From Eledone cirrhosa (lineage: Eukaryota), in contig OZ024741.1 in assembly GCA_964016885.1 (NCBI GenBank), forward strand, positions 363,816,001 to 363,880,000: a stretch of DNA of 64,000 bases, given 5' to 3'. The notes beneath the pieces are model-generated. The model made no database searches and was not told the origin of the DNA. It saw nothing but the letters and a program-made list of their open reading frames with translations. Of the stretch, positions 1-64,000 are shown piece by piece. The position numbers were made by a program, and so were the translations under genes. Within the stretch, counting starts at the first letter, position 1, and the number at the start of each line of letters is the position of its first letter.

Positions 1-8538
<8,538 letters not shown>

Positions 8539-8847
8539 TATATATATACATATACATATGTTGGTGCCACAACATCCAGGCCGAAACAAATGAGATCGTG
8601 TAGGTGTCACGTAAAAAAAAACACACAGTTCATGCTGTAATGTGGCCGTGTAGGCAACACGGTAAAAACCTCCCAGCCCCACACTGTAAATGTGGTTGGT
8701 GTTAGGAAGGGCATCCAGCTGTAGAAAACCTGCCAGATTGTCCTATGCGAGCAAGATAATCACTCTTGCCTCAAGTGGGAAAACCCCCGTCCAAAGCCAT
8801 GCAAGCGTGGAACACGGACGTTAAACGTTGATGATGATGATGATGAC
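8539..8847 (+). mobile_element. RTE-tail SINE or RTE 3' UTR with (ATG)n tail
   Basis: gttaggaagggcatccagctgtagaaa...aaacgttgatgatgatg; closely similar inverted copy at 35878-36168. Confidence 0.8.
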
Positions 8848-9029
8848 ATACATACATACACATATATATATGCCGTACTAAGAGTGAGAAACGAAATTTC
8901 GTTTCCTTCTATTCCATTTCTCGTTTTCGGTGTGCCCGGCCGACTGAACTCAGTCGATATGCAAGTTAGGCTGCTCAGCCGTTAATATGCATAAGGAAAG
9001 TATATACTTTCAGACATTCAACCATCTGG

Positions 9030-9088
9030 CAGGAAGGTATACGATGCTGACGATAGCTACCAAGCTTGAAACTAGTACATCGTTCCTG
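9030..9088 (+). ncRNA. Minimal type I hammerhead ribozyme
   Basis: Stem I ACGATG/CATCGT (extended by CAGGA/TCCTG across a bulge), core CTGACGA, stem II AGCT-acca-AGCT, GAAA, palindromic stem III ACTAGT, cleavage triplet GTA at 9075-9077. Confidence 0.8.
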
Positions 9089-9348
9089 TGTCAGTGTTGA
9101 ACAAAAAGGTGACGTGGTTGCCTAAACACTGTACGGCGTAATTCGGGCTCTTTGTTCGTTTACAAACAAACAAACCGAGCATTATAATAAATGTTCGGTA
9201 AACCGATACGTGCATATATATATGTGTGCATGTATGTATATATACATACTACTATACATCTGTATACATATATGTATGTACGTATACATACATTTAAGTA
9301 AGTGCCATACTAAGAGTGAGAAATGAAATTTCGTTTCATTCTATTCCA

Positions 9349-11408
<2,060 letters not shown>

Positions 11409-13054
11409 TCATTTATTAAGGCAAAATATTGAGTCTTGTTACTCTGGTGAAACTCCAGAGTAACAAGTCTCTCCAGTTAACCATATTAAATAAATGCGAG
11501 CAGGACCTGTGGAAATTCCACAGCTGAAAAAAATTAAGAGGATCTATTTAAGAGATGATCTTTTAGTAGCATACTATTTCTTCTCTCCTGTTATCTTAGT
11601 CTACCTTGCTCATGTCTCTGTTGTTGTCATCTTCTTTCTTTTCATATTAATTTTTGCTGTTCCTGTCTGATCCATGCTCTATATCTGCGCATCCTCTCTC
11701 AAGCAGTTTGCTACCATCTTTCTTGGTGTAGAAAGAATAAATCCATTTTATTAAGTTGCTTCTTTGTGTAAGTATTAAATGTACATAATAAATTTCTTAA
11801 TATACATTATTAAACACATGTATGAACTGGTAAGTTAAGGTTAAATGTGTATTTGCAACTGTATATATCTTCTTTCACATAGAGACCAGCATCTGAACAT
11901 TCATTACAATTGCATGAGTATATAAATATAAATGTGCAAATAAACATATAGAAACATAAACACACACCCACCCACACAAACATATACATAAGCAGACACA
12001 GAGAAAATAGTTATTACATAGTGTTCTAGGATTCATTACAATTATGTGTTTGTATATATATGTATGAGTATATAAATATAAATGCGCAAACACATCCTTA
12101 TACATAAATAGACACAAGAGAAAATAATTATTACATACACAGCGTCGTAGGATTCATTATAATTGTGTGTATGTGTATACATTTATATGCATGAGCATAT
12201 AAATATAAACACACACACACACTCACATAAGTGTAGCTAATCTTGGAAAGCTTGTCACTAAAGTGTTTCACCCACCTCCCTTCCTCAATCATTACATAGC
12301 TGTGTGTATATGTAATAATCATTTTGTATAATGTCTGTATTTGTGAATCTGTATGTGTAAATATGTGTGTTTGTACTTCTGTTGTCTCTGTATCAGTTTA
12401 TGTATTTAGGTGTAGATGTGTGTGTATGTAACTAAAGCGTAACATACACATGAACAAATGGATGAAACACAAAGAACTATATGATTTAAACTCTACTTTG
12501 GTATTGAGTACTCTTTTCTATTGTCTGTCAACTACATATGGATATATATATATATATATCTGGACTCGTGGAAACACCTGTACTCCAAGATTTGCTAGAC
12601 AAGAATGACCAAATCTGAATAAAAATTTTAGATCCGAAAGGGCTATCAACTAACACATACTAACTGTTGGAATCTTTATGCCTCTTGATAGTTATCCACC
12701 TCTCTGTTCTATATGGTTGAAGCTTTCCTATTAACAAATCAATATGATGTGTTCTGTAGCATGTTTCTCACCCACGTGACTCAGCCTACATTGAGCAGTT
12801 TATAAAAAGCTTGACTGGTGAATTTTCCCTCTGCCATTAAATTGATCGAATTCCTCAAAATTTCTACATTATATATACACACACACATACATACATATAA
12901 GAATGGTTTTCCAAAAGGGATCAGAAAGTAACCAGTTAAATAAAGTGAAACTAATCAGTCACCTCCAAGGTCCTTACACCAGAAGGATGAGTGCCTTCAA
13001 ATAATTGGGATTATTTTATCTATTTTCCTTTTACTTATGGTTCCAATGTTTGAT

Positions 13055-13266
13055 TTAACCCTTTAGCATTTAAACCGGCTGTATCTGGCCAGAATTCTCT
13101 CACCACTTTCTGTTAAAACCTGTCGTAACTGGCCACTCGTACTGATGTTAAGGTATTGTTCTCAAAATCTCATAGATTCGATATTATGAGATAATTATGT
13201 GAGATAAAGTGTTTACCATGAAAATATAATAGTAAATATAGAGTAATGTAAATGTTAAAGGGTTAA
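13055..13266. mobile_element. piggyBac-type MITE, family A
   Basis: TTAA|CCCTTTAGCATTTA...TAAATGTTAAAGGG|TTAA terminal inverted repeats with TTAA target site. Confidence 0.85.
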
Positions 13267-13597
13267 GTTTATCAGCCCAACTGAGGGTTTACTCTCAAAG
13301 TTTGGCTTGTAGTTCTTCAGTTATCTTCATTGATAATCACTATATATATCATTCTTAGGTTACTTTACATTTTTTTAAAATGCAAAATGGTTAAGGTGTT
13401 GGACTTATGATCATATTGTGGGTTCAATTGTTGGACCAAGCATTTCATTTTACATTGCTCCAGTCAACCCAGCTGAAAAAGGAATACTTATAGCAGTTGG
13501 GTATTGACTCTGCAATGAAACCTGGCATGGGACGGATGAGTTCATCAATAGGATCTGATGAAGAGCCTTCTTCTTTGACTATCTAGAAGTAGCATCT

Positions 13598-13915
13598 GCC
13601 AAGAATGAAAAGTTTGGATTCAAAATAAATAGAGCACCACCTACCAATAAATTGTTCGAGGATGACCTATTTAAGTTAATAAAGAACTTGAAATTCTGGA
13701 AAACTAAACTAAGGTTGCAATCATTCCTGAAGAAAGAGTTCCACAAAAATTAAGAATTTGAAAAACGAGCTCAGCATGCACCCTCCCCTCTCACATAATA
13801 CCTTGCATCAAGTGCTGTTAACAACACATACAAAAAGTTGACAATATCCTCAATGAAATTAATATCCAGGGCAAATAGATTACCAACTGAGTAAAGATTG
13901 ACGATAGAAAAGAAC
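13598..13915 (+). mobile_element. Degenerate Penelope-like ORF N-terminal fragment
   Basis: Remnant peptides NEKFGFKINRAPP, FEDDLFKLIKNLKF, NTYKK, NEINIQGK...KIDDR resemble pre-RT PLE segments; frameshifted. Confidence 0.55.
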
Positions 13916-14968
13916 CCTCTAAGGCGAAACCCCACATCTAACGTTAGGGCTAGGGCTAAATAACTGAAGATTACCTGATTACAAAGGAAAGATGGGGTTG
14001 TTGACTGCTAATACAATCCAAATAATTGTACAACTGACAGTGAATTCCTGACCTGAATTTTGAAAAATTGTTTAAAAATATTAGCATGAAAAGACAGAAA
14101 TAAAATTAAAATAATTTGCATATATATTTCACTTTTGTATTTTAGGAGGGTCATGCTGCTAGTCAAAACATGTACCTATTGACTTTCATTTCAGTTTTAT
14201 TATTAATCAGACAGAAAAGATAGAGTGTAGATGAAGAGGAAAGCCAGAGGGCAATAGTTATTAATAAAGTCACTGGTTGTGATAAAAGCAATTTGACAAT
14301 TAATTGACAAACTAACTAATGAATTAATTACCTGATTAATAATAAAACTGATGAGAAATTCAACCAGCACCTGCATGACCCTTCCTAAATATTGTATATT
14401 TTATAGATTTAAATAGCGGGTGGGATTTTCAAATTTATTGCAGTACTCTGAGTTCAATATCAGTAATTTAAAAAAAAATATATTTATATATATAAAATAC
14501 AGTTTAACCCTTTTGCTACCATATATGGTAAGACAATGGCTATGATTTTCAAATAATTTTGAAAATATTCAAGTAACTTTCTCATTAATAAGCTAGTGTT
14601 TTTCTACAATAACAAAGGGTCTTCCATAATTTACGATGGACGGTATTAAGATTAGTAGAAACACTGAAAAAGAAACAGTATATTATCATAGTACAATGGC
14701 CTGTTTAAAGCAGTTTGGTTTAAAAAAGCTTAAAGGTGTATTAACTCTTAGAAGAAACCACTTCACAATTTCAGAAACCAGAGAATGTATGTCGAAAGAA
14801 CTTAGAAATATTTCTTCAAATACTTTTGAAGAAAAGGCAAAGAATCAACTGTCACATTAGACCAAGAAAACAGTTTCCATTGGTCTTTCAATTGTTGATA
14901 CTATTTGCTAATTGAAGTTCTTGATAAAAGAAGACAAGATTTGAACACAGAATGCAGAGAGCTGATCA

Positions 14969-15176
14969 TTAACCCTTTAGCATTTAAACTGGCCGTATCC
15001 GGCCAGAATTCTCTCACCTCTTTTTGTTTAAACTGGCCACTCATACTGATGTTAAGGTATTGTTCTCAAAATAAATAATATCAAAATCTCATAGAATCGG
15101 TATTATGTGAGATAAAGCCTTTACTGTGAAAATACAATAGCATATATAGAGAGTAATATAAATGCTAAAGGGTTAA
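14969..15176. mobile_element. piggyBac-type MITE, family A, second copy
   Basis: Same TIR and TTAA flanks; closely similar to 13055-13266. Confidence 0.85.
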
Positions 15177-16086
15177 ATCAAACCAAGGAAACAATGTTTC
15201 CATTGCTGAATCCAACATTTTAACAATTCTCCCAGGTCACTGCCTGGAAGAAATTGAACTAAAAAAAAAAAAAAAAAATTAAATACTTGGATAATTTTTC
15301 TTCTAAATAATATATTTATTTAGGCCTTTTTTTTTCATTTTTCTTAAAATTAGTGTTATTATTTTTATTTTGAAAAGATCAAAGATAATTTGCAATAATC
15401 ATTTTATTACACAGAACATAAAAGTAATATTAGAGAGTTAGTAAGGATGATAGATTTTAAATAACAAACATAGTAAAGCAAATACATTTACAGAAATCTA
15501 TATTTTTATTTATTTTTTTGTGGGGGTAAACTGTACTGATTACATAATCAACGAAAGGAATATTAGAGTATATATTACATAATTTATATTTTTAAAATAG
15601 GTTAAAGTCTGTCTTTAGCCTGGCTCATGAGGCTGGAAATAAACTTGGTTTCATTGACGTTAAGTGACTGAGAATACCAGCCTCTTCCCTGGATAGGACT
15701 CCAGTCCACCAAAGATTTAACCCCCAATTGTTGTTGCTGGTGGTACTTATTTTCACTGGCTCACCATGAAATCAAATGTTTTGCCCAAGAAGACAATGTG
15801 TCACCCAGCCCAGAAATTGCACATATATATATATAATAAGCATTTATATTGTGTTATTGTTGTTAGATTTGAACTAGTTTCTGATAGAAACAACAAAACC
15901 AATGATTATGATGACTGTTATAATGGCAATGTAAACAAAGCTTACATTCTGATGAGTTTCAATCAAAGATTTTATACATCATTAGATACATTTCTGTATA
16001 TATAATAAGCTTTAAATTCTGCTGAAAAAAAAAAAATAGAAATTTAGGATTTCCTTGATCAAAAGCCCAACATTCTGTGCTGCTAT

Positions 16087-16121
<35 letters not shown>

Positions 16122-17611
16122 GATTATCCTGGAGGTTTTGTTCATCTGTCACACAAATACCAGACAAAAATTAGGAGGGAGGGTTGCAGGTGGAGGCAAA
16201 TACCCTAAAATACATTCTCTGTCAATGGTGTTGCCTATCTATCTACCATCTCTCTAGTTATATGTGTCTGTATGTATGTATATATATATATACATACAAA
16301 CATTGCTTGGTTAAACCAAATATTACTTATTCTATCTCTAAAACAATGAGTTATGTTCTAGTATATTTTATTATAACAGAATAAACAATCCTTTGGGTTG
16401 GTATTGTTTTTCTTCCTTTGATTGATTTCAATGCATAATAATAACAGTATGTATAACATTTAACATCATTTAATCTTGAGAATCAGATTATCCACTTCGT
16501 TATACATAACTTAGTAATAACAACTCCAAAATACATATAGTTTAGATTTAATTTGTATTTGTTAAAAAATAGTTACTAAAAAAACAAAAAACCCAGCATA
16601 GTTTCCTTGATCAGGTGAGACCAAGGAAACTATGCTGGTCATTAAATTGCAAATACTATCTGCTGGTCACAATTCTTGGCAGAAGAATCACTGCTCTCCC
16701 AATGAGCCAGAACAAATGCTGCAAAGCATTTTGTCTGATTCTTTAACAATTCTGTCAATCCACTGTCTATGTAATGAAACTTTATTTATTGACCCCAAAA
16801 GAATGAAGGCAAAGTTGACCATGGCAAGTTTTATACTCAAAGTGCTACAAATACCAAAACATTTAATCTGATGCACTGTTTCTGCCAATTTGTCGCTAAT
16901 TACTAAACTTAAAAATTCACCAATAAATCAATATTTAATATACATCTTAAACGATTCGATATTTCGAAAGCATTAAATTGTTTATTTCTACTGTTTAATC
17001 AACAGTGTAAATAACTGAATTACTAATTATAAAGGAAAGGAGCTGATTGTCAAATTGGACCAAGGAAACAATATTTCCATAGGATTTCCATTGCTGACAC
17101 TTTCTGCCAGTTGCAAGTCTTGAGGATGGATTTGAACTCAGACTCAGAATGCACAGAGCTGGATCAGATACAGCAAAGCATCCTGGCCAATCCTTTAGTA
17201 ATTCTGCTGATCCACGATCTATTGTTGCTGAACTAAGGCAAATTTGACTTTGGTAGGATTTGAACTCAGAGTACAGTGAGCCAAAACAAATGAAGCATTT
17301 TAATCCACCCTACTAACGACCCTGACAATTTTCTAATTTATCCAAATATAGATAAATGAAGTGAAAACAATAATCAAGAATTCTTTTCATTTGGCAGGAT
17401 TTAAACTCAGTGCAATAAATCAAAGCAAATACTGAAGAATGTAATCTGACGCTCTAATGACTTAATTTCACCATCTAATTATGAAATAGATTAAAAATCA
17501 CAGGATTAATCTGATAGGATTTGAAGAAATTGTATCATAATAGATGTATTTTATTTGTTAAATTCCTACCAATTGAGATGAAAGAGAGAGTAAACTTACA
17601 TTTCAAAATAT

Positions 17612-17859
17612 ATATTTATTTTTTCATAAGATCAGTGAGAGTTTGATACTGTCAGTTTCATTTGTCATTTCATCAACGGGCTACACTTTCAAAGAAACAT
17701 TTATCGTGAAGCCCTTGAAGAAGACATTCTTCAAAGAATTTTCTCTCTATGGACTGCACTTTGTCAATAAATGTTCTATTGAAAATGTAGCCAGTTGTTA
17801 AAATTCTAAATGAAATTGACAGTATCAAACTTTGACTGATTTCATGAAGAAATAAATAT
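17612..17859. repeat. Long imperfect inverted repeat, arms ~100 bp
   Basis: 17612-17711 versus 17759-17859, e.g. agtttgatactgtcagtttcattt / aaatgaaattgacagtatcaaact. Confidence 0.9.
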
Positions 17860-18158
17860 TACCTCTACTTTTACATATTGTAGGTGCCTTCTTTCATTAT
17901 ATAAAATCCATTCAAGTAACTATATACACATATTGTGTACTACTTTGATTTGCTATCTTTTTGGTTTTCAAACATGCATATACATACCTTTGCTTTAAAC
18001 CTTTTCAATCAAGTTCTAGCTTTCATTAATAGTTGAAAGTTAATAATTTTAGCAGATTTCCCCAATTAAAAAATCAGAATTAGATTAAATATTGATTGAT
18101 CATTAAAGCACCTCTATGTGAGAAGAACAATGAGGAAAATTTGAAGGTAAAACAAAAC

Positions 18159-18202
<44 letters not shown>

Positions 18203-19169
18203 TACATACATATATATATTCATATACAGATATGACACCATTTATTCAGATTCTAAAAATTTGAAAAATCCTGAAAACAGACTAATTTTGTAACTGTCAT
18301 ATTATCTACCTTTCTTTGTTTAATTTTCATCCTATATATTATACTTGATACAGGTATTCTACATAGGTATTATAAGAATTTTAAAATGTATTAGTATAAT
18401 CAAACAGACCCTGTGATCTTGCCTTAGCAGTGTATTAGTTTGAATCTGTTAAATACAGTTTTGTTCATTACTTTTCATTGTATATTTTATATATCAAATA
18501 TATATATACTTAGCCTGCATCCAGAAATCTGGACCACCTCTAGCTGCAAGCATACTGGATAAATGGTTCAGTACTTGTATATGGAAAATAATCAAAATAT
18601 GAATTTTGCTTTTTGTGACATAATTACTACTGATATATATATAATGAAACTTTCTTTGAGTGTATCGCTTTAGGTGTAAATTTTACATATGCAAATAAAA
18701 TAGGATTACATAATCATCTAGAATTAATTAAATGAAGTAAAAATAATAATTAGACATAGATTGATAGAATAATACCATTTATTGCTCAGCTAACTTTTTT
18801 TTGTTGTATTTTAAAAAATCAAAACCCATCCATTAAATATGTGAGTAGAGTTTTGAGGATAACAGTGTAGAAGTTCGACAGAATAATTATTGCAGTTCAA
18901 ATCTCTTTTTCCTTCACCAACTATACTCTTATATATATATATTACTAATCTTCAACTGTTGTATTATAATCTGCTTTGCTTGGGCGATTTAGATTTTCCC
19001 TCCAATATTGCCATCTAACTTGCGTATTAATCAGCATGGCAATTAATCCACAAATTTCATCATCATCATCTTCTGTATTACCAAAAACAGTTAAGCTGCT
19101 ACTAAATTATATAATCTGTATAATTCTGACAACAAAAATCAAACCAGGAATTATTTAAAGCCTAATTGC

Positions 19170-19229
<60 letters not shown>

Positions 19230-19330
19230 CATTATCATTTATACATTGGCATGGAAAAGGTGCATGTAAAAATGATTCATCCTCATCATTTTTATATCAG
19301 CATGGGAAAAATAAATGTAAAACTGATGTT

Positions 19331-19368
<38 letters not shown>

Positions 19369-19715
19369 CATACAAATATAAAATTCTGTTTAATATCACC
19401 TCCCTATCCCACAAAATTTCCATAAATAATCATATATCTTGTAGTAGATTACAGTGGGTTTCACTGTTTGAACTAAAAACAATAGTGAGTGACCTTTCTG
19501 TCAATAACTAATTCCCAATGATCACCAACTGATGAAATCAATTGTAAATTGGTTTTACAGTTAGTTCAGTGTTGATATCCAAACTTTGTTGTACAATGTC
19601 AGTCTTTAAACAGACTCAGTGAGATGATTGGACATAAAACTGAAGTCACACCAAATCTGTCAATTAGTGAATATATGTGTGTATGTGTTTAAGTAAGTAT
19701 ATATGAGTGTGTGAA

Positions 19716-20017
19716 TAACTGAGAGAAAGGTAAGTTATAAGATAGGGGTTTGTTGCAGAATCAGTCTTCAGACCAACAAGGAAAGCTACATTCAGTAGAG
19801 ATAAGAGAAGGATTATTACAGATAATCAATCTTAATCTATTTTCCAGTTTTTATATACTCCAGGAGGATGCGTAAGTAACTGATAGAAAGGTAAGCTAGT
19901 GACAGAAAGGTGTTATTGCAGAATCATTTTTTTCAGACAAGGCAGGTTATAATTCAGAACGAGAGAAAGATTATTACAGATACCCAATGTTAATATATTT
20001 TTCCAAGTTTTGATATA
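19716..20017. repeat. Degenerate ~160-bp tandem duplication in the syndapin proximal 3' UTR
   Basis: taactgaNagaaaggtaag...ttgcagaatca...gattattacagata...ttttcca occurs twice. Confidence 0.8.
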
Positions 20018-20111
20018 GATCAGGTCAGGTCAGGGGTCAAAAAGGTCTTGTATGATAAAATAAAGGGGCTATATTAGCATATTTATCTAAGTGTTTTTTA
20101 TTGTTTATTTT

Positions 20112-20218
20112 TCACAGTGCTTCCACATAGGTGGCAGGGTAGAGGCCTACTCGACCGTCTTTGCGCCCTTTGCACCACCCTAATTCATCAGGATCAGAAA
20201 GTTTAGTGAACATTTCAC
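20112..20218 (-). CDS. PACSIN: Syndapin/PACSIN terminal coding exon, C-terminal half of SH3 domain
   Basis: Minus strand ttttctag|GTGAAATG...TGA translates (G)[34 protein letters not shown], matching the PACSIN SH3 signature GWCKGR...VGLYPxxYVE. Its phase-1 start fits the upstream exon. Confidence 0.95.
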
Positions 20219-20861
20219 CTAGAAAAATTAAAAAAAAAAGAGAAAATATTAGCTTGGAAGACAAGAAATTTAAAAAACATACACAAACATCATAATTTAA
20301 TGTTTTATAAATATATTTTCTTCTACATATTATCTCTCTCTCTCTTTCTCATACATACTATCTCTCTCTCTCACACATACTGTCTCTCTTCCATACACAA
20401 TCAGTTTCTCATTCTTTCTCTCACACATGTATTGCTTCTTCCCCCTTTCTCTTTTTCACACACAATCTCACTCTCTTACACACACACAAGCATATGTTTG
20501 CTTAGATATTTTTTGAGTTAAAATTGATTGAAAATGGAATTAAATTATTATTTAGAAAGTACTATTTAAAACAACAAAAAACAAAATATGACGAAAAAGT
20601 AATCTTTTAAATTTGTTTTTGAAATTTAATGAAAATTTTACTTTTTTTTTTAATAATTATATTTTTAAAAACTACAAGTGAATTTACTTTATTGTCAGCC
20701 AGTGGAAATTCCAAAAGTCAATAATGTAATGAACATTTTAAAATATAACTAAGATTTTTTAAAGAGAAGATTGGAAGACATGCATTTATAACACTAGCTG
20801 GTCAATAATTTTGCATGCTTGAAATCCAAGCCAAACCAGTTGTCATCTAGTAATGTAAGGT

Positions 20862-21087
20862 ATAAACTCTTAACGTCCTGTACTGCATCAAACCACGTTA
20901 ATGAAACATTCTTGAAACGTACAAAACAGTACTATAATTGTATCACATTAAAAATCAAAATATTGACTTTAATATTGCAAATTTTCAAGACAATCTTCTC
21001 GGCTAGTAAAGATACTAAAATCATTTGAATTAACAAACCTGTTTTTAGACATTTTCTGCTAAATCATTACAGGATGTTAAGAGTTAA
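20862..21087. mobile_element. MITE family C (representative copy)
   Basis: TIR AACTCTTAACGTCCTGTA / TACAGGATGTTAAGAGTT(AA). Related pieces at 21100-21305, 23550-23921, 38440-38650, 38860-39190 and nested at 44690-44890. Confidence 0.75.
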
Positions 21088-22712
21088 GCTATTACCTATT
21101 AATGTCTTGTATTGCATGGAAACATATTAGCAAAACATTCTTGAAAAGTACAAAACAGTATGACTGGATGACAAACATTTAAATTGTTACTCTAACACTG
21201 CAAATGTTTACAATGATCCACTAGTAAAGATACTATAAACATTTGAATTAACAAACCTGTTTTTATATATTTTTTGCTAAATCATTACAGGATGTTAAGA
21301 GTTAGGAAAAGAAGTCAGATTATGAGATTGTTTTAATGTAAAGGGCAGGGGGATGCCACAATATAAAAATAATGAATTTTCACTAATGAATTAATGAGTT
21401 GGGCTGTTTGATAGCTGAACAATGAACATTGAAACACAATAGATAGGTGTTGATGAAGGAAAAATGTTATTAACTAGTGCTGGGATTCAGTGAAAGCATA
21501 CTACATTGCAATATTAGGTATGATTTTGAAAGAATAATGAATCAGGTTTAAATGAGAATGAACATTTTAATGGCTATTTATCTCAGACACTGCAATATTT
21601 TTGATTATGGAAAATTTGGTCTAACATAACTAAATACAATAAATATGAAGAGGCACAAGAAAAACAAAAAAAAACAATATATATTTTTTTTTCATTATTA
21701 TCATTTTACGTCCACTTTTCCCTGCTTTATGGGCGAAAACAACAGAAAAACAAACAAAATATCTCAGTCGATCGCTGGAGATTCGTTATTTCAGTGCTTT
21801 TGGTTGACTGATGAGACGAGTCTGTCTGTTTCGTTCATTTTTCTGTTGTCTTCACCGATATTTTTTTTTTCATTTTGCATGATTTTAGCCATGCAGGACT
21901 CGTTTTTCAAATTTATATATATATTCCCCTACAGAGTTTTTGTTTACAAGACATAAAACTGCTTTTCATATCCTCACTCCCAAAGATCCCATTTGGTCAT
22001 AACTAACCATGGGTTTGCACCTAGAAAGTTCCTCTCCAAAACATTAAGCAGAGTTCACTGTTGCAAGCACTTAAGCCTTTCGTTACCATATTTCTAAATG
22101 AAAAACACTGTCTGATTTTTAAATAATTTTGAAAATAATCAAGAATTTGGAGGGTTTTAGAAACACAATCTTTTCATTTTTAAATTGGTATTTGGAACAT
22201 AAAGGTTCTTACATAGAATTATGATTGAAGGATTTTAGATAAATATAAATACTTTAAAATATACCCCTTAGTATTGTAGAACTAGGGGTTGTTTCAAGTG
22301 GTTTCGTGTCAAAAGGCTTAAGCTAACATCTCTAGTTATCTCCCTAACCATGTTTTTTTTTTTATCCCAATATTCAGGCTGAATACCAACGACAACTTCT
22401 CACCAGTATTTGGAGGGTCTGAAACAGGGTTGCCAGATTTGGTTACAAGTATCATATTTCATTACAACTGAATACTATTTTTATTTGGGTTACTTTTTAC
22501 TTCAAATTTTTAACTCTTAAACTGCATAAAACAATAAGATCTTTTTTAATAAAACAGCACCATGACTACGCCACATTAGTGATAGTTTAAACACTTGTTA
22601 ACAAACATGCTTCTAGATATTTTCTACTAAAGCATTGCAAGGTGTTAAGAGTTGAATTCTATTGAGTGTCACATTAAATTATCAACTAAATTTGAACCAA
22701 CTTGCTGGCAAT

Positions 22713-22749
<37 letters not shown>

Positions 22750-23971
22750 TGTTGTCGGATAGCAGGGTGCTATCGGACAACATAAAACAAGGGAATAGAC
22801 AGTATATCCCTGTCATCATCTATTGTATGAGGCTCAGACGTACTTTCAGCCCTTTAAACAATAGAACTGTTTGTCATATTAGGTCTATGGCTTTACAATA
22901 GCTTCCATATTTATAATTCAGCAGCAAAATTGAAATTTTGGGCTACTTTCCAATGCAATTTGCTACCTTTTGAAAGTTTTTGGCTACATTATATAAAATT
23001 GATCTGGAAACTCTGGCCTGAAGAATAAAAATATACTGATTCTCACTCTTTAACTTATTTAACACATTGAAGTTAAATACTTTTTGAAGTACCTACAGCA
23101 TATGATAATCACTATTCATGATTTAAAAGAAAGTTAGGAACTCTAAACACAAACAGCCAGATTAAAAAGGAAATGAAAGGAAAAAAAAAAGAACTAAATT
23201 CCTAGCTGACACCTGTGCGGGTTTAGGTGATCTCCTGTGAGGCTGCATCTCTTAGGAGATCTTTCTGTTATTTTAGTGATAGCGACCAAAGTCCTATAAT
23301 GAAAACCAATGTGAAAGGAAGTGTCTTGCTCAAGAACACAGTGAAGTGTCCAGTTCAGGAATCGAACCTATGACTTTATTATTGTGAGCTGAATACCCTA
23401 ACCACTTGGCAAAGACAAGACTTGACCCACAAAGAAAAAACGAAAATCAACAAGAATAATTTCCCCTCTATTATAAAAGAAAGGATTAGTATCTTTCAGG
23501 ATAAATAAAATGAAGAGAAGAATTTACTTTTGATTTTTCAAACAAGACATCATTAACTCAATGTCCTGTACCACATAAAAAACACTTCAGCAATGAACTC
23601 TCTAATGTTAGAAGGATAACTCTGTTATGTAATAAATTAACTATGCCCATCTAACATTATTTTATAGCATAAATGACTACATCCCATTAAATATTAAAAT
23701 CTTTAGTCTAATACTGAAAATTTTCACCATGATCAGTCCACTAGTAAAGAGACTATAAACACCTGAATTAACAAACCTACTTTAAGACTAAAAATTAAAG
23801 TCTTTATTTTAATACTGCAAATTTTCACAATGATCTGTCTTCTAGTAATGATATAAGCTTTTGAATTAACAAACCTGTTTTTAGGGATTTTCTGCTAAAT
23901 CATTGTAGGATGTTAAGAGTAAAGTATTTTGATCTCTTTTCAGTTTTGTTTTTAAAGTAATCTGAGCTCAC

Positions 23972-24267
23972 CTGCTTTAAAGGTCAGCTCATCTTGAGCT
24001 GTTGCGCTATAATCATATAAAGCGCGCACCGGCACACCTGGTCGGTTATCATCCACCAATGTTAAGTCTTCATCCCATTCTTCACTGTCGGGATCACCAA
24101 ACGGATTCTTACCATCAGCAGCTTTGTTGTTATCAACAGCAATAGTAGTAGGAGTAGTAGAATTGATAGTAGTAGAAGTAGTAGTAGTGGTGGTAGGAAG
24201 AGGAGCAACGTATGATGTTGAATCGGAGTTTGTTTGATCAGGGTTATGATTGTCAGCAGTCTCAGCA
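23972..24267 (-). CDS. PACSIN: Syndapin/PACSIN penultimate exon: Thr-rich linker, NPF motif, N-terminal half of SH3
   Basis: tttgcag|...|gtgagc, 296 nt, phase 2 to 1. Translates AETADNHNPDQ...TTTTT...DGKNPFGDPDSEEWDEDLTLVDDNRPGVPVRALYDYSATAQDELTFKA(G). Confidence 0.95.
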
Positions 24268-24773
24268 CTGCAAAGTTAACAGAAACAGTCGGTGTGGAAT
24301 TGTGGCAACATAGGGAAACAAACAAGAAGAAGCAGGGAGGTGCAATAAGTTAGAGAAAAAAACAACAAAAAAACTTAAATCTACGGTAAAAAGAACAAAA
24401 ATAAAATAAAAACAGCGATTTTCTAAGGAACATGCATTTTGAAGGGGGAGAAATAAGAATGCAAAGGGGTTGACAGTATTACATGCAAAAGCAACATCGA
24501 GAAATAAAAAAAAAAGCAAAACTGTTGAATATGCAAACAGATAAAGCACATTGATGATAATAAGAATAATAAAAACAACAATTATAATAATAACAAATAG
24601 CTGTGCAAAGAGAAGGGAATTAGAAGTAACGGTGGTTTCCAGAACTTTCTCTTTTACAGTCATTAATGGATAATAATCCATAATAATATGGATACTTAAA
24701 ACATTTATTAATTGTTCAAAATATTCATTAATGAATAAAAAAATGTTTGCCCTTTTTACCTCCTAAATAATAT

Positions 24774-26128
24774 TGTTTCTAGTTTTGGCACAAGGCCAGA
24801 AATTACCCCAGTGCATTATTGGCACTTTATTTTATTGATTCCATAACGATGAAAGGCAAAGCTAACCTTGGTGGGATTTGAACTCAGAACATAAAGGTTC
24901 ATAACTCTATGCTGCAAAGCATGGTGTCTGACGCTCTACCGATACTGCCAATCCACCGCCCTAAGTAATATTAATAATTGTTTATACATTTGGCACAAGG
25001 CCAGCAATTACCCAGTGCAATACTAGTACTATATTTTATCGAGCCCGTAAGGAAGTTAACCTTGGAGGGATTTGAACTCAGACCATAAAAGACTGTAACT
25101 CTTTGCTGCAAAGCATGGCGTCCGACCCTCTACCGATACTGCCAATCCACCTATGGTTTCTAATTAGGCACATGACAAGCAATTTGGGATAAAGGGGAAA
25201 GTCGATTATATCAACCTCAGAAGAATGAAAAGCAAAGTTGACCTTGGCATGATTTGAACTCAAAGAGCCATAACTAATTGCTACAAAGCATTTTGTTCAA
25301 CACTATAACTGTTCTGTCAATCCTCCACTCTTTGTAATAATAACAGTTTCTAATTTTAGTTTAAGGTCAGCAATTTGGTGGGGAACGTGTAAGTAGATTA
25401 TATCCACTCACAATACTTGATTTGTACTTTATTTAATCAACCTTGGAAGGATGTAAGGTAAAGTTGACTAGAGGGAGGGGAATTTGAAGTCAGAATGCAA
25501 AGAGCAGAAACAAATACTGCAAGGCATTTTTTCCAATGTCCTAACAATTCTGCCAATGTCCTAACAATTCCTTAATAAAATAGGTTTTTAATTTAGATAC
25601 AAAGCCATTAATTTTGGGTGGTTGGTAGGTAGGGGGCTGATAATATTCTCCACTACCTGACTGGAACTTTATTTTATCAACCCCAGAACGATGAAAGACA
25701 AAATTGGCTTCAGCAGGATTTTAACTTAGAATATAAAGAGCTGGAACAAATATCACATAATACTGTCCAACACTAATGATTCTGTCAGGTACAGTTGATT
25801 AAATAAACTCCAGAAGTTCATTGGTACTTATTTTATTGACTGGTGAAGGATGAAAGGTGAAGTAAACCATGACAGGATTTAAACTCATAATGTAAAGATA
25901 TGTAACTAAATAAGCCAGGGAATTTTGTCTCACAGTTACACCAATTCTGTTATTCCACTGCCCTTATGATAATGGTGTTTAATTTAAGCACAAGGCCAAC
26001 AATTTTGAGGCAGAGGGAAAGTCAAATCTACACCAGTAATTGATTGCTATTTTATTTTATTCACTCCAGAAGGATTAAAGGCAAAGTTGACTGTGATGAA
26101 ATTAGAACTCAGAACACAAAGAACTGGA

Positions 26129-26130
<2 letters not shown>
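24774..26130 (-). mobile_element. Head-to-tail cluster of about 7 tRNA-derived SINEs (Meta-domain-like core)
   Basis: Recurrent unit ttggcacaaggccag...ttattttatcgacccc...gatgaaaggcaaagttgacct...gatttgaactcagaac, i.e. B-box GAGTTCAAATCC on the minus strand. Other copies near 16650-17460, 28120, 42340, 43450, 44150, 52125, 53920, 56900. Confidence 0.85.
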
Positions 26131-26160
<30 letters not shown>

Positions 26161-27545
26161 TAATAATAACAATAATGATAATAATTTAAACATGTTTTTA
26201 CCTGAAAACAAATATTTTATCCCATTAAAATAGAAAACAAATATTTCATCCAATCAAAATAGAAAACAGAAATAGCTTATCCAATCAAAAAAACAAAGAA
26301 ATAGTTTGTAGCTGATGAAACCAATAGCTTTCAATGAAAAACAAAAAAAAAATAAAAATAAAAATGAATTTTGTTAAACAACTTAAGAAGGCTACTGTAA
26401 TCAAAATTTCTTAAAACTAAGAAAAATTCTTTTTTTTTTAAAACTAGATTGTTGTAACTGCTGAAACTGGGTGAAAAAAACAACTTTTATCAATTGTGGT
26501 TAAAGAAAACTAAAAAGAAAAGGAGCCAATCATAAGATTGGACAAAGAAACAAATTTAAAAAATCATTAAAATTAAACTGATGCATTCAATTAAATTTTA
26601 TTTGTTCAAATTATTTACCAAAAAGATATTTTTCTGAATCAAATAATGCTGATCAGACATCTATTTTTAACTTGTGTGTGTCTATCTATTTTCCATGTTG
26701 GCATAGGTTGGATGGATCGTTATGGTTCAAGTCAGCTCTTATTCAAAGTTAACCTCTCCTAAAAAGATCAGAGGACATCTCACACATTTGCTCATAATAG
26801 TGAGAGATGGGGAGAGTGGGAGAGACGGAGGCTGTGACAGTGGGAGTTTGGTTCCTTTGTGTTCGGACCTGGTGTATATATGTGTATATATTTATTTACT
26901 GCACCACATGTTACAAACGTTTACTCACTTGTCTACAACAAAGACAAGACTATCTTTTCCGACATTCTTGACTGTATCCAGAGAAAAGCCTCACAAGACT
27001 TACTATTTAGTCTTAATAAAATGAGTATACACACATTCCTCTGTGTGTGTGAAACTGGTATTTATTTCCAGGTGGATGAGAAGCTAAGTGGAAGCTTACA
27101 TCTTTGCTCCCAGCTCAGCTGGATCATGGATCAGTGTTAGACTAATTATTGTGAGGAAATCTAAGAGACTATAAGAGTACAGAAGAAATTACAATAGTGA
27201 CAATTTGTTTATTTTACAAATTTAAAAAAAAAAAAAAATGCTTTTTAAAAATTTGAATGAAAAGAGTTTGAAATGAAAATCAAATCAGTATGTTATCACC
27301 AATATGAAAAAAATGTTCATAAAAAACATCCTTAGCCTTAGACTAAGACTTGAATGAAAAAAATGATTACAAGCTAGTTATAAAAAAAACAAGAACAACA
27401 AACTTTTCAAGATATCTTACAAACAATATATAGAAGTGTTACGATGAAGAATATAAAGAAATAAGGAATATATAAAGGATGAAAGAGAAGAAAGGAAATG
27501 GTTGCATGCAGCTTCAAAATGAGCAGGACAGCAACATGCACTGAC

Positions 27546-27550
27546 TGAAA
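27546..27550 (-). CDS. Candidate 5-nt microexon of syndapin (TTTCA)
   Basis: About 150 nt AG-free pyrimidine-rich tract with a CTAAC branch-like motif, then cactag|TTTCA|gtcagt, and two TGCATG motifs just downstream. Confidence 0.3.
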
Positions 27551-28573
27551 CTAGTGAACAACATATAAAATTTAGGGAAAGGTAGAAAATCAAGTTAGAT
27601 CGAGGAGGAAAACAGATGACAAAAGAAAGAAAGAAAGAGGAAAAACAAACAAAAACGAAAATCAATGAAAATGTAATAAAATTAATGATTAAAAGATGTT
27701 AAGCAACTCTATATAAGATCTTTGGGAACAACAAAATGAGCCTGCTCTTCATAGCCATTCCTATGCAGATATTTATTTATATATTTTAATAGAAGTATAA
27801 GAATTAACCCTTTTATTAACATATTTCTAATGAAAGGCACTTAATGATTTTCAAATTATTTTAAAAACAGTCAAGAACATAGAGCAATTTAGTAATATAA
27901 CTTTCTCATTATTAAGCTGGTATTTGGAACAAAGTTTCTTCCATAAAATTATGATGGAAGGTTTTTAGATAAATATCAAAATTTTAAAACAAATAATCTA
28001 AAAACGGGTGGTTTTAGACAATTTGGTGTCAAAATTGCTAAGAACTCTACTAACTAGAAAATTATACTTGAGAATAAAATTTTGAAAAAATACAAACAAA
28101 AAAAAAACAAAACAAATAATTATTTCTACTTTTGGCACAAAGCCAGCAATTACCCAGTACATTACTGGTACTTTATTTTATCGACCCCCGTATGGATGAA
28201 AGGCAAAGTTAACCTCAGTGGGATTTGAACTCAGATCGTAAAGGGACGTAACTATGCTGGAAGCATGTCCGACCCTCTACCGATACTGCCAATTCACAAA
28301 ACAAATAATGATAGGCACTGATACTAATCAATTTGAAACAGAATAAAAAGTAAAAAAAGAAATCAAAATTATTTATTTAATATCATTAAGGAATGATTGG
28401 TGATCAAATTCTTACACTAGATATAGAATATAAACTTAGGGAAAAATAAATATATTTTTTGTCTCAAGCCCAAATTTATAGTCAATATATAACAATATAA
28501 TTTCAGTGAAATGTAAAAGAAAATTAGTTATTCTACACAGTATATAAAATATACCTGTTGATTTAAATAAATA

Positions 28574-28702
28574 TTAACCCTTATAGAGCTGCCAAGTTAA
28601 TATATTGGACTTGATAACATATTCAAAAACGTGTACTGGCCTAAAAATGTGCTCATCCATAGTGTTTTTGCTATATAATAATAATAGCATTAAAAGGGTT
28701 AA
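28574..28702. mobile_element. Short TTAA-flanked MITE
   Basis: TTAACCCTT...AAGGGTTAA ends 129 bp apart. Confidence 0.55.
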
Positions 28703-29130
28703 AGATGTAAATCTTAATAATGAACCTTTTCATTTATTTTGTTACTCTTCATGTGCAAAATTGTGTTAATTTAACTACACAAACAAGTTCATGATGGATG
28801 TAGATTTCACCAATGAAAATGATTTTAGGAAAACAAACCTGAGGGTAAAAATATAATTGTATAAGCAAAGAACATATATATATGTTTCCCTGCCCCATAC
28901 AAACTCATAAATAACATTTAGAAGCGAATCTATTAGAGAAAGAGCAATGGAACATTTGACACAATCCTCTTGCGATTGTAAGGCAAAAGCAAGGAGTCTT
29001 TATTTCTACTGAAATTGTTTGTTTTTTTTTTACTTTTGGTTGCAGTGCAAATGGACAACTAATGCAGCAGGTTTTTACGACACTGGGAAGTTGGCTGCTT
29101 GGGTGTAGGACAGTACCTACCTGGTTTATA

Positions 29131-30067
29131 TCAATCAGAGAAATCAGATAAGGACTCGGTATCAACACTGCGAAAATAGCCGTCCATGGACTGATCTGTG
29201 TTGGATCTGTTTAAATTCGCATTGCTGCAGTATGATCCTTTTCGGTTATCTATATAGTGAGGCGATTGCAAATGACCTACAGGGCTCCTATTATTCATGT
29301 TCCTATTTGGAGAGGTCAGATTTCGGTTACCACCAATTCCTTTATTACCTCCAGCAGGTTTCCCAAGGATCATATCTCGAATTTCTTTGTCAAAGTTATC
29401 AGGTACTCCTCTATATTGGCTCTTTCTCACCTGGATTGGCGATGGAGAGCTGGGTCTTCTCTCTTCTATGTGAATTGTAGGCTGGCTTTGATTATTCAAT
29501 GGTCTTATCATTGGGTTAGGTGGGCCTGGAGACTGATGAGCGAAACTACCACGTCGATTTCCAGGACTTACTTTAAGTTCATTTATTACTGGTGGTCGTA
29601 TACCAGGTGGGCCCATGCCTGGTGGGCCCATGCCAGGCGGACCCATGCCAGGCGGACCCATGCCAGGCGGACCCATGCCAGGCGGACCCATGCCTGGCGG
29701 ACCCATGCCTGGCGGACCCATGCCTGGCGGACCCATGCCTGGCGGACCCATGCCTGGTGGACCCATGCCTGGTGGACCCATGCCTGGTGGGCCCATGCCT
29801 GGTGGACCCATGCCTGGTGGACCCATACCTGGTGGACCCATGCCTGGTGGGCTCATGCTAGTTGGACCAACACCTGGTGGTCTCATGCCAGGTCTTATGC
29901 CACCAGGTGGACCCATACCAGTTGGTCTAATGCCACGGGGGCTTGAACCCATGGGACGTGGATCCATTCCAAGTCTAGATTGTCCAACACCACGCCCTTG
30001 AGGAGTTGACTGAGTAGTTGGGCTGATTTTTATGCCAGCATTTGAAGGAGCTTTCAGATTAGGTGAG
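29131..30067 (-). CDS. PACSIN: Syndapin alternative exon encoding a Pro/Gly/Met-rich low-complexity region, ending in a stop if read through
   Basis: Pyrimidine tract + cactag acceptor at 30067, in phase 2 like the neighbouring exons. Open for ~310 codons (SPNLKAP...(GMGPP)16...ESLSDFSD*). Repeat variation is synonymous in this frame. Confidence 0.75.
29606..29845 (-). repeat. Coding 15-bp minisatellite, 16 units, (Gly-Met-Gly-Pro-Pro)16
   Basis: Units GGY ATG GGY CCR CCW read directly from the sequence. Confidence 0.95.
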
Positions 30068-30510
30068 CTAGTGAGGTAAATAGATGAAGGAACAAAGAAG
30101 GACTTAGAAAGTTTGAAAATATCATTGCTAGGTTGGATAAACAATTCAATTTCATGTAAAAACCAACAACTGACATCTAAAATGAAACATTTGTTAATAT
30201 GCATTCAGATAAGAAATACTTAACCATCTACACATTGAAAATCTACATTAACCTAGTGTAAGCATGTAGATTTACTTGGTCCTTAATCATAAAGGTGTTT
30301 TCAGTTTCAAAATTAGACAACATTTTTTTGGCATATCAATAGTAACTCCAAACCATGAAATAAAAATAGTAAATCACTAAAGTTAAAAAATTAAAAATAT
30401 TCCATTTATGAAGCATTGTGAGATATGTAATAAATCACTAAGTTTCAAAAAGCCTGTACAATGTGGTATGACAAATAAAACAAAACAAAGTAATATTTTA
30501 CCCAGTATAT

Positions 30511-30555
30511 TTCAACATGATATTTCAGGGCTATTACCCTCTTTTCAAATGTGAA
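30511..30555 (-). ncRNA. Second, inverted copy of the Penelope hammerhead-like motif
   Basis: Minus strand TTCACAT-TTGAAAA-G-AGGGT-aata-GCCCT-GAAA-TATC-ATGTTGAA. Confidence 0.5.
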
Positions 30556-31020
30556 TCAAACGGTTTAAAACAAACACCGGCCTACATACAACAATATGTG
30601 CACACTCTCCTACATGGTCCCATCAATAATAAAAAAGTGTGGACGAGAGCGTATGTGGTCTATAAGGTCACATGTAAAAAATGTAGCTCCTCGTATATCG
30701 GAAGTACTGTTTAGGTGCTGCACATATGGATTAAGGAGCACATGAACATGACGAGAGCTTCTTCTGTTAAAAAGCATCTTCATCTTGACATGCAACAGCA
30801 AAGACATTGAGGTCACCATAGAAGCGATGGAAAGGAATGTGAATGATTTAAGAATCAAAGTGGCCATTATCATCAACAAGAAAAGCCACAGATAAATAAT
30901 ATATTGGAAATGTATGAAACAGATTGGCTACTATAACAACTCCACACGTGTATTTCAAACATGTTAACCAGTTAAGAAAGAACACATTGATTGTTCGTTT
31001 TTGTTTTGAACCATTTCTGC

Positions 31021-31065
31021 TTCACATTTGAAAAGATGGTAATAGGCCTGAAATATCATGTTGAA
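31021..31065 (+). ncRNA. Minimal hammerhead-like motif (U3-A8 variant core) in Penelope terminal repeat
   Basis: TTCACAT-TTGAAAA-short stem II-GAAA-TATC-ATGTTGAA. Confidence 0.5.
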
Positions 31066-31088
31066 ATATACTGGGTAAAACATTACTT

Positions 31089-31797
31089 CTTCGCCCAATT
31101 ATTCCTGAGAAAGTCGTGGAGGCAGAGTCCTGAAACACTCCTTCTAGCGGGTCCTGTCAGAAGCAATCGTCTCCAACTGATCCAGCTGTAGCCCCAAACA
31201 AAACCAGCCAATCTCATGGATGTTATCCAACCATCTTGCTCGGGGTCTACTCCTGAGTCTCGCCCATAAAATCTGTCCAGCAATTCATTCCTGAGATATT
31301 CTAACCACGTGCCTATAGTATTGGAGCTGTGATCTCTCAATCTGGGAAGTAGCAGCTCTACCTGGAGTGGGTCTCTGATCTCTAAATTACTGCTGAAGCT
31401 GGTGCATTACTGCAACAGCTCCTGCAATTCTTGCATTAATTCAGCCGCCTGCCTTCCATTACTCATGAACATGGCCCTGAGATACTTGAACTTCTCTACC
31501 TGCTTCAGTGGAACTCCATTTACATGTAGCGTACACTGCACAGGCTTCCTTGAGAGGAAGAGCGTCTCAGTTTTTGCAGCACTCATTTTCATTCTAGCCA
31601 TGCAGCACTCAGCATCAAACCTATCGAGTGCAAGTTGGAAATCAACTGTCAAATTAAGTAACACTGTGTTGTCTGCAAATTCCAGTCGACTCATTTTACA
31701 CCTGCCAGTCATGATACCACTTCCGACCCAACTGTGCATGTCAATCCTGTTCATGTAAATAATGAACAGGAGAGGTGACAGTATGCACCCTTGTTTT
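31089..31797 (-). mobile_element. RTE-type LINE 3' fragment (degenerate RT)
   Basis: KQGCILSPLLFIIYMNRID...LEFADNTVLL...KTE...LKQVEKFKYL motifs. Confidence 0.88.
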
Positions 31798-31868
31798 ATT
31801 TGTCATCATTTGCCCTTTATATATTTCTACTACATTGTACAGGTGTTTTGAAACTTATCAGTCATTTA

Positions 31869-31921
<53 letters not shown>

Positions 31922-32224
31922 TAAAGTGTCATTGCTTGAAGAAGTAATAAAACACTATCACTTCAACCAAAGAATATATTAATAAAACGTTTATAATTTC
32001 AATCTAGTGTTTTTGTCTTTTAAAGGGTTTATCCTCAAGATATAAAGTTTGTTGTTGTTAAAAGGTATATATATATATATTATATATATAATCTACTATG
32101 GTATAAAAACTCTGCATAGGAAGAGATATGTTGTACACAGGAACTTCCATTCATGCCAAGATGCAGTAAATATATTTTTAGTTAATTTAATTATATAGAC
32201 ACTGAACTGCAAACCTATCATTAC

Positions 32225-32332
32225 TTTTTCTTTTGTGATGTGTCTTTCACCAAGTGTTTAGCATCACTATGTAAATCTTCATCATCAGATTCCTCTCCGA
32301 AAGGATTAAGGCTCTCATCGTAGCTCTCTTGC
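32225..32332 (-). CDS. PACSIN: Syndapin NPF-motif cassette exon (108 nt, phase 2-2)
   Basis: ttttatag|G CAA GAG...AAA AA|gtaatg. Translates QESYDESLNPFGEESDDEDLHSDAKHLVKDTSQKK, an NPF followed by acidic residues. Confidence 0.88.
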
Positions 32333-32658
32333 CTATAAAAGTTACATGAGCTAATAAAGCTGTTCAAATTCAATAAAGTTGTTGGCTAAACATTTTTTAT
32401 TTTTTTTTAGAGAAGGGAGTAGTATAAATGAACACACATTCAAACATTCATACACACAAATACACACCATGCATGTCAAAACCAACAGATAGGTTAAATA
32501 AAAATCAAATCAAATACTTATATTGAAAAAAAAAACAAAAAAAAAACACGTGATTTTAAGCTTCTTTGTGAAAATACTTTTTTTTTACATGTATTGGCAG
32601 AAACACTCAATTATTCAAAGAAAAGCATGTAAAAAGAAAAAAGGGCATGAAAACATAC

Positions 32659-32682
32659 AATGCATGTTTTGAAAAACTCAAA
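32659..32682 (-). CDS. Candidate 24-nt frame-preserving microexon
   Basis: About 165-nt AG-free upstream zone, aaatag|TTTGAGTTTTTCAAAACATGCATT|gtatgt. Open in phase 2 (LSFSKHA). Confidence 0.3.
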
Positions 32683-35600
32683 CTATTTTAGTTGTTAAAC
32701 ATAATTATTAGATAAAGAAACGAATAAATAGGTAGTAGAATAATTTTGTAAAGAAAAAGAAAATAAAATAAAAATGAAGGAGGAAGTGAGTGAGGGTGTT
32801 CAAGAAATCCATTTGAAATAAACAGAAATAAATTTAGTATGATGTATTTCTTGGAACCTGCAATAAAATTGTGCATTACCACTGAAAATAAAATGAAATT
32901 TAGAAATTGTCATGATGTAGCAAAAGAAATTGAAAGTCTAACAATTAGGAAAACTGATTGATTGATATTGTAAAATATTTATTTTTCTGATACACTGAAC
33001 CAGCATTTTCATTCCTTCCTGTCTAATTTACACAAAATTAATTAAAAAATAACATTAAACCTATTAAATTCTGACCTCTCCATTAACCATGTTAACATTT
33101 GTTATATTTCTAATAAAAAAAACATTGCCTAAGATTTTCAAATAATTTCAAAAATATTCTAGAACTTGGAGGAATTTAGCAAAATTCATTCTGGCCTATC
33201 ATATTGATTAATTGAGGTGAGAGTGCCAAAAGTTTCTTTGCTCCCAGGCACTGAAAGCCTTTACTTTACTTTTCCAATTTGGCACAGATTAAAGAGGAAT
33301 TTTTAAAAACCTTTTCCCAATTTATCTAATTCCTGATATACATTTTGAGGTCAACTATAAATACTTTATCTTAACCTATATTTTTTTCTTGACCAGCATC
33401 TTAGATTATCACAAAGGGTTACTGGCAGTAAAGATTCATATTGGTGGTACAAATTTCTTTAAAACTTCTATGATTTAAAAAATTTGAACCAAATGTTAAA
33501 ATGATTATAGGTAAATATATTTTACTATCTGTAGATATTGTCAAACACTGAATAATTTTCAACAAATAGGTTTATTAATGCTTTTACTGCCATATTTCTA
33601 ATGATTATTATCAAATTAAGTTGTTAGGAACATAAAGGCTCTTACATAAACTTATGATATAATCAACACTTTAAATTCATTATTAGTTTATATAAATTAT
33701 ATTCAGTATTTTATTTAATCTTATTTATCAAATAGTTTTTCAGTAGTCATTTTACGATACAGTGAAATTTGAAGAAATCTATTCCGAATACTAATAAATT
33801 GTCTTTTCTTTTTTACAGTATACACCTAATTAAAAGAAAACAACAAAATTCAATGAAATCAAACTAAAATTACTTTCAATATTGCCCATTTGATATTAAT
33901 CCTTTCATTTCCATATTTCTAGTGTAAGACACGGCCCATGATTTTCAATTAATTTAGAAAATAATCAAGAATTTGGAGGGGTTTAGCAACATAACTTTTT
34001 CGTCACTCATCTATTCTGTTCTTATACAAAATTATTATGGAAGATTTTTACATAAATATAAATAAACTTAAAATATACAGTTTTGTATCAAAGAACCTAG
34101 GTGGTTTCATATAAAAAGCATTTAAAAAATCAGAGAATTTAAGGAAATATGAAATATAAAGTAAAATGCCCCCCCCCCCCCCCTCCCATAAACAGAAACA
34201 CATATATACTCTGAATTGTTAGGACTCTGGCTAACTATTATATTCACCTATGGATATTCAAATCATTATTCAACCAAGTTACTTGTCTGGCAAGTAACTT
34301 CGTTGAAGACTGCATGTTGAAACTAAAGCAACCACATTGAAAAAATTATTTTGTGGTGTTGAAAATTTTGTTGCACTCTTTGTGATCTAGTAACTGACTC
34401 CATTTCACTGCAATTTAGTTGTAATAGAGAGCAATGAAAAAATTGATACTGAAAAGTGAATATGACAGCTTTTGTGTATTTCTTTTGAATGGCTAAAATT
34501 ACTTTTCCATGATGTAAAATATATATTTACTGGTTTTAATAACTGAGCTGTGTGCTGGGGCACCACCTCTAATGGTTTTTAGTTATTACATTGACTGCAA
34601 TACGTATTTTACTCTGGTATTTATTTTATTTATAACTATTTACTAAATGGCTAAATAGCCTTTTGGGATAAATAGATGCAACTTAATGCATCCATTTATC
34701 CCAACTATACTCTAGTTGTTTGATTATTGGAACAACCTGTTTGTGAAATTAATGTGCAAGTGGCTGACTTGTGTACCCATAACAAAATTCATAGGGATAT
34801 TGAGCATGAAAGTGTATGAAAAGTCTGGTTCTTTCAATTACAATGGCCTTCCATACAGTTTTCATCTACTCAATTTCAAGGCTTGGGTTAACTCAAGGCA
34901 ATGGTAAAGACACTTCCCCAAGATGTCATACAGTGGGATCAAACTCAGGACCTTATAATTGCAAAGCAAACTTCTTAACCATTTGACTATGTTGTGTACA
35001 TGGATATAGACAAACAGACACACAAGTTCAACAACTTTCAAATTATTGATCAACTCACAACCTATTGCTGAAAATGCTGCTCAGTGAGATTGAATCCAGG
35101 AATTTGCAATTAGTAATTTGAGAGAGAGAGAGAGAGAGAGAAATTACTTTAGTTATAACAGTTTCTGATGCTTTTTTTAGCTTTACAAAACATTTCATTA
35201 ACCCTTTTGTTAATCATATTTCTTAGGAAATCCACTGCTTATAATTTTCAAATCATTAAAGAAATAATCAAGAATTTAGCAAAATAAGTTCTCATTATTA
35301 AGCTAGTGTTTGGAATATAATTTGAGAAAGCTTCTTGCATAAAATTATGATATAAGATCTTTAGACAAATATAAGTACTTTTATCATAAAACCAGAGCAG
35401 TTTCAGGGAGTTTGGTATAAAAAAAGTTAATAGTTCAACATTTATTAGAAATATCACTATATAACTATTTACCACATCCAAACAAAACATTTTACTTTCT
35501 GAAATTTTTGTCATCAAATTCAATTTATAATGGTTAAAAAAAATAAAATAGAGCAAGACAAATTAGAAATTTGAGAGGAATGTAAAAAATATATATAAGA

Positions 35601-35877
35601 TAATCAGTTAGTAGTTATGATTAAGTCATATAAACTATTTCTGAATTTAGGTGGATGGGAGGGGGATAAGCAATAAATAGAACTGAAAATAGAAATACTT
35701 GGATTATTTGAAAAAAAAGAGGGTTAAGCATTTGAAGTTAGAATCTTCAGCTAGAAAACAGAAAAGATTTAAAGAGTTTGGTGGGTGGATAGTTGGGGTT
35801 GATAGGCTAACAGTTGATTGACAATTATTACAGAATCAATTGAGAGAAAAAGGCAGTTGAATCATGCTGTATTACCT

Positions 35878-36168
35878 ATCATCATCATCATCATCATCAA
35901 CGTTTAACGTCCGTGTTCCACGCTTGCATGGGTTTGGACGGGGGTAGTCCCACTTGAGGCAAGAGTGATTGTCTTGCTCGCATAGGACTGTCTGGCAGGT
36001 TTTCTACAGTTGGATGCCCTTCCTAACACCAACCACATTTACAGTGTGGGTCTGGGAGGTTTTTACCGTGTTGCCTACACGGCCACATTACAGCGTGGAC
36101 TGTGTGTTTTTTTGTCGTGTCACCTACACGATCTCATTTGTTTCGGCCTGGATGGCGCGGCACCAACA
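35878..36168 (-). mobile_element. RTE-tail SINE or RTE 3' UTR copy
   Basis: Reverse complement closely matches 8539-8847. Confidence 0.8.
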
Positions 36169-38142
36169 TAACTTTACATAGAACGGGGTGGTGTGGATGG
36201 GGTGGGGGTGGCGGCGGGAGGGGTGTATTTTGTTAGAGATGCCTACTGAAAGAAATATTGAATGTCTTTCAATGAGTAACCCTTTCCTTTCCATATTTCT
36301 AATGAAAGACCCTACCTATTATTTCCAAATTATTTTGTAGGAAATAATCAAGAATTTGGAGGGACTTGGTATAAGTTTTTCATTTTTTAATTGGTGTTTA
36401 ATACACAACTTTAGAAAAGGTTCTTACACATACACACATATATAAAATAATAATTTGTGAATTTGATTTAAATACTTTTGTTAATTTTGAGCTCTTTATT
36501 ATTTGTCAAGCAACAATTGAACAGTTCGAAAAATATTAGATATACATGTATATATACTAAGAAAGGTTTATTCACCATCTTCACCAATTTACACTTGCTT
36601 TCCATGATGGCATCGCTTGGACAAATCCACAGTTTGAGACTGGAGAACCTTGTTTCACTCGTGCATTCCAATTTTAATATGGTTTCTATGGCTAGATTCC
36701 CCTCCTAACACCAACCACTTAATGTATACTGGATGCTTTTTATTGTGATGCCACCACTACAGCTTTACAGTGTGCATTGTGTGCATATCGTGATACTATC
36801 ACAAACACTTTACAGATGGTTTCTATTGCTGGATGCTCCTCTTAACGCCAACCATTTTGCAGTGTGTACTAGGTCTATCTCCTTGTGGTACCAGCACTAT
36901 CACTTCACAGAGTGAACTGAGTGCATTTTGTTGTGCCACCAGTACTAGTATTTAGTGTAAGTTATTTTCCTTTAGAATATATAATTATGAAATCAAGAGA
37001 TTATTGATTATACTCATGTTAGAGAAATGTTTAAACAGCTGTTTGGTTGCAACTAACCCTGAAGAAATACTTCTTTGAAGTAAAAGTATAACAATAGCAA
37101 TGAGAAGGCTATCTTTTCAAGTGATATACAAATGATGCTGTTTATATTAATGTCGCTTTAAACTTATGTCAAACACACACAAAGTAAATATTTCTACAGT
37201 TTTTCTGCTGAAATTAAATTTTCTGAGGTAGTAAGGGCCATTTAAATGATCAAACTAGTTGTTATTACTTTTTTAAAATAACTTTATATATAGCAGTGAT
37301 ATTTTCCTTAAATCATACCCTACCATCTTTAAAAGAAAAATGAACTCATTAGATAATTTAATTCTGAGAAGGTCAAGTTAAAGTCTGCACAAAGCCTAGA
37401 GGCTCACCAGGCCAGAGCTTATCTCAGTTTTATAGATATAAAGAAACTGAGAACACAAAACACAGTCTTTGGGACACCAGTCAATTGAAGAGTTAACCCC
37501 ATCCACCAGCTACTGCTTATACTCATTTTTTTCTCAGTTAATTTAATTGGAAGCAACATGAAATGAAGTAACTTGCTCAACAAGGCAATGTACCACACAA
37601 TCTAGAGATGAACCTACAAACCCACAATCTGATGATTATGAGTTAAACATCCTAACCACGCTACTCGTTTCAATGTTGTACTTACTAAAGCAAAGTGTTT
37701 CTTCTGGAAAAAAAAAAAAAAAAAAAAAAAGGGGGGTTCCTAAAGTGTAAACTGTTATTTTATTTTGTTTGTCTTACTTTAAGTTTTTACTCCAATATTT
37801 CTAACTTTAGACTGTATTGTCTTTCACAAAACAACCCTAATCAGATATTTCACAATGTTTCATATACACTATACAGCTTTGTGTCTAAGTGAAGAAATTA
37901 ATAGCTAGTCTTAAAATATAAATAAAACAAAATATAAAAAAGAAAGAAAAGCAGGTGAAGGGAATTTATATTAATAATAATGTTTTAAAAAAAGGAAGGC
38001 AGAAGAAAAAAGCTATATGAACATATTTTAAATTACTGTTTATGTCTGAAAGTTATGATAAAATGCAGAGATGAAGTGGGGAGGAGATTTTAATGGTCAA
38101 CATGCAGTAGCTGTAGTAGATATATAAGAGCACTATCATTAC

Positions 38143-38310
38143 ATTTTTTGTTCGGTTGCAACAGCAGTGTTATTTTGATCAGTTGCAACAACAGTAGTGA
38201 TCTTTTGCTCAGTTGGAACAGTGATCGCTTGTTTCTCTTTGCTATCTGCTGGATCCATGCCTGACTCATCATCAAAAGGATTCAGTTTGTCATCATACTG
38301 TGGCTCTTCC
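38143..38310 (-). CDS. PACSIN: Syndapin NPF-motif cassette exon (168 nt, phase 2-2)
   Basis: ttttttag|G GAA GAG...AAA AT|gtaatg. Translates EEPQYDDKLNPFDDESGMDPADSKEKQAITVPTEQKITTVVATDQNNTAVATEQK. Confidence 0.88.
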
Positions 38311-41300
38311 CTAAAAAAATTGGAGTTATATCCATTATGTCCATGTGGGATTGACTGACTAGCTTGAAATAGCTGACTTACCTTAAGCATTAAAATTATA
38401 CTATTTTGATAGGTAATGCATAGAAAGATGGATTTATTTGGGCTCTTAACATTCTGAAATAATTCAGCAGAAAATATCTACAAATGTGTACATTAATTCA
38501 AATGTATATATTATGTTTACTTTGTGAAAATTTGCAATGTTAGAGAAAAGATTTCAATTTTAATATGAAGCAGTCATAGTGCTGTCTTATACTTTTCAAG
38601 AATGTCTTGCTAATGCAATTTCATGTGGTACAGGATGTTAAGGGTCAAGAAAGTTTATGCCTAGATCATAAAGCTACATATTTGGGCTTCAGACAGGTTG
38701 ATGCTATTTTGACAGGTAATACACAGAAAGGTGGAATTATTTTAAAGCAACTGTCTGCTGGAATAGTTTGATCTAAAAATATCATTTGCAAGTGCTGTTG
38801 GTTAATAAAATATTGATGCTGATTAAAATTTCAAGAAAAGTAAAGATACATTTATTTAACTGAGCATCCTGTACTGAATGAAGCTGTATTAACAAGACAT
38901 TTTTGAAAAGTACAAAACAGTACTATGTCTGCACCACCTTAAGAGTTGAAAACATTACTCTAATATTGCAAACTTTCACAACAATCTGTTGACATAACAT
39001 CCTAAACCATATGAATATATGTTAACCAAACATTCTTGAAAAGTTCAAAAGAGCACTATGACTAAATTAGTCTTTACTCTAATATTGCAAATTTTCACAA
39101 TAATCTGTCCACTAGTATACTATAAACATCTGAATTAACAAACTCACTTTTTTATATTTTTACTAAATCATTACAAGGTGTTAAGAGTTATGCATTAAAA
39201 TGATACTATTTTGGTAGATAACACACAGGAAGGTGGAATTATTCTAAAGCAATTGCATGCAATATTTACAATTGTTTCATCATCATAGTCATCATCAGTA
39301 GATTAATAAATATTCATGTTGTTTAAAATTTAAAAATGTAACAATACACCTATTTTAATAACACCTACCTTGAAATCTAACTAACCCCCGTTTAAAAAAA
39401 ATTAAAACAAAATAAAATATATAGTTAGTTGAAATTAAAATAACAATGTTTGATTAAACTATACATAAAAAAAAATGTTCAATTGTCTATTATGCAGAAG
39501 TTTTATTAACACATAAACCAACTATAATGAGGTGAATGAGTCATCACAGTTTGAGACAAAACAGGTTGGATAACCATGTCATGCTCAGATTTTGGCATCG
39601 CTACTACAGCCAGAGGCTCTTCCTAATGCCAACCACTTTACAGAGTGTACCGGGTGCATCGTTATTCAAAACTCCTTTCTGGTAATATCTTATCATGAAC
39701 CTATTATTGTACATAATCTTCTCTTAGATAATTTAAATCATACTTTCTTAGCTATTATAAATATAAAAAATGAAGTAAACTTATATTGAAATAGTCTATA
39801 AATCTTTAAAAAAATTAAAACAAAAAAAAAAAAAGTTTGTAAAATTAAATTGCATACAAAATAAAACAATTAAACATATATATAATTATAGAGATTCAAA
39901 TAAAACAGTAGGTATAGGAAATTTATTTTAAAACAATTGTAAAATATATGTAGCAGGTCAGTAAAATGATTTCTTTTTATAGATGATGATAATTATTTGA
40001 GATGTCAACTATTAAGTCATGGTCAGTTAGTGATATCTTCTCATTTCTTCTATTTATTTTTAATTCCCAAATAAGATGGAAGGAGGAGAGGATGAAAGCA
40101 AATGGATTGGTGAGGGTGGATGCAAATGATAGAAGCTTGTCATGGGGCCTCACAAAACATGTTTTGTTGTGTTGCATATATGTATGTTCAATATTGTAAA
40201 CCACATTTTTGCACTTAGGTAACCAAAATTATTTTTCATGGAGATGATAGGCTATGTGGCTTTTTCTTAAATTTGTTCTTTTTAATTCATGAGAGAAATA
40301 TTGTAACTGATTCAAAATAATTCATTTAGAGTATTTTGGAAAAAATAGTATGTTTTCCAAGTGAAAGTGTACGAGTAAAATTATATTTTAAGTTCCATAT
40401 TAGTTTGTTTATACTTTTAGGATGCTCAACTCGAACCATCTTCCAGATAGCTTGGATGTAATAATTTTGTATTAACATTCTCAAATAAAAACCAACATCT
40501 TTTAAAAGTAATTCATTCAAAATATAGAGAAAACATGTGACTATTTATTTTAAGTATTAAATCTGTGCAAGACTGCTAGTATATTATGTATGAGTGTTTC
40601 CTTGTCTGTTTATGGCCTGGCCACTAATACTTTATTTTACTGTATACAGCAAATATAAAGTTAGTCATTTTGTTATGATTTTTCTAATGAAAAACACTGC
40701 CTATGATTTTTTAATAATTTTGAAAATAATCAAGAATTTGGAGGGATTTAGTAATATAAATAACTTCCTCACTAATAACCTGGTGTTTGGAGCATAACTT
40801 AAAGTTTCCAACATAAAATTATAATGGAAGATTTTTAGATAAATATAAAACACTTTAAAACAAACAGCTTAGTAACAAGTCAAGAAACCATGTAGAGGCT
40901 CCTTCATTGGCTGGACTGGTAGCTCATTATAGACAGTCCCAAATGGATATGATTTATGTTCAGTCCTTCTCTTTGGGAAAAGAAACAGCTTTGTATCATA
41001 ACACCAGAAGTGGTTTCAGGTGGTTTGGTATCAAACAGGCAGAACTGAAACTGTAATAATATTTTAGATTTTTCAATGTTTCTAAATGATAAAATTAAAA
41101 CATTTTCCCACAAGTGTTTAGCATATTGGAATATCAGATATTCATAATCATTGCTGGTGATTTAAAAATTAAACTACATGCTTTTAACTTTAGGACAGCA
41201 ATTTTAGGAGGAGATATTGCAAATGACATATAAACACCCTTAAAGACATTCAACTTGGTTTTTAAATTCTCATGTTGTTATGATCAAAGCAGTGAGAAAA

Positions 41301-44259
41301 CAGAGAAAGATAAACAGAAAGAGAAGATAAAAAATGAAATGCATTTAAAGAAATGGAATTTGGAAAGGAATTACTCTAATGAGACCAAACTAAAAATCAT
41401 TATTGACTGAAAAGATGCAATTTAGCATAGACATACTTCAAGGGACAGTCATCAACTGATAAGTAAGAGCCTTTCTCATTCACAAGAGGTATCATTACTA
41501 AGAAAAAATACAAACTATTGGCTCAATTCCTCCCACAAGATTGACAAGCAAAGGAACAATACTAACTTTGCAATGTGTTTATTTGCTTTAGCAGGCAGAA
41601 ATGTTCCATGCAAAGTTATTGTAAAAAGTTCATTACCATTCAACACATTGAACATAGTTATATTCTCAGATTTCATTATTATTATTATTATTATTAGAAA
41701 AAGACTTATCTATGAGAATAATTTAACCTTCAAGTCACCATATTTCTAAATAATTTCAAATAATTAATAAAAAAAAAGAGGAGGGATTAAAAATTAATTC
41801 ATTACTAAAATAGAATTTGAAACAATTTAACAAATGCATGTTATATAAAACTGTCTTGGATTTTTAAATAGGAACCCTTTAAAATGGGTGACTTTGTTTC
41901 ATAGAACCAAGAGCAGTTTTGGGCAGGTTGGTAATAAAAAAGTTAAATTACAAATTTTCTAAATATATTTTTCCTTTGAAGAATAATTGTATTCACTTTA
42001 ATCAAAAGTTTCAAATCTAAGCTACAAATATTCTGACTTTCCTCCATTTCTATTTTTTTAATTTCAAGGAATTATATATCAATATATAAAGGATAAAAAG
42101 GAATCCTTCATTCAGTTTATTCCTTTCAGAGTTCCCCCACTTCTACCAATTGTATACATAACTGAATGTTTCAGAATTGTACATCAAGATTTTTATTTTA
42201 TGCCTGTTTGTCCATGGTGACATGAATTGGACAGGTCATTGCAGTTGGTTTTCCAATCCATCCAGATGTCAAATGATGATTATCTATCAACACACACACA
42301 GAGGCTAAAAGTTTGACATCAGTTTATAAACTCAATAATGGTTTCTAATTTTGGCACAAAACAATCATTTAGAGGGGGGGGGGGGGTTAGCAGCAATTAA
42401 CTGAAGCCTAGGCCTAAATGGATACTTCATTTTATCAAGCCTAGGAAGGACATAAGGCAAAGTTGACTTCAGTGGAACTTATAAGAGTAATTTCTTTTTC
42501 TAAGGGGATTGTTATCACATATAGGATCGTTTTTCAACATATAAAGCTATAAATGTGCAGTAGATTAACAAAAGAGATTTCTGTTCCAATCTCAACTTAA
42601 ATCACTCTGATGAAATGAAATAGAAAATGAAAAGATCAACATTCATTTTACTATATGTGTTAGTGTAACCACACCTAACAAAATTATTTCTGCATGATTT
42701 GTAAACTACTAATTTAAATAATCTGATTATTATTATTTTACAAATATTTTCCATGATTGCATAGGCTCAATGGGTAGGGGATGAGGTCAGTACTTTATAA
42801 GAGTTACTAACCCACTAGATGGACAGAGGTCCATGTGTTGTTCTAGCATGGTTTCTACAGCTGGATGTTCTACATAATGCCAACCACTTTACTGGTGTCA
42901 CAATATAATGCACCTACTACACTTTGTAAAGAATCATAATGAGATCAATTTACTGTCGGGCTTTACTTTTTGAAAATAATTTAGGTCCCATCTGAGTGAA
43001 AAGAAAACTGAAGTGGAAAAAAAATTACTAAAAGAATCACTCAAGTGTCTATAAATTTGACTCCCAACAACAATTTCCTCTACTACAAAAGAGAAATTCA
43101 ATAAGAGAAGAACCAACATTTACGTGTATTTAAAACAATTTATCATCAGAAGGATAATTCTTTGATATAACAGTAAAGTTTGAGATTCATATTTCATATA
43201 CAAAAAAAAATGAAATAATATAACAAGCATTAATATAGAAAATAACTTTTACCACTAAAAATGGTGGTCAAATTAATGTTTGAAACACTGAAATAAAAAG
43301 AAAAGATTAATCCAAAATGTAATCTTGTTGGTGACATATATTTTAATATTGATACTGTGGAATAATGCTTACTTTCTATACAAGATTATTTAAATGTCTG
43401 GAACAGTCATGCATAACCTTTTTCAGAAAAAAAAAAAGGAAAAGCACCAGGATTCAAACTCAGAACACACGGAGCCAGATCAAGTACTGCAAAGTATCTT
43501 GTCTGACTTTTTAACAATTCTGACAATACACCACCCTTGAAAGGGTGAAAGGCAAAGTTGACCATGGCAAAATTTGAACTCAGTGAGCTGGAACAAATGC
43601 AGAGGCATTTAATTTGGACATCCTAATGATCCTGCCAATTTACTGTCCTTTCTGAAGGTGGTCTACAAAATTCACAAAGAAAACTTCATGGACCACCAAA
43701 TATAAATTTACTTTTAATTGCATTATGCAACACAGTAAAACATAAAACTTGTTGTGGACCACCCAAACTTGGGTTTGGATCAATGGTGGTCTACCTGAAT
43801 GATGCTGTGCACCATAGGTCTAGAACATAAAATATTTTTTTTCTAGTCTGTTATAAAAGTAACAGGTAAAAAAAAGAGATCTATTTAGGTTAAATTAAAT
43901 CAAATGAAAATACAGAATATTTTGGAAAAGTCCATACAATATAAGAGAAATACAAGAGTAAAAATTTGTTTTCACTCTTGCATTCCTAGCTTGCATTGTA
44001 CAGACTTTCCCAAATCATACCTAACCACATATTTCATATAATGTATATTGCTTTGCAAAATAAAGAAATATTAATGATTCAGTATTAAAATGAATTATTA
44101 AAGATTTAGTGAAATAAGAAAATTATTGAAATTAGATGAAATAATTGTTTCTACTATTGGCACAAGGCCAGAAAATTACCCAGTACATTACTGGTACTTT
44201 ATTTTATCGACCCCGTAAGGATGAAAGGCAAAGTTAAATGATGATGAATGTTCACAGTA

Positions 44260-44312
<53 letters not shown>

Positions 44313-45101
44313 AGTAAAACATAATAATTATTAGAAATATTTAAAGTTCTGGAACCAGTGAATACTCCTAATGTTTATGACATTAACAGAAAACTCTGTC
44401 TTTTACATTAACGGGAGACTTGATTTTCTTTGAGATTACCAATGTTTATTACTGACAAAACATTTTGGAAATTAGTTTGAAACATAATTAATTGTAACCA
44501 AATTGCTTTAACCCTTTTGATACCATATTTCTAATGAAATACATAGCCCATATGTTTTGTTTTACATTGAAAATAATGAAGAATTTGAAGGAATTTAACA
44601 ATATAGCTTAAGTTTTTCATTAAGTTAGTGTTCAGAATATTACTTAATAGAAGGTCCTTTAATAAAATTATGATGGAAGTTTTTTAATTTAACTCTGAAT
44701 ATACTGTACAACATGAAATTACATAAGGAAGACATTTTTGTAAAGAACAAAATATCAGCACTATGACTGCATCATATTAAAAGTTAATACTGCAAATGAT
44801 CTGGCTACTAGTAAAGATACTATAAACATTTGAATTAACAAACCTGTTTAGATATTTTCTGTTAAATCATGACAGCATGTTAAGAGTTATAAAATTGGGG
44901 GGGTCAGCCATGTTGGTATCAAAAGAGTTAATAATTATATTTAAAAAACATGGAGTGAATGTTCTGGAATAAAACAATACAGAAAATAAACACGGTGTTG
45001 TTACTATGGTAACTAAAGGAGATTATGCTGTGGCTACTGCTAAAGTATTTGATCAAATAAATATAAGGGTTTTGCAGCAGTAACAGTGATGTGGCTCAAA
45101 C

Positions 45102-45269
45102 CTGCCAAAAGGATTTTTATCAATAGCTTGTAGACCACATATTGTTTGAGCAGACAAAGACTCAGATATCTTAATCATGGTATTTGTGGCATGACTTGTC
45201 CACCTTCCAGTGAAAGATTTTGATAAGTTGACAACATAAGAAAGCTTTGATTTCACACTGTTAGTAAAT
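45102..45269 (-). CDS. Candidate syndapin NPF cassette exon (168 nt, phase 2-2)
   Basis: tattttcacag|A TTT ACT...AAT CCT TTT GGC AG|gtttga. Open in the required phase and ends ...QAIDKNPFG; the donor is weak. Confidence 0.5.
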
Positions 45270-45848
45270 CTGTGAAAATATACAAGGTTAATGGAAACAA
45301 GACAGATATATTTAAAATATGACAAATCTTATTAAAATTCTAGCAAAATGTATTAATGGCAAATACAGTCCTTATTAATAACACATAAATGTCTATGTTC
45401 CTTAGATAATATAATTTGTTTGGCAGAGGTGATTGTGAAGCTTATCTTTTGCTGTTGAGGTCATATTAAGACCAAAACATGGTGGGAGTTGTCTTTTATA
45501 ATTGCCAAAGTAATTAAAATATCAGTCATTGGCTAATATTGTTTTTTCTTCACTGCATAATTATTTTTAACAATCCTTTTAATGCTCCTTGCATTATATA
45601 TGCTAATATTAACATAATTATAATAATTCAGTTAAGAAGAACACAGTAGAATTCTTGTTATATCTTAATTTCCCTATATTATATTATAATGCTGCATGTC
45701 AAACTTACTATTTCCTTAATTACATCACTATATAACTATACAGTTCTGTAGCATTATGTTATGATGACATGACTAAAGTCTATATTACTTATTTCAAATT
45801 TCGGTCATCATAACAAATATTTCACAAAGCCAATCATATGAACTTGAA

Positions 45849-45880
<32 letters not shown>

Positions 45881-46902
45881 TCTCACTGAAGACATGTAAT
45901 TGCCTTATTTAACCCTTTTGAGAGTTGAAATATCTGATGGGCACAAATATAACTGCCATATACCACAGTTTGCAAATGGCAATAGTCTTATCCTGGAGCT
46001 TGGATAAAGAATATTCAAAGAAAACATTTTTGCATAACTATTTCAATTTCTGAAAGATTTATTAAAATGAATAATTATTTCATTACTAAGATACTAACTT
46101 AACGCATGGTTCTTGAAATAAAATTATGTTGGAAGATTTTTTTCAAATTTAAATATGTACCCTTTAAATAGGTGGTTTTGTTTCAAAGAACCAGAGCCGG
46201 GATTTGTCTGGGTTAGTATCAAAGAGATTAATTTTATTAAAGAATCACAAAGCCATCAAAACAAGATGTCATAGAATTGGTTCATATAACTGAAGCATCT
46301 CAAAGTCAATGCATCCTTGCCACTGCCACTCAAAATAAACCTAATTGAAAGAAATAAAAAGTGAGAAAATGCGTGTGCATGTGCTTCATCTTTAAAGGGA
46401 AATAAAAATATCAAATAGTTCAAAGAAAGACTGCCCCTCCTTCCAAATGCACACACACATTTTAATTAGAACAGAACAATATTTAGAAATGTATAAATAT
46501 ATAAAAACAGCAAAGTATCAGTTATGATAAAAGTGTAATTGTTGTGTTTCAAGGTCTAAGAATTTTCATCAACATCATTGTCATCATCATTTTATGGCTA
46601 TTTTCTTCTGTTGGCATAGGTTGGGGGAGTTGCCATCATCTGAGTCAGCTTCTATTTAGAGTTACAACCCTACTAGATGGGGTGGGGGACCATATATTGT
46701 ATCATATGTACAGTTTCATTTCACACAAATAAAAATAGGTTTTCTTATAAGAAAAGCTTTAGTTTGCAATTTGTATCATAATATTCCCTAAATTACAATA
46801 AAATACAATTTAAATATCTGAGGAACACATAACTATCATGTACTATAATTCATAAATTATCCTGGAACCTGGATAAAGAATATTCCAAGAAAACATTATT
46901 GC

Positions 46903-48256
46903 ATAACATTTAAACATTTGAGTGGAAGAGTAGCCATAAATGACTCAGTGTAAATAATGAGAAATACACACACACACACATATATATATATAGTTCAAGA
47001 ATAAACAAGACAAACACATACATGAAGAAATCCAAAGTCTTATTAGTTTCATACTTGGGAAGTATATATAATATACATACACACACACACATATATCTAT
47101 ACACACACACACATTCACATATAAATGTGTGTGCATATATACATATATATATATATATGTACACATATATATTGCATGTAAGTGTTGTTTTGGTCCTGCA
47201 ACATGAAGTAATAAAATATTTGTGAGGCAACAAATAAATATATTTTAAACAAGAAAAATAACAATAACAGAAAAAATGCGACAGTATTATCAAATGGAAT
47301 AAAAAAATAAATTAAAAAGGGTAAAAAAAAAGGGGGGGGGGGGGGATTCAAATAAATTCAGACATGAAAATAAACTTACTTTTGGTAATTTGATCCTGTT
47401 GGAGGTTGGTCTGAATTGGGAGTATAACTAGGTTCACGGGAATGCTTGATACCTGTTATTATGATACCTTCATTTGAGCCGAATGCTTGCTTTTTTGTTT
47501 TGGTGATATTGTGTAATTCTGGTGAATATTCCTAAGAAAAATAAAATAAAATAAATATTACATGTACCACAGCATGGCCACAGTCTAATAACTGAAACCA
47601 ATAAAAGTGTAAAAAAAAAAATAATAGAAAGGGATCCAAAGCAGCGCCTGGTGATATTTTCCTTATTACCACAGACTTCTGGGATAGAGCTGATCATCAG
47701 ATCAAACAAAAAGAAACAGTGTTTCAACTGATGGTCGCAATTTCTGGCAGAAGAATTTGAACTTAGAACACATAGAAGTTATCAAGTGTTTGATAAGACT
47801 AAAGAGTTCTCCCTACCCTATATTGTCTTCATTTGATCACTAGACACATTACAGAGTGTAATGAGTGTATTTTATCATGGCACCAGCACTACAACGGTTG
47901 TCAATATATATTTAATTTTGTTTTCATTTGTCACAATTGATGAGCAATAGTTTCATTGATTTTTAACTGACGAATCACTGGTTCATTGAGAGTGACAAGA
48001 AATTGCTTAACTCAGCAGAACAAAAACACAAGATATTTTTTATTGAAAAGCATCAGATTTTTTAGTTTCCTTACCAATGTTTACAGCATTCACCAGTATA
48101 CATTAGCAAAAAATATATACATATATGCATCTGACTGTAAAATATTGCCTCAATTAAGACTGCACATATATATATATATGTGTGTGTGTGTGTATTTCTC
48201 ATTATTTACACTGAGTCATTTATGGCTACTCTTCCACTCAAATGTTTAAATGTTAT
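46903..48256. repeat. Perfect 90-bp inverted repeat pair (46903-46992 / 48167-48256) flanking a syndapin exon
   Basis: Arms are exact reverse complements, including a (CA)7 tract; the ORF track shows the same peptide on opposite strands. Confidence 0.95.
47380..47531 (-). CDS. PACSIN: Syndapin post-F-BAR exon (152 nt, phase 0-2)
   Basis: ttttcttag|GAA TAT...CAA AA|gtaagt. Translates EYSPELHNITKTKKQAFGSNEGIIITGIKHSREPSYTPNSDQPPTGSNYQ, resembling the PACSIN segment after WPQFE (EW/Y...KKK...GVTLTGI). Confidence 0.9.
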
Positions 48257-48786
48257 AAAGTCTATTAAGGTACTTATAAAGCTAACCCCTGCTTTAACAG
48301 GAAAGATAGCCTTAAAATGTGAGTGTGTGTATTGTATTAAGAGAGAACAAAATTTTCTTTGTTGTTCTTAATACAAATACTCTGCAAATTACATCAATAA
48401 CAAACTGATGCTACTGCAAATATACACATTCAACACGGAACTATTCACGTAATAGCATTGAGTGCTTAAACTGGTGGCACCCATAGCAATAAAATATTAG
48501 CAAAACTCCATCACTATGCTGTTGGTAAATGCTAATACAAATGCTAGTTTAGGGGCTCATTCTTAGCTAAGAACTTCCCTTGCAGTTGTCTCATTAGGAA
48601 AATATATCCTGGGTTGGTTTTGTATTGTGTAGCTAGTTTAGGCTTGTTGTAGTTAGTTGTTGGGTAGGACTGTATAAAGAAAAGTTACACACATACACAC
48701 ACACACAATGGACTCCTGCAAAAATATTGTGTGAGTGGTTACAAAGCAAATTTTTTAATCACACTATCATAGTATATATATATATA

Positions 48787-51350
48787 TCATCCTCATTACC
48801 ATTTATTGTTGATTTTCCATGCTAGCTTGAATTACATGGGCTGTCACATACTGAGGTTAGACTAGTCAGGTGACTATGTCTTACTTGTATGCTCTGTTTT
48901 TATGGCTAGATGTCCTTCCTATCACCAACCATTTTATCATGAGTCTGCCAATATCTTATAAGACGGACTAGGTGCTTTTTGTCATGGCACCAGCACTATG
49001 ACTTTACAGAGTGGGCTGGGTGCATTTTATCATGGCAACAGTAATACATCATTACAACTTGTTAGGTTGGGAAGGCAATCATGGGAAAGGAAGCACTGGA
49101 ACATGGGAATAAACTCGAAGCAAGTAGGAGATATCTGTGTTGCTTCTTTGGGTTTAAGGTGGGCAAAAGTGGACGGGTCACAAGCATACTGAGTGGTGGG
49201 GGCCATTTTCTCCATGTTAGTTTTATCCTACTTGCGTGGAAAGTTGAGTCTTCTCCAGTATGGCATGTCACCAGTTAATTTGATCTCAGGTCATCTGCTT
49301 CATGAAGTTTATCTGTGTGAGGTCAGCCTTCACCACATCATCTTAATTTTTCCTAGATCATCTCATTTCATAGGTTCCATTGCCTCCGATACTCTACATT
49401 TGTTTTTATAGCTGTCATCCTCCATTCACATCACATATACATACCAACACAGTCCCCTCTCCTGTGCACTGTATCCGATCCCTCTATGTCCAGTTCTCTC
49501 AGCTCATTGATGCCTTGTCATTCAGGTATACTGCTACTACACATCCATCAGAGCATGCTCACCTAATTTCTTTCCAATTTTCATAATGTCTCTGCACACA
49601 AGCATCATACAATCTGCCTTTCACTCTGGCCATTGTAGCCAGCCAAGGTAGTAGTTCCATTTGGCTACTTTGCTTTTAGAACTCTCACTTCCTTTGCTAA
49701 TTTGGTCTCCCATATAGGAGAAACTAGCAACTGTCTCTAGGGAGCCATCTGAGCATTTGATAGGGCTTGTTTCATGCAAGTCCTTGTTCATTGTCTCACA
49801 CAAAGCCTACCTTCTTTACCTGAGATCCAACTACATCTCTTGTCTACCCATAGTTTACATTTTGTACATAAGATGAAATTTCTATCTACTCCATTCCTGC
49901 ATTTTTCTTTCTTCATGTCTGAAATTCTTCACTAATTTTGCCATGCACTCAACTATGAGAACAAGATCATCAACATATAGGAGTTCCCATGGACAGTCTT
50001 AAAATCCTCTATTATGGCTTGGAGGACAACAATAAACAGAAAGGGGCTGAGAACAGAGCCCCGGTGGACCACCACCTGCATAGTAAATTCGTCACTATAT
50101 TCATTGTTAATTCTAATCTTGCTAACAGCACCTCTTTATATGTACCACCATTTCAAGCCATTTCTCTACCCTTAGTTTCATAAGAGCCCATCAGATTATT
50201 GAGCAAGGAACCCTGTCAAAAGTCTTTTCCAGATCAACACATTCCAGGTAGAAGGGCTTACCTGTGAGTAGCTGTCTCACAAGGAAAAGACACCTGTGAA
50301 ACTTCTATCAGGCACAAAATCAAACTGCATCTCATCTATGTTAATTCTATCTCTAATTATTTGTGCAATAACTCTTTCAATAACTTTCATGACCTAATCC
50401 ATCAACTTGATGCTTCTATAGTTCCTCTGTTCAGTTCATCTCCCTTGAACTTTTAGCCATTGATGGTGATGCTGCCAGTCATTCTCTATTACTCAACTAT
50501 ACACTCAGTTGGTGAAAACATCTAATATGAAAGGATACATACTGTGTATATAGTTGAGTAATAGAGAACTCAGCAACTATTCCTGATGGGCCTGCTGCTT
50601 AGCTTGCATTCATATATTTAATTGCTTTACCTACAATACTGTTGCTAACTTGGATTGGTTCCTTTGTTGTGCCAGCTTGTGGCAGACCCTCTTTTAACAG
50701 TGTCCCATAATGACACTTCCATGCTTCTCAGCAGCAGAGGGGACAAATGCAACACTGCCATTTCAGATGCACTTCTCTCTAGCACACTACCGTGCAATCC
50801 TGAACACTCCACACCTTTAGCCCTCATAACACCAAACATGTGCAAACTTCTTATTTTCTACTTCTATCCTTGTTAATTATACCTGGTGCTTAGCTTCTTA
50901 ATATTGTTCCCTGCTTACTCCTTTTAGCCAGTCTTTCCATACCCATTTCTTTGTTTTGATCACTTCATCCAGCCTTCTATTCCACCACCATCTCATCCTT
51001 CATCACCTTGGTGCCTTGCACTAGTCAGATGTCTTATCTGTAGCCTTCAGTAGATTATCTTGCAGGAGCCTCCATTGTTCTTCTATACTGCCAGTCTCTC
51101 ATTCATCTTCCTTAAACTTCCCAGTCCCTGATTGTTACATATCCAGAAAAATTAGTATCACTGTCTTGTCTGTGAGGACTCTGGTTGAACCTCCTCTCCA
51201 TCTAATCTCTTGTATGCAACATTCATTTACTTTCTCACATTCTACAATCTCACCTGTTCTCCCTTTCATCATTCCAACTTTGTTTCATAAAGTTTTGGAG
51301 ATCACAGAAAGTAGGAGGATTAGTATTGGCCAGAGAAATGACATTTAAGA
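48787..51350 (-). mobile_element. Degenerate RTE LINE, ~2.5 kb
   Basis: Minus-strand remnants HRGSVLSPFLFI and CPWELLYVDDLVLI near 49960-50070, LETVASFSYMGDQI near 49700; multiple stops and frameshifts; same 3' UTR family as 5678-6637. Confidence 0.85.
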
Positions 51351-52537
51351 TTGGGAACCAGTCAAGTGAGTGAATCAAGCTTTCTCCAGGAAACGTGGTG
51401 GAGGAGGTGAGTTAAGCACTCTTAACATAAGTAAATATATTTCGTAAAACATTGATTTTCATATACATAATCTATTGTCTTAACTGAGTAAATATATTTC
51501 ATATATATATACACACACAATCTAACAACAACAACAACTTAGCAGAAGTTAATATTTTATGAACAGAAGCCACCATATTTCATAGAAATTAATAAATTTC
51601 AAACAAATTGCATTAAGTACATGAAGAAAATTTAGTGGAACTGTTAATGTGCAAAAGGAAAGACTGCACTAGTATGGATATATGATGCAGTTTTTAAGGT
51701 GTTTGTGCATGTATATTGGAGGCCTGTTTTCTTAGTTTCAAATGTGACCACTAAGTGTTACTTTTTTCTATAATTCATGAACCTGAGAATGACTCTTCAG
51801 ACATGTCAGTGAGTGGCACATTTTGTTGCTAATCTGGCAATGCTACTCAGTTGCATTTATCAGAATGATGTTTGAGTATTTTAATATTCCTGCATATTTA
51901 TGCTGAAGAGTCATCTAGTGTTGGTAATTTACATGATAAACACACCCTTATACTCTATAAAGTGGTTAGTGATAGGAAGGGCATCCAGTCATAGAAAACC
52001 TGCCAAACAAAGGGTTGGGAGGACTTTTCAGTTATGTTAAAAACACGACAACCTCCCTAGTATTGGTGTCATGATAAAATGCACCCAGCAAGGAGCAGGA
52101 TTGTTTGCATGAGAGTTGCAGTTCATTACTGGTACTTTATTTTATTGACCCCTTAAGGATGAAAGGCAAAGTTAACCTCAACAGGATTTGAACTCAGACC
52201 GTAAGGGATGTAACTATGCTAGAAAGCATGGCATCCAACCCTCTACCAATACTGCCAATTCACCTGATTATGCATATGGCTCTTGAAACCATCCAGAAAA
52301 AGACAAACTCTTCCACTCATATTGCACATATATTAAATAGTGTTACAAGGTGGAAGAACTTGCTCTCCTTTTTAAACCAAGCACTTGTATGCAGCATACC
52401 AAGAATGATTTTTTTTTTTTCAAAATATTTGAGTTCTTACATCTATGCTCTTTCTTCAACTTCTATCTTCTGCAAAACATTACCAACCATCTAGAGAAAA
52501 CTAACACTGAGGTAGGATTTTAGTCACTATACTTGAG

Positions 52538-52569
<32 letters not shown>

Positions 52570-55077
52570 CAGATCTGATGGCATACATATACTCACACAT
52601 GAAAGAGAAAGAGAAAGAGATTTTTATGCAGTTTATCCATGAAAGAGTTAAGTCAAAGTAAACTTAGAGCTAATGCGATGAAGGCTTAGAGAGTTAAACT
52701 ACACAAAAACAAGGACAGTTATGACAGCTAATACAGAGATGAAGATTAGAATCTCTGTAAACTCATCTACCACATAGTAGAATGAAGGGGGAAAACAAAA
52801 CAAAAAATAGTATCAAACTTGTATCAAATATTCATATGATTAAAATTTTTATGGCTATTAAACTAATCATTAGAGGTGAAGTTAATAGTCTTAAAATGAT
52901 AAGGGTATTAGCATTTCAGATATTTAGAGATTAAATCAAAATGATAATGGTGTTTAACACCTCATCTCTGCATGTCATAAGAACTGACTAAAAGGGTTAG
53001 TGTCAAGGAAGGGTATCTGGCTGTAAAACATTGCTTCAAAAAGCCCAGTCTAACTCATACCATCATGGAAAAGTGGCTTTAAAAATGATGATGATGATGT
53101 TGATACCAACCTGTCTGAATCTGGCCCTAATTTTATGATACAAAACTCATTTTAATCTAAATTAAAATTTTCCATTATAATTTTATGTAAGAACCTTTTG
53201 TTAAGTAATATTCCAAACATCAGCTTAATAATGAGAAAGTTAAGTTACTAAATTCCTTCAAATTGATTATTATTACAGAATAAGCCATCACAAATGATAT
53301 TAAGTGCACAGTTAGAAGCCCAAATATATTTATTAGTAAAAAATATGGCACTTGAAGATAATTGAAAAACCTTCTATGATAGTATATAGAAACAATAGTA
53401 CAGAGAACATTAATACAATGTTAAGTGTTAATATCATGGTGTATAATAACAAAAAAAGTAATGAAATATAACTAATAATCATCAGAAATCTTTATTATTT
53501 TTTCCATTAACCTTTTTCTTATCAAACCACCTGGAACTGCCTCCATTTTCTACAATACAAAACTGTTTGTTTTAAAGTGTTTATATCTATATAAAAGCCT
53601 TTAATCATAATTTTATGGAAGAAACTAAGTTATGCTAAAAAAAATCAGCTTAGTAATGATAAAATTAGTTGTTACTAAATCTCTTCAAATATTTTGAAAA
53701 TGATTTGAAAATCGAAGGCAGTATTTTTCATGGGATAGGTGGTAATGAAAAGGTTCTGAGTATGTATGGACTTGTAATTCCTGGTGGAGTCGTAGGTATG
53801 CTTTTGTGACATATGGGCATTTGACACCTGGTGGAGCCCACCCCTCTCCAGGTCTAAACACAGCCAATTTCTCCTAAAGGAGATAGAATGAGACATAGAT
53901 ATAGAGGAAGAATTGACCCAAAGCTGAACTAGTATTTTTCTTATTGACCTTAAAAGTATGAAAGGTAAAGTTGACCTTGATGAGATTTGAACTCAGAATG
54001 TAGAGAGCCAGAATGAATAATGCAAAGCATCTTGATGTTCTAATGACTGCCAATTCACTGCCTTAATGAAAGGGTTATTAATAATAACAAAATGTCTTAA
54101 ATGCTGAAACACTGATACCTTATAATAAAGAGCTGAAGAACTGATATATAAATAGAAAGAATGTTCAAAATTCAAAATTAAATTAATAAAAAAAAAGTTA
54201 GTCATTTTTCAATATAAAACTGATTTTATTGCAGTTAGGTACAAATAACAATGGTATGCATTGGTTTACAAAGAAAAGTACAATAAATAGAATAAATATT
54301 GCTTAAAACTACATTCAATAAATATACTGTATGAAGCTGTATGAGGAAATGAGTTTCAACTCTTTGGAAATTACCTCATGCCTTCTCTCACTCTTTCATT
54401 CACACACATACCAAACCATTTGAAACTGGCCCTGGTTCTATTAAACTAAGCTGTTTGTTTAAAGTGTTTATATTAATTTGAAAAAAAATCTATCATAGTT
54501 TCATATATAAACTTTTATGTTATGCTCCAAACACCATAATGAGAATTCTTTATTTAAAAAAAATAAACTGAAAATAATAGGCATTTTTCATTAGGAATAT
54601 TGTAACAAAAGTGCTAAACATACACTAAACAAATGCATACACTATTGAGAATCAATTTCTCTCTAAGTATAAACATTTTTCTCTTTCAATTGATATTCTG
54701 GGAGTGATTGTAGCAGAGTGTCTGTGTGAAAAAGTTGTTAACCATTGGTATAACAATAAACTAATGTAAGCTAAGTCAAGAGGACAATACATAATTAATA
54801 AATTACAGCTCACAACATTGAAATGACATTCAACCATATTTTCACTTTTCATGTATATTATCCCTTGATTAACTAGTGAAAAGAAAAGCTGCCTTGGTGC
54901 CATTGCAAAACAGTAGATTACAGAACATTATATCTTTGGTTTAAGGAGGTGTATAATATTCATGATACTTATTTGAATACATATGCAAATAAATGTAAAC
55001 ATTATAAATTGTACTTGATCCTTGAAATACTAAATTGTCTCTGATTGTATAATAAAATTATTTATTTTAATGTGTAT

Positions 55078-55425
55078 ATCATCATCATCATCATCATTTC
55101 ATTTGACGTCCGTTTTTTCCCTGCTTGCAAGGGTGGGACGGGAACTGATTCTGGCTTGATTTCTACAGCTGGATGCCCTTCCTAACACCAACCTCATTTA
55201 CAGTGAGTGCTGGGTGCTTTTTTGCCGTGGCACCTGCACGACCACTTTGCAGTGGAATGATATGGACCCCAATCCCTATCATCTCATTTCTACAACTGAG
55301 TAAACTGGAGCAATGTGAAATAAAGTGTCTTGCTCAAGGAAACAACACATCACCCGGTCTGAGAATTGAACTCACAACCTTTCGATTGCAAGGCCAATGC
55401 TCTAACCACTAAGCCATGTGCCTCC
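55078..55425 (-). mobile_element. RTE-tail fragment followed by a tRNA-derived SINE
   Basis: 55078-55250 matches 5678-5900; 55260-55425 has a tRNA-like head on the minus strand (tggcttagtggttagagcattgg...gagttcaattc). Confidence 0.75.
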
Positions 55426-58400
55426 ATATATATTTATCTAAAAATCTTCCATGATAATTTTATGTAAGAATCTTTAAGTTACTCTAAAAAGGAAGGAAGT
55501 CAATTATCAGTTTGTACCAAGGAAGCAATATTTTGATTGGCCTTTCCATTGATGATACTCTAAACACTAGCTTAATAATTAGAAAGTTGTATTACTAAAT
55601 CCCTTCAAATTCTTGATTATTTTCAAGCTGGTTTAAAAATCAGTGTCTTTTATTAGAAATATAGTTACAAAAGGATTAACAGATTTTAAATATGAATCAG
55701 ATAAGGTGCAAAATGTGAAGATCATAAGAACACTATCTTCTTTCCAGCTACATGAATATATATATATGCCTACATGATACAGGTTCTCAGAAAATAGCTC
55801 ATCACAAAAGGAGCTAACACTTGAGACCTTTTAATTCAAAATTAGTGAAGTCATAGACCCAAGTATTTTGTTTTATATAGTGTGCTTAAATATTAAAAAA
55901 AACTAAAATATTATCTTAAGAATAAGCCTGTAAACTTGAAATATATGAACAAAGAAATAAACTGTGTCAATTCTTTAGAAATACAGATTCACAGTATCTA
56001 ACATTATCAGAGGATAATAAATAATGGTTTTAAGTAGAAAATATGTCTGAAATGTGAAAATATTGCCTACTTCAAATCTTTCTATCAAATAAGGGCATAG
56101 TAACAATAATTGTTTTTACTATTTCTACTTACAGCTCTAGAACCAAATTATATCAACTTTCTTCTCATTAACATTCAGTAAACCCAAAAGTGTAATTTTC
56201 CACCTAAATCATTATCCTATCACTTAAAAAAATTAAAATTGATGAACAATTATACACAACAATTAAGCCAGCCCTACTTGAACACACATACACACACTCA
56301 CATACATACACAGGCAAACATACATTTAGTATTGGTGAATGTGAGAACAAATATTCAATACTATAGCAGAGATTAAGAGTTAATTAGGACTGATTCAGTG
56401 ATCTGTTACTCTAGAGTTTTCCTGTGTACTCTCAATTCTACAAACAATTGTCCACAAATGTGTGGTGAACCTTTAACTGGCAGGGCAAACTCTAAAGTAA
56501 CAGTATAAGTCTATATACACATACTAGAAAACTTGATTTGATTTTGTAATTAAAAATGTGAATTAACAAACTAAACTTTTCATTTACAACTTAAATAAAT
56601 ATATAGCTTTATCAATTTACAAAGAATAGAATTTTAATTAGTAAAACGTTTGATGTACTTAAACTTTATAAATAACATCAAGTATGATTCATTATGGTAA
56701 AATATTAACGCACACACATACATGTCAAGTTTACAACCATAAATGTTTTATTAGTTTATAAAAATCTACTCAACCTCATTATAAATACATTTTATATTAA
56801 AAAAAAAGTGCATATCCTGTACACAAAGGCACTTGTTTGTAAAAGGTATATAAATATGCTTTTAATGAGCAATTTAACAAATATTATATTGATTTTTGGC
56901 ATAGGCACAAATTTGGTATTAATTAGAACATAGTTGATCACATCAACCCAGTATTTAACTGGTAATTGCATTTTATCCACCCCATAAGGATGAAAGGCAA
57001 AGTTGGCCCTGGCAAGAATTGAACTCAGAACAAAATGAGATAACTAAATACCACAAAGCATTTTCTCCACACCTTTCCTAATTTTGCCAAATAATATATT
57101 AACTATAAACCAAACTAAAATTAATCAGATCTGAATAGTTTAAGAATTTGGACTCATTTCAAAATATAAATAAAACTCTTCATAGAACATCACAAAAACA
57201 ACAAAAAACAGGATGACAACAAAATGTCGGTTATGCAATCACATAAACCTCCAAGTTCATATTGTGTTTAAACATATCAATTAGGAAATCTAATAAAATA
57301 AAATGCTGAACTTTTGTATAAAACCAAGTATATTCATATATTGACTAAGAATGGAATGTTCAGATATCAGTAAACAGAGTAAGGAATGTCATAAGCTAGG
57401 TCTTTGATATGAAATGCTTTTATGACTGAAACACAATTTTCTAAGATATTAAAGCTTGATTGTAAATACCAGTAGAATCTTGGAATGCTTTGAAAGTTAA
57501 CACGCTATTTTTTGGCAATGGTAAATACATGATATAAATATCGATGAGACTTTGGAATGCTTTGGCAGTTACCAAACCATTTTTCAGCAATGCTAGATAA
57601 ATGGTTTAAATTGGCATTTTCCCTTGTTTCCTATGTACTGTATTAAAAATTATGATTAACTTGAATAAGCAACAATTTTACAAAAAATATATGTTCTGGC
57701 AGTGAATTTAAGTATATACATAATTTATTTAATATAATTCAATTCTTATATATATAACAATAAAGCATAAAAAAGTAACCAAAAATTAAAAAGGTAAGGT
57801 AATTGCTAGTTTTTAGATAATATTATACAGGATTAAAAAATTTACCAACATTAAAATGAATCAACTACTCAGATAAATACAATATATTTAAATGTTTTTC
57901 TAAATTAAATGAGATTTCCAGAAAATAAAACCTAACATCAATTACATAATCACAATCATCACATACCTTACAGATAGAAAATCAATACTTATATCCTTTA
58001 TAATACAGAATAAATCTGAAAACTTAACGTTAATTATATATATATATCATTGTCATCATATAATTATATTTGAGATGTAGTTGTCACAATGTAAATGACT
58101 ATAGAGAACAAAGGTGTGTGTCCACTTTTTTCCCACCTCCAGAGGTATTTACTCAATTCCCTCTATTATTTATAGTGATTGATTATCATTATAGTCATTT
58201 ATATTGAGATGCCTACATTCAAAAATTCAAAGTTTCCCAACGTTTCTTAAGGCAACTGGATGTTCACATATATATCATAAGGGATCTTTTAACTAAGATA
58301 CAAAACAAAGACAAAACAGATCTACATGATAACAACAGCTGGGTAAAAAGTTAGCAATGTTTTCTTTCTTTCTTTCATCAGATTTATTCCAATATCTCCA

Positions 58401-58507
58401 AGCAAACTGTCCAGTTCACAGTTAGTTTCATAGGCAGCACCAGGCAATTAGTGAAACAAAAAGTTTGTACAAGATTTCCCACACTAGTATTTCCATGAAA
58501 GACTCAC

Positions 58508-58530
58508 TGAATTTCTTCTGGATGGTATTC
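58508..58530 (-). CDS. Candidate 23-nt alternative post-F-BAR microexon (EYHPEEI), or start of a short terminal exon EYHPEEIQ*
   Basis: gtttttcacttcag|GAATACCATCCAGAAGAAATTCA|gtgagt. Strong splice sites, same phases (0-2) and same E-Y-x-P-E start as exon 47380-47531. Confidence 0.55.
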
Positions 58531-58761
58531 CTGAAGTGAAAAACAGAATGTATGTCACTCCTCAGAGAATAAGTCCTCAAGAAATCAGTGCAGTTTTTGA
58601 GACAGATTTGCTTATGAATGAAACTCATTTCCATTGAGTTTTTTTACTCTGATAAAAAGTTCCTTCAATAAATAATTCCAATTTACTTGCTTACAGCCTG
58701 AGTGACAACACTAATTTCTCTCTCTTCCTCACTCTCAAACAAAGAACTAGAGCCTGAAATG

Positions 58762-59033
58762 TTAACCCTTTCATTACCATATTTTTAATGAAAGTCACTG
58801 CTTATAAATTTAAAATCATTTTGAAAATAATAAAAAATTGGAAGGATTTATTAATATAATTAACTTTCTCATTATTATTATTATTATTATTATTAAGCTG
58901 GTATTTGAAACAATAAATGCTCTCACAGAAAAATATAATGGAAAATTCTAAGATAAATAAAGATACTTTAGAACAAACAGCTTTGTATCAGAGCTATGGG
59001 TGGTTCCAGGCAGTTAGATAAAAAAAGGGTTAA
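58762..59033. mobile_element. piggyBac-type MITE, family B (representative copy)
   Basis: TTAACCCTTT...accatattt(c/t)taatgaaa...AAAGGGTTAA. Related copies near 14504, 22072, 27805, 33897, 35198, 36277, 40663, 41723, 44508, 45909, 59993, and inverted copies near 53100, 53507, 54410, 55430. Confidence 0.8.
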
Positions 59034-60457
59034 AATCTCAAAGCGACTGAACTTATTGAGCTTTCCTATGGACACAGATGTTCACTAGGTTCCTCAGATT
59101 CCAGATTTTACTCTAGATAACACACACCCTATCAAAACCTTAAGATTGAAACAAAAGATACTAATCACCAATTTTAATTAGTTATTAAGAGATTATTATA
59201 TGATATTGATATAGTGTCAAGGTGATTCTTCAGTTGTGTCAAGACATGACAAACTCCCTAGTGTTGGCACTCCAATAAAATTCACATGACACACACTGTG
59301 GTATGCAGGAACTGATGTAAACAAGATGCAGTCCTCGGCTCATTTGAGAGGTCAGTGGCTCTAATTAAGTACTGACAGTTTGTGATGACCTGTCCAACCT
59401 TTGCTAGCAGAGAAAACGTGAAATGATGATGATGATTAATATTTAAAAAAACGTTGATTCAAGTGAAATATTTATTGTTAGGCAGTTGTTTGTCATTGTA
59501 CAGCCCCAGGTTAGTCCTGATTGAGCAGAGCTTATGATCAAAGTCATGTCTTTTTATGGATGTATAGGATTATATTATTTAATATGTCCTTCCCTTTTTT
59601 TAAAATGGAGGGATGTGATTTGAGGGAGATTTGGCTGCTATGTGTAGTCAGTTAAGTGACCACAGACACTCCTCACATTGGTTTGCTTTGTATCTCAGTA
59701 GCAAAAGACAAAAACTGATATCATAAATATCTGTAATAGATTCTCAAGTAGATAAAATATTAGTTATGTTAGAAGAACTGTGAGATTGTATTTGGAATAA
59801 CTGTTATGCAAAAATTCTTAGACATTAACCAACTATAAAACACTATCTTATACAAAACAAAGATAAAAAAAAAAATTGAAACTTGAATATTTTTCATAGT
59901 AACACCAGAGAGAATGGTACGTACTGAAATACTAATTACAGATCATTCTAACACCAAACAGAAAACAAGTTGACAAAAAGACAAACCATTATTTAACCTT
60001 TTCGTTAACATATTTCTAATGAATGCACTGCCATGTTTCAATTAATTTTGAAAATTATAAAAAAATTGGAGTAATTTACTAATATAACCTTTTCATTAGC
60101 AAGCTAGTGATTGGAACATTACTTAAAAGGCTCCTACATAAAATTATGTTGGAAGGTTTTAATATAATTTGAACACATTACAATGGGCAGTTTAGTATCA
60201 TAGAACAAGGGGAGGGGTCAGGTGGGTTGGTATCAAACCTAAAGTTAGTTATGATAAAATTATTGTGTAATCATTGTAATTGTCACTTAAGAAAATTAGT
60301 TTTTAAAAAAAAGAGGCTGGTTCGATTGCCCTTCCTTTAACAATAAGTTCTATCAGATGAACAATTTTTCAATAGGAATAAATTATTTTCATATAAACTA
60401 AAAATATTTCTTTTTGACAAGAAATTGAATTACTCAATTCATACAAACCTATTAGAC

Positions 60458-60505
<48 letters not shown>

Positions 60506-62967
60506 TGGCTATCAAATATATTTTCACTTCATTTGATAAAATCTGAGAAACAAAATTCATACAAAAAAAAAAACAAATCTTTTTGTAGAAAAAGAAAACT
60601 ATATCAATTCTACTAGAAAATAAAATATTTAAACATCAACCAAAAACGAAACTGGAAATAAAACTGGTTTCTAAATTACACTAAATTTTCAAGATGTTTA
60701 TTTTCTTTTACATAGCTAAGGAAATATATAGTTAATAGTATTGATCATAAGTTACAAATTTTATAAAAATATACTAAGTATGAATGATAGGCAAATAATC
60801 TGACTCAAAATCTGCACTGATTTTAATATGATTTAACAAAAACAGTATTCAAAAGTGAAGGTAATAGGAAAGTGAAAGTAACTGCTAAGTGAAATACTTC
60901 AAACTAAGAAGTGTATGCCACAAATAATATACTTAACATAGTCAAGAAAAAAAGGCTAGGTGACAACAAACCTATACGACCACAAACAAGAGACAAGACA
61001 GACATATAAAGAACACATTATGTCACTTGAATAAGCCCAATATATATATATATATATTGGGCTTATTAGAAACAAAGTGAAATATATAGAAAAATGTTTC
61101 TATATGGCTATGACTGGTGAAAAGAAGAAAAAAAATTATACTCAGAGAGATCTTGCCCAAACCTTGCAACAGTGCTAAAGGCACCTGAAGGCCAAATGGT
61201 GGGGGTTGAACTAAGCAAAAGGTTAAACCTATCAAGAATATTTCATCTGGGAACATTAAAGTGCAGTCTCCTTCTAGTAGGGAACTGTTCTTAGAAGACA
61301 TTTATTATTATTTTGTATTATCATCATAACTGTTCTTGTTATTGTTATATCTACTGTTTTCTTTTTGTTGATGTCCCCTTTCTTTTACTCAATCCCCCCC
61401 CCCCACCCCACCCCTTGTGTTCTTGTATTGTTCTGGGCACTTGTGGTCAATAAACAAATTATCATTAAATAATTGAATATGTCTTTTTGTAGTTAAATAA
61501 ATGTAACTTAATACTTAAGTGAACTTAATAGCTGTGTGTGTGGTTATTTAAAAAAATGTGCCAAGACAAACTATTCTACACAAACGATAACATTGTACTT
61601 AACAAGATATTTAAAACAAGATTCAAAACTGAAAAGATATTTCATTACAAACTTAATAAAATTGTAGCAGTATATATATATACATTTATTTACATTTATT
61701 TATATATATATATATATAAAGAGTAATTGTGAATATAACATAGTTAAAGCACTAAGACTGTGGAAAATGGATAACTCAGGGATGACTAAGATATAATATA
61801 AAATGAGTGTGAATGTGCAAACTAAATTTTTAAAAGTCTTGGAATAGTTGAGGTTGAAAATAATATATAAAAAAAAAAATTGTATAAATAAGACAGAAAT
61901 AGGACAACAACAAATACAACAACAACAGTTCATAGAAGGAATTAAATAATTTCAAATACAATAAAGTACGTAGATATATATTTTCACATATAGATTACAG
62001 CCCATGAACACACAAATGAAACAGTGGATGAATATATTATTCAATAACTGTGTAATACAAAGCTGTTGAGAGAATAAACACAGTTTGAAATTGGAAATAA
62101 AAAACAAGTGATATTGCTAATGATGAGAGTGGATGGTATGAATAAATATTGAAAAAAAAAACAACTTGAATAGATAGAGAGATAAAAAACAAAAATATTT
62201 ACTTTACAAGGTTGTTTTCATAAACCTGACTAATCCATAAGAAAACAAATCAGGCAGACACCTAAACTTTATTCTGATTATAAAGGAATGTGTTAATTGT
62301 GATGGCAATGCCAATTGTTATGAAAATACTATGTAACTTGTTATATAATTTTATATAGCAATAATTTACATTATACTCTTTATTATGAGAATATAATAAT
62401 CCTCCAGCACCACCTTTTAACTAAACAAGGTCAGGATCAATGAGTGAGTGTACACCATGTAAAAGGAATGACCAGCAATTGTTGTAAAGCTTGTCTTCAG
62501 TAGTTAGCAATAGTTTATAAGAAAATTATACTTGTGAAATCATCATCATTCTACATCTACTTTCCATGCTAGTATGGGTTGGATGGGTTATCACAGTCAA
62601 AGACAAGGTAATTTAGATACCAAATATGTTCCATATTTTGGCATGATTTCCATGGCCAGATGCCATTTCTAATGTTAACCACTTTACAGAGTGTACGAGG
62701 TGCATATTATCATAAATTATAAAATGAATACCGAACTTTGACAATATATAAAAAAAACCCTGCCCACCCCTTTGAAAGTTGTATGTTATAGTTAATAGTC
62801 CTAAGCTTTGTCTTCTCATTCCCAAGTTGTTGTTGATAGTGTTATTATTCACGAGAATGGACACAATAGGGCTGAATGGTTAAGAAGTTCACTTTGCAAT
62901 CATTATGTCCCAGGTTCGATCTCTCTGCATAGCATCTTAGGCAAAGATCATTTACTATAGTCATGGG

Positions 62968-63207
62968 TTGACTGCTGCACTTCAGGCTGAAGAGGGCAAA
63001 CTGTCCAAGTATCGGTCGCTCTCCGATATGTTTGTGGTTGTGCCTCTAGCAGTGGAGACTTCTGGTGTCCTTGGCCCTAGGGCTACCTCCCTACTTACCA
63101 CCATAGGCACTGAGCTGGCTAGCTGCAGGTGTGAGCCTCACAAGATGGAATGGCTCTTCTAGCACATCTCCCTTAACATCCTCCGGGGAAACACCTTCTC
63201 CATTGTT
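62968..63207 (+). mobile_element. 3' fragment of a CRE-like (restriction-like endonuclease) non-LTR retrotransposon
   Basis: AEEGKLSKYRSL...VPLAVETSGVLG...WLF*HISLNILRGN matches the C-terminal RLE-domain pattern. Confidence 0.75.
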
Positions 63208-64000
63208 CACCAGGGCCGTGGGGCGGCCAGCACGTGGGACCCCATTTGCTCATAATACAAAGAGATGGGGAGGGCAAGAGAGATGGAGGCGATGACAGTG
63301 GGAGTTTGGCTCTTCCGTTTATTTATCAGACTGTAGGTTTTATGTACTTGCTTTAATGTAGACAAGGAAAAAAATATATATATATACATATACATGAAAC
63401 TCATTCCTTGTGAGTAAAATTGGATAGATGAAAACTGTTTGGAAACCTGTCGAGTGGACTGTCCTGTAATTCAAAGGGCCATACTGAATCCCCCTGAGAA
63501 TTATGTTATGGGTAGATGTGTCTGTGGATTACTCAGCTACTCGCATATTAATTTCATGAGCAAGATGTTCTGATGATCAAGCAACCAATACACTTATTTT
63601 CCAAACCAATGAAGGTTCATTCCATTATTTATGATGGAGGATGAAGGATTAGTTTTTAATCCTTGTGAAGTTTCTGTTTGCCTTTTATCCTTCTGTGTAA
63701 CTTAGTCACTTATAACACTTCCCAGCAAGAGCAGGAGAAATAATCCCCTCTTTGAAATGTACATAAACAGCATTAATTGTTGTTCCATAACACATTATAT
63801 AGTTTAAAAAAAAAAAATAAAGTATGGAAAAAGTGTAAACAAACAGTTTACAATAGCCATCGATATGGTCAAAGGTAATTAATTAGACAATTTTCAATTG
63901 AATAATGGATTAGTTATCGGATTAATAAAATTGAAGTGAAATTGACAGTGTGTGCATGTGTTTTAGAAGTATGACCCTCCCAAAATACAAACACATTATA

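What the first reader, a model, noticed from the sequence alone, without database searches (positions are those of the whole stretch)
20112..58530. Modular, phase-locked exon set between F-BAR and SH3 of a syndapin gene
Seen: after the phase 0-2 post-F-BAR exon, exons 45102-45269, 38143-38310 and 32225-32332 are phase 2-2 and each carries one NPF; the SH3-proximal exon carries a fourth. Established: syndapin NPF motifs bind EH domains of EHD proteins, and the SH3 binds dynamin/N-WASP. Inference: splicing could set NPF valency from 1 to 4 and swap C-termini (SH3, Pro-rich or truncated).
Basis: partly seen in the sequence, partly recalled or inferred. Interest (0 to 1): 0.75.

Follow-up and report, generated by a model that had tools for sequence, protein, structure and literature searches.

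The report
Octopod syndapin with swappable tail exons
An octopod gene for the membrane-bending protein syndapin carries optional exons that, judged from gene models of related octopuses, likely set the number of EHD-docking NPF motifs (0 to 3, not the proposed 4) and likely swap the SH3 tail for a conserved proline-rich tail, which would free the membrane-bending part from its usual brake.

Summary
The window holds the 3' half of an octopod syndapin/PACSIN gene (minus strand). The three segments are AG/GT-bounded, open, phase 2-2, with one NPF each, as claimed. Exons B (38310-38143) and C (32332-32225) are tandem duplicates. Among 13 cephalopod proteins they appear singly, together or skipped, giving 0-3 NPFs. 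Segment A (45269-45102) beats chance (1 of 200 simulations) but is in 0 of the 13 and has no database hit, so four NPFs is unshown. The conserved post-F-BAR exon is 47531-47380; 58530 starts an unsupported 23-nt look-alike. NPF number set by splicing is already known for rat syndapin II. The newer part is exon P (30067-29121): 311 residues with 16 PPGM repeats and a stop, replacing the SH3. Three Octopus species' models contain it, and a distant relative keeps its end and stop (51% identity). Contig ends in a relative's run suggest P splices to the last exon, leaving its stop 10 nt before the last junction, likely safe from decay. No junction among the optional exons was seen in this species. 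Verdict: new variant of a known kind; interest 0.4.

The parts
58508..58530 (-). T58: candidate 23-nt phase 0-2 microexon resembling the start of the post-F-BAR exon; either a mutually exclusive alternative to it or, read through, a stop exon giving an F-BAR-only protein. Unverified.
   Evidence: Best match to the real exon's first 7 residues among 40 candidate acceptors in the 23,337-nt intron (score 17, next 8; reached in 2 of 300 Markov runs); GTGAGT donor. DNA similarity to the real exon not significant (41 of 300 shuffles reach it); in none of the fetched proteins.
47380..47531 (-). Post-F-BAR exon, 152 nt, phase 0-2; present in every cephalopod protein examined
   Evidence: 70-86% identity to homologues, splice sites, present in 13 of 13.
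45102..45269 (-). Segment A: candidate 168-nt phase 2-2 cassette with NPF at its 3' end. Unverified.
   Evidence: Good acceptor, weak donor, open frame; 1 of 200 in the null; single copy in the genome search. Against: 0 of 13 proteins, no homologue, GC 0.35 close to flanks, no acidic residue at +1 or +2 after NPF in the two joins translated.
38143..38310 (-). Exon B: 168-nt phase 2-2 optional cassette with an acidic NPF; donor read-through gives three stops in a row
   Evidence: In P0004, P0035, P0036, P0037; skipped in the others; donor sequence.
32225..32332 (-). Exon C: 108-nt phase 2-2 optional cassette with an acidic NPF; tandem duplicate of B, same 10-nt donor
   Evidence: In P0003, P0035, P0036, P0037 (94% identity); B-C DNA alignment above all 300 shuffles.
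29121..30067 (-). Exon P: phase-2 acceptor, 311 codons with 16 PPGM repeats and a conserved C-terminal half, stop ending at 29131, strong donor 10 nt later; replaces the SH3
   Evidence: In O. vulgaris, O. sinensis and O. bimaculoides models P0041-P0043; distant homologue P0119, 51% identity, same last residues; covered by a contig of run X18 that leaves the genome at this donor.
23972..24267 (-). S1: SH3-proximal exon, 296 nt, phase 2-1, with the core NPF and the first third of the SH3
   Evidence: Homologues 64-72%; Pfam SH3_1 positions 1-17, below cut-off alone; a contig of run X23 starts at its first base and leaves at its donor with 0 mismatches.
20112..20218 (-). S2: last exon, rest of the SH3; its bases 2-4 are an out-of-frame TGA that ends any phase-2 exon joined directly to it
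   Evidence: 86-97% identity to homologues; translation of joined exon sets.

Best explanation
This is the linker-to-SH3 half of an octopod syndapin gene in which two duplicated phase 2-2 exons (B, C) are likely optional and would set the number of acidic NPF motifs at 1 to 3, while a stop-containing proline-rich exon (P) likely replaces the SH3-starting exon and would give an F-BAR protein with no NPF and no SH3. How it would work: the F-BAR dimer shapes membrane tubules; more acidic NPFs would give tighter binding of EHD's EH domain (inferred from vertebrate data); the SH3 recruits dynamin and N-WASP and folds back to damp the F-BAR (shown for PACSIN1). Isoforms without SH3 (P, or B/C followed by a stop) would lose both the brake and the dynamin/actin link. 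P likely splices to the shared last exon, so its stop lies 10 nt before the last junction and would escape nonsense-mediated decay. One gene would thus cover the NPF range (0-3) that vertebrates spread over three paralogues. Segment A is at most a rare or lineage-restricted exon.
For: Shown: exon anatomy and open frames; 9 of 10 genome matches lie in this one locus, the tenth is a weak SH3-only match; an EHD gene is present. Isoforms in relatives: skip-all 4, C only 1, B only 1, B+C 2, B+C truncated 1, B/C-like truncated 1, P 3, of 13 proteins. P's C-terminal half is conserved down to the stop in P0119. In run X18 the S1 contig and the P contig both run 27 nt past their donors, the value expected if both donors (sharing CAG) merge into the last exon with 30-nt contig overlaps; P's two extra matched bases fit the start of S2, not S1 (inference). 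Literature: NPF-EH binding and the preference for acidic flanks (PMC13282721); SH3 autoinhibition (PMC3517540; PMC9285741).
Against: No junction among A, B, C, P was seen in this species; in the one own-species run laid, most of P had no cover. Ten of the 13 proteins are gene models from four annotations, whose RNA support I could not see; five come from a single O. vulgaris annotation. The O. bimaculoides model P0043 joins P in frame to S1 and keeps the SH3, which the window's stop codon forbids. The P-to-S2 joint is deduced from contig lengths in another species; the loose letters were not displayed. Autoinhibition is partial in PACSIN2 and weak or absent in PACSIN3, so it may not hold here. 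No binding or activity was tested.
Confidence: 0.7

Rival explanations
1. One reading: A is a true third cassette, so NPF number runs up to 4.
For: Good acceptor, right phase, open for 55 codons, NPF; 1 of 200 (loose) and 0 of 200 (strict) in the null; same length as B; weak DNA likeness to B (9 of 300 shuffles reach it).
Against: 0 of 13 cephalopod proteins; no hit among 8 candidates in the large protein search (weak evidence by the tool's own note); not acidic or disordered like B and C; weak donor; the null is post hoc.
Confidence: 0.3
2. SH3-less forms are by-products: P and the truncated B/C forms are low-level or decay-bound transcripts that tune syndapin dose and make little protein.
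For: P nearly uncovered in own-species run X23; if P joins S1 its stop is 306 nt before the last junction; any phase-2 GTAA donor gives a stop on read-through; the truncated forms rest on one model and one contig.
Against: P's coding sequence and stop position are conserved at 51% with invariant blocks, which points to selection on the protein; P contig depth 29 against 168 for S1 in X18 (contig depth is a poor measure); contig ends favour the P-to-S2 joint.
Confidence: 0.15
3. P is an internal phase 2-2 cassette that keeps the SH3 (as in model P0043); a donor overlapping the stop codon is present in some species or is created by A-to-I editing of the stop codon's A.
For: P0043 reads from P's last residue through one cysteine into S1 in frame; one A-to-G difference at the stop would give a GT donor at exactly that phase (sequence); extensive A-to-I editing in coleoids is recalled.
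Against: O. vulgaris, O. sinensis, P0118 and P0119 all stop at the same place; the X18 contig continues past the stop to the later donor.
Confidence: 0.1

Closest known systems
Rat syndapin II / PACSIN2 long and short splice forms (PMC2174535)
   Same: Optional insert in the F-BAR-to-SH3 linker adds one NPF (3 against 2), with tissue-biased use.
   Different: Here two duplicated cassettes give 1-3 NPFs in one gene, and an alternative exon removes the SH3; the passages seen describe no SH3-less form.
Copepod-type syndapins (clusters of P0018 and P0024)
   Same: Near-identical proteins with or without a linker insert that carries a second acidic NPF: 11 of 12 SH3-bearing members of one cluster have 1, 14 of 15 of the other have 2.
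   Different: No sequence likeness to B or C was tested; no PPGM tail seen in these proteins. All 15 locust isoforms listed have a single NPF.
Octopus vulgaris, O. sinensis and O. bimaculoides PACSIN gene models (CAI9729810-14, XP_029643072.2, XP_036362971.1, XP_014778554.1, XP_052827969.1)
   Same: Orthologous exons B, C, P, S1, S2 are already in these automatic annotations.
   Different: Segment A and T58 are in none; the models disagree on how P ends; none was found described in a paper.
PPG-rich tail of SmB/B' (GYF and WW ligand)
   Same: Unstructured tail with repeated PPG motifs; 16 PPGM in exon P.
   Different: Resemblance of a short motif only; SmB is a nuclear splicing protein; no binding tested.

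Membership tests
Syndapin/PACSIN | N-terminal F-BAR domain of the PACSIN type | tested here: met
   Six upstream exons join to an open 298-aa domain, 95% identical to named octopod PACSINs; homologue P0005 (89% identical) hits human PACSIN2 at E 3e-121 and 15 PACSIN/syndapin sequences in the PDB.
Syndapin/PACSIN | Hydrophobic wedge loop in the F-BAR | tested here: met
   The loop has two methionines at the aligned place, one residue shorter than PACSIN2 and the same length as PDB 3i2w syndapin (aligned through P0005). Sequence only.
Syndapin/PACSIN | C-terminal SH3 domain | tested here: met
   S1 and S2 encode it. Absent from the predicted P and truncated isoforms.
Syndapin/PACSIN | Linker NPF motifs with acidic flanks (EHD-type ligands) | tested here: met
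   3, 4 and 3 acidic residues in the six after NPF in B, C, S1; 1-2 for A. Binding itself not tested.
Syndapin/PACSIN | SH3 autoinhibition of the F-BAR and dynamin/N-WASP binding | not testable with these tools
   Known for PACSIN1; inferred here.
Alternatively spliced NPF cassette (syndapin II long/short type) | Frame-preserving exon with NPF found both included and skipped | tested here: met
   For B and C, in relatives' proteins. Not observed directly in this species.
Alternatively spliced NPF cassette (syndapin II long/short type) | Segment A found in a transcript or protein | tested here: inconclusive
   0 of 13 proteins, no database hit; no reads were laid successfully over it.
SH3-ligand proline-rich domain (dynamin PRD type) | Class I or II motifs, PxxP with a flanking basic residue | tested here: not met
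   Exon P has 3 PxxP and no class I/II consensus (consensus patterns recalled).

The most novel reading that the evidence does not exclude
Cephalopods evolved an SH3-free syndapin in which a conserved, repeat-built PPGM tail with a short invariant C-terminal module takes the SH3's place through a decay-proof splice to the shared last exon. The result is an unbraked F-BAR tubulator wired to new partners (GYF/WW proteins or a condensate) instead of dynamin, N-WASP and EHD, used in a specific cell type, and perhaps switchable back to an SH3-bearing form by editing of its stop codon.
Probability: 0.25. Interest if true: 0.7.

Novelty: new variant of a known kind. Interest (0 to 1): 0.4.

Why it matters
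Vertebrates divide syndapin's jobs among three paralogues with 0 to 3 NPFs; this octopod appears to do it with one gene. That makes a clean natural series (0, 1, 2, 3 NPFs; with and without SH3) for testing whether NPF number tunes EHD recruitment. The conserved proline-rich SH3 replacement has no Pfam family and was not found in print; if it is made as protein it is a new kind of syndapin tail and a candidate shaper of cephalopod-specific membranes. The NPF part alone is an expected repeat of what is known for syndapin II.

Tried and rejected
Read evidence: the run search listed no holder on record as RNA. Laying four runs at 80% likeness over 23700-39000 was swamped by dispersed repeats; none of the 15 joints shown (1588 more not shown) joined the exons, and bin depths over B and C cannot be told from repeat noise. 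A second laying over the optional exons returned no data, so inclusion of A, B, C and P in this species stays open. Segment A as a transposon piece: one match in the genome, only a sub-threshold Pfam match (E 0.088); rejected as far as these searches reach. P0120 (third hit, 25% identity, unrelated repeat protein): rejected. P as an SH3 ligand: no class I/II motif. An upstream acceptor for P at 30127: scores poorly and the homologues start at the 30067 site. Poly(A) hexamers lie downstream of every donor tested in this AT-rich DNA: uninformative. ESM Atlas: no usable hit for the P tail of P0041. One search had a boundary error in my script and was rerun; its numbers are not used. Earlier findings: none. 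Braun et al. 2005 was not held. An SH3-less CIP4 splice form is recalled but was not confirmed, so it is not used. No structure or complex was predicted: the tail is low-complexity with only a handful of homologues.
Full report
What the locus is. The window is G000:C2:363816001-363880000, AT-rich (GC 0.29). The SH3-proximal exon finds PACSIN-named proteins of Argonauta and Octopus as best hits (64-72% identity). A homologue searched against the own genome gave 10 matches from 31 candidates: 9 exon matches in this locus on the minus strand, the F-BAR exons lying 7-45 kb beyond the window's right edge, and one weak SH3-only match elsewhere. Six upstream exons join to an open 298-residue F-BAR, 95% identical to Argonauta, O. 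vulgaris and O. sinensis, 89% to two unnamed Logan proteins (P0005, P0039) and 49-53% to arthropod-type proteins; O. bimaculoides scores 88% because its model has an internal gap. The two Logan proteins group apart from the octopods with moderate support (80/100). P0005 hits human PACSIN2 at E 3e-121. One EHD gene passes the Pfam cut-off in the genome.

Checking the observation. All three segments have AG and GT ends, phase 2-2, an open frame and one NPF; S1 (24267-23972) has the fourth. The conserved post-F-BAR exon is 47531-47380, phase 0-2. The finding's edge at 58530 marks something else: a 23-nt phase 0-2 segment (T58) whose first residues resemble that exon. It is the best of 40 candidate acceptors in the 23.3-kb intron (score 17, next 8; 2 of 300 simulated introns reach it), but its DNA likeness is not significant and no fetched protein has it. 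NPF alone is common here: 25 in six frames. With splice scores loose enough for B and C, the linker introns hold 6 candidate phase-2 exons, 3 with NPF; 30 control candidates hold none; 1 of 200 Markov runs gave one. The scoring table was recalled and the test is post hoc.

Which exons are real. I fetched 13 cephalopod proteins that span the linker; left out were P0038 (67 aa, does not reach it) and the P-only fragments P0118, P0119, P0121. Skip-all: P0001, P0002, P0005, P0040 (1 NPF). C only: P0003; B only: P0004 (2 NPF). B+C with SH3: P0036, P0037 (3 NPF). B+C without SH3: P0035. A B/C-like exon then stop: P0039. Exon P: P0041, P0042 (0 NPF, no SH3) and P0043 (joined on to S1). Segment A: 0 of 13. 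Ten of the 13 are automatic models from four annotations (five from one O. vulgaris set), so they are not independent, and I could not see their RNA support. B and C align at DNA level above all 300 shuffles, share the first 10 intron bases and both align to P0039's exon (scores 77 and 84; A scores 25), so they are tandem duplicates of one older NPF exon. A found no protein (8 candidates, none at E up to 10), is single-copy, has GC near its flanks, and its NPF has 1-2 acidic residues in the next six against 3-4 for B, C and S1. EHD-type EH domains prefer acidic flanks (PMC13282721, passages). I put A at about 30%.

Exon P. From the acceptor at 30067 it encodes 311 residues with 16 PPGM repeats, no NPF and no class I/II SH3-ligand motif, and matches no Pfam family. 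Its non-repeat half found one cluster of three Octopus models (73%). In 1.84 billion representatives it found 3 hits: P0118 (78%), P0119 (51%) and one unrelated. P0119, an unnamed Logan protein, has different repeat units but keeps an internal block and the same last 12 residues, which points to selection on the protein. Ten bases after the stop lies a strong donor (29121).

Read evidence (four runs, contigs only). In X23 (same organism code as the DNA holders, kind not on record) a contig starts at S1's first base and leaves at its donor without mismatches, depth 90 against 3-10 for neighbouring intron pieces, so S1 is spliced; most of P had no cover. In X18 (a relative, RNA by guess) one contig covers most of P and leaves the genome at 29119-29121. 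Its 25 loose letters plus 2 matched give 27, and the S1 contig of the same run has 23 plus 4, also 27. With 31-mers (30-nt overlaps, word size as in the tool's description), 27 is what two donors that share CAG give on merging into one exon, and the two matched bases fit S2's start, not S1's. In X23 the figure is 28, as expected for a merge with the unspliced intron. So P likely splices to S2; its stop would be 10 nt before the last junction, against 306 nt if joined to S1, and would pass the 50-nt decay rule (recalled). This is inference from lengths; the loose letters were not displayed. Model P0043 disagrees: it joins P to S1 in frame.

Truncated forms. S2's bases 2-4 are TGA, so any phase-2 exon joined to S2 ends after one residue, with the stop inside the last exon. 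Read-through of the B or C donor gives the same end. P0035 and P0039 fit either route; I cannot tell which.

Mechanism. Shown: anatomy, frames, isoform patterns in relatives, conservation of P. From the literature: NPF binds EHD (PMC13282721, table passage); the SH3 binds dynamin and N-WASP (PMC2174535, abstract; PMC9285741, passages); the SH3 damps the F-BAR in PACSIN1 and in the fly protein, less in PACSIN2 and little in PACSIN3 (PMC3517540, passages); SH3-less syndapin did not induce filopodia (PMC2174535, figure legend). Inferred: B and C raise avidity for EHD; P and truncated forms are unbraked and uncoupled from dynamin and actin; the PPGM array may bind GYF or WW domains as SmB's PPG tail does (PMC11412891, passages).

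Comparison and novelty. Rat syndapin II already has 2 or 3 NPFs through an optional insert. Two copepod-type clusters show 1 against 2 (27 SH3-bearing members of 30 listed; 3 fragments dropped); 15 of 15 locust isoforms have one. So NPF number by splicing is a known kind. The octopod exons are already in automatic annotations. Searches for syndapin with octopus, pacsin with cephalopod, and any three of syndapin, pacsin, octopus, squid, cephalopod gave no paper on cephalopod syndapin among those listed (one search listed 20 of 1,405); the one review with both words does not link them (PMC13312728, passages). The library lacks most subscription papers; Braun et al. 2005 was not held; no supplements were read, and cephalopod splicing or proteome tables there could bear on A, T58 and P. 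Other papers were seen only as search listings. Earlier findings of this scan: none.

Verdict. Observation partly confirmed, interpretation partly supported: 0-3 NPFs rather than 1-4. New variant of a known kind, interest 0.4, carried mainly by the conserved SH3-replacing exon P.

Noticed in passing
window 1-11408: An 11-kb degenerate AT dinucleotide array (5,654 copies, 72% matches) with a 200-N gap at 728-927; it explains the very low GC and the C skew.
   Followed up: partly
window 58508-58530 (-): T58, a 23-nt phase 0-2 look-alike of the post-F-BAR exon's start; could be a mutually exclusive microexon or an F-BAR-only stop exon (2 of 300 in the null).
   Followed up: partly
window 38133-38142 and 32215-32224 (-): The first 10 intron bases after B and C are identical and read as three stop codons in frame; the first stop is automatic for such a donor, the other two are not.
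   Followed up: partly
window 29131-29132 (-): The O. bimaculoides model P0043 splices in frame at P's stop codon; a G in place of the stop's A (genomic or by editing) would make the donor it needs.
   Followed up: no
window, NPF hits near 33898, 36278, 44510, 58764 (+) and 55677 (-): A dispersed repeat whose translation contains NPF recurs in the introns and accounts for several chance NPFs.
   Followed up: no
window 31407-31802 (-): A 131-codon open stretch that looks like a fragment of a LINE reverse transcriptase (recalled likeness, not searched).
   Followed up: no
proteins P0007, P0009-P0013 against P0018: Copepod-type syndapins also occur without the post-F-BAR segment, and P0047 carries a linker insert of about 320 residues, so the linker is a splicing hot spot in other invertebrates too.
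   Followed up: partly
proteins P0004, P0035-P0037: Exon B in Octopus carries 4-5 copies of an 8-residue repeat; the window's B has two or three degenerate copies.
   Followed up: no

What the first reader, a model, noticed from the sequence alone, without database searches (positions are those of the whole stretch)
46903..48256. Perfect 90-bp inverted repeat brackets the 152-nt exon
Seen: exact reverse-complement arms lie 387 nt and 635 nt from the exon and do not match the SINE/MITE families recognised in this window. The left arm abuts a truncated repeat piece (46857-46905, like 45988-46038). Inference: the pre-mRNA duplex could loop the exon out, promoting skipping or back-splicing to a circRNA, and would be an ADAR substrate. 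A recent template-switch duplication is the neutral alternative.
Basis: partly seen in the sequence, partly recalled or inferred. Interest (0 to 1): 0.72.

Follow-up and report, generated by a model that had tools for sequence, protein, structure and literature searches.

The report
Young backwards intron copy in PACSIN
In an octopus-like animal, 90 bases of an intron of the membrane-shaping gene PACSIN sit copied backwards inside an old repeat on the far side of a short exon, likely from a recent DNA-repair slip; the two copies are predicted to pair in unspliced RNA, but such copies are common in this genome and nothing yet shows that this one changes splicing.

Summary
The repeat is real: two identical 90-nt inverted arms, 387 and 635 nt from a 152-nt PACSIN/syndapin exon. 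Short-read contigs show the arm at double depth, with breaks where two copies predict, so an assembly artefact is unlikely. The direction of copying can be read. The left arm is old: it runs on unbroken in a relative and overlaps an older local duplication. The right arm splits an old dispersed repeat, replaces about 5 nt of it, and ends in a 3-nt TAT microhomology. It is best read as a young, locally templated inverted insertion from a template switch or end-joining. Comparable inverted copies occur in 4 of 159 evenly spaced 10-kb stretches (about 2.5 per Mb), and 4 of 10 PACSIN exons tested have a flanking inverted match within 3 kb. The RNA duplex is predicted to form. But skipping this conserved exon gives a stop within 1-5 codons, and 152 nt is short for a circle. 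Verdict: an ordinary repair scar, probably near-neutral, likely edited by ADAR, perhaps with minor skipping. The scan noted similar cases in other genomes.

The parts
46903..46992 (+). Left arm: the old intron sequence that served as template (lies downstream of the exon in the minus-strand transcript)
   Evidence: continuous with its flank in one single-depth contig of organism B (X4, record 29, record 9); first 12 nt belong to an older direct duplication
48167..48256 (-). Right arm: inverted copy of the left arm; about 87 new nt plus TAT (48254-48256) shared with the interrupted repeat
   Evidence: 86-nt contig at depth 21.3 in X1 against 9.5-12.7 for neighbouring contigs
48127..48166 (+). 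Left remnant of an old dispersed repeat copy (profile positions 149-175 match 48127-48153; the next 13 nt fit positions 176-188 loosely by eye)
   Evidence: nhmmer E 5.8e-7 on a 600-nt region, profile from 30 genomic copies
48254..48330 (+). Right remnant of the same repeat copy (profile positions 194-270)
   Evidence: nhmmer E 1e-17; 38 other genomic matches to window 48240-48420
47380..47531 (-). 152-nt PACSIN/syndapin coding exon directly after the F-BAR domain; phase 0 in, phase 2 out; consensus-like splice sites
46857..46914 (+). One copy of an older 59-nt local direct duplication that overlaps the left arm
45988..46046 (+). Other copy of the older direct duplication (90% identical)
   Evidence: region also present in organism B (record 26)

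Best explanation
The right arm is a 90-base backwards copy of nearby intron DNA that sits inside an old repeat, likely made by one recent repair or replication slip, and it is likely a near-neutral passenger in the PACSIN gene. Inferred steps: DNA synthesis stopped at 48166 inside the old repeat, switched to the template 1.2 kb away starting in its (TA)n run, copied about 87-90 nt in reverse, and rejoined the repeat through TAT, losing about 5 nt. In the pre-mRNA the arms are predicted to form a 90-bp stem round the exon, which would be an ADAR substrate. The exon probably stays mostly included, because its splice sites are strong and skipped products would carry an early stop.
For: Shown: the right arm splits one dispersed-repeat copy; 18 profile positions (176-193) correspond to 100 nt in the window, and the match resumes at TAT, the last 3 nt of the arm. 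The left arm runs unbroken and at single depth (15.8) through a 929-nt contig of organism B, with 2 differences in 51 nt, and overlaps an older duplication. Two copies exist in read-derived contigs: breaks at 46932 and 48227, exactly 30 nt inside each arm, in X1, X2 and X3, and a double-depth arm contig in X1 (one sample only). Zero differences in 90 nt against 7-8% intron divergence from organism B has P about 0.001, so the copy is younger than that split or was homogenised. Similar abrupt, low-copy inverted duplications: 4 of 159 stretches; direct ones: 5 of 159. Exact inverted repeats of 60 nt or more of any kind: 18 of 80 stretches. 4 of 10 PACSIN exons tested have an inverted match within 3 kb, one scoring higher (243 against 163 bits). 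Skipping gives a stop after 1, 2, 5 or 5 codons at the 4 downstream acceptors tested. Germline inverted templated insertions with microhomology are described in humans (PMC8421209).
Against: The pre-insertion state is inferred from a repeat profile whose copies are only 76-88% alike, not seen directly. The inner junction lies in a (TA)n run and its microhomology cannot be resolved. This is the only 100% match among the exon-flanking pairs found in the gene, and the full stem appears in both the minimum-energy and centroid folds. A 220-bp insertion of the same type caused exon skipping and 10% shorter tails in mice (Tbxt insRCS2, PMC10901737), so neutrality is not safe. The flanking contigs show no branch to an empty allele, which hints at homozygosity in this animal; that fits drift or selection alike. 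Long perfect cases are rarer: 1 of 159 stretches had 80 nt or more at 99% or more.
Confidence: 0.75

Rival explanations
1. Same accidental origin, but the stem measurably loops the exon out and causes partial skipping. Most skipped mRNA would be degraded, lowering PACSIN dose; skipping onto the proline-rich last exon could give an F-BAR-only protein.
For: Stem predicted, arm duplex -146.6 kcal/mol. Arms are close to the exon, and enrichment of inverted Alus rises nearer to alternative exons (PMC13019944). Direct precedent in mouse Tbxt insRCS2 (PMC10901737).
Against: Consensus-like splice sites. Frameshift at all 4 acceptors. The precedent arms are 220-297 nt against 90 nt of 28% GC here. In humans 23,540 constitutive exons carried 232,493 flanking Alu pairs, and predicted folding energy barely separated skippable from constitutive exons (PMC13019027).
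Confidence: 0.13
2. The stem drives back-splicing of the single 152-nt exon into a circRNA at a level that matters.
For: 30-40-nt inverted repeats can suffice for circularisation (PMC4201285). Geometry fits.
Against: In that paper ZKSCAN1 exons of 400 nt or less circularised poorly or not at all, although 336- and 360-nt exons of other genes did, and not all repeats worked. CircRNAs are at low levels in octopus (PMC9699675). The circle's single ATG runs into a stop after 4 codons.
Confidence: 0.05
3. An older, selected RNA structure whose arms are kept identical by gene conversion or by inversion of the 1.17-kb loop.
For: Perfect identity, microsatellite included, would also follow from conversion.
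Against: Organism B's left arm lies in one unbroken single-depth contig, so it has no identical twin there. The left arm is no more conserved than its flanks (2 of 51, P 0.2-0.27). The right arm disrupts a decayed repeat.
Confidence: 0.04
4. Assembly artefact, or the terminal inverted repeats of a transposon that captured the exon.
For: Perfect identity and a microsatellite end are features that artefacts can have; X1-X3 may come from the assembled animal.
Against: Read-derived contigs break 30 nt inside both arms and the arm has double depth. No target-site duplication at the true ends. Arm has 2 genomic matches. The exon is the single native PACSIN copy, in gene orientation.
Confidence: 0.03

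Closest known systems
Germline microhomology-flanked templated inverted insertions (MMB-TI, PMC8421209; passages and section 10 part 1 read) and four-point template switches (PMC5453318; abstract read)
   Same: Insertion is an inverted copy of nearby DNA, replaces a few bases, and has junction microhomology.
   Different: Template is 1174 nt away; the MMBSearch definition uses templates within 100 bp. The enzyme route (template switch, MMBIR or polymerase theta end joining) cannot be told from one scar.
Mouse Tbxt insRCS2 and human TBXT AluSx1-AluY loop-out skipping (PMC10901737; passages read)
   Same: A unique intron stretch copied in reverse into the intron on the other side of an exon; insRCS2 arose unplanned at a CRISPR cut.
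   Different: Arms here are 90 nt and AT-rich against 220-297 nt; skipping here shifts the frame; no skipping has been shown here.
Reverse-complementary intronic repeats that promote circRNA (PMC4201285; passages and section 12 read)
   Same: Complementary arms over 40 nt in both flanking introns, within a few hundred nt.
   Different: Single 152-nt exon, below the sizes that circularised in that study; no back-splice evidence.

Membership tests
Locally templated inverted insertion | Insert is a reverse-complement copy of nearby DNA with abrupt ends | tested here: met
Locally templated inverted insertion | One copy interrupts sequence that was continuous before | tested here: met
   Right arm splits a dispersed-repeat copy; indirect, from a profile of 30 other copies
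Locally templated inverted insertion | Microhomology at the junctions | tested here: inconclusive
   TAT at the outer junction; inner junction lies in (TA)n and is unresolved
Locally templated inverted insertion | Empty allele seen in another individual or species | tested here: inconclusive
   see Tried and rejected
MMB-TI in the narrow MMBSearch sense | Template within 100 bp of the insertion | tested here: not met
   1174 nt between arms; definition from PMC8421209. Not filed under the narrow class.
circRNA-promoting flanking repeats | Complementary arms of 30-40 nt or more in both introns, predicted to pair | tested here: met
circRNA-promoting flanking repeats | Back-splice junction reads | not testable with these tools
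   See Tried and rejected
circRNA-promoting flanking repeats | Exon length in the range that circularised in minigenes (a tendency, not a strict rule) | tested here: not met
   152 nt against 336 nt and up in PMC4201285 section 12
Loop-out exon skipping (TBXT type) | Exon-skipped isoform that depends on both arms | not testable with these tools
   Needs RNA-seq and a minigene
Loop-out exon skipping (TBXT type) | Inverted pair flanking a single exon | tested here: met
TIR DNA transposon / Pack-MULE | Target-site duplication | tested here: not met
   Best matches 4 nt and only with shifted ends
TIR DNA transposon / Pack-MULE | Termini in many copies; captured exon is a duplicate | tested here: not met
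   2 matches of the arm; one genomic match for this exon
Known RNA family (Rfam) | Match at gathering score over an arm | tested here: not met
   0 of 21 matches reach gathering score; they fall on microsatellite-rich stretches

The most novel reading that the evidence does not exclude
A natural counterpart of the engineered mouse Tbxt insRCS2 allele: one repair scar, now apparently homozygous in this octopod, loops out a constitutive PACSIN exon often enough to lower PACSIN dose or to make an F-BAR-only protein without SH3, with ADAR editing of the stem tuning the level in neurons. With thousands of such scars in the genome, local inverted copying would be a transposon-independent source of new splicing switches in cephalopods.
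Probability: 0.1. Interest if true: 0.55.

Novelty: new member of a known kind. Interest (0 to 1): 0.18.

Why it matters
As it stands it is a clean, polarised example of a common mutation type: both the template and the interrupted site can be read. It would matter if the stem changed splicing, because it would show that a single 90-nt repair scar, without any transposon pair, can rewire a constitutive exon in an animal with very high ADAR activity. It is a ready-made test of how short an exon-flanking duplex can be and still cause skipping.

Tried and rejected
RNA: no RNA holder listed for this stretch, so skipping, back-splicing and editing were not examined. Empty allele: organism B (X4) gave no contig over the unique flanks of the right arm at 85% likeness and none over part of the exon itself, so the hole says nothing. 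The 648-nt X1 contig 48227-48874 was not listed and depth there fell to 0 in one bin; the tool says a filter drops some records, and I rely for that junction. (TA)n idea: 4 of the 5 other events had a (TA)n-rich flank by eye, so I fixed a test beforehand. In 79 held-out stretches there was 1 event, without (TA)n; 2 of the 3 remaining first-set events scored positive, and the random expectation is 21.5%. Not supported, sample too small. Two events (L061, L071) were dropped because their arms matched elsewhere in the larger set. One search used a complexity filter that removed the window's own repeat; it was replaced. The exon's presence in the 6 proteins was circular (found with the exon), so I searched again with the F-BAR end. 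Transposon ends, Rfam families and assembly artefact were tested and rejected. The repeat family has no tested name; 'SINE-like' is recalled. A look-up of earlier notes near this place returned none. No supplementary files were read; the circRNA tables of PMC9699675 could say whether the orthologous PACSIN exon circularises in other octopods.

Full report
Observation. The arms 46903-46992 and 48167-48256 are exact reverse complements over 90 nt with unrelated flanks. The 68 non-microsatellite bases match only these two places in G000. Between them lies a 152-nt exon on the minus strand, 47531-47380, with AG and GT ends, 635 nt after the first arm and 387 nt before the second in transcript order.

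The gene. The exon encodes the stretch just after the F-BAR domain of PACSIN/syndapin; the best named hits are octopod proteins at 82-86% identity. The F-BAR exons lie beyond the window, the nearest 23 kb upstream, and the exon has one match in the genome. Searching with the end of F-BAR rather than the exon gave 10 proteins, and all 10 continue into this stretch (for seven of them, for the other three). The exon starts in phase 0 and ends in phase 2. Skipping it gives a stop after 5, 5, 2 or 1 codons at the four downstream acceptors tested. So it behaves as a constitutive exon in protein records; isoforms removed by NMD would not appear there.

Not an artefact. In contigs of three runs of one sample (X1-X3, possibly the assembled animal, so not an independent individual), single-copy contigs end at 46932 and begin at 48227, each exactly 30 nt inside an arm, as expected when two flanks meet one repeated sequence. 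In X1 the arm is a separate 86-nt contig at depth 21.3, against 9.5-12.7 for its neighbours. The right-flank contig is unbroken across 48256, which hints that this animal has no empty allele; contigs can drop variants.

Which arm is new. The left arm is old. In organism B (X4, introns about 7-8% diverged) one 929-nt contig at single depth runs from 46075 through the arm, with 2 differences in the 51 nt compared. The right arm is the newcomer. Its outer flank is a dispersed repeat. A profile from 30 copies of that repeat matches 48127-48153 at positions 149-175 and 48254-48330 at positions 194-270. Eighteen profile positions therefore face 100 nt of window: 13 nt that loosely fit the repeat by eye, then 87 nt of inverted copy. 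The match resumes at TAT, which is also the end of the copied template. About 5 nt were lost. This is the form of a templated insertion with microhomology (inference; compare PMC8421209, passages and section 10 part 1 read; PMC5453318, abstract read). The template is further away than the 100 bp used in the MMBSearch definition, and the enzyme cannot be named.

Age. No difference in 90 nt has P about 0.001 at the divergence from organism B, and the 95% upper bound on arm divergence is 3.3%. The copy is thus younger than that split unless it was homogenised. The left arm is not more conserved than its flanks (P 0.2-0.27).

How common. Exact inverted repeats of 60 nt or more, 0.1-5 kb apart, occur in 18 of 80 evenly spaced 10-kb stretches. 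Abrupt, low-copy inverted duplications at 95% identity or more occur in 4 of 159 stretches (49-137 nt, 0.4-2.7 kb apart), and direct ones in 5 of 159. That is 2.5 per Mb (95% range 0.7-6.4), or some 2,000-19,000 in the genome; copies of repeated DNA are filtered out, so it is a lower bound. Only 1 of the 4 was both 80 nt or longer and 99% or more identical. In PACSIN itself I tested 10 of 12 mapped coding exons: 4 have an inverted match within 3 kb on both sides and 8 within 10 kb; one nearby pair (193 nt, 89%) scores higher than this one, but this is the only perfect one. With 12 exons in 89 kb, a 1.2-kb loop placed at random in the gene encloses an exon roughly 13% of the time (hand estimate).

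What the RNA would do. The full 90-bp stem appears in both the minimum-energy and the centroid fold of the 1441-nt region; the duplex alone is -146.6 kcal/mol and holds 65 adenosines. ADAR editing is likely: most octopus editing is in introns and 3' UTRs (PMC9699675, passages read). For circles, 30-40-nt repeats can suffice, but ZKSCAN1 exons of 400 nt or less circularised poorly and the shortest that worked were 336-360 nt (PMC4201285, passages and section 12 read); endogenous circles do range down to about 100 nt (PMC7868716, passages read); octopus circRNAs are at low levels. For skipping, the precedent is strong: an unplanned 220-bp reverse insertion across mouse Tbxt exon 6 caused skipping and 10% shorter tails (PMC10901737, passages read), and inverted Alus are enriched near alternative exons (PMC13019944, abstract and section 4 part 1 read). 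But many constitutive exons also carry flanking Alu pairs, and folding energy barely separates the classes (PMC13019027, passages read). Here the splice sites are consensus-like and skipping shifts the frame. I put measurable skipping at about 0.13 and a meaningful circle at 0.05.

Verdict. A real, young, locally templated inverted insertion that happens to bracket a PACSIN exon. Shown: the arms, two copies in reads, the interrupted repeat, the frameshift on skipping, the background rate. Inferred: the repair route, the age, duplex formation, editing and near-neutrality. Five literature searches were aimed at mechanisms; none was aimed at this locus, so I make no claim that it is absent from print. 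Earlier AI notes on other genomes describe the same kind of scar; they were seen after my reading was formed and are not evidence.

Noticed in passing
window 30067-29134 (-): PACSIN alternative exon encoding a long GPPGM-repeat, proline-rich tail that ends in its own stop; an Octopus vulgaris protein (P0002) has the same F-BAR plus tail form without SH3, so an SH3-less PACSIN isoform is shared among octopods.
   Followed up: partly
window 38310-38143 and 32332-32225 (-): Two in-frame cassette exons (168 and 108 nt, ends read by hand), each adding an NPF motif; both end in nearly the same donor context (GTAATGATAG). Each matches a separate O. vulgaris isoform (P0005, P0004).
   Followed up: partly
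window 45988-46046 and 46857-46914: Older 59-nt local direct duplication, 869 nt apart, 90% identical, overlapping the left arm; a second copying event at the same spot.
   Followed up: yes
L050/L051 and L049 region, G000:C2 about 363920001-363933748: A 314-nt, 97% identical inverted pair brackets the first coding exon of PACSIN at 5-8 kb on each side.
   Followed up: no
L047 5365-5557 and 7917-8106: A 193-nt, 89% inverted repeat pair brackets an F-BAR exon, 330 nt and 1.9 kb away; it scores higher than the finding's pair.
   Followed up: no
L080 4922-6079, L119 4930-6238, L130 4405-7232, L176 6311-6820: Four more abrupt, low-copy inverted duplications of 49-137 nt; L080 and L119 have loops of about 1.05 kb like this one.
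   Followed up: partly
window 47071-47168: Local (CA)n/(TG)n hairpin between the exon and the left arm; attracts sub-threshold Rfam microRNA hits that reflect the microsatellite.
   Followed up: partly
window 1-12000: Very low GC (6-27%), strongly C-skewed simple-repeat tract with an assembly gap at 728-927, downstream of PACSIN.
   Followed up: no
window 17612-17859 and 50482-50568: Two self-complementary elements (about 75% palindromic), MITE-like by shape.
   Followed up: no
window 31802-31086 (-): Two adjacent open frames that look like a decayed reverse-transcriptase (LINE-type) remnant inside a PACSIN intron; label recalled, not tested.
   Followed up: no

What the first reader, a model, noticed from the sequence alone, without database searches (positions are those of the whole stretch)
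47380..58530. Possible mutually exclusive pair: 23-nt EYHPEEI microexon versus 152-nt EYSPELH exon
Seen: both begin GAA TAY NNN CCA GAA, both are phase 0-2 and both have strong splice sites; including both would frameshift. Inference: duplicated exons used exclusively, possibly enforced by the inverted repeat hiding the 152-nt exon. If the donor is ignored the frame reads EYHPEEIQ*, giving an F-BAR-only protein.
Basis: partly seen in the sequence, partly recalled or inferred. Interest (0 to 1): 0.7.

Follow-up and report, generated by a model that had tools for sequence, protein, structure and literature searches.

The report
Possible stub exon in octopus syndapin
An octopus gene for the membrane-shaping protein syndapin holds, in one intron, a 23-base look-alike of the start of the next exon with good splice signals; it likely lets cells drop a predicted phosphorylation-controlled stretch without breaking the protein, but no transcript or related species was found that uses it.

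Summary
Observation confirmed. On the minus strand of a PACSIN/syndapin gene, 58530-58508 (23 nt, EYHPEEI) and 47531-47380 (152 nt, EYSPELH...) share GAA TAY NNN CCA GAA and phase 0-2. The 152-nt exon is the ordinary exon after the F-BAR domain: 15 of 15 cephalopod proteins use it, and an RNA-like contig holds it spliced. The 23-mer is more than local chance: its acceptor ranks 6 of 1284 AGs in the intron, and the pattern occurs 14 times in 3 Gb, twice here. But its use is unseen: 0 of 123 mostly mollusc proteins show it. Best reading (0.38): a truncated duplicate that keeps the last ordered F-BAR residues (EYxPE) and replaces the long exon in frame, dropping 43 residues that include the match to PACSIN2's PKC site S313; exclusivity would rest on frameshift and decay. 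A barnacle has an annotated skip form with the same effect. The 90-nt inverted repeat is real but weak support: such repeats sit in 17 of 60 control stretches, and a perfect repeat looks much younger than the exon pair. EYHPEEIQ* follows automatically from a phase-2 GTGA donor.

The parts
58508..58530 (-). candidate 23-nt stub exon (EYHPEEI + 2 nt), phase 0-2, unannotated, use not seen
   Evidence: single copy in genome; DNA contigs cross it with 0 differences
58531..58560 (-). acceptor of the stub: 14 of 16 pyrimidines, nearest upstream AG at -29, branch-like TGAC with A at -25
   Evidence: the branch point is an inference from sequence
58502..58507 (-). donor GTGAGT in phase 2; read-through gives Q then the stop TGA
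   Evidence: 4 of 1276 AGs in the intron have such a GTRAGT donor in open phase 2 within 150 nt; 84 of 1276 under a looser donor rule
58383..58388 (-). AATAAA 120 nt after the donor, possible poly(A) signal of a terminal form; weak, background 1.5 per kb
47380..47531 (-). 152-nt exon, the conserved exon after the F-BAR (EYSPELHNITK...), phase 0-2; holds the region aligned to PACSIN2 S313
   Evidence: (X4 record 25)
48167..48256 (.). upstream arm of a perfect 90-nt inverted repeat, 635 nt before the acceptor; about 60 nt unique plus CA/TA microsatellite
46903..46992 (.). downstream arm of the inverted repeat, 387 nt after the donor
38143..38310 (-). 168-nt cassette exon with NPF motif (phase 2-2), present in annotated Octopus isoforms
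32225..32332 (-). 108-nt exon with NPF motif (phase 2-2), internal or terminal in annotated isoforms
29131..30067 (-). long GMGPP-repeat exon ending in a stop (SH3-less form; also annotated in Octopus)
23972..24267 (-). 296-nt exon: linker, NPF, start of SH3
20112..20218 (-). last coding exon, end of SH3

Best explanation
The 23-nt element is likely a truncated duplicate of the start of the 152-nt syndapin exon that would be spliced in its place in some cells, keeping the five residues predicted to finish the ordered F-BAR domain while dropping 43 linker residues that include the likely PKC site. Shown: the 152-nt exon cannot be skipped in frame (phase 0-2); the stub has the same phases and restores the frame to every real downstream exon; using both or neither gives an early stop. 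Inferred: origin by partial duplication, actual splicing, removal of double or empty forms by nonsense-mediated decay, and the effect on the protein (a shorter linker without the basic I-T-K-T-K-K stretch, so membrane binding no longer switched off by phosphorylation there).
For: Acceptor rank 6 of 1284 and chance of about 4e-6 per AG for the five-residue match; 14 pattern matches in 3 Gb, two at this locus, so about 5e-5 expected in this intron (counts may be lower bounds); best of 16 exon-end controls. The kept residues are the family's commonest at positions 1, 2, 4, 5 after WPxFE: E 67, Y 63, P 40, E 43 of 90 (the 90 include 15 redundant cephalopod rows), with a silent change in the Tyr codon and no likeness in the flanks. 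AlphaFold of an Argonauta orthologue: mean pLDDT 79 for residues 291-300 (EYSPE is 296-300), 52 for 301-310, below 50 from 308; several crystal constructs end at or just past EY/EW. Human PACSIN2 S313 aligns into the dropped part and its phosphorylation by PKC lowers membrane binding and tubulation (PMC4832444, passages). Barnacle isoforms X1/X2 differ by loss of the homologous 37 residues, the skip form continuing with DYNP; a wasp X2 continues with DYLP. Frames.
Against: No protein shows the stub: 0 of 15 cephalopod proteins that reach the junction and 0 of 123 mostly mollusc proteins. Similarity covers only 5 codons; Ser at position 3 is kept in 121 of 123 of those proteins but is His in the stub, and the hydrophobic sixth residue is lost. 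The donor is middling. No UGC lies in the last 20 nt before the acceptor, a motif I recall for neural microexons. The pattern was chosen after seeing it, and a scan of a whole genome can turn up a few such look-alikes. Rat syndapin II has a 2-residue splice variant at about this junction with no detectable effect (PMC2174535, passages).
Confidence: 0.38

Rival explanations
1. Dead remnant: an old partial duplicate of the exon start that is no longer spliced at a meaningful level.
For: Absent from 15 of 15 cephalopod and 123 of 123 mostly mollusc proteins; main RNA-like contig uses the long exon; S-to-H change at a near-invariant mollusc position.
Against: A neutral remnant should decay evenly, yet the match is confined to the four family-conserved codons plus intact acceptor and in-phase donor, with unrelated flanks; the parent exon has no donor at base 23, so the donor had to arise.
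Confidence: 0.27
2. Chance look-alike with no common origin.
For: Only five codons are alike; post hoc pattern; 12 other matches exist in the genome; about 3e5 exon ends genome-wide could yield a few such cases (my estimate).
Against: About 5e-5 expected in this intron, 2.4e-5 among the top six acceptors, and an in-phase donor on top (4 to 84 of 1276); none of 15 other exon-end controls comes close.
Confidence: 0.13
3. Alternative last exon: the acceptor is used, the donor ignored, giving F-BAR + EYHPEEIQ and a stop, a membrane-tubulating form without the inhibitory SH3 domain.
For: AATAAA 120 nt downstream followed by a GT-rich run; this gene already has annotated SH3-less forms that stop by reading through phase-2 donors (P0010, P0002, P0014); 7 distant relatives end 2-8 residues after WPxFE (completeness not checked); SH3 inhibits the F-BAR in pacsin-1 (PMC3517540, passages).
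Against: AATAAA occurs 1.5 times per kb here; a purely terminal exon would not need GTGAGT in the parent's phase; the stop is a by-product of the donor sequence.
Confidence: 0.11
4. Poison exon: the stub is included together with the 152-nt exon, shifting the frame and sending the message to decay to lower syndapin levels.
For: 23 nt is not a multiple of three; joint inclusion stops after 31 residues; such exons are lowly visible and often unannotated (PMC10789245, passages).
Against: Does not explain why EYxPE is kept or why the donor matches the parent's phase.
Confidence: 0.11

Closest known systems
Tandem duplicated exon substitution / mutually exclusive homologous exons (PMC9741552 passages; PMC5740500 passages and section 7)
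   Same: Two same-phase exons in tandem with homologous starts; lengths not divisible by three, as in 377 of 629 human clusters (PMC5740500), so joint inclusion frameshifts.
   Different: Lengths 23 against 152 nt; homology over 5 codons only; the swap would delete a region rather than exchange a similar one. It falls outside the prediction rules of PMC5740500 (at least 10 aa, at most 60 nt difference). Use of both not shown.
Arthropod syndapin skip isoforms (Amphibalanus X1/X2, XP_043192374 and XP_043192389; Leptopilina X2)
   Same: The homologous post-F-BAR segment is lost and the F-BAR end is followed by a second [DE]-Y-x-P start.
   Different: There it looks like plain in-frame skipping with the motif at the head of the next exon (inferred from protein differences, genes not seen); here the exon is phase 0-2 and would need a separate upstream stub.
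Vertebrate PACSIN2/syndapin II splice variants (PMC2174535 passages; PDB 4bne)
   Same: Alternative splicing at about the same F-BAR/linker junction (residues 303-304) and NPF-bearing cassettes downstream.
   Different: A two-residue addition that keeps the S313 region, reported to have no detectable effect.
Exons looped out by paired intron sequences, BRD2 exon 3b / BRD3 exon 5b (PMC10789245 passages)
   Same: Complementary arms flank an exon.
   Different: Those arms are conserved and tested; these are perfect, conservation untested, of a kind common in this genome, and flank the exon that the main transcript includes.

Membership tests
PACSIN/syndapin gene | F-BAR domain, NPF linker, C-terminal SH3, orthologous sequence | tested here: met
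   FCH match 45 kb upstream; all exons mapped by tblastn with cephalopod PACSINs
Tandem duplicated mutually exclusive exons | Same reading frame and phase at both ends | tested here: met
Tandem duplicated mutually exclusive exons | Homologous sequence | tested here: inconclusive
   4 of first 5 residues, beyond local chance, but nothing further
Tandem duplicated mutually exclusive exons | Similar length (within 60 nt, at least 10 aa, as in PMC5740500) | tested here: not met
   23 against 152 nt; 7 residues
Tandem duplicated mutually exclusive exons | Each exon seen spliced, never together | tested here: inconclusive
   long exon seen; stub seen in no protein; raw RNA reads not available
Tandem duplicated mutually exclusive exons | Conserved in related species | not testable with these tools
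   no other cephalopod genome held; protein sets show no such isoform
RNA-structure-controlled exon choice | Complementary arms able to pair around the exon | tested here: met
   90 nt, 100%, duplex -146.6 kcal/mol, loop 1174 nt
RNA-structure-controlled exon choice | Arms stand out from background and are conserved with compensatory changes | tested here: inconclusive
   do not stand out: 17 of 60 control stretches hold perfect repeats of 90 nt or more; conservation not testable
Neural microexon (eMIC/SRRM4 type; features recalled) | Length up to 27 nt, frame-preserving, UGC close to the acceptor | tested here: not met
   length fits, but not a multiple of three and nearest TGC at -62

The most novel reading that the evidence does not exclude
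Octopods made a non-skippable exon skippable by copying only its structural first five codons into a 23-nt stub with the same phases; splicing the stub yields a syndapin that lacks its PKC-controlled basic stretch, converging on the skip isoform that arthropods reach by another route.
Probability: 0.35. Interest if true: 0.55.

Novelty: new variant of a known kind. Interest (0 to 1): 0.36.

Why it matters
If used, it is a class of duplicated exon that standard predictors miss by design (too short, too unequal): a stub that acts as an in-frame deletion device. It would give a clean natural test of what the conserved post-F-BAR segment and its phosphorylation site do for syndapin, a protein of synaptic vesicle recycling and caveolae, and would mark that segment as a repeatedly evolved splice switch (arthropods, octopods). 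If not used, it is an intronic curiosity in an ordinary gene.

Tried and rejected
No RNA holder listed by the run search. X4, found with the 152-nt exon and behaving like RNA, has no cover at 58220-58755: no evidence either way. In one search no joint at the stub was among the 15 rows shown; 3287 were not shown. Degenerate stub pattern in metagenome contigs: 0; related loci there: 1 distant transcript-like contig at 46% identity, not examined further. Earlier notes: nothing near, by sequence, by relatives or by words. The first splice-site model was overfitted and replaced (by 37). A bacterial promoter scan was irrelevant. Rejected: inverted repeat as transposon ends (2 matches in the genome, the arms themselves) or as assembly error (DNA contigs of three runs of one sample break 30 nt inside each arm, as two real copies would cause); steric exclusion (10,976 nt between the exons); a second copy of the 152-nt exon elsewhere. 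Literature: 'syndapin'+'microexon' 0 papers; searches listed nothing on this exon in titles or abstract starts; a cross-species splicing preprint with Octopus bimaculoides does not mention pacsin or syndapin in its main text, and its supplements, which could list the exon, were not seen.

Full report
Gene. The window is G000:C2:363816001-363880000. It carries the 3' half of a PACSIN/syndapin gene on the minus strand. The F-BAR exons lie upstream; I fetched 60 kb and mapped all exons with cephalopod orthologues. The last F-BAR exon (L001:6989-6869) ends WPAFE in phase 0 and is 100% identical in protein to Argonauta and 95% to Octopus, so the animal is an octopod.

Observation. Both elements are as described. 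The stub lies 12.3 kb after the F-BAR donor and 11.0 kb before the 152-nt exon. Either one alone reads through to the SH3 end with every real downstream exon tested; both together stop after 31 residues; neither stops within 1-5 residues. The candidate at 45269 is in none of 15 cephalopod proteins and has a weak acceptor (1.3).

The 152-nt exon is the ordinary one. All 15 cephalopod proteins that reach the junction use it (16 listed, one a 67-aa fragment). Of 140 mostly mollusc proteins, 123 hold the junction: 81 EYSPE, 40 EYSPD, 1 EYAPD, 1 unrelated continuation, none EYHPE. Only 18 clusters of that set were opened, and two large oyster clusters were listed 15 of 27 and 15 of 56. Run X4 has one 1195-nt contig that covers the exon and leaves the genome at both ends, as a spliced message would; I read it as unbranched at the F-BAR end. 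Contigs drop rare forms, so this shows only that the long exon is the main form there.

Is the stub chance? With a smoothed model its acceptor ranks 6 of 1284 AGs in the intron and lies in the range of the gene's true acceptors; the donor is middling. The five-residue match has a probability of 4e-6 per AG; windows of 3, 4, 6 and 7 residues give weaker values (3e-3, 8e-5, 4e-5, 3e-4), so the five-residue window is the most favourable. The pattern has 14 matches in the genome (control 4), two of them here, about 5e-5 expected per intron of this size; my composition estimate is about three times higher. Among 16 exon-end controls in this gene it is the only one with 4 of 5 identities. A correction of 200 for choice of exon, end and window leaves about 0.01-0.03 before counting the in-phase donor (4 to 84 of 1276 AGs). 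Across a whole-genome scan a few such cases could still arise by chance (inference).

What it would do. The residues kept are the commonest of the family at positions 1, 2, 4 and 5 after WPxFE. In an AlphaFold model of the Argonauta protein, confidence is 79 for residues 291-300, 52 for 301-310 and under 50 from 308, so EYSPE is predicted to be the last ordered piece of the F-BAR; only ten-residue means were available. The part dropped aligns with human PACSIN2 around S313, whose phosphorylation by PKC lowers membrane binding and tubulation (PMC4832444, passages); that the octopus threonine is phosphorylated is inferred. A barnacle has annotated isoforms that differ by the homologous 37 residues and resume with DYNP, and a wasp isoform resumes with DYLP. 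That shows animals tolerate and annotate such a form. In the octopod the exon is phase 0-2 and cannot be skipped, which gives a reason for a same-phase stub. Against this, Ser at position 3 is kept in 121 of 123 mostly mollusc proteins and the stub has His.

The inverted repeat. The arms are real, unique in the genome and able to pair. But perfect inverted repeats are common here: 27 of 60 control stretches hold one of 50 nt or more and 17 of 60 one of 90 nt or more, and 2.8% of control bases lie between arms of that size (many are parts of larger fold-back elements). Perfect identity including microsatellite lengths points to a recent event, unlike the exon starts (13 of 23 identical). It may still modulate inclusion today, but it is unlikely to be what established the pair (inference). 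Exclusion by frameshift and decay needs no extra part, and 377 of 629 human clusters have such lengths (PMC5740500, section 7).

The terminal reading. Any phase-2 donor starting GTGA or GTAA reads through to a stop, so EYHPEEIQ* adds no evidence. The gene does have annotated SH3-less forms made that way at other exons, and an AATAAA lies 120 nt downstream against a background of 1.5 per kb, so it stays a rival.

Comparison and verdict. It would work like a tandem duplicated exon substitution (PMC9741552, passages) but fails the length feature and lacks shown use, so I do not file it as a member. Nine paper searches listed no report of it; a human PACSIN2 microexon is mentioned without position (10.64898/2026.05.13.725022, passages); PMC9285741 (passages) describes only long and short PACSIN2 forms. 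Supplements were not examined. About even odds that the acceptor is used at all; 0.38 for the in-frame substitute. Interest 0.36.

Noticed in passing
window 38143-38310 and 32225-32332 (-): The two NPF cassette exons resemble each other (EEPQYDDKLNPF / QESYDESLNPF) and share the donor context GTAATGATAG; likely an older duplication. Annotated isoforms use either, both, or the second as a last exon.
   Followed up: partly
window 29131-30067 (-): Long exon with about 19 GMGPP repeats ending in a stop; in O. bimaculoides (P0016) the same exon splices on to the SH3 exons, but the matching donor is absent here.
   Followed up: partly
window 45102-45269 (-): Open phase 2-2 stretch of 168 nt ending in NPFG with a possible donor (also one at 45204); weak acceptor, in no annotated isoform.
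   Followed up: partly
control stretches L008-L067: Perfect local inverted repeats are very common in this genome: 91 segments of 50 nt or more in 27 of 60 stretches, some fold-backs over 1 kb long (L015, L030, L051).
   Followed up: partly
P0236/P0308 and P0019: Arthropod syndapins have a skip isoform lacking the post-F-BAR segment and resuming with a second [DE]-Y-x-P motif.
   Followed up: partly
P0102, P0110, P0125, P0129, P0132, P0154, P0157: Distant syndapin relatives that end 2-8 residues after WPxFE, possibly natural F-BAR-only proteins; source and completeness unchecked.
   Followed up: no
window 1-11400: Very long TA-rich microsatellite tracts with a 200-base gap of N.
   Followed up: no
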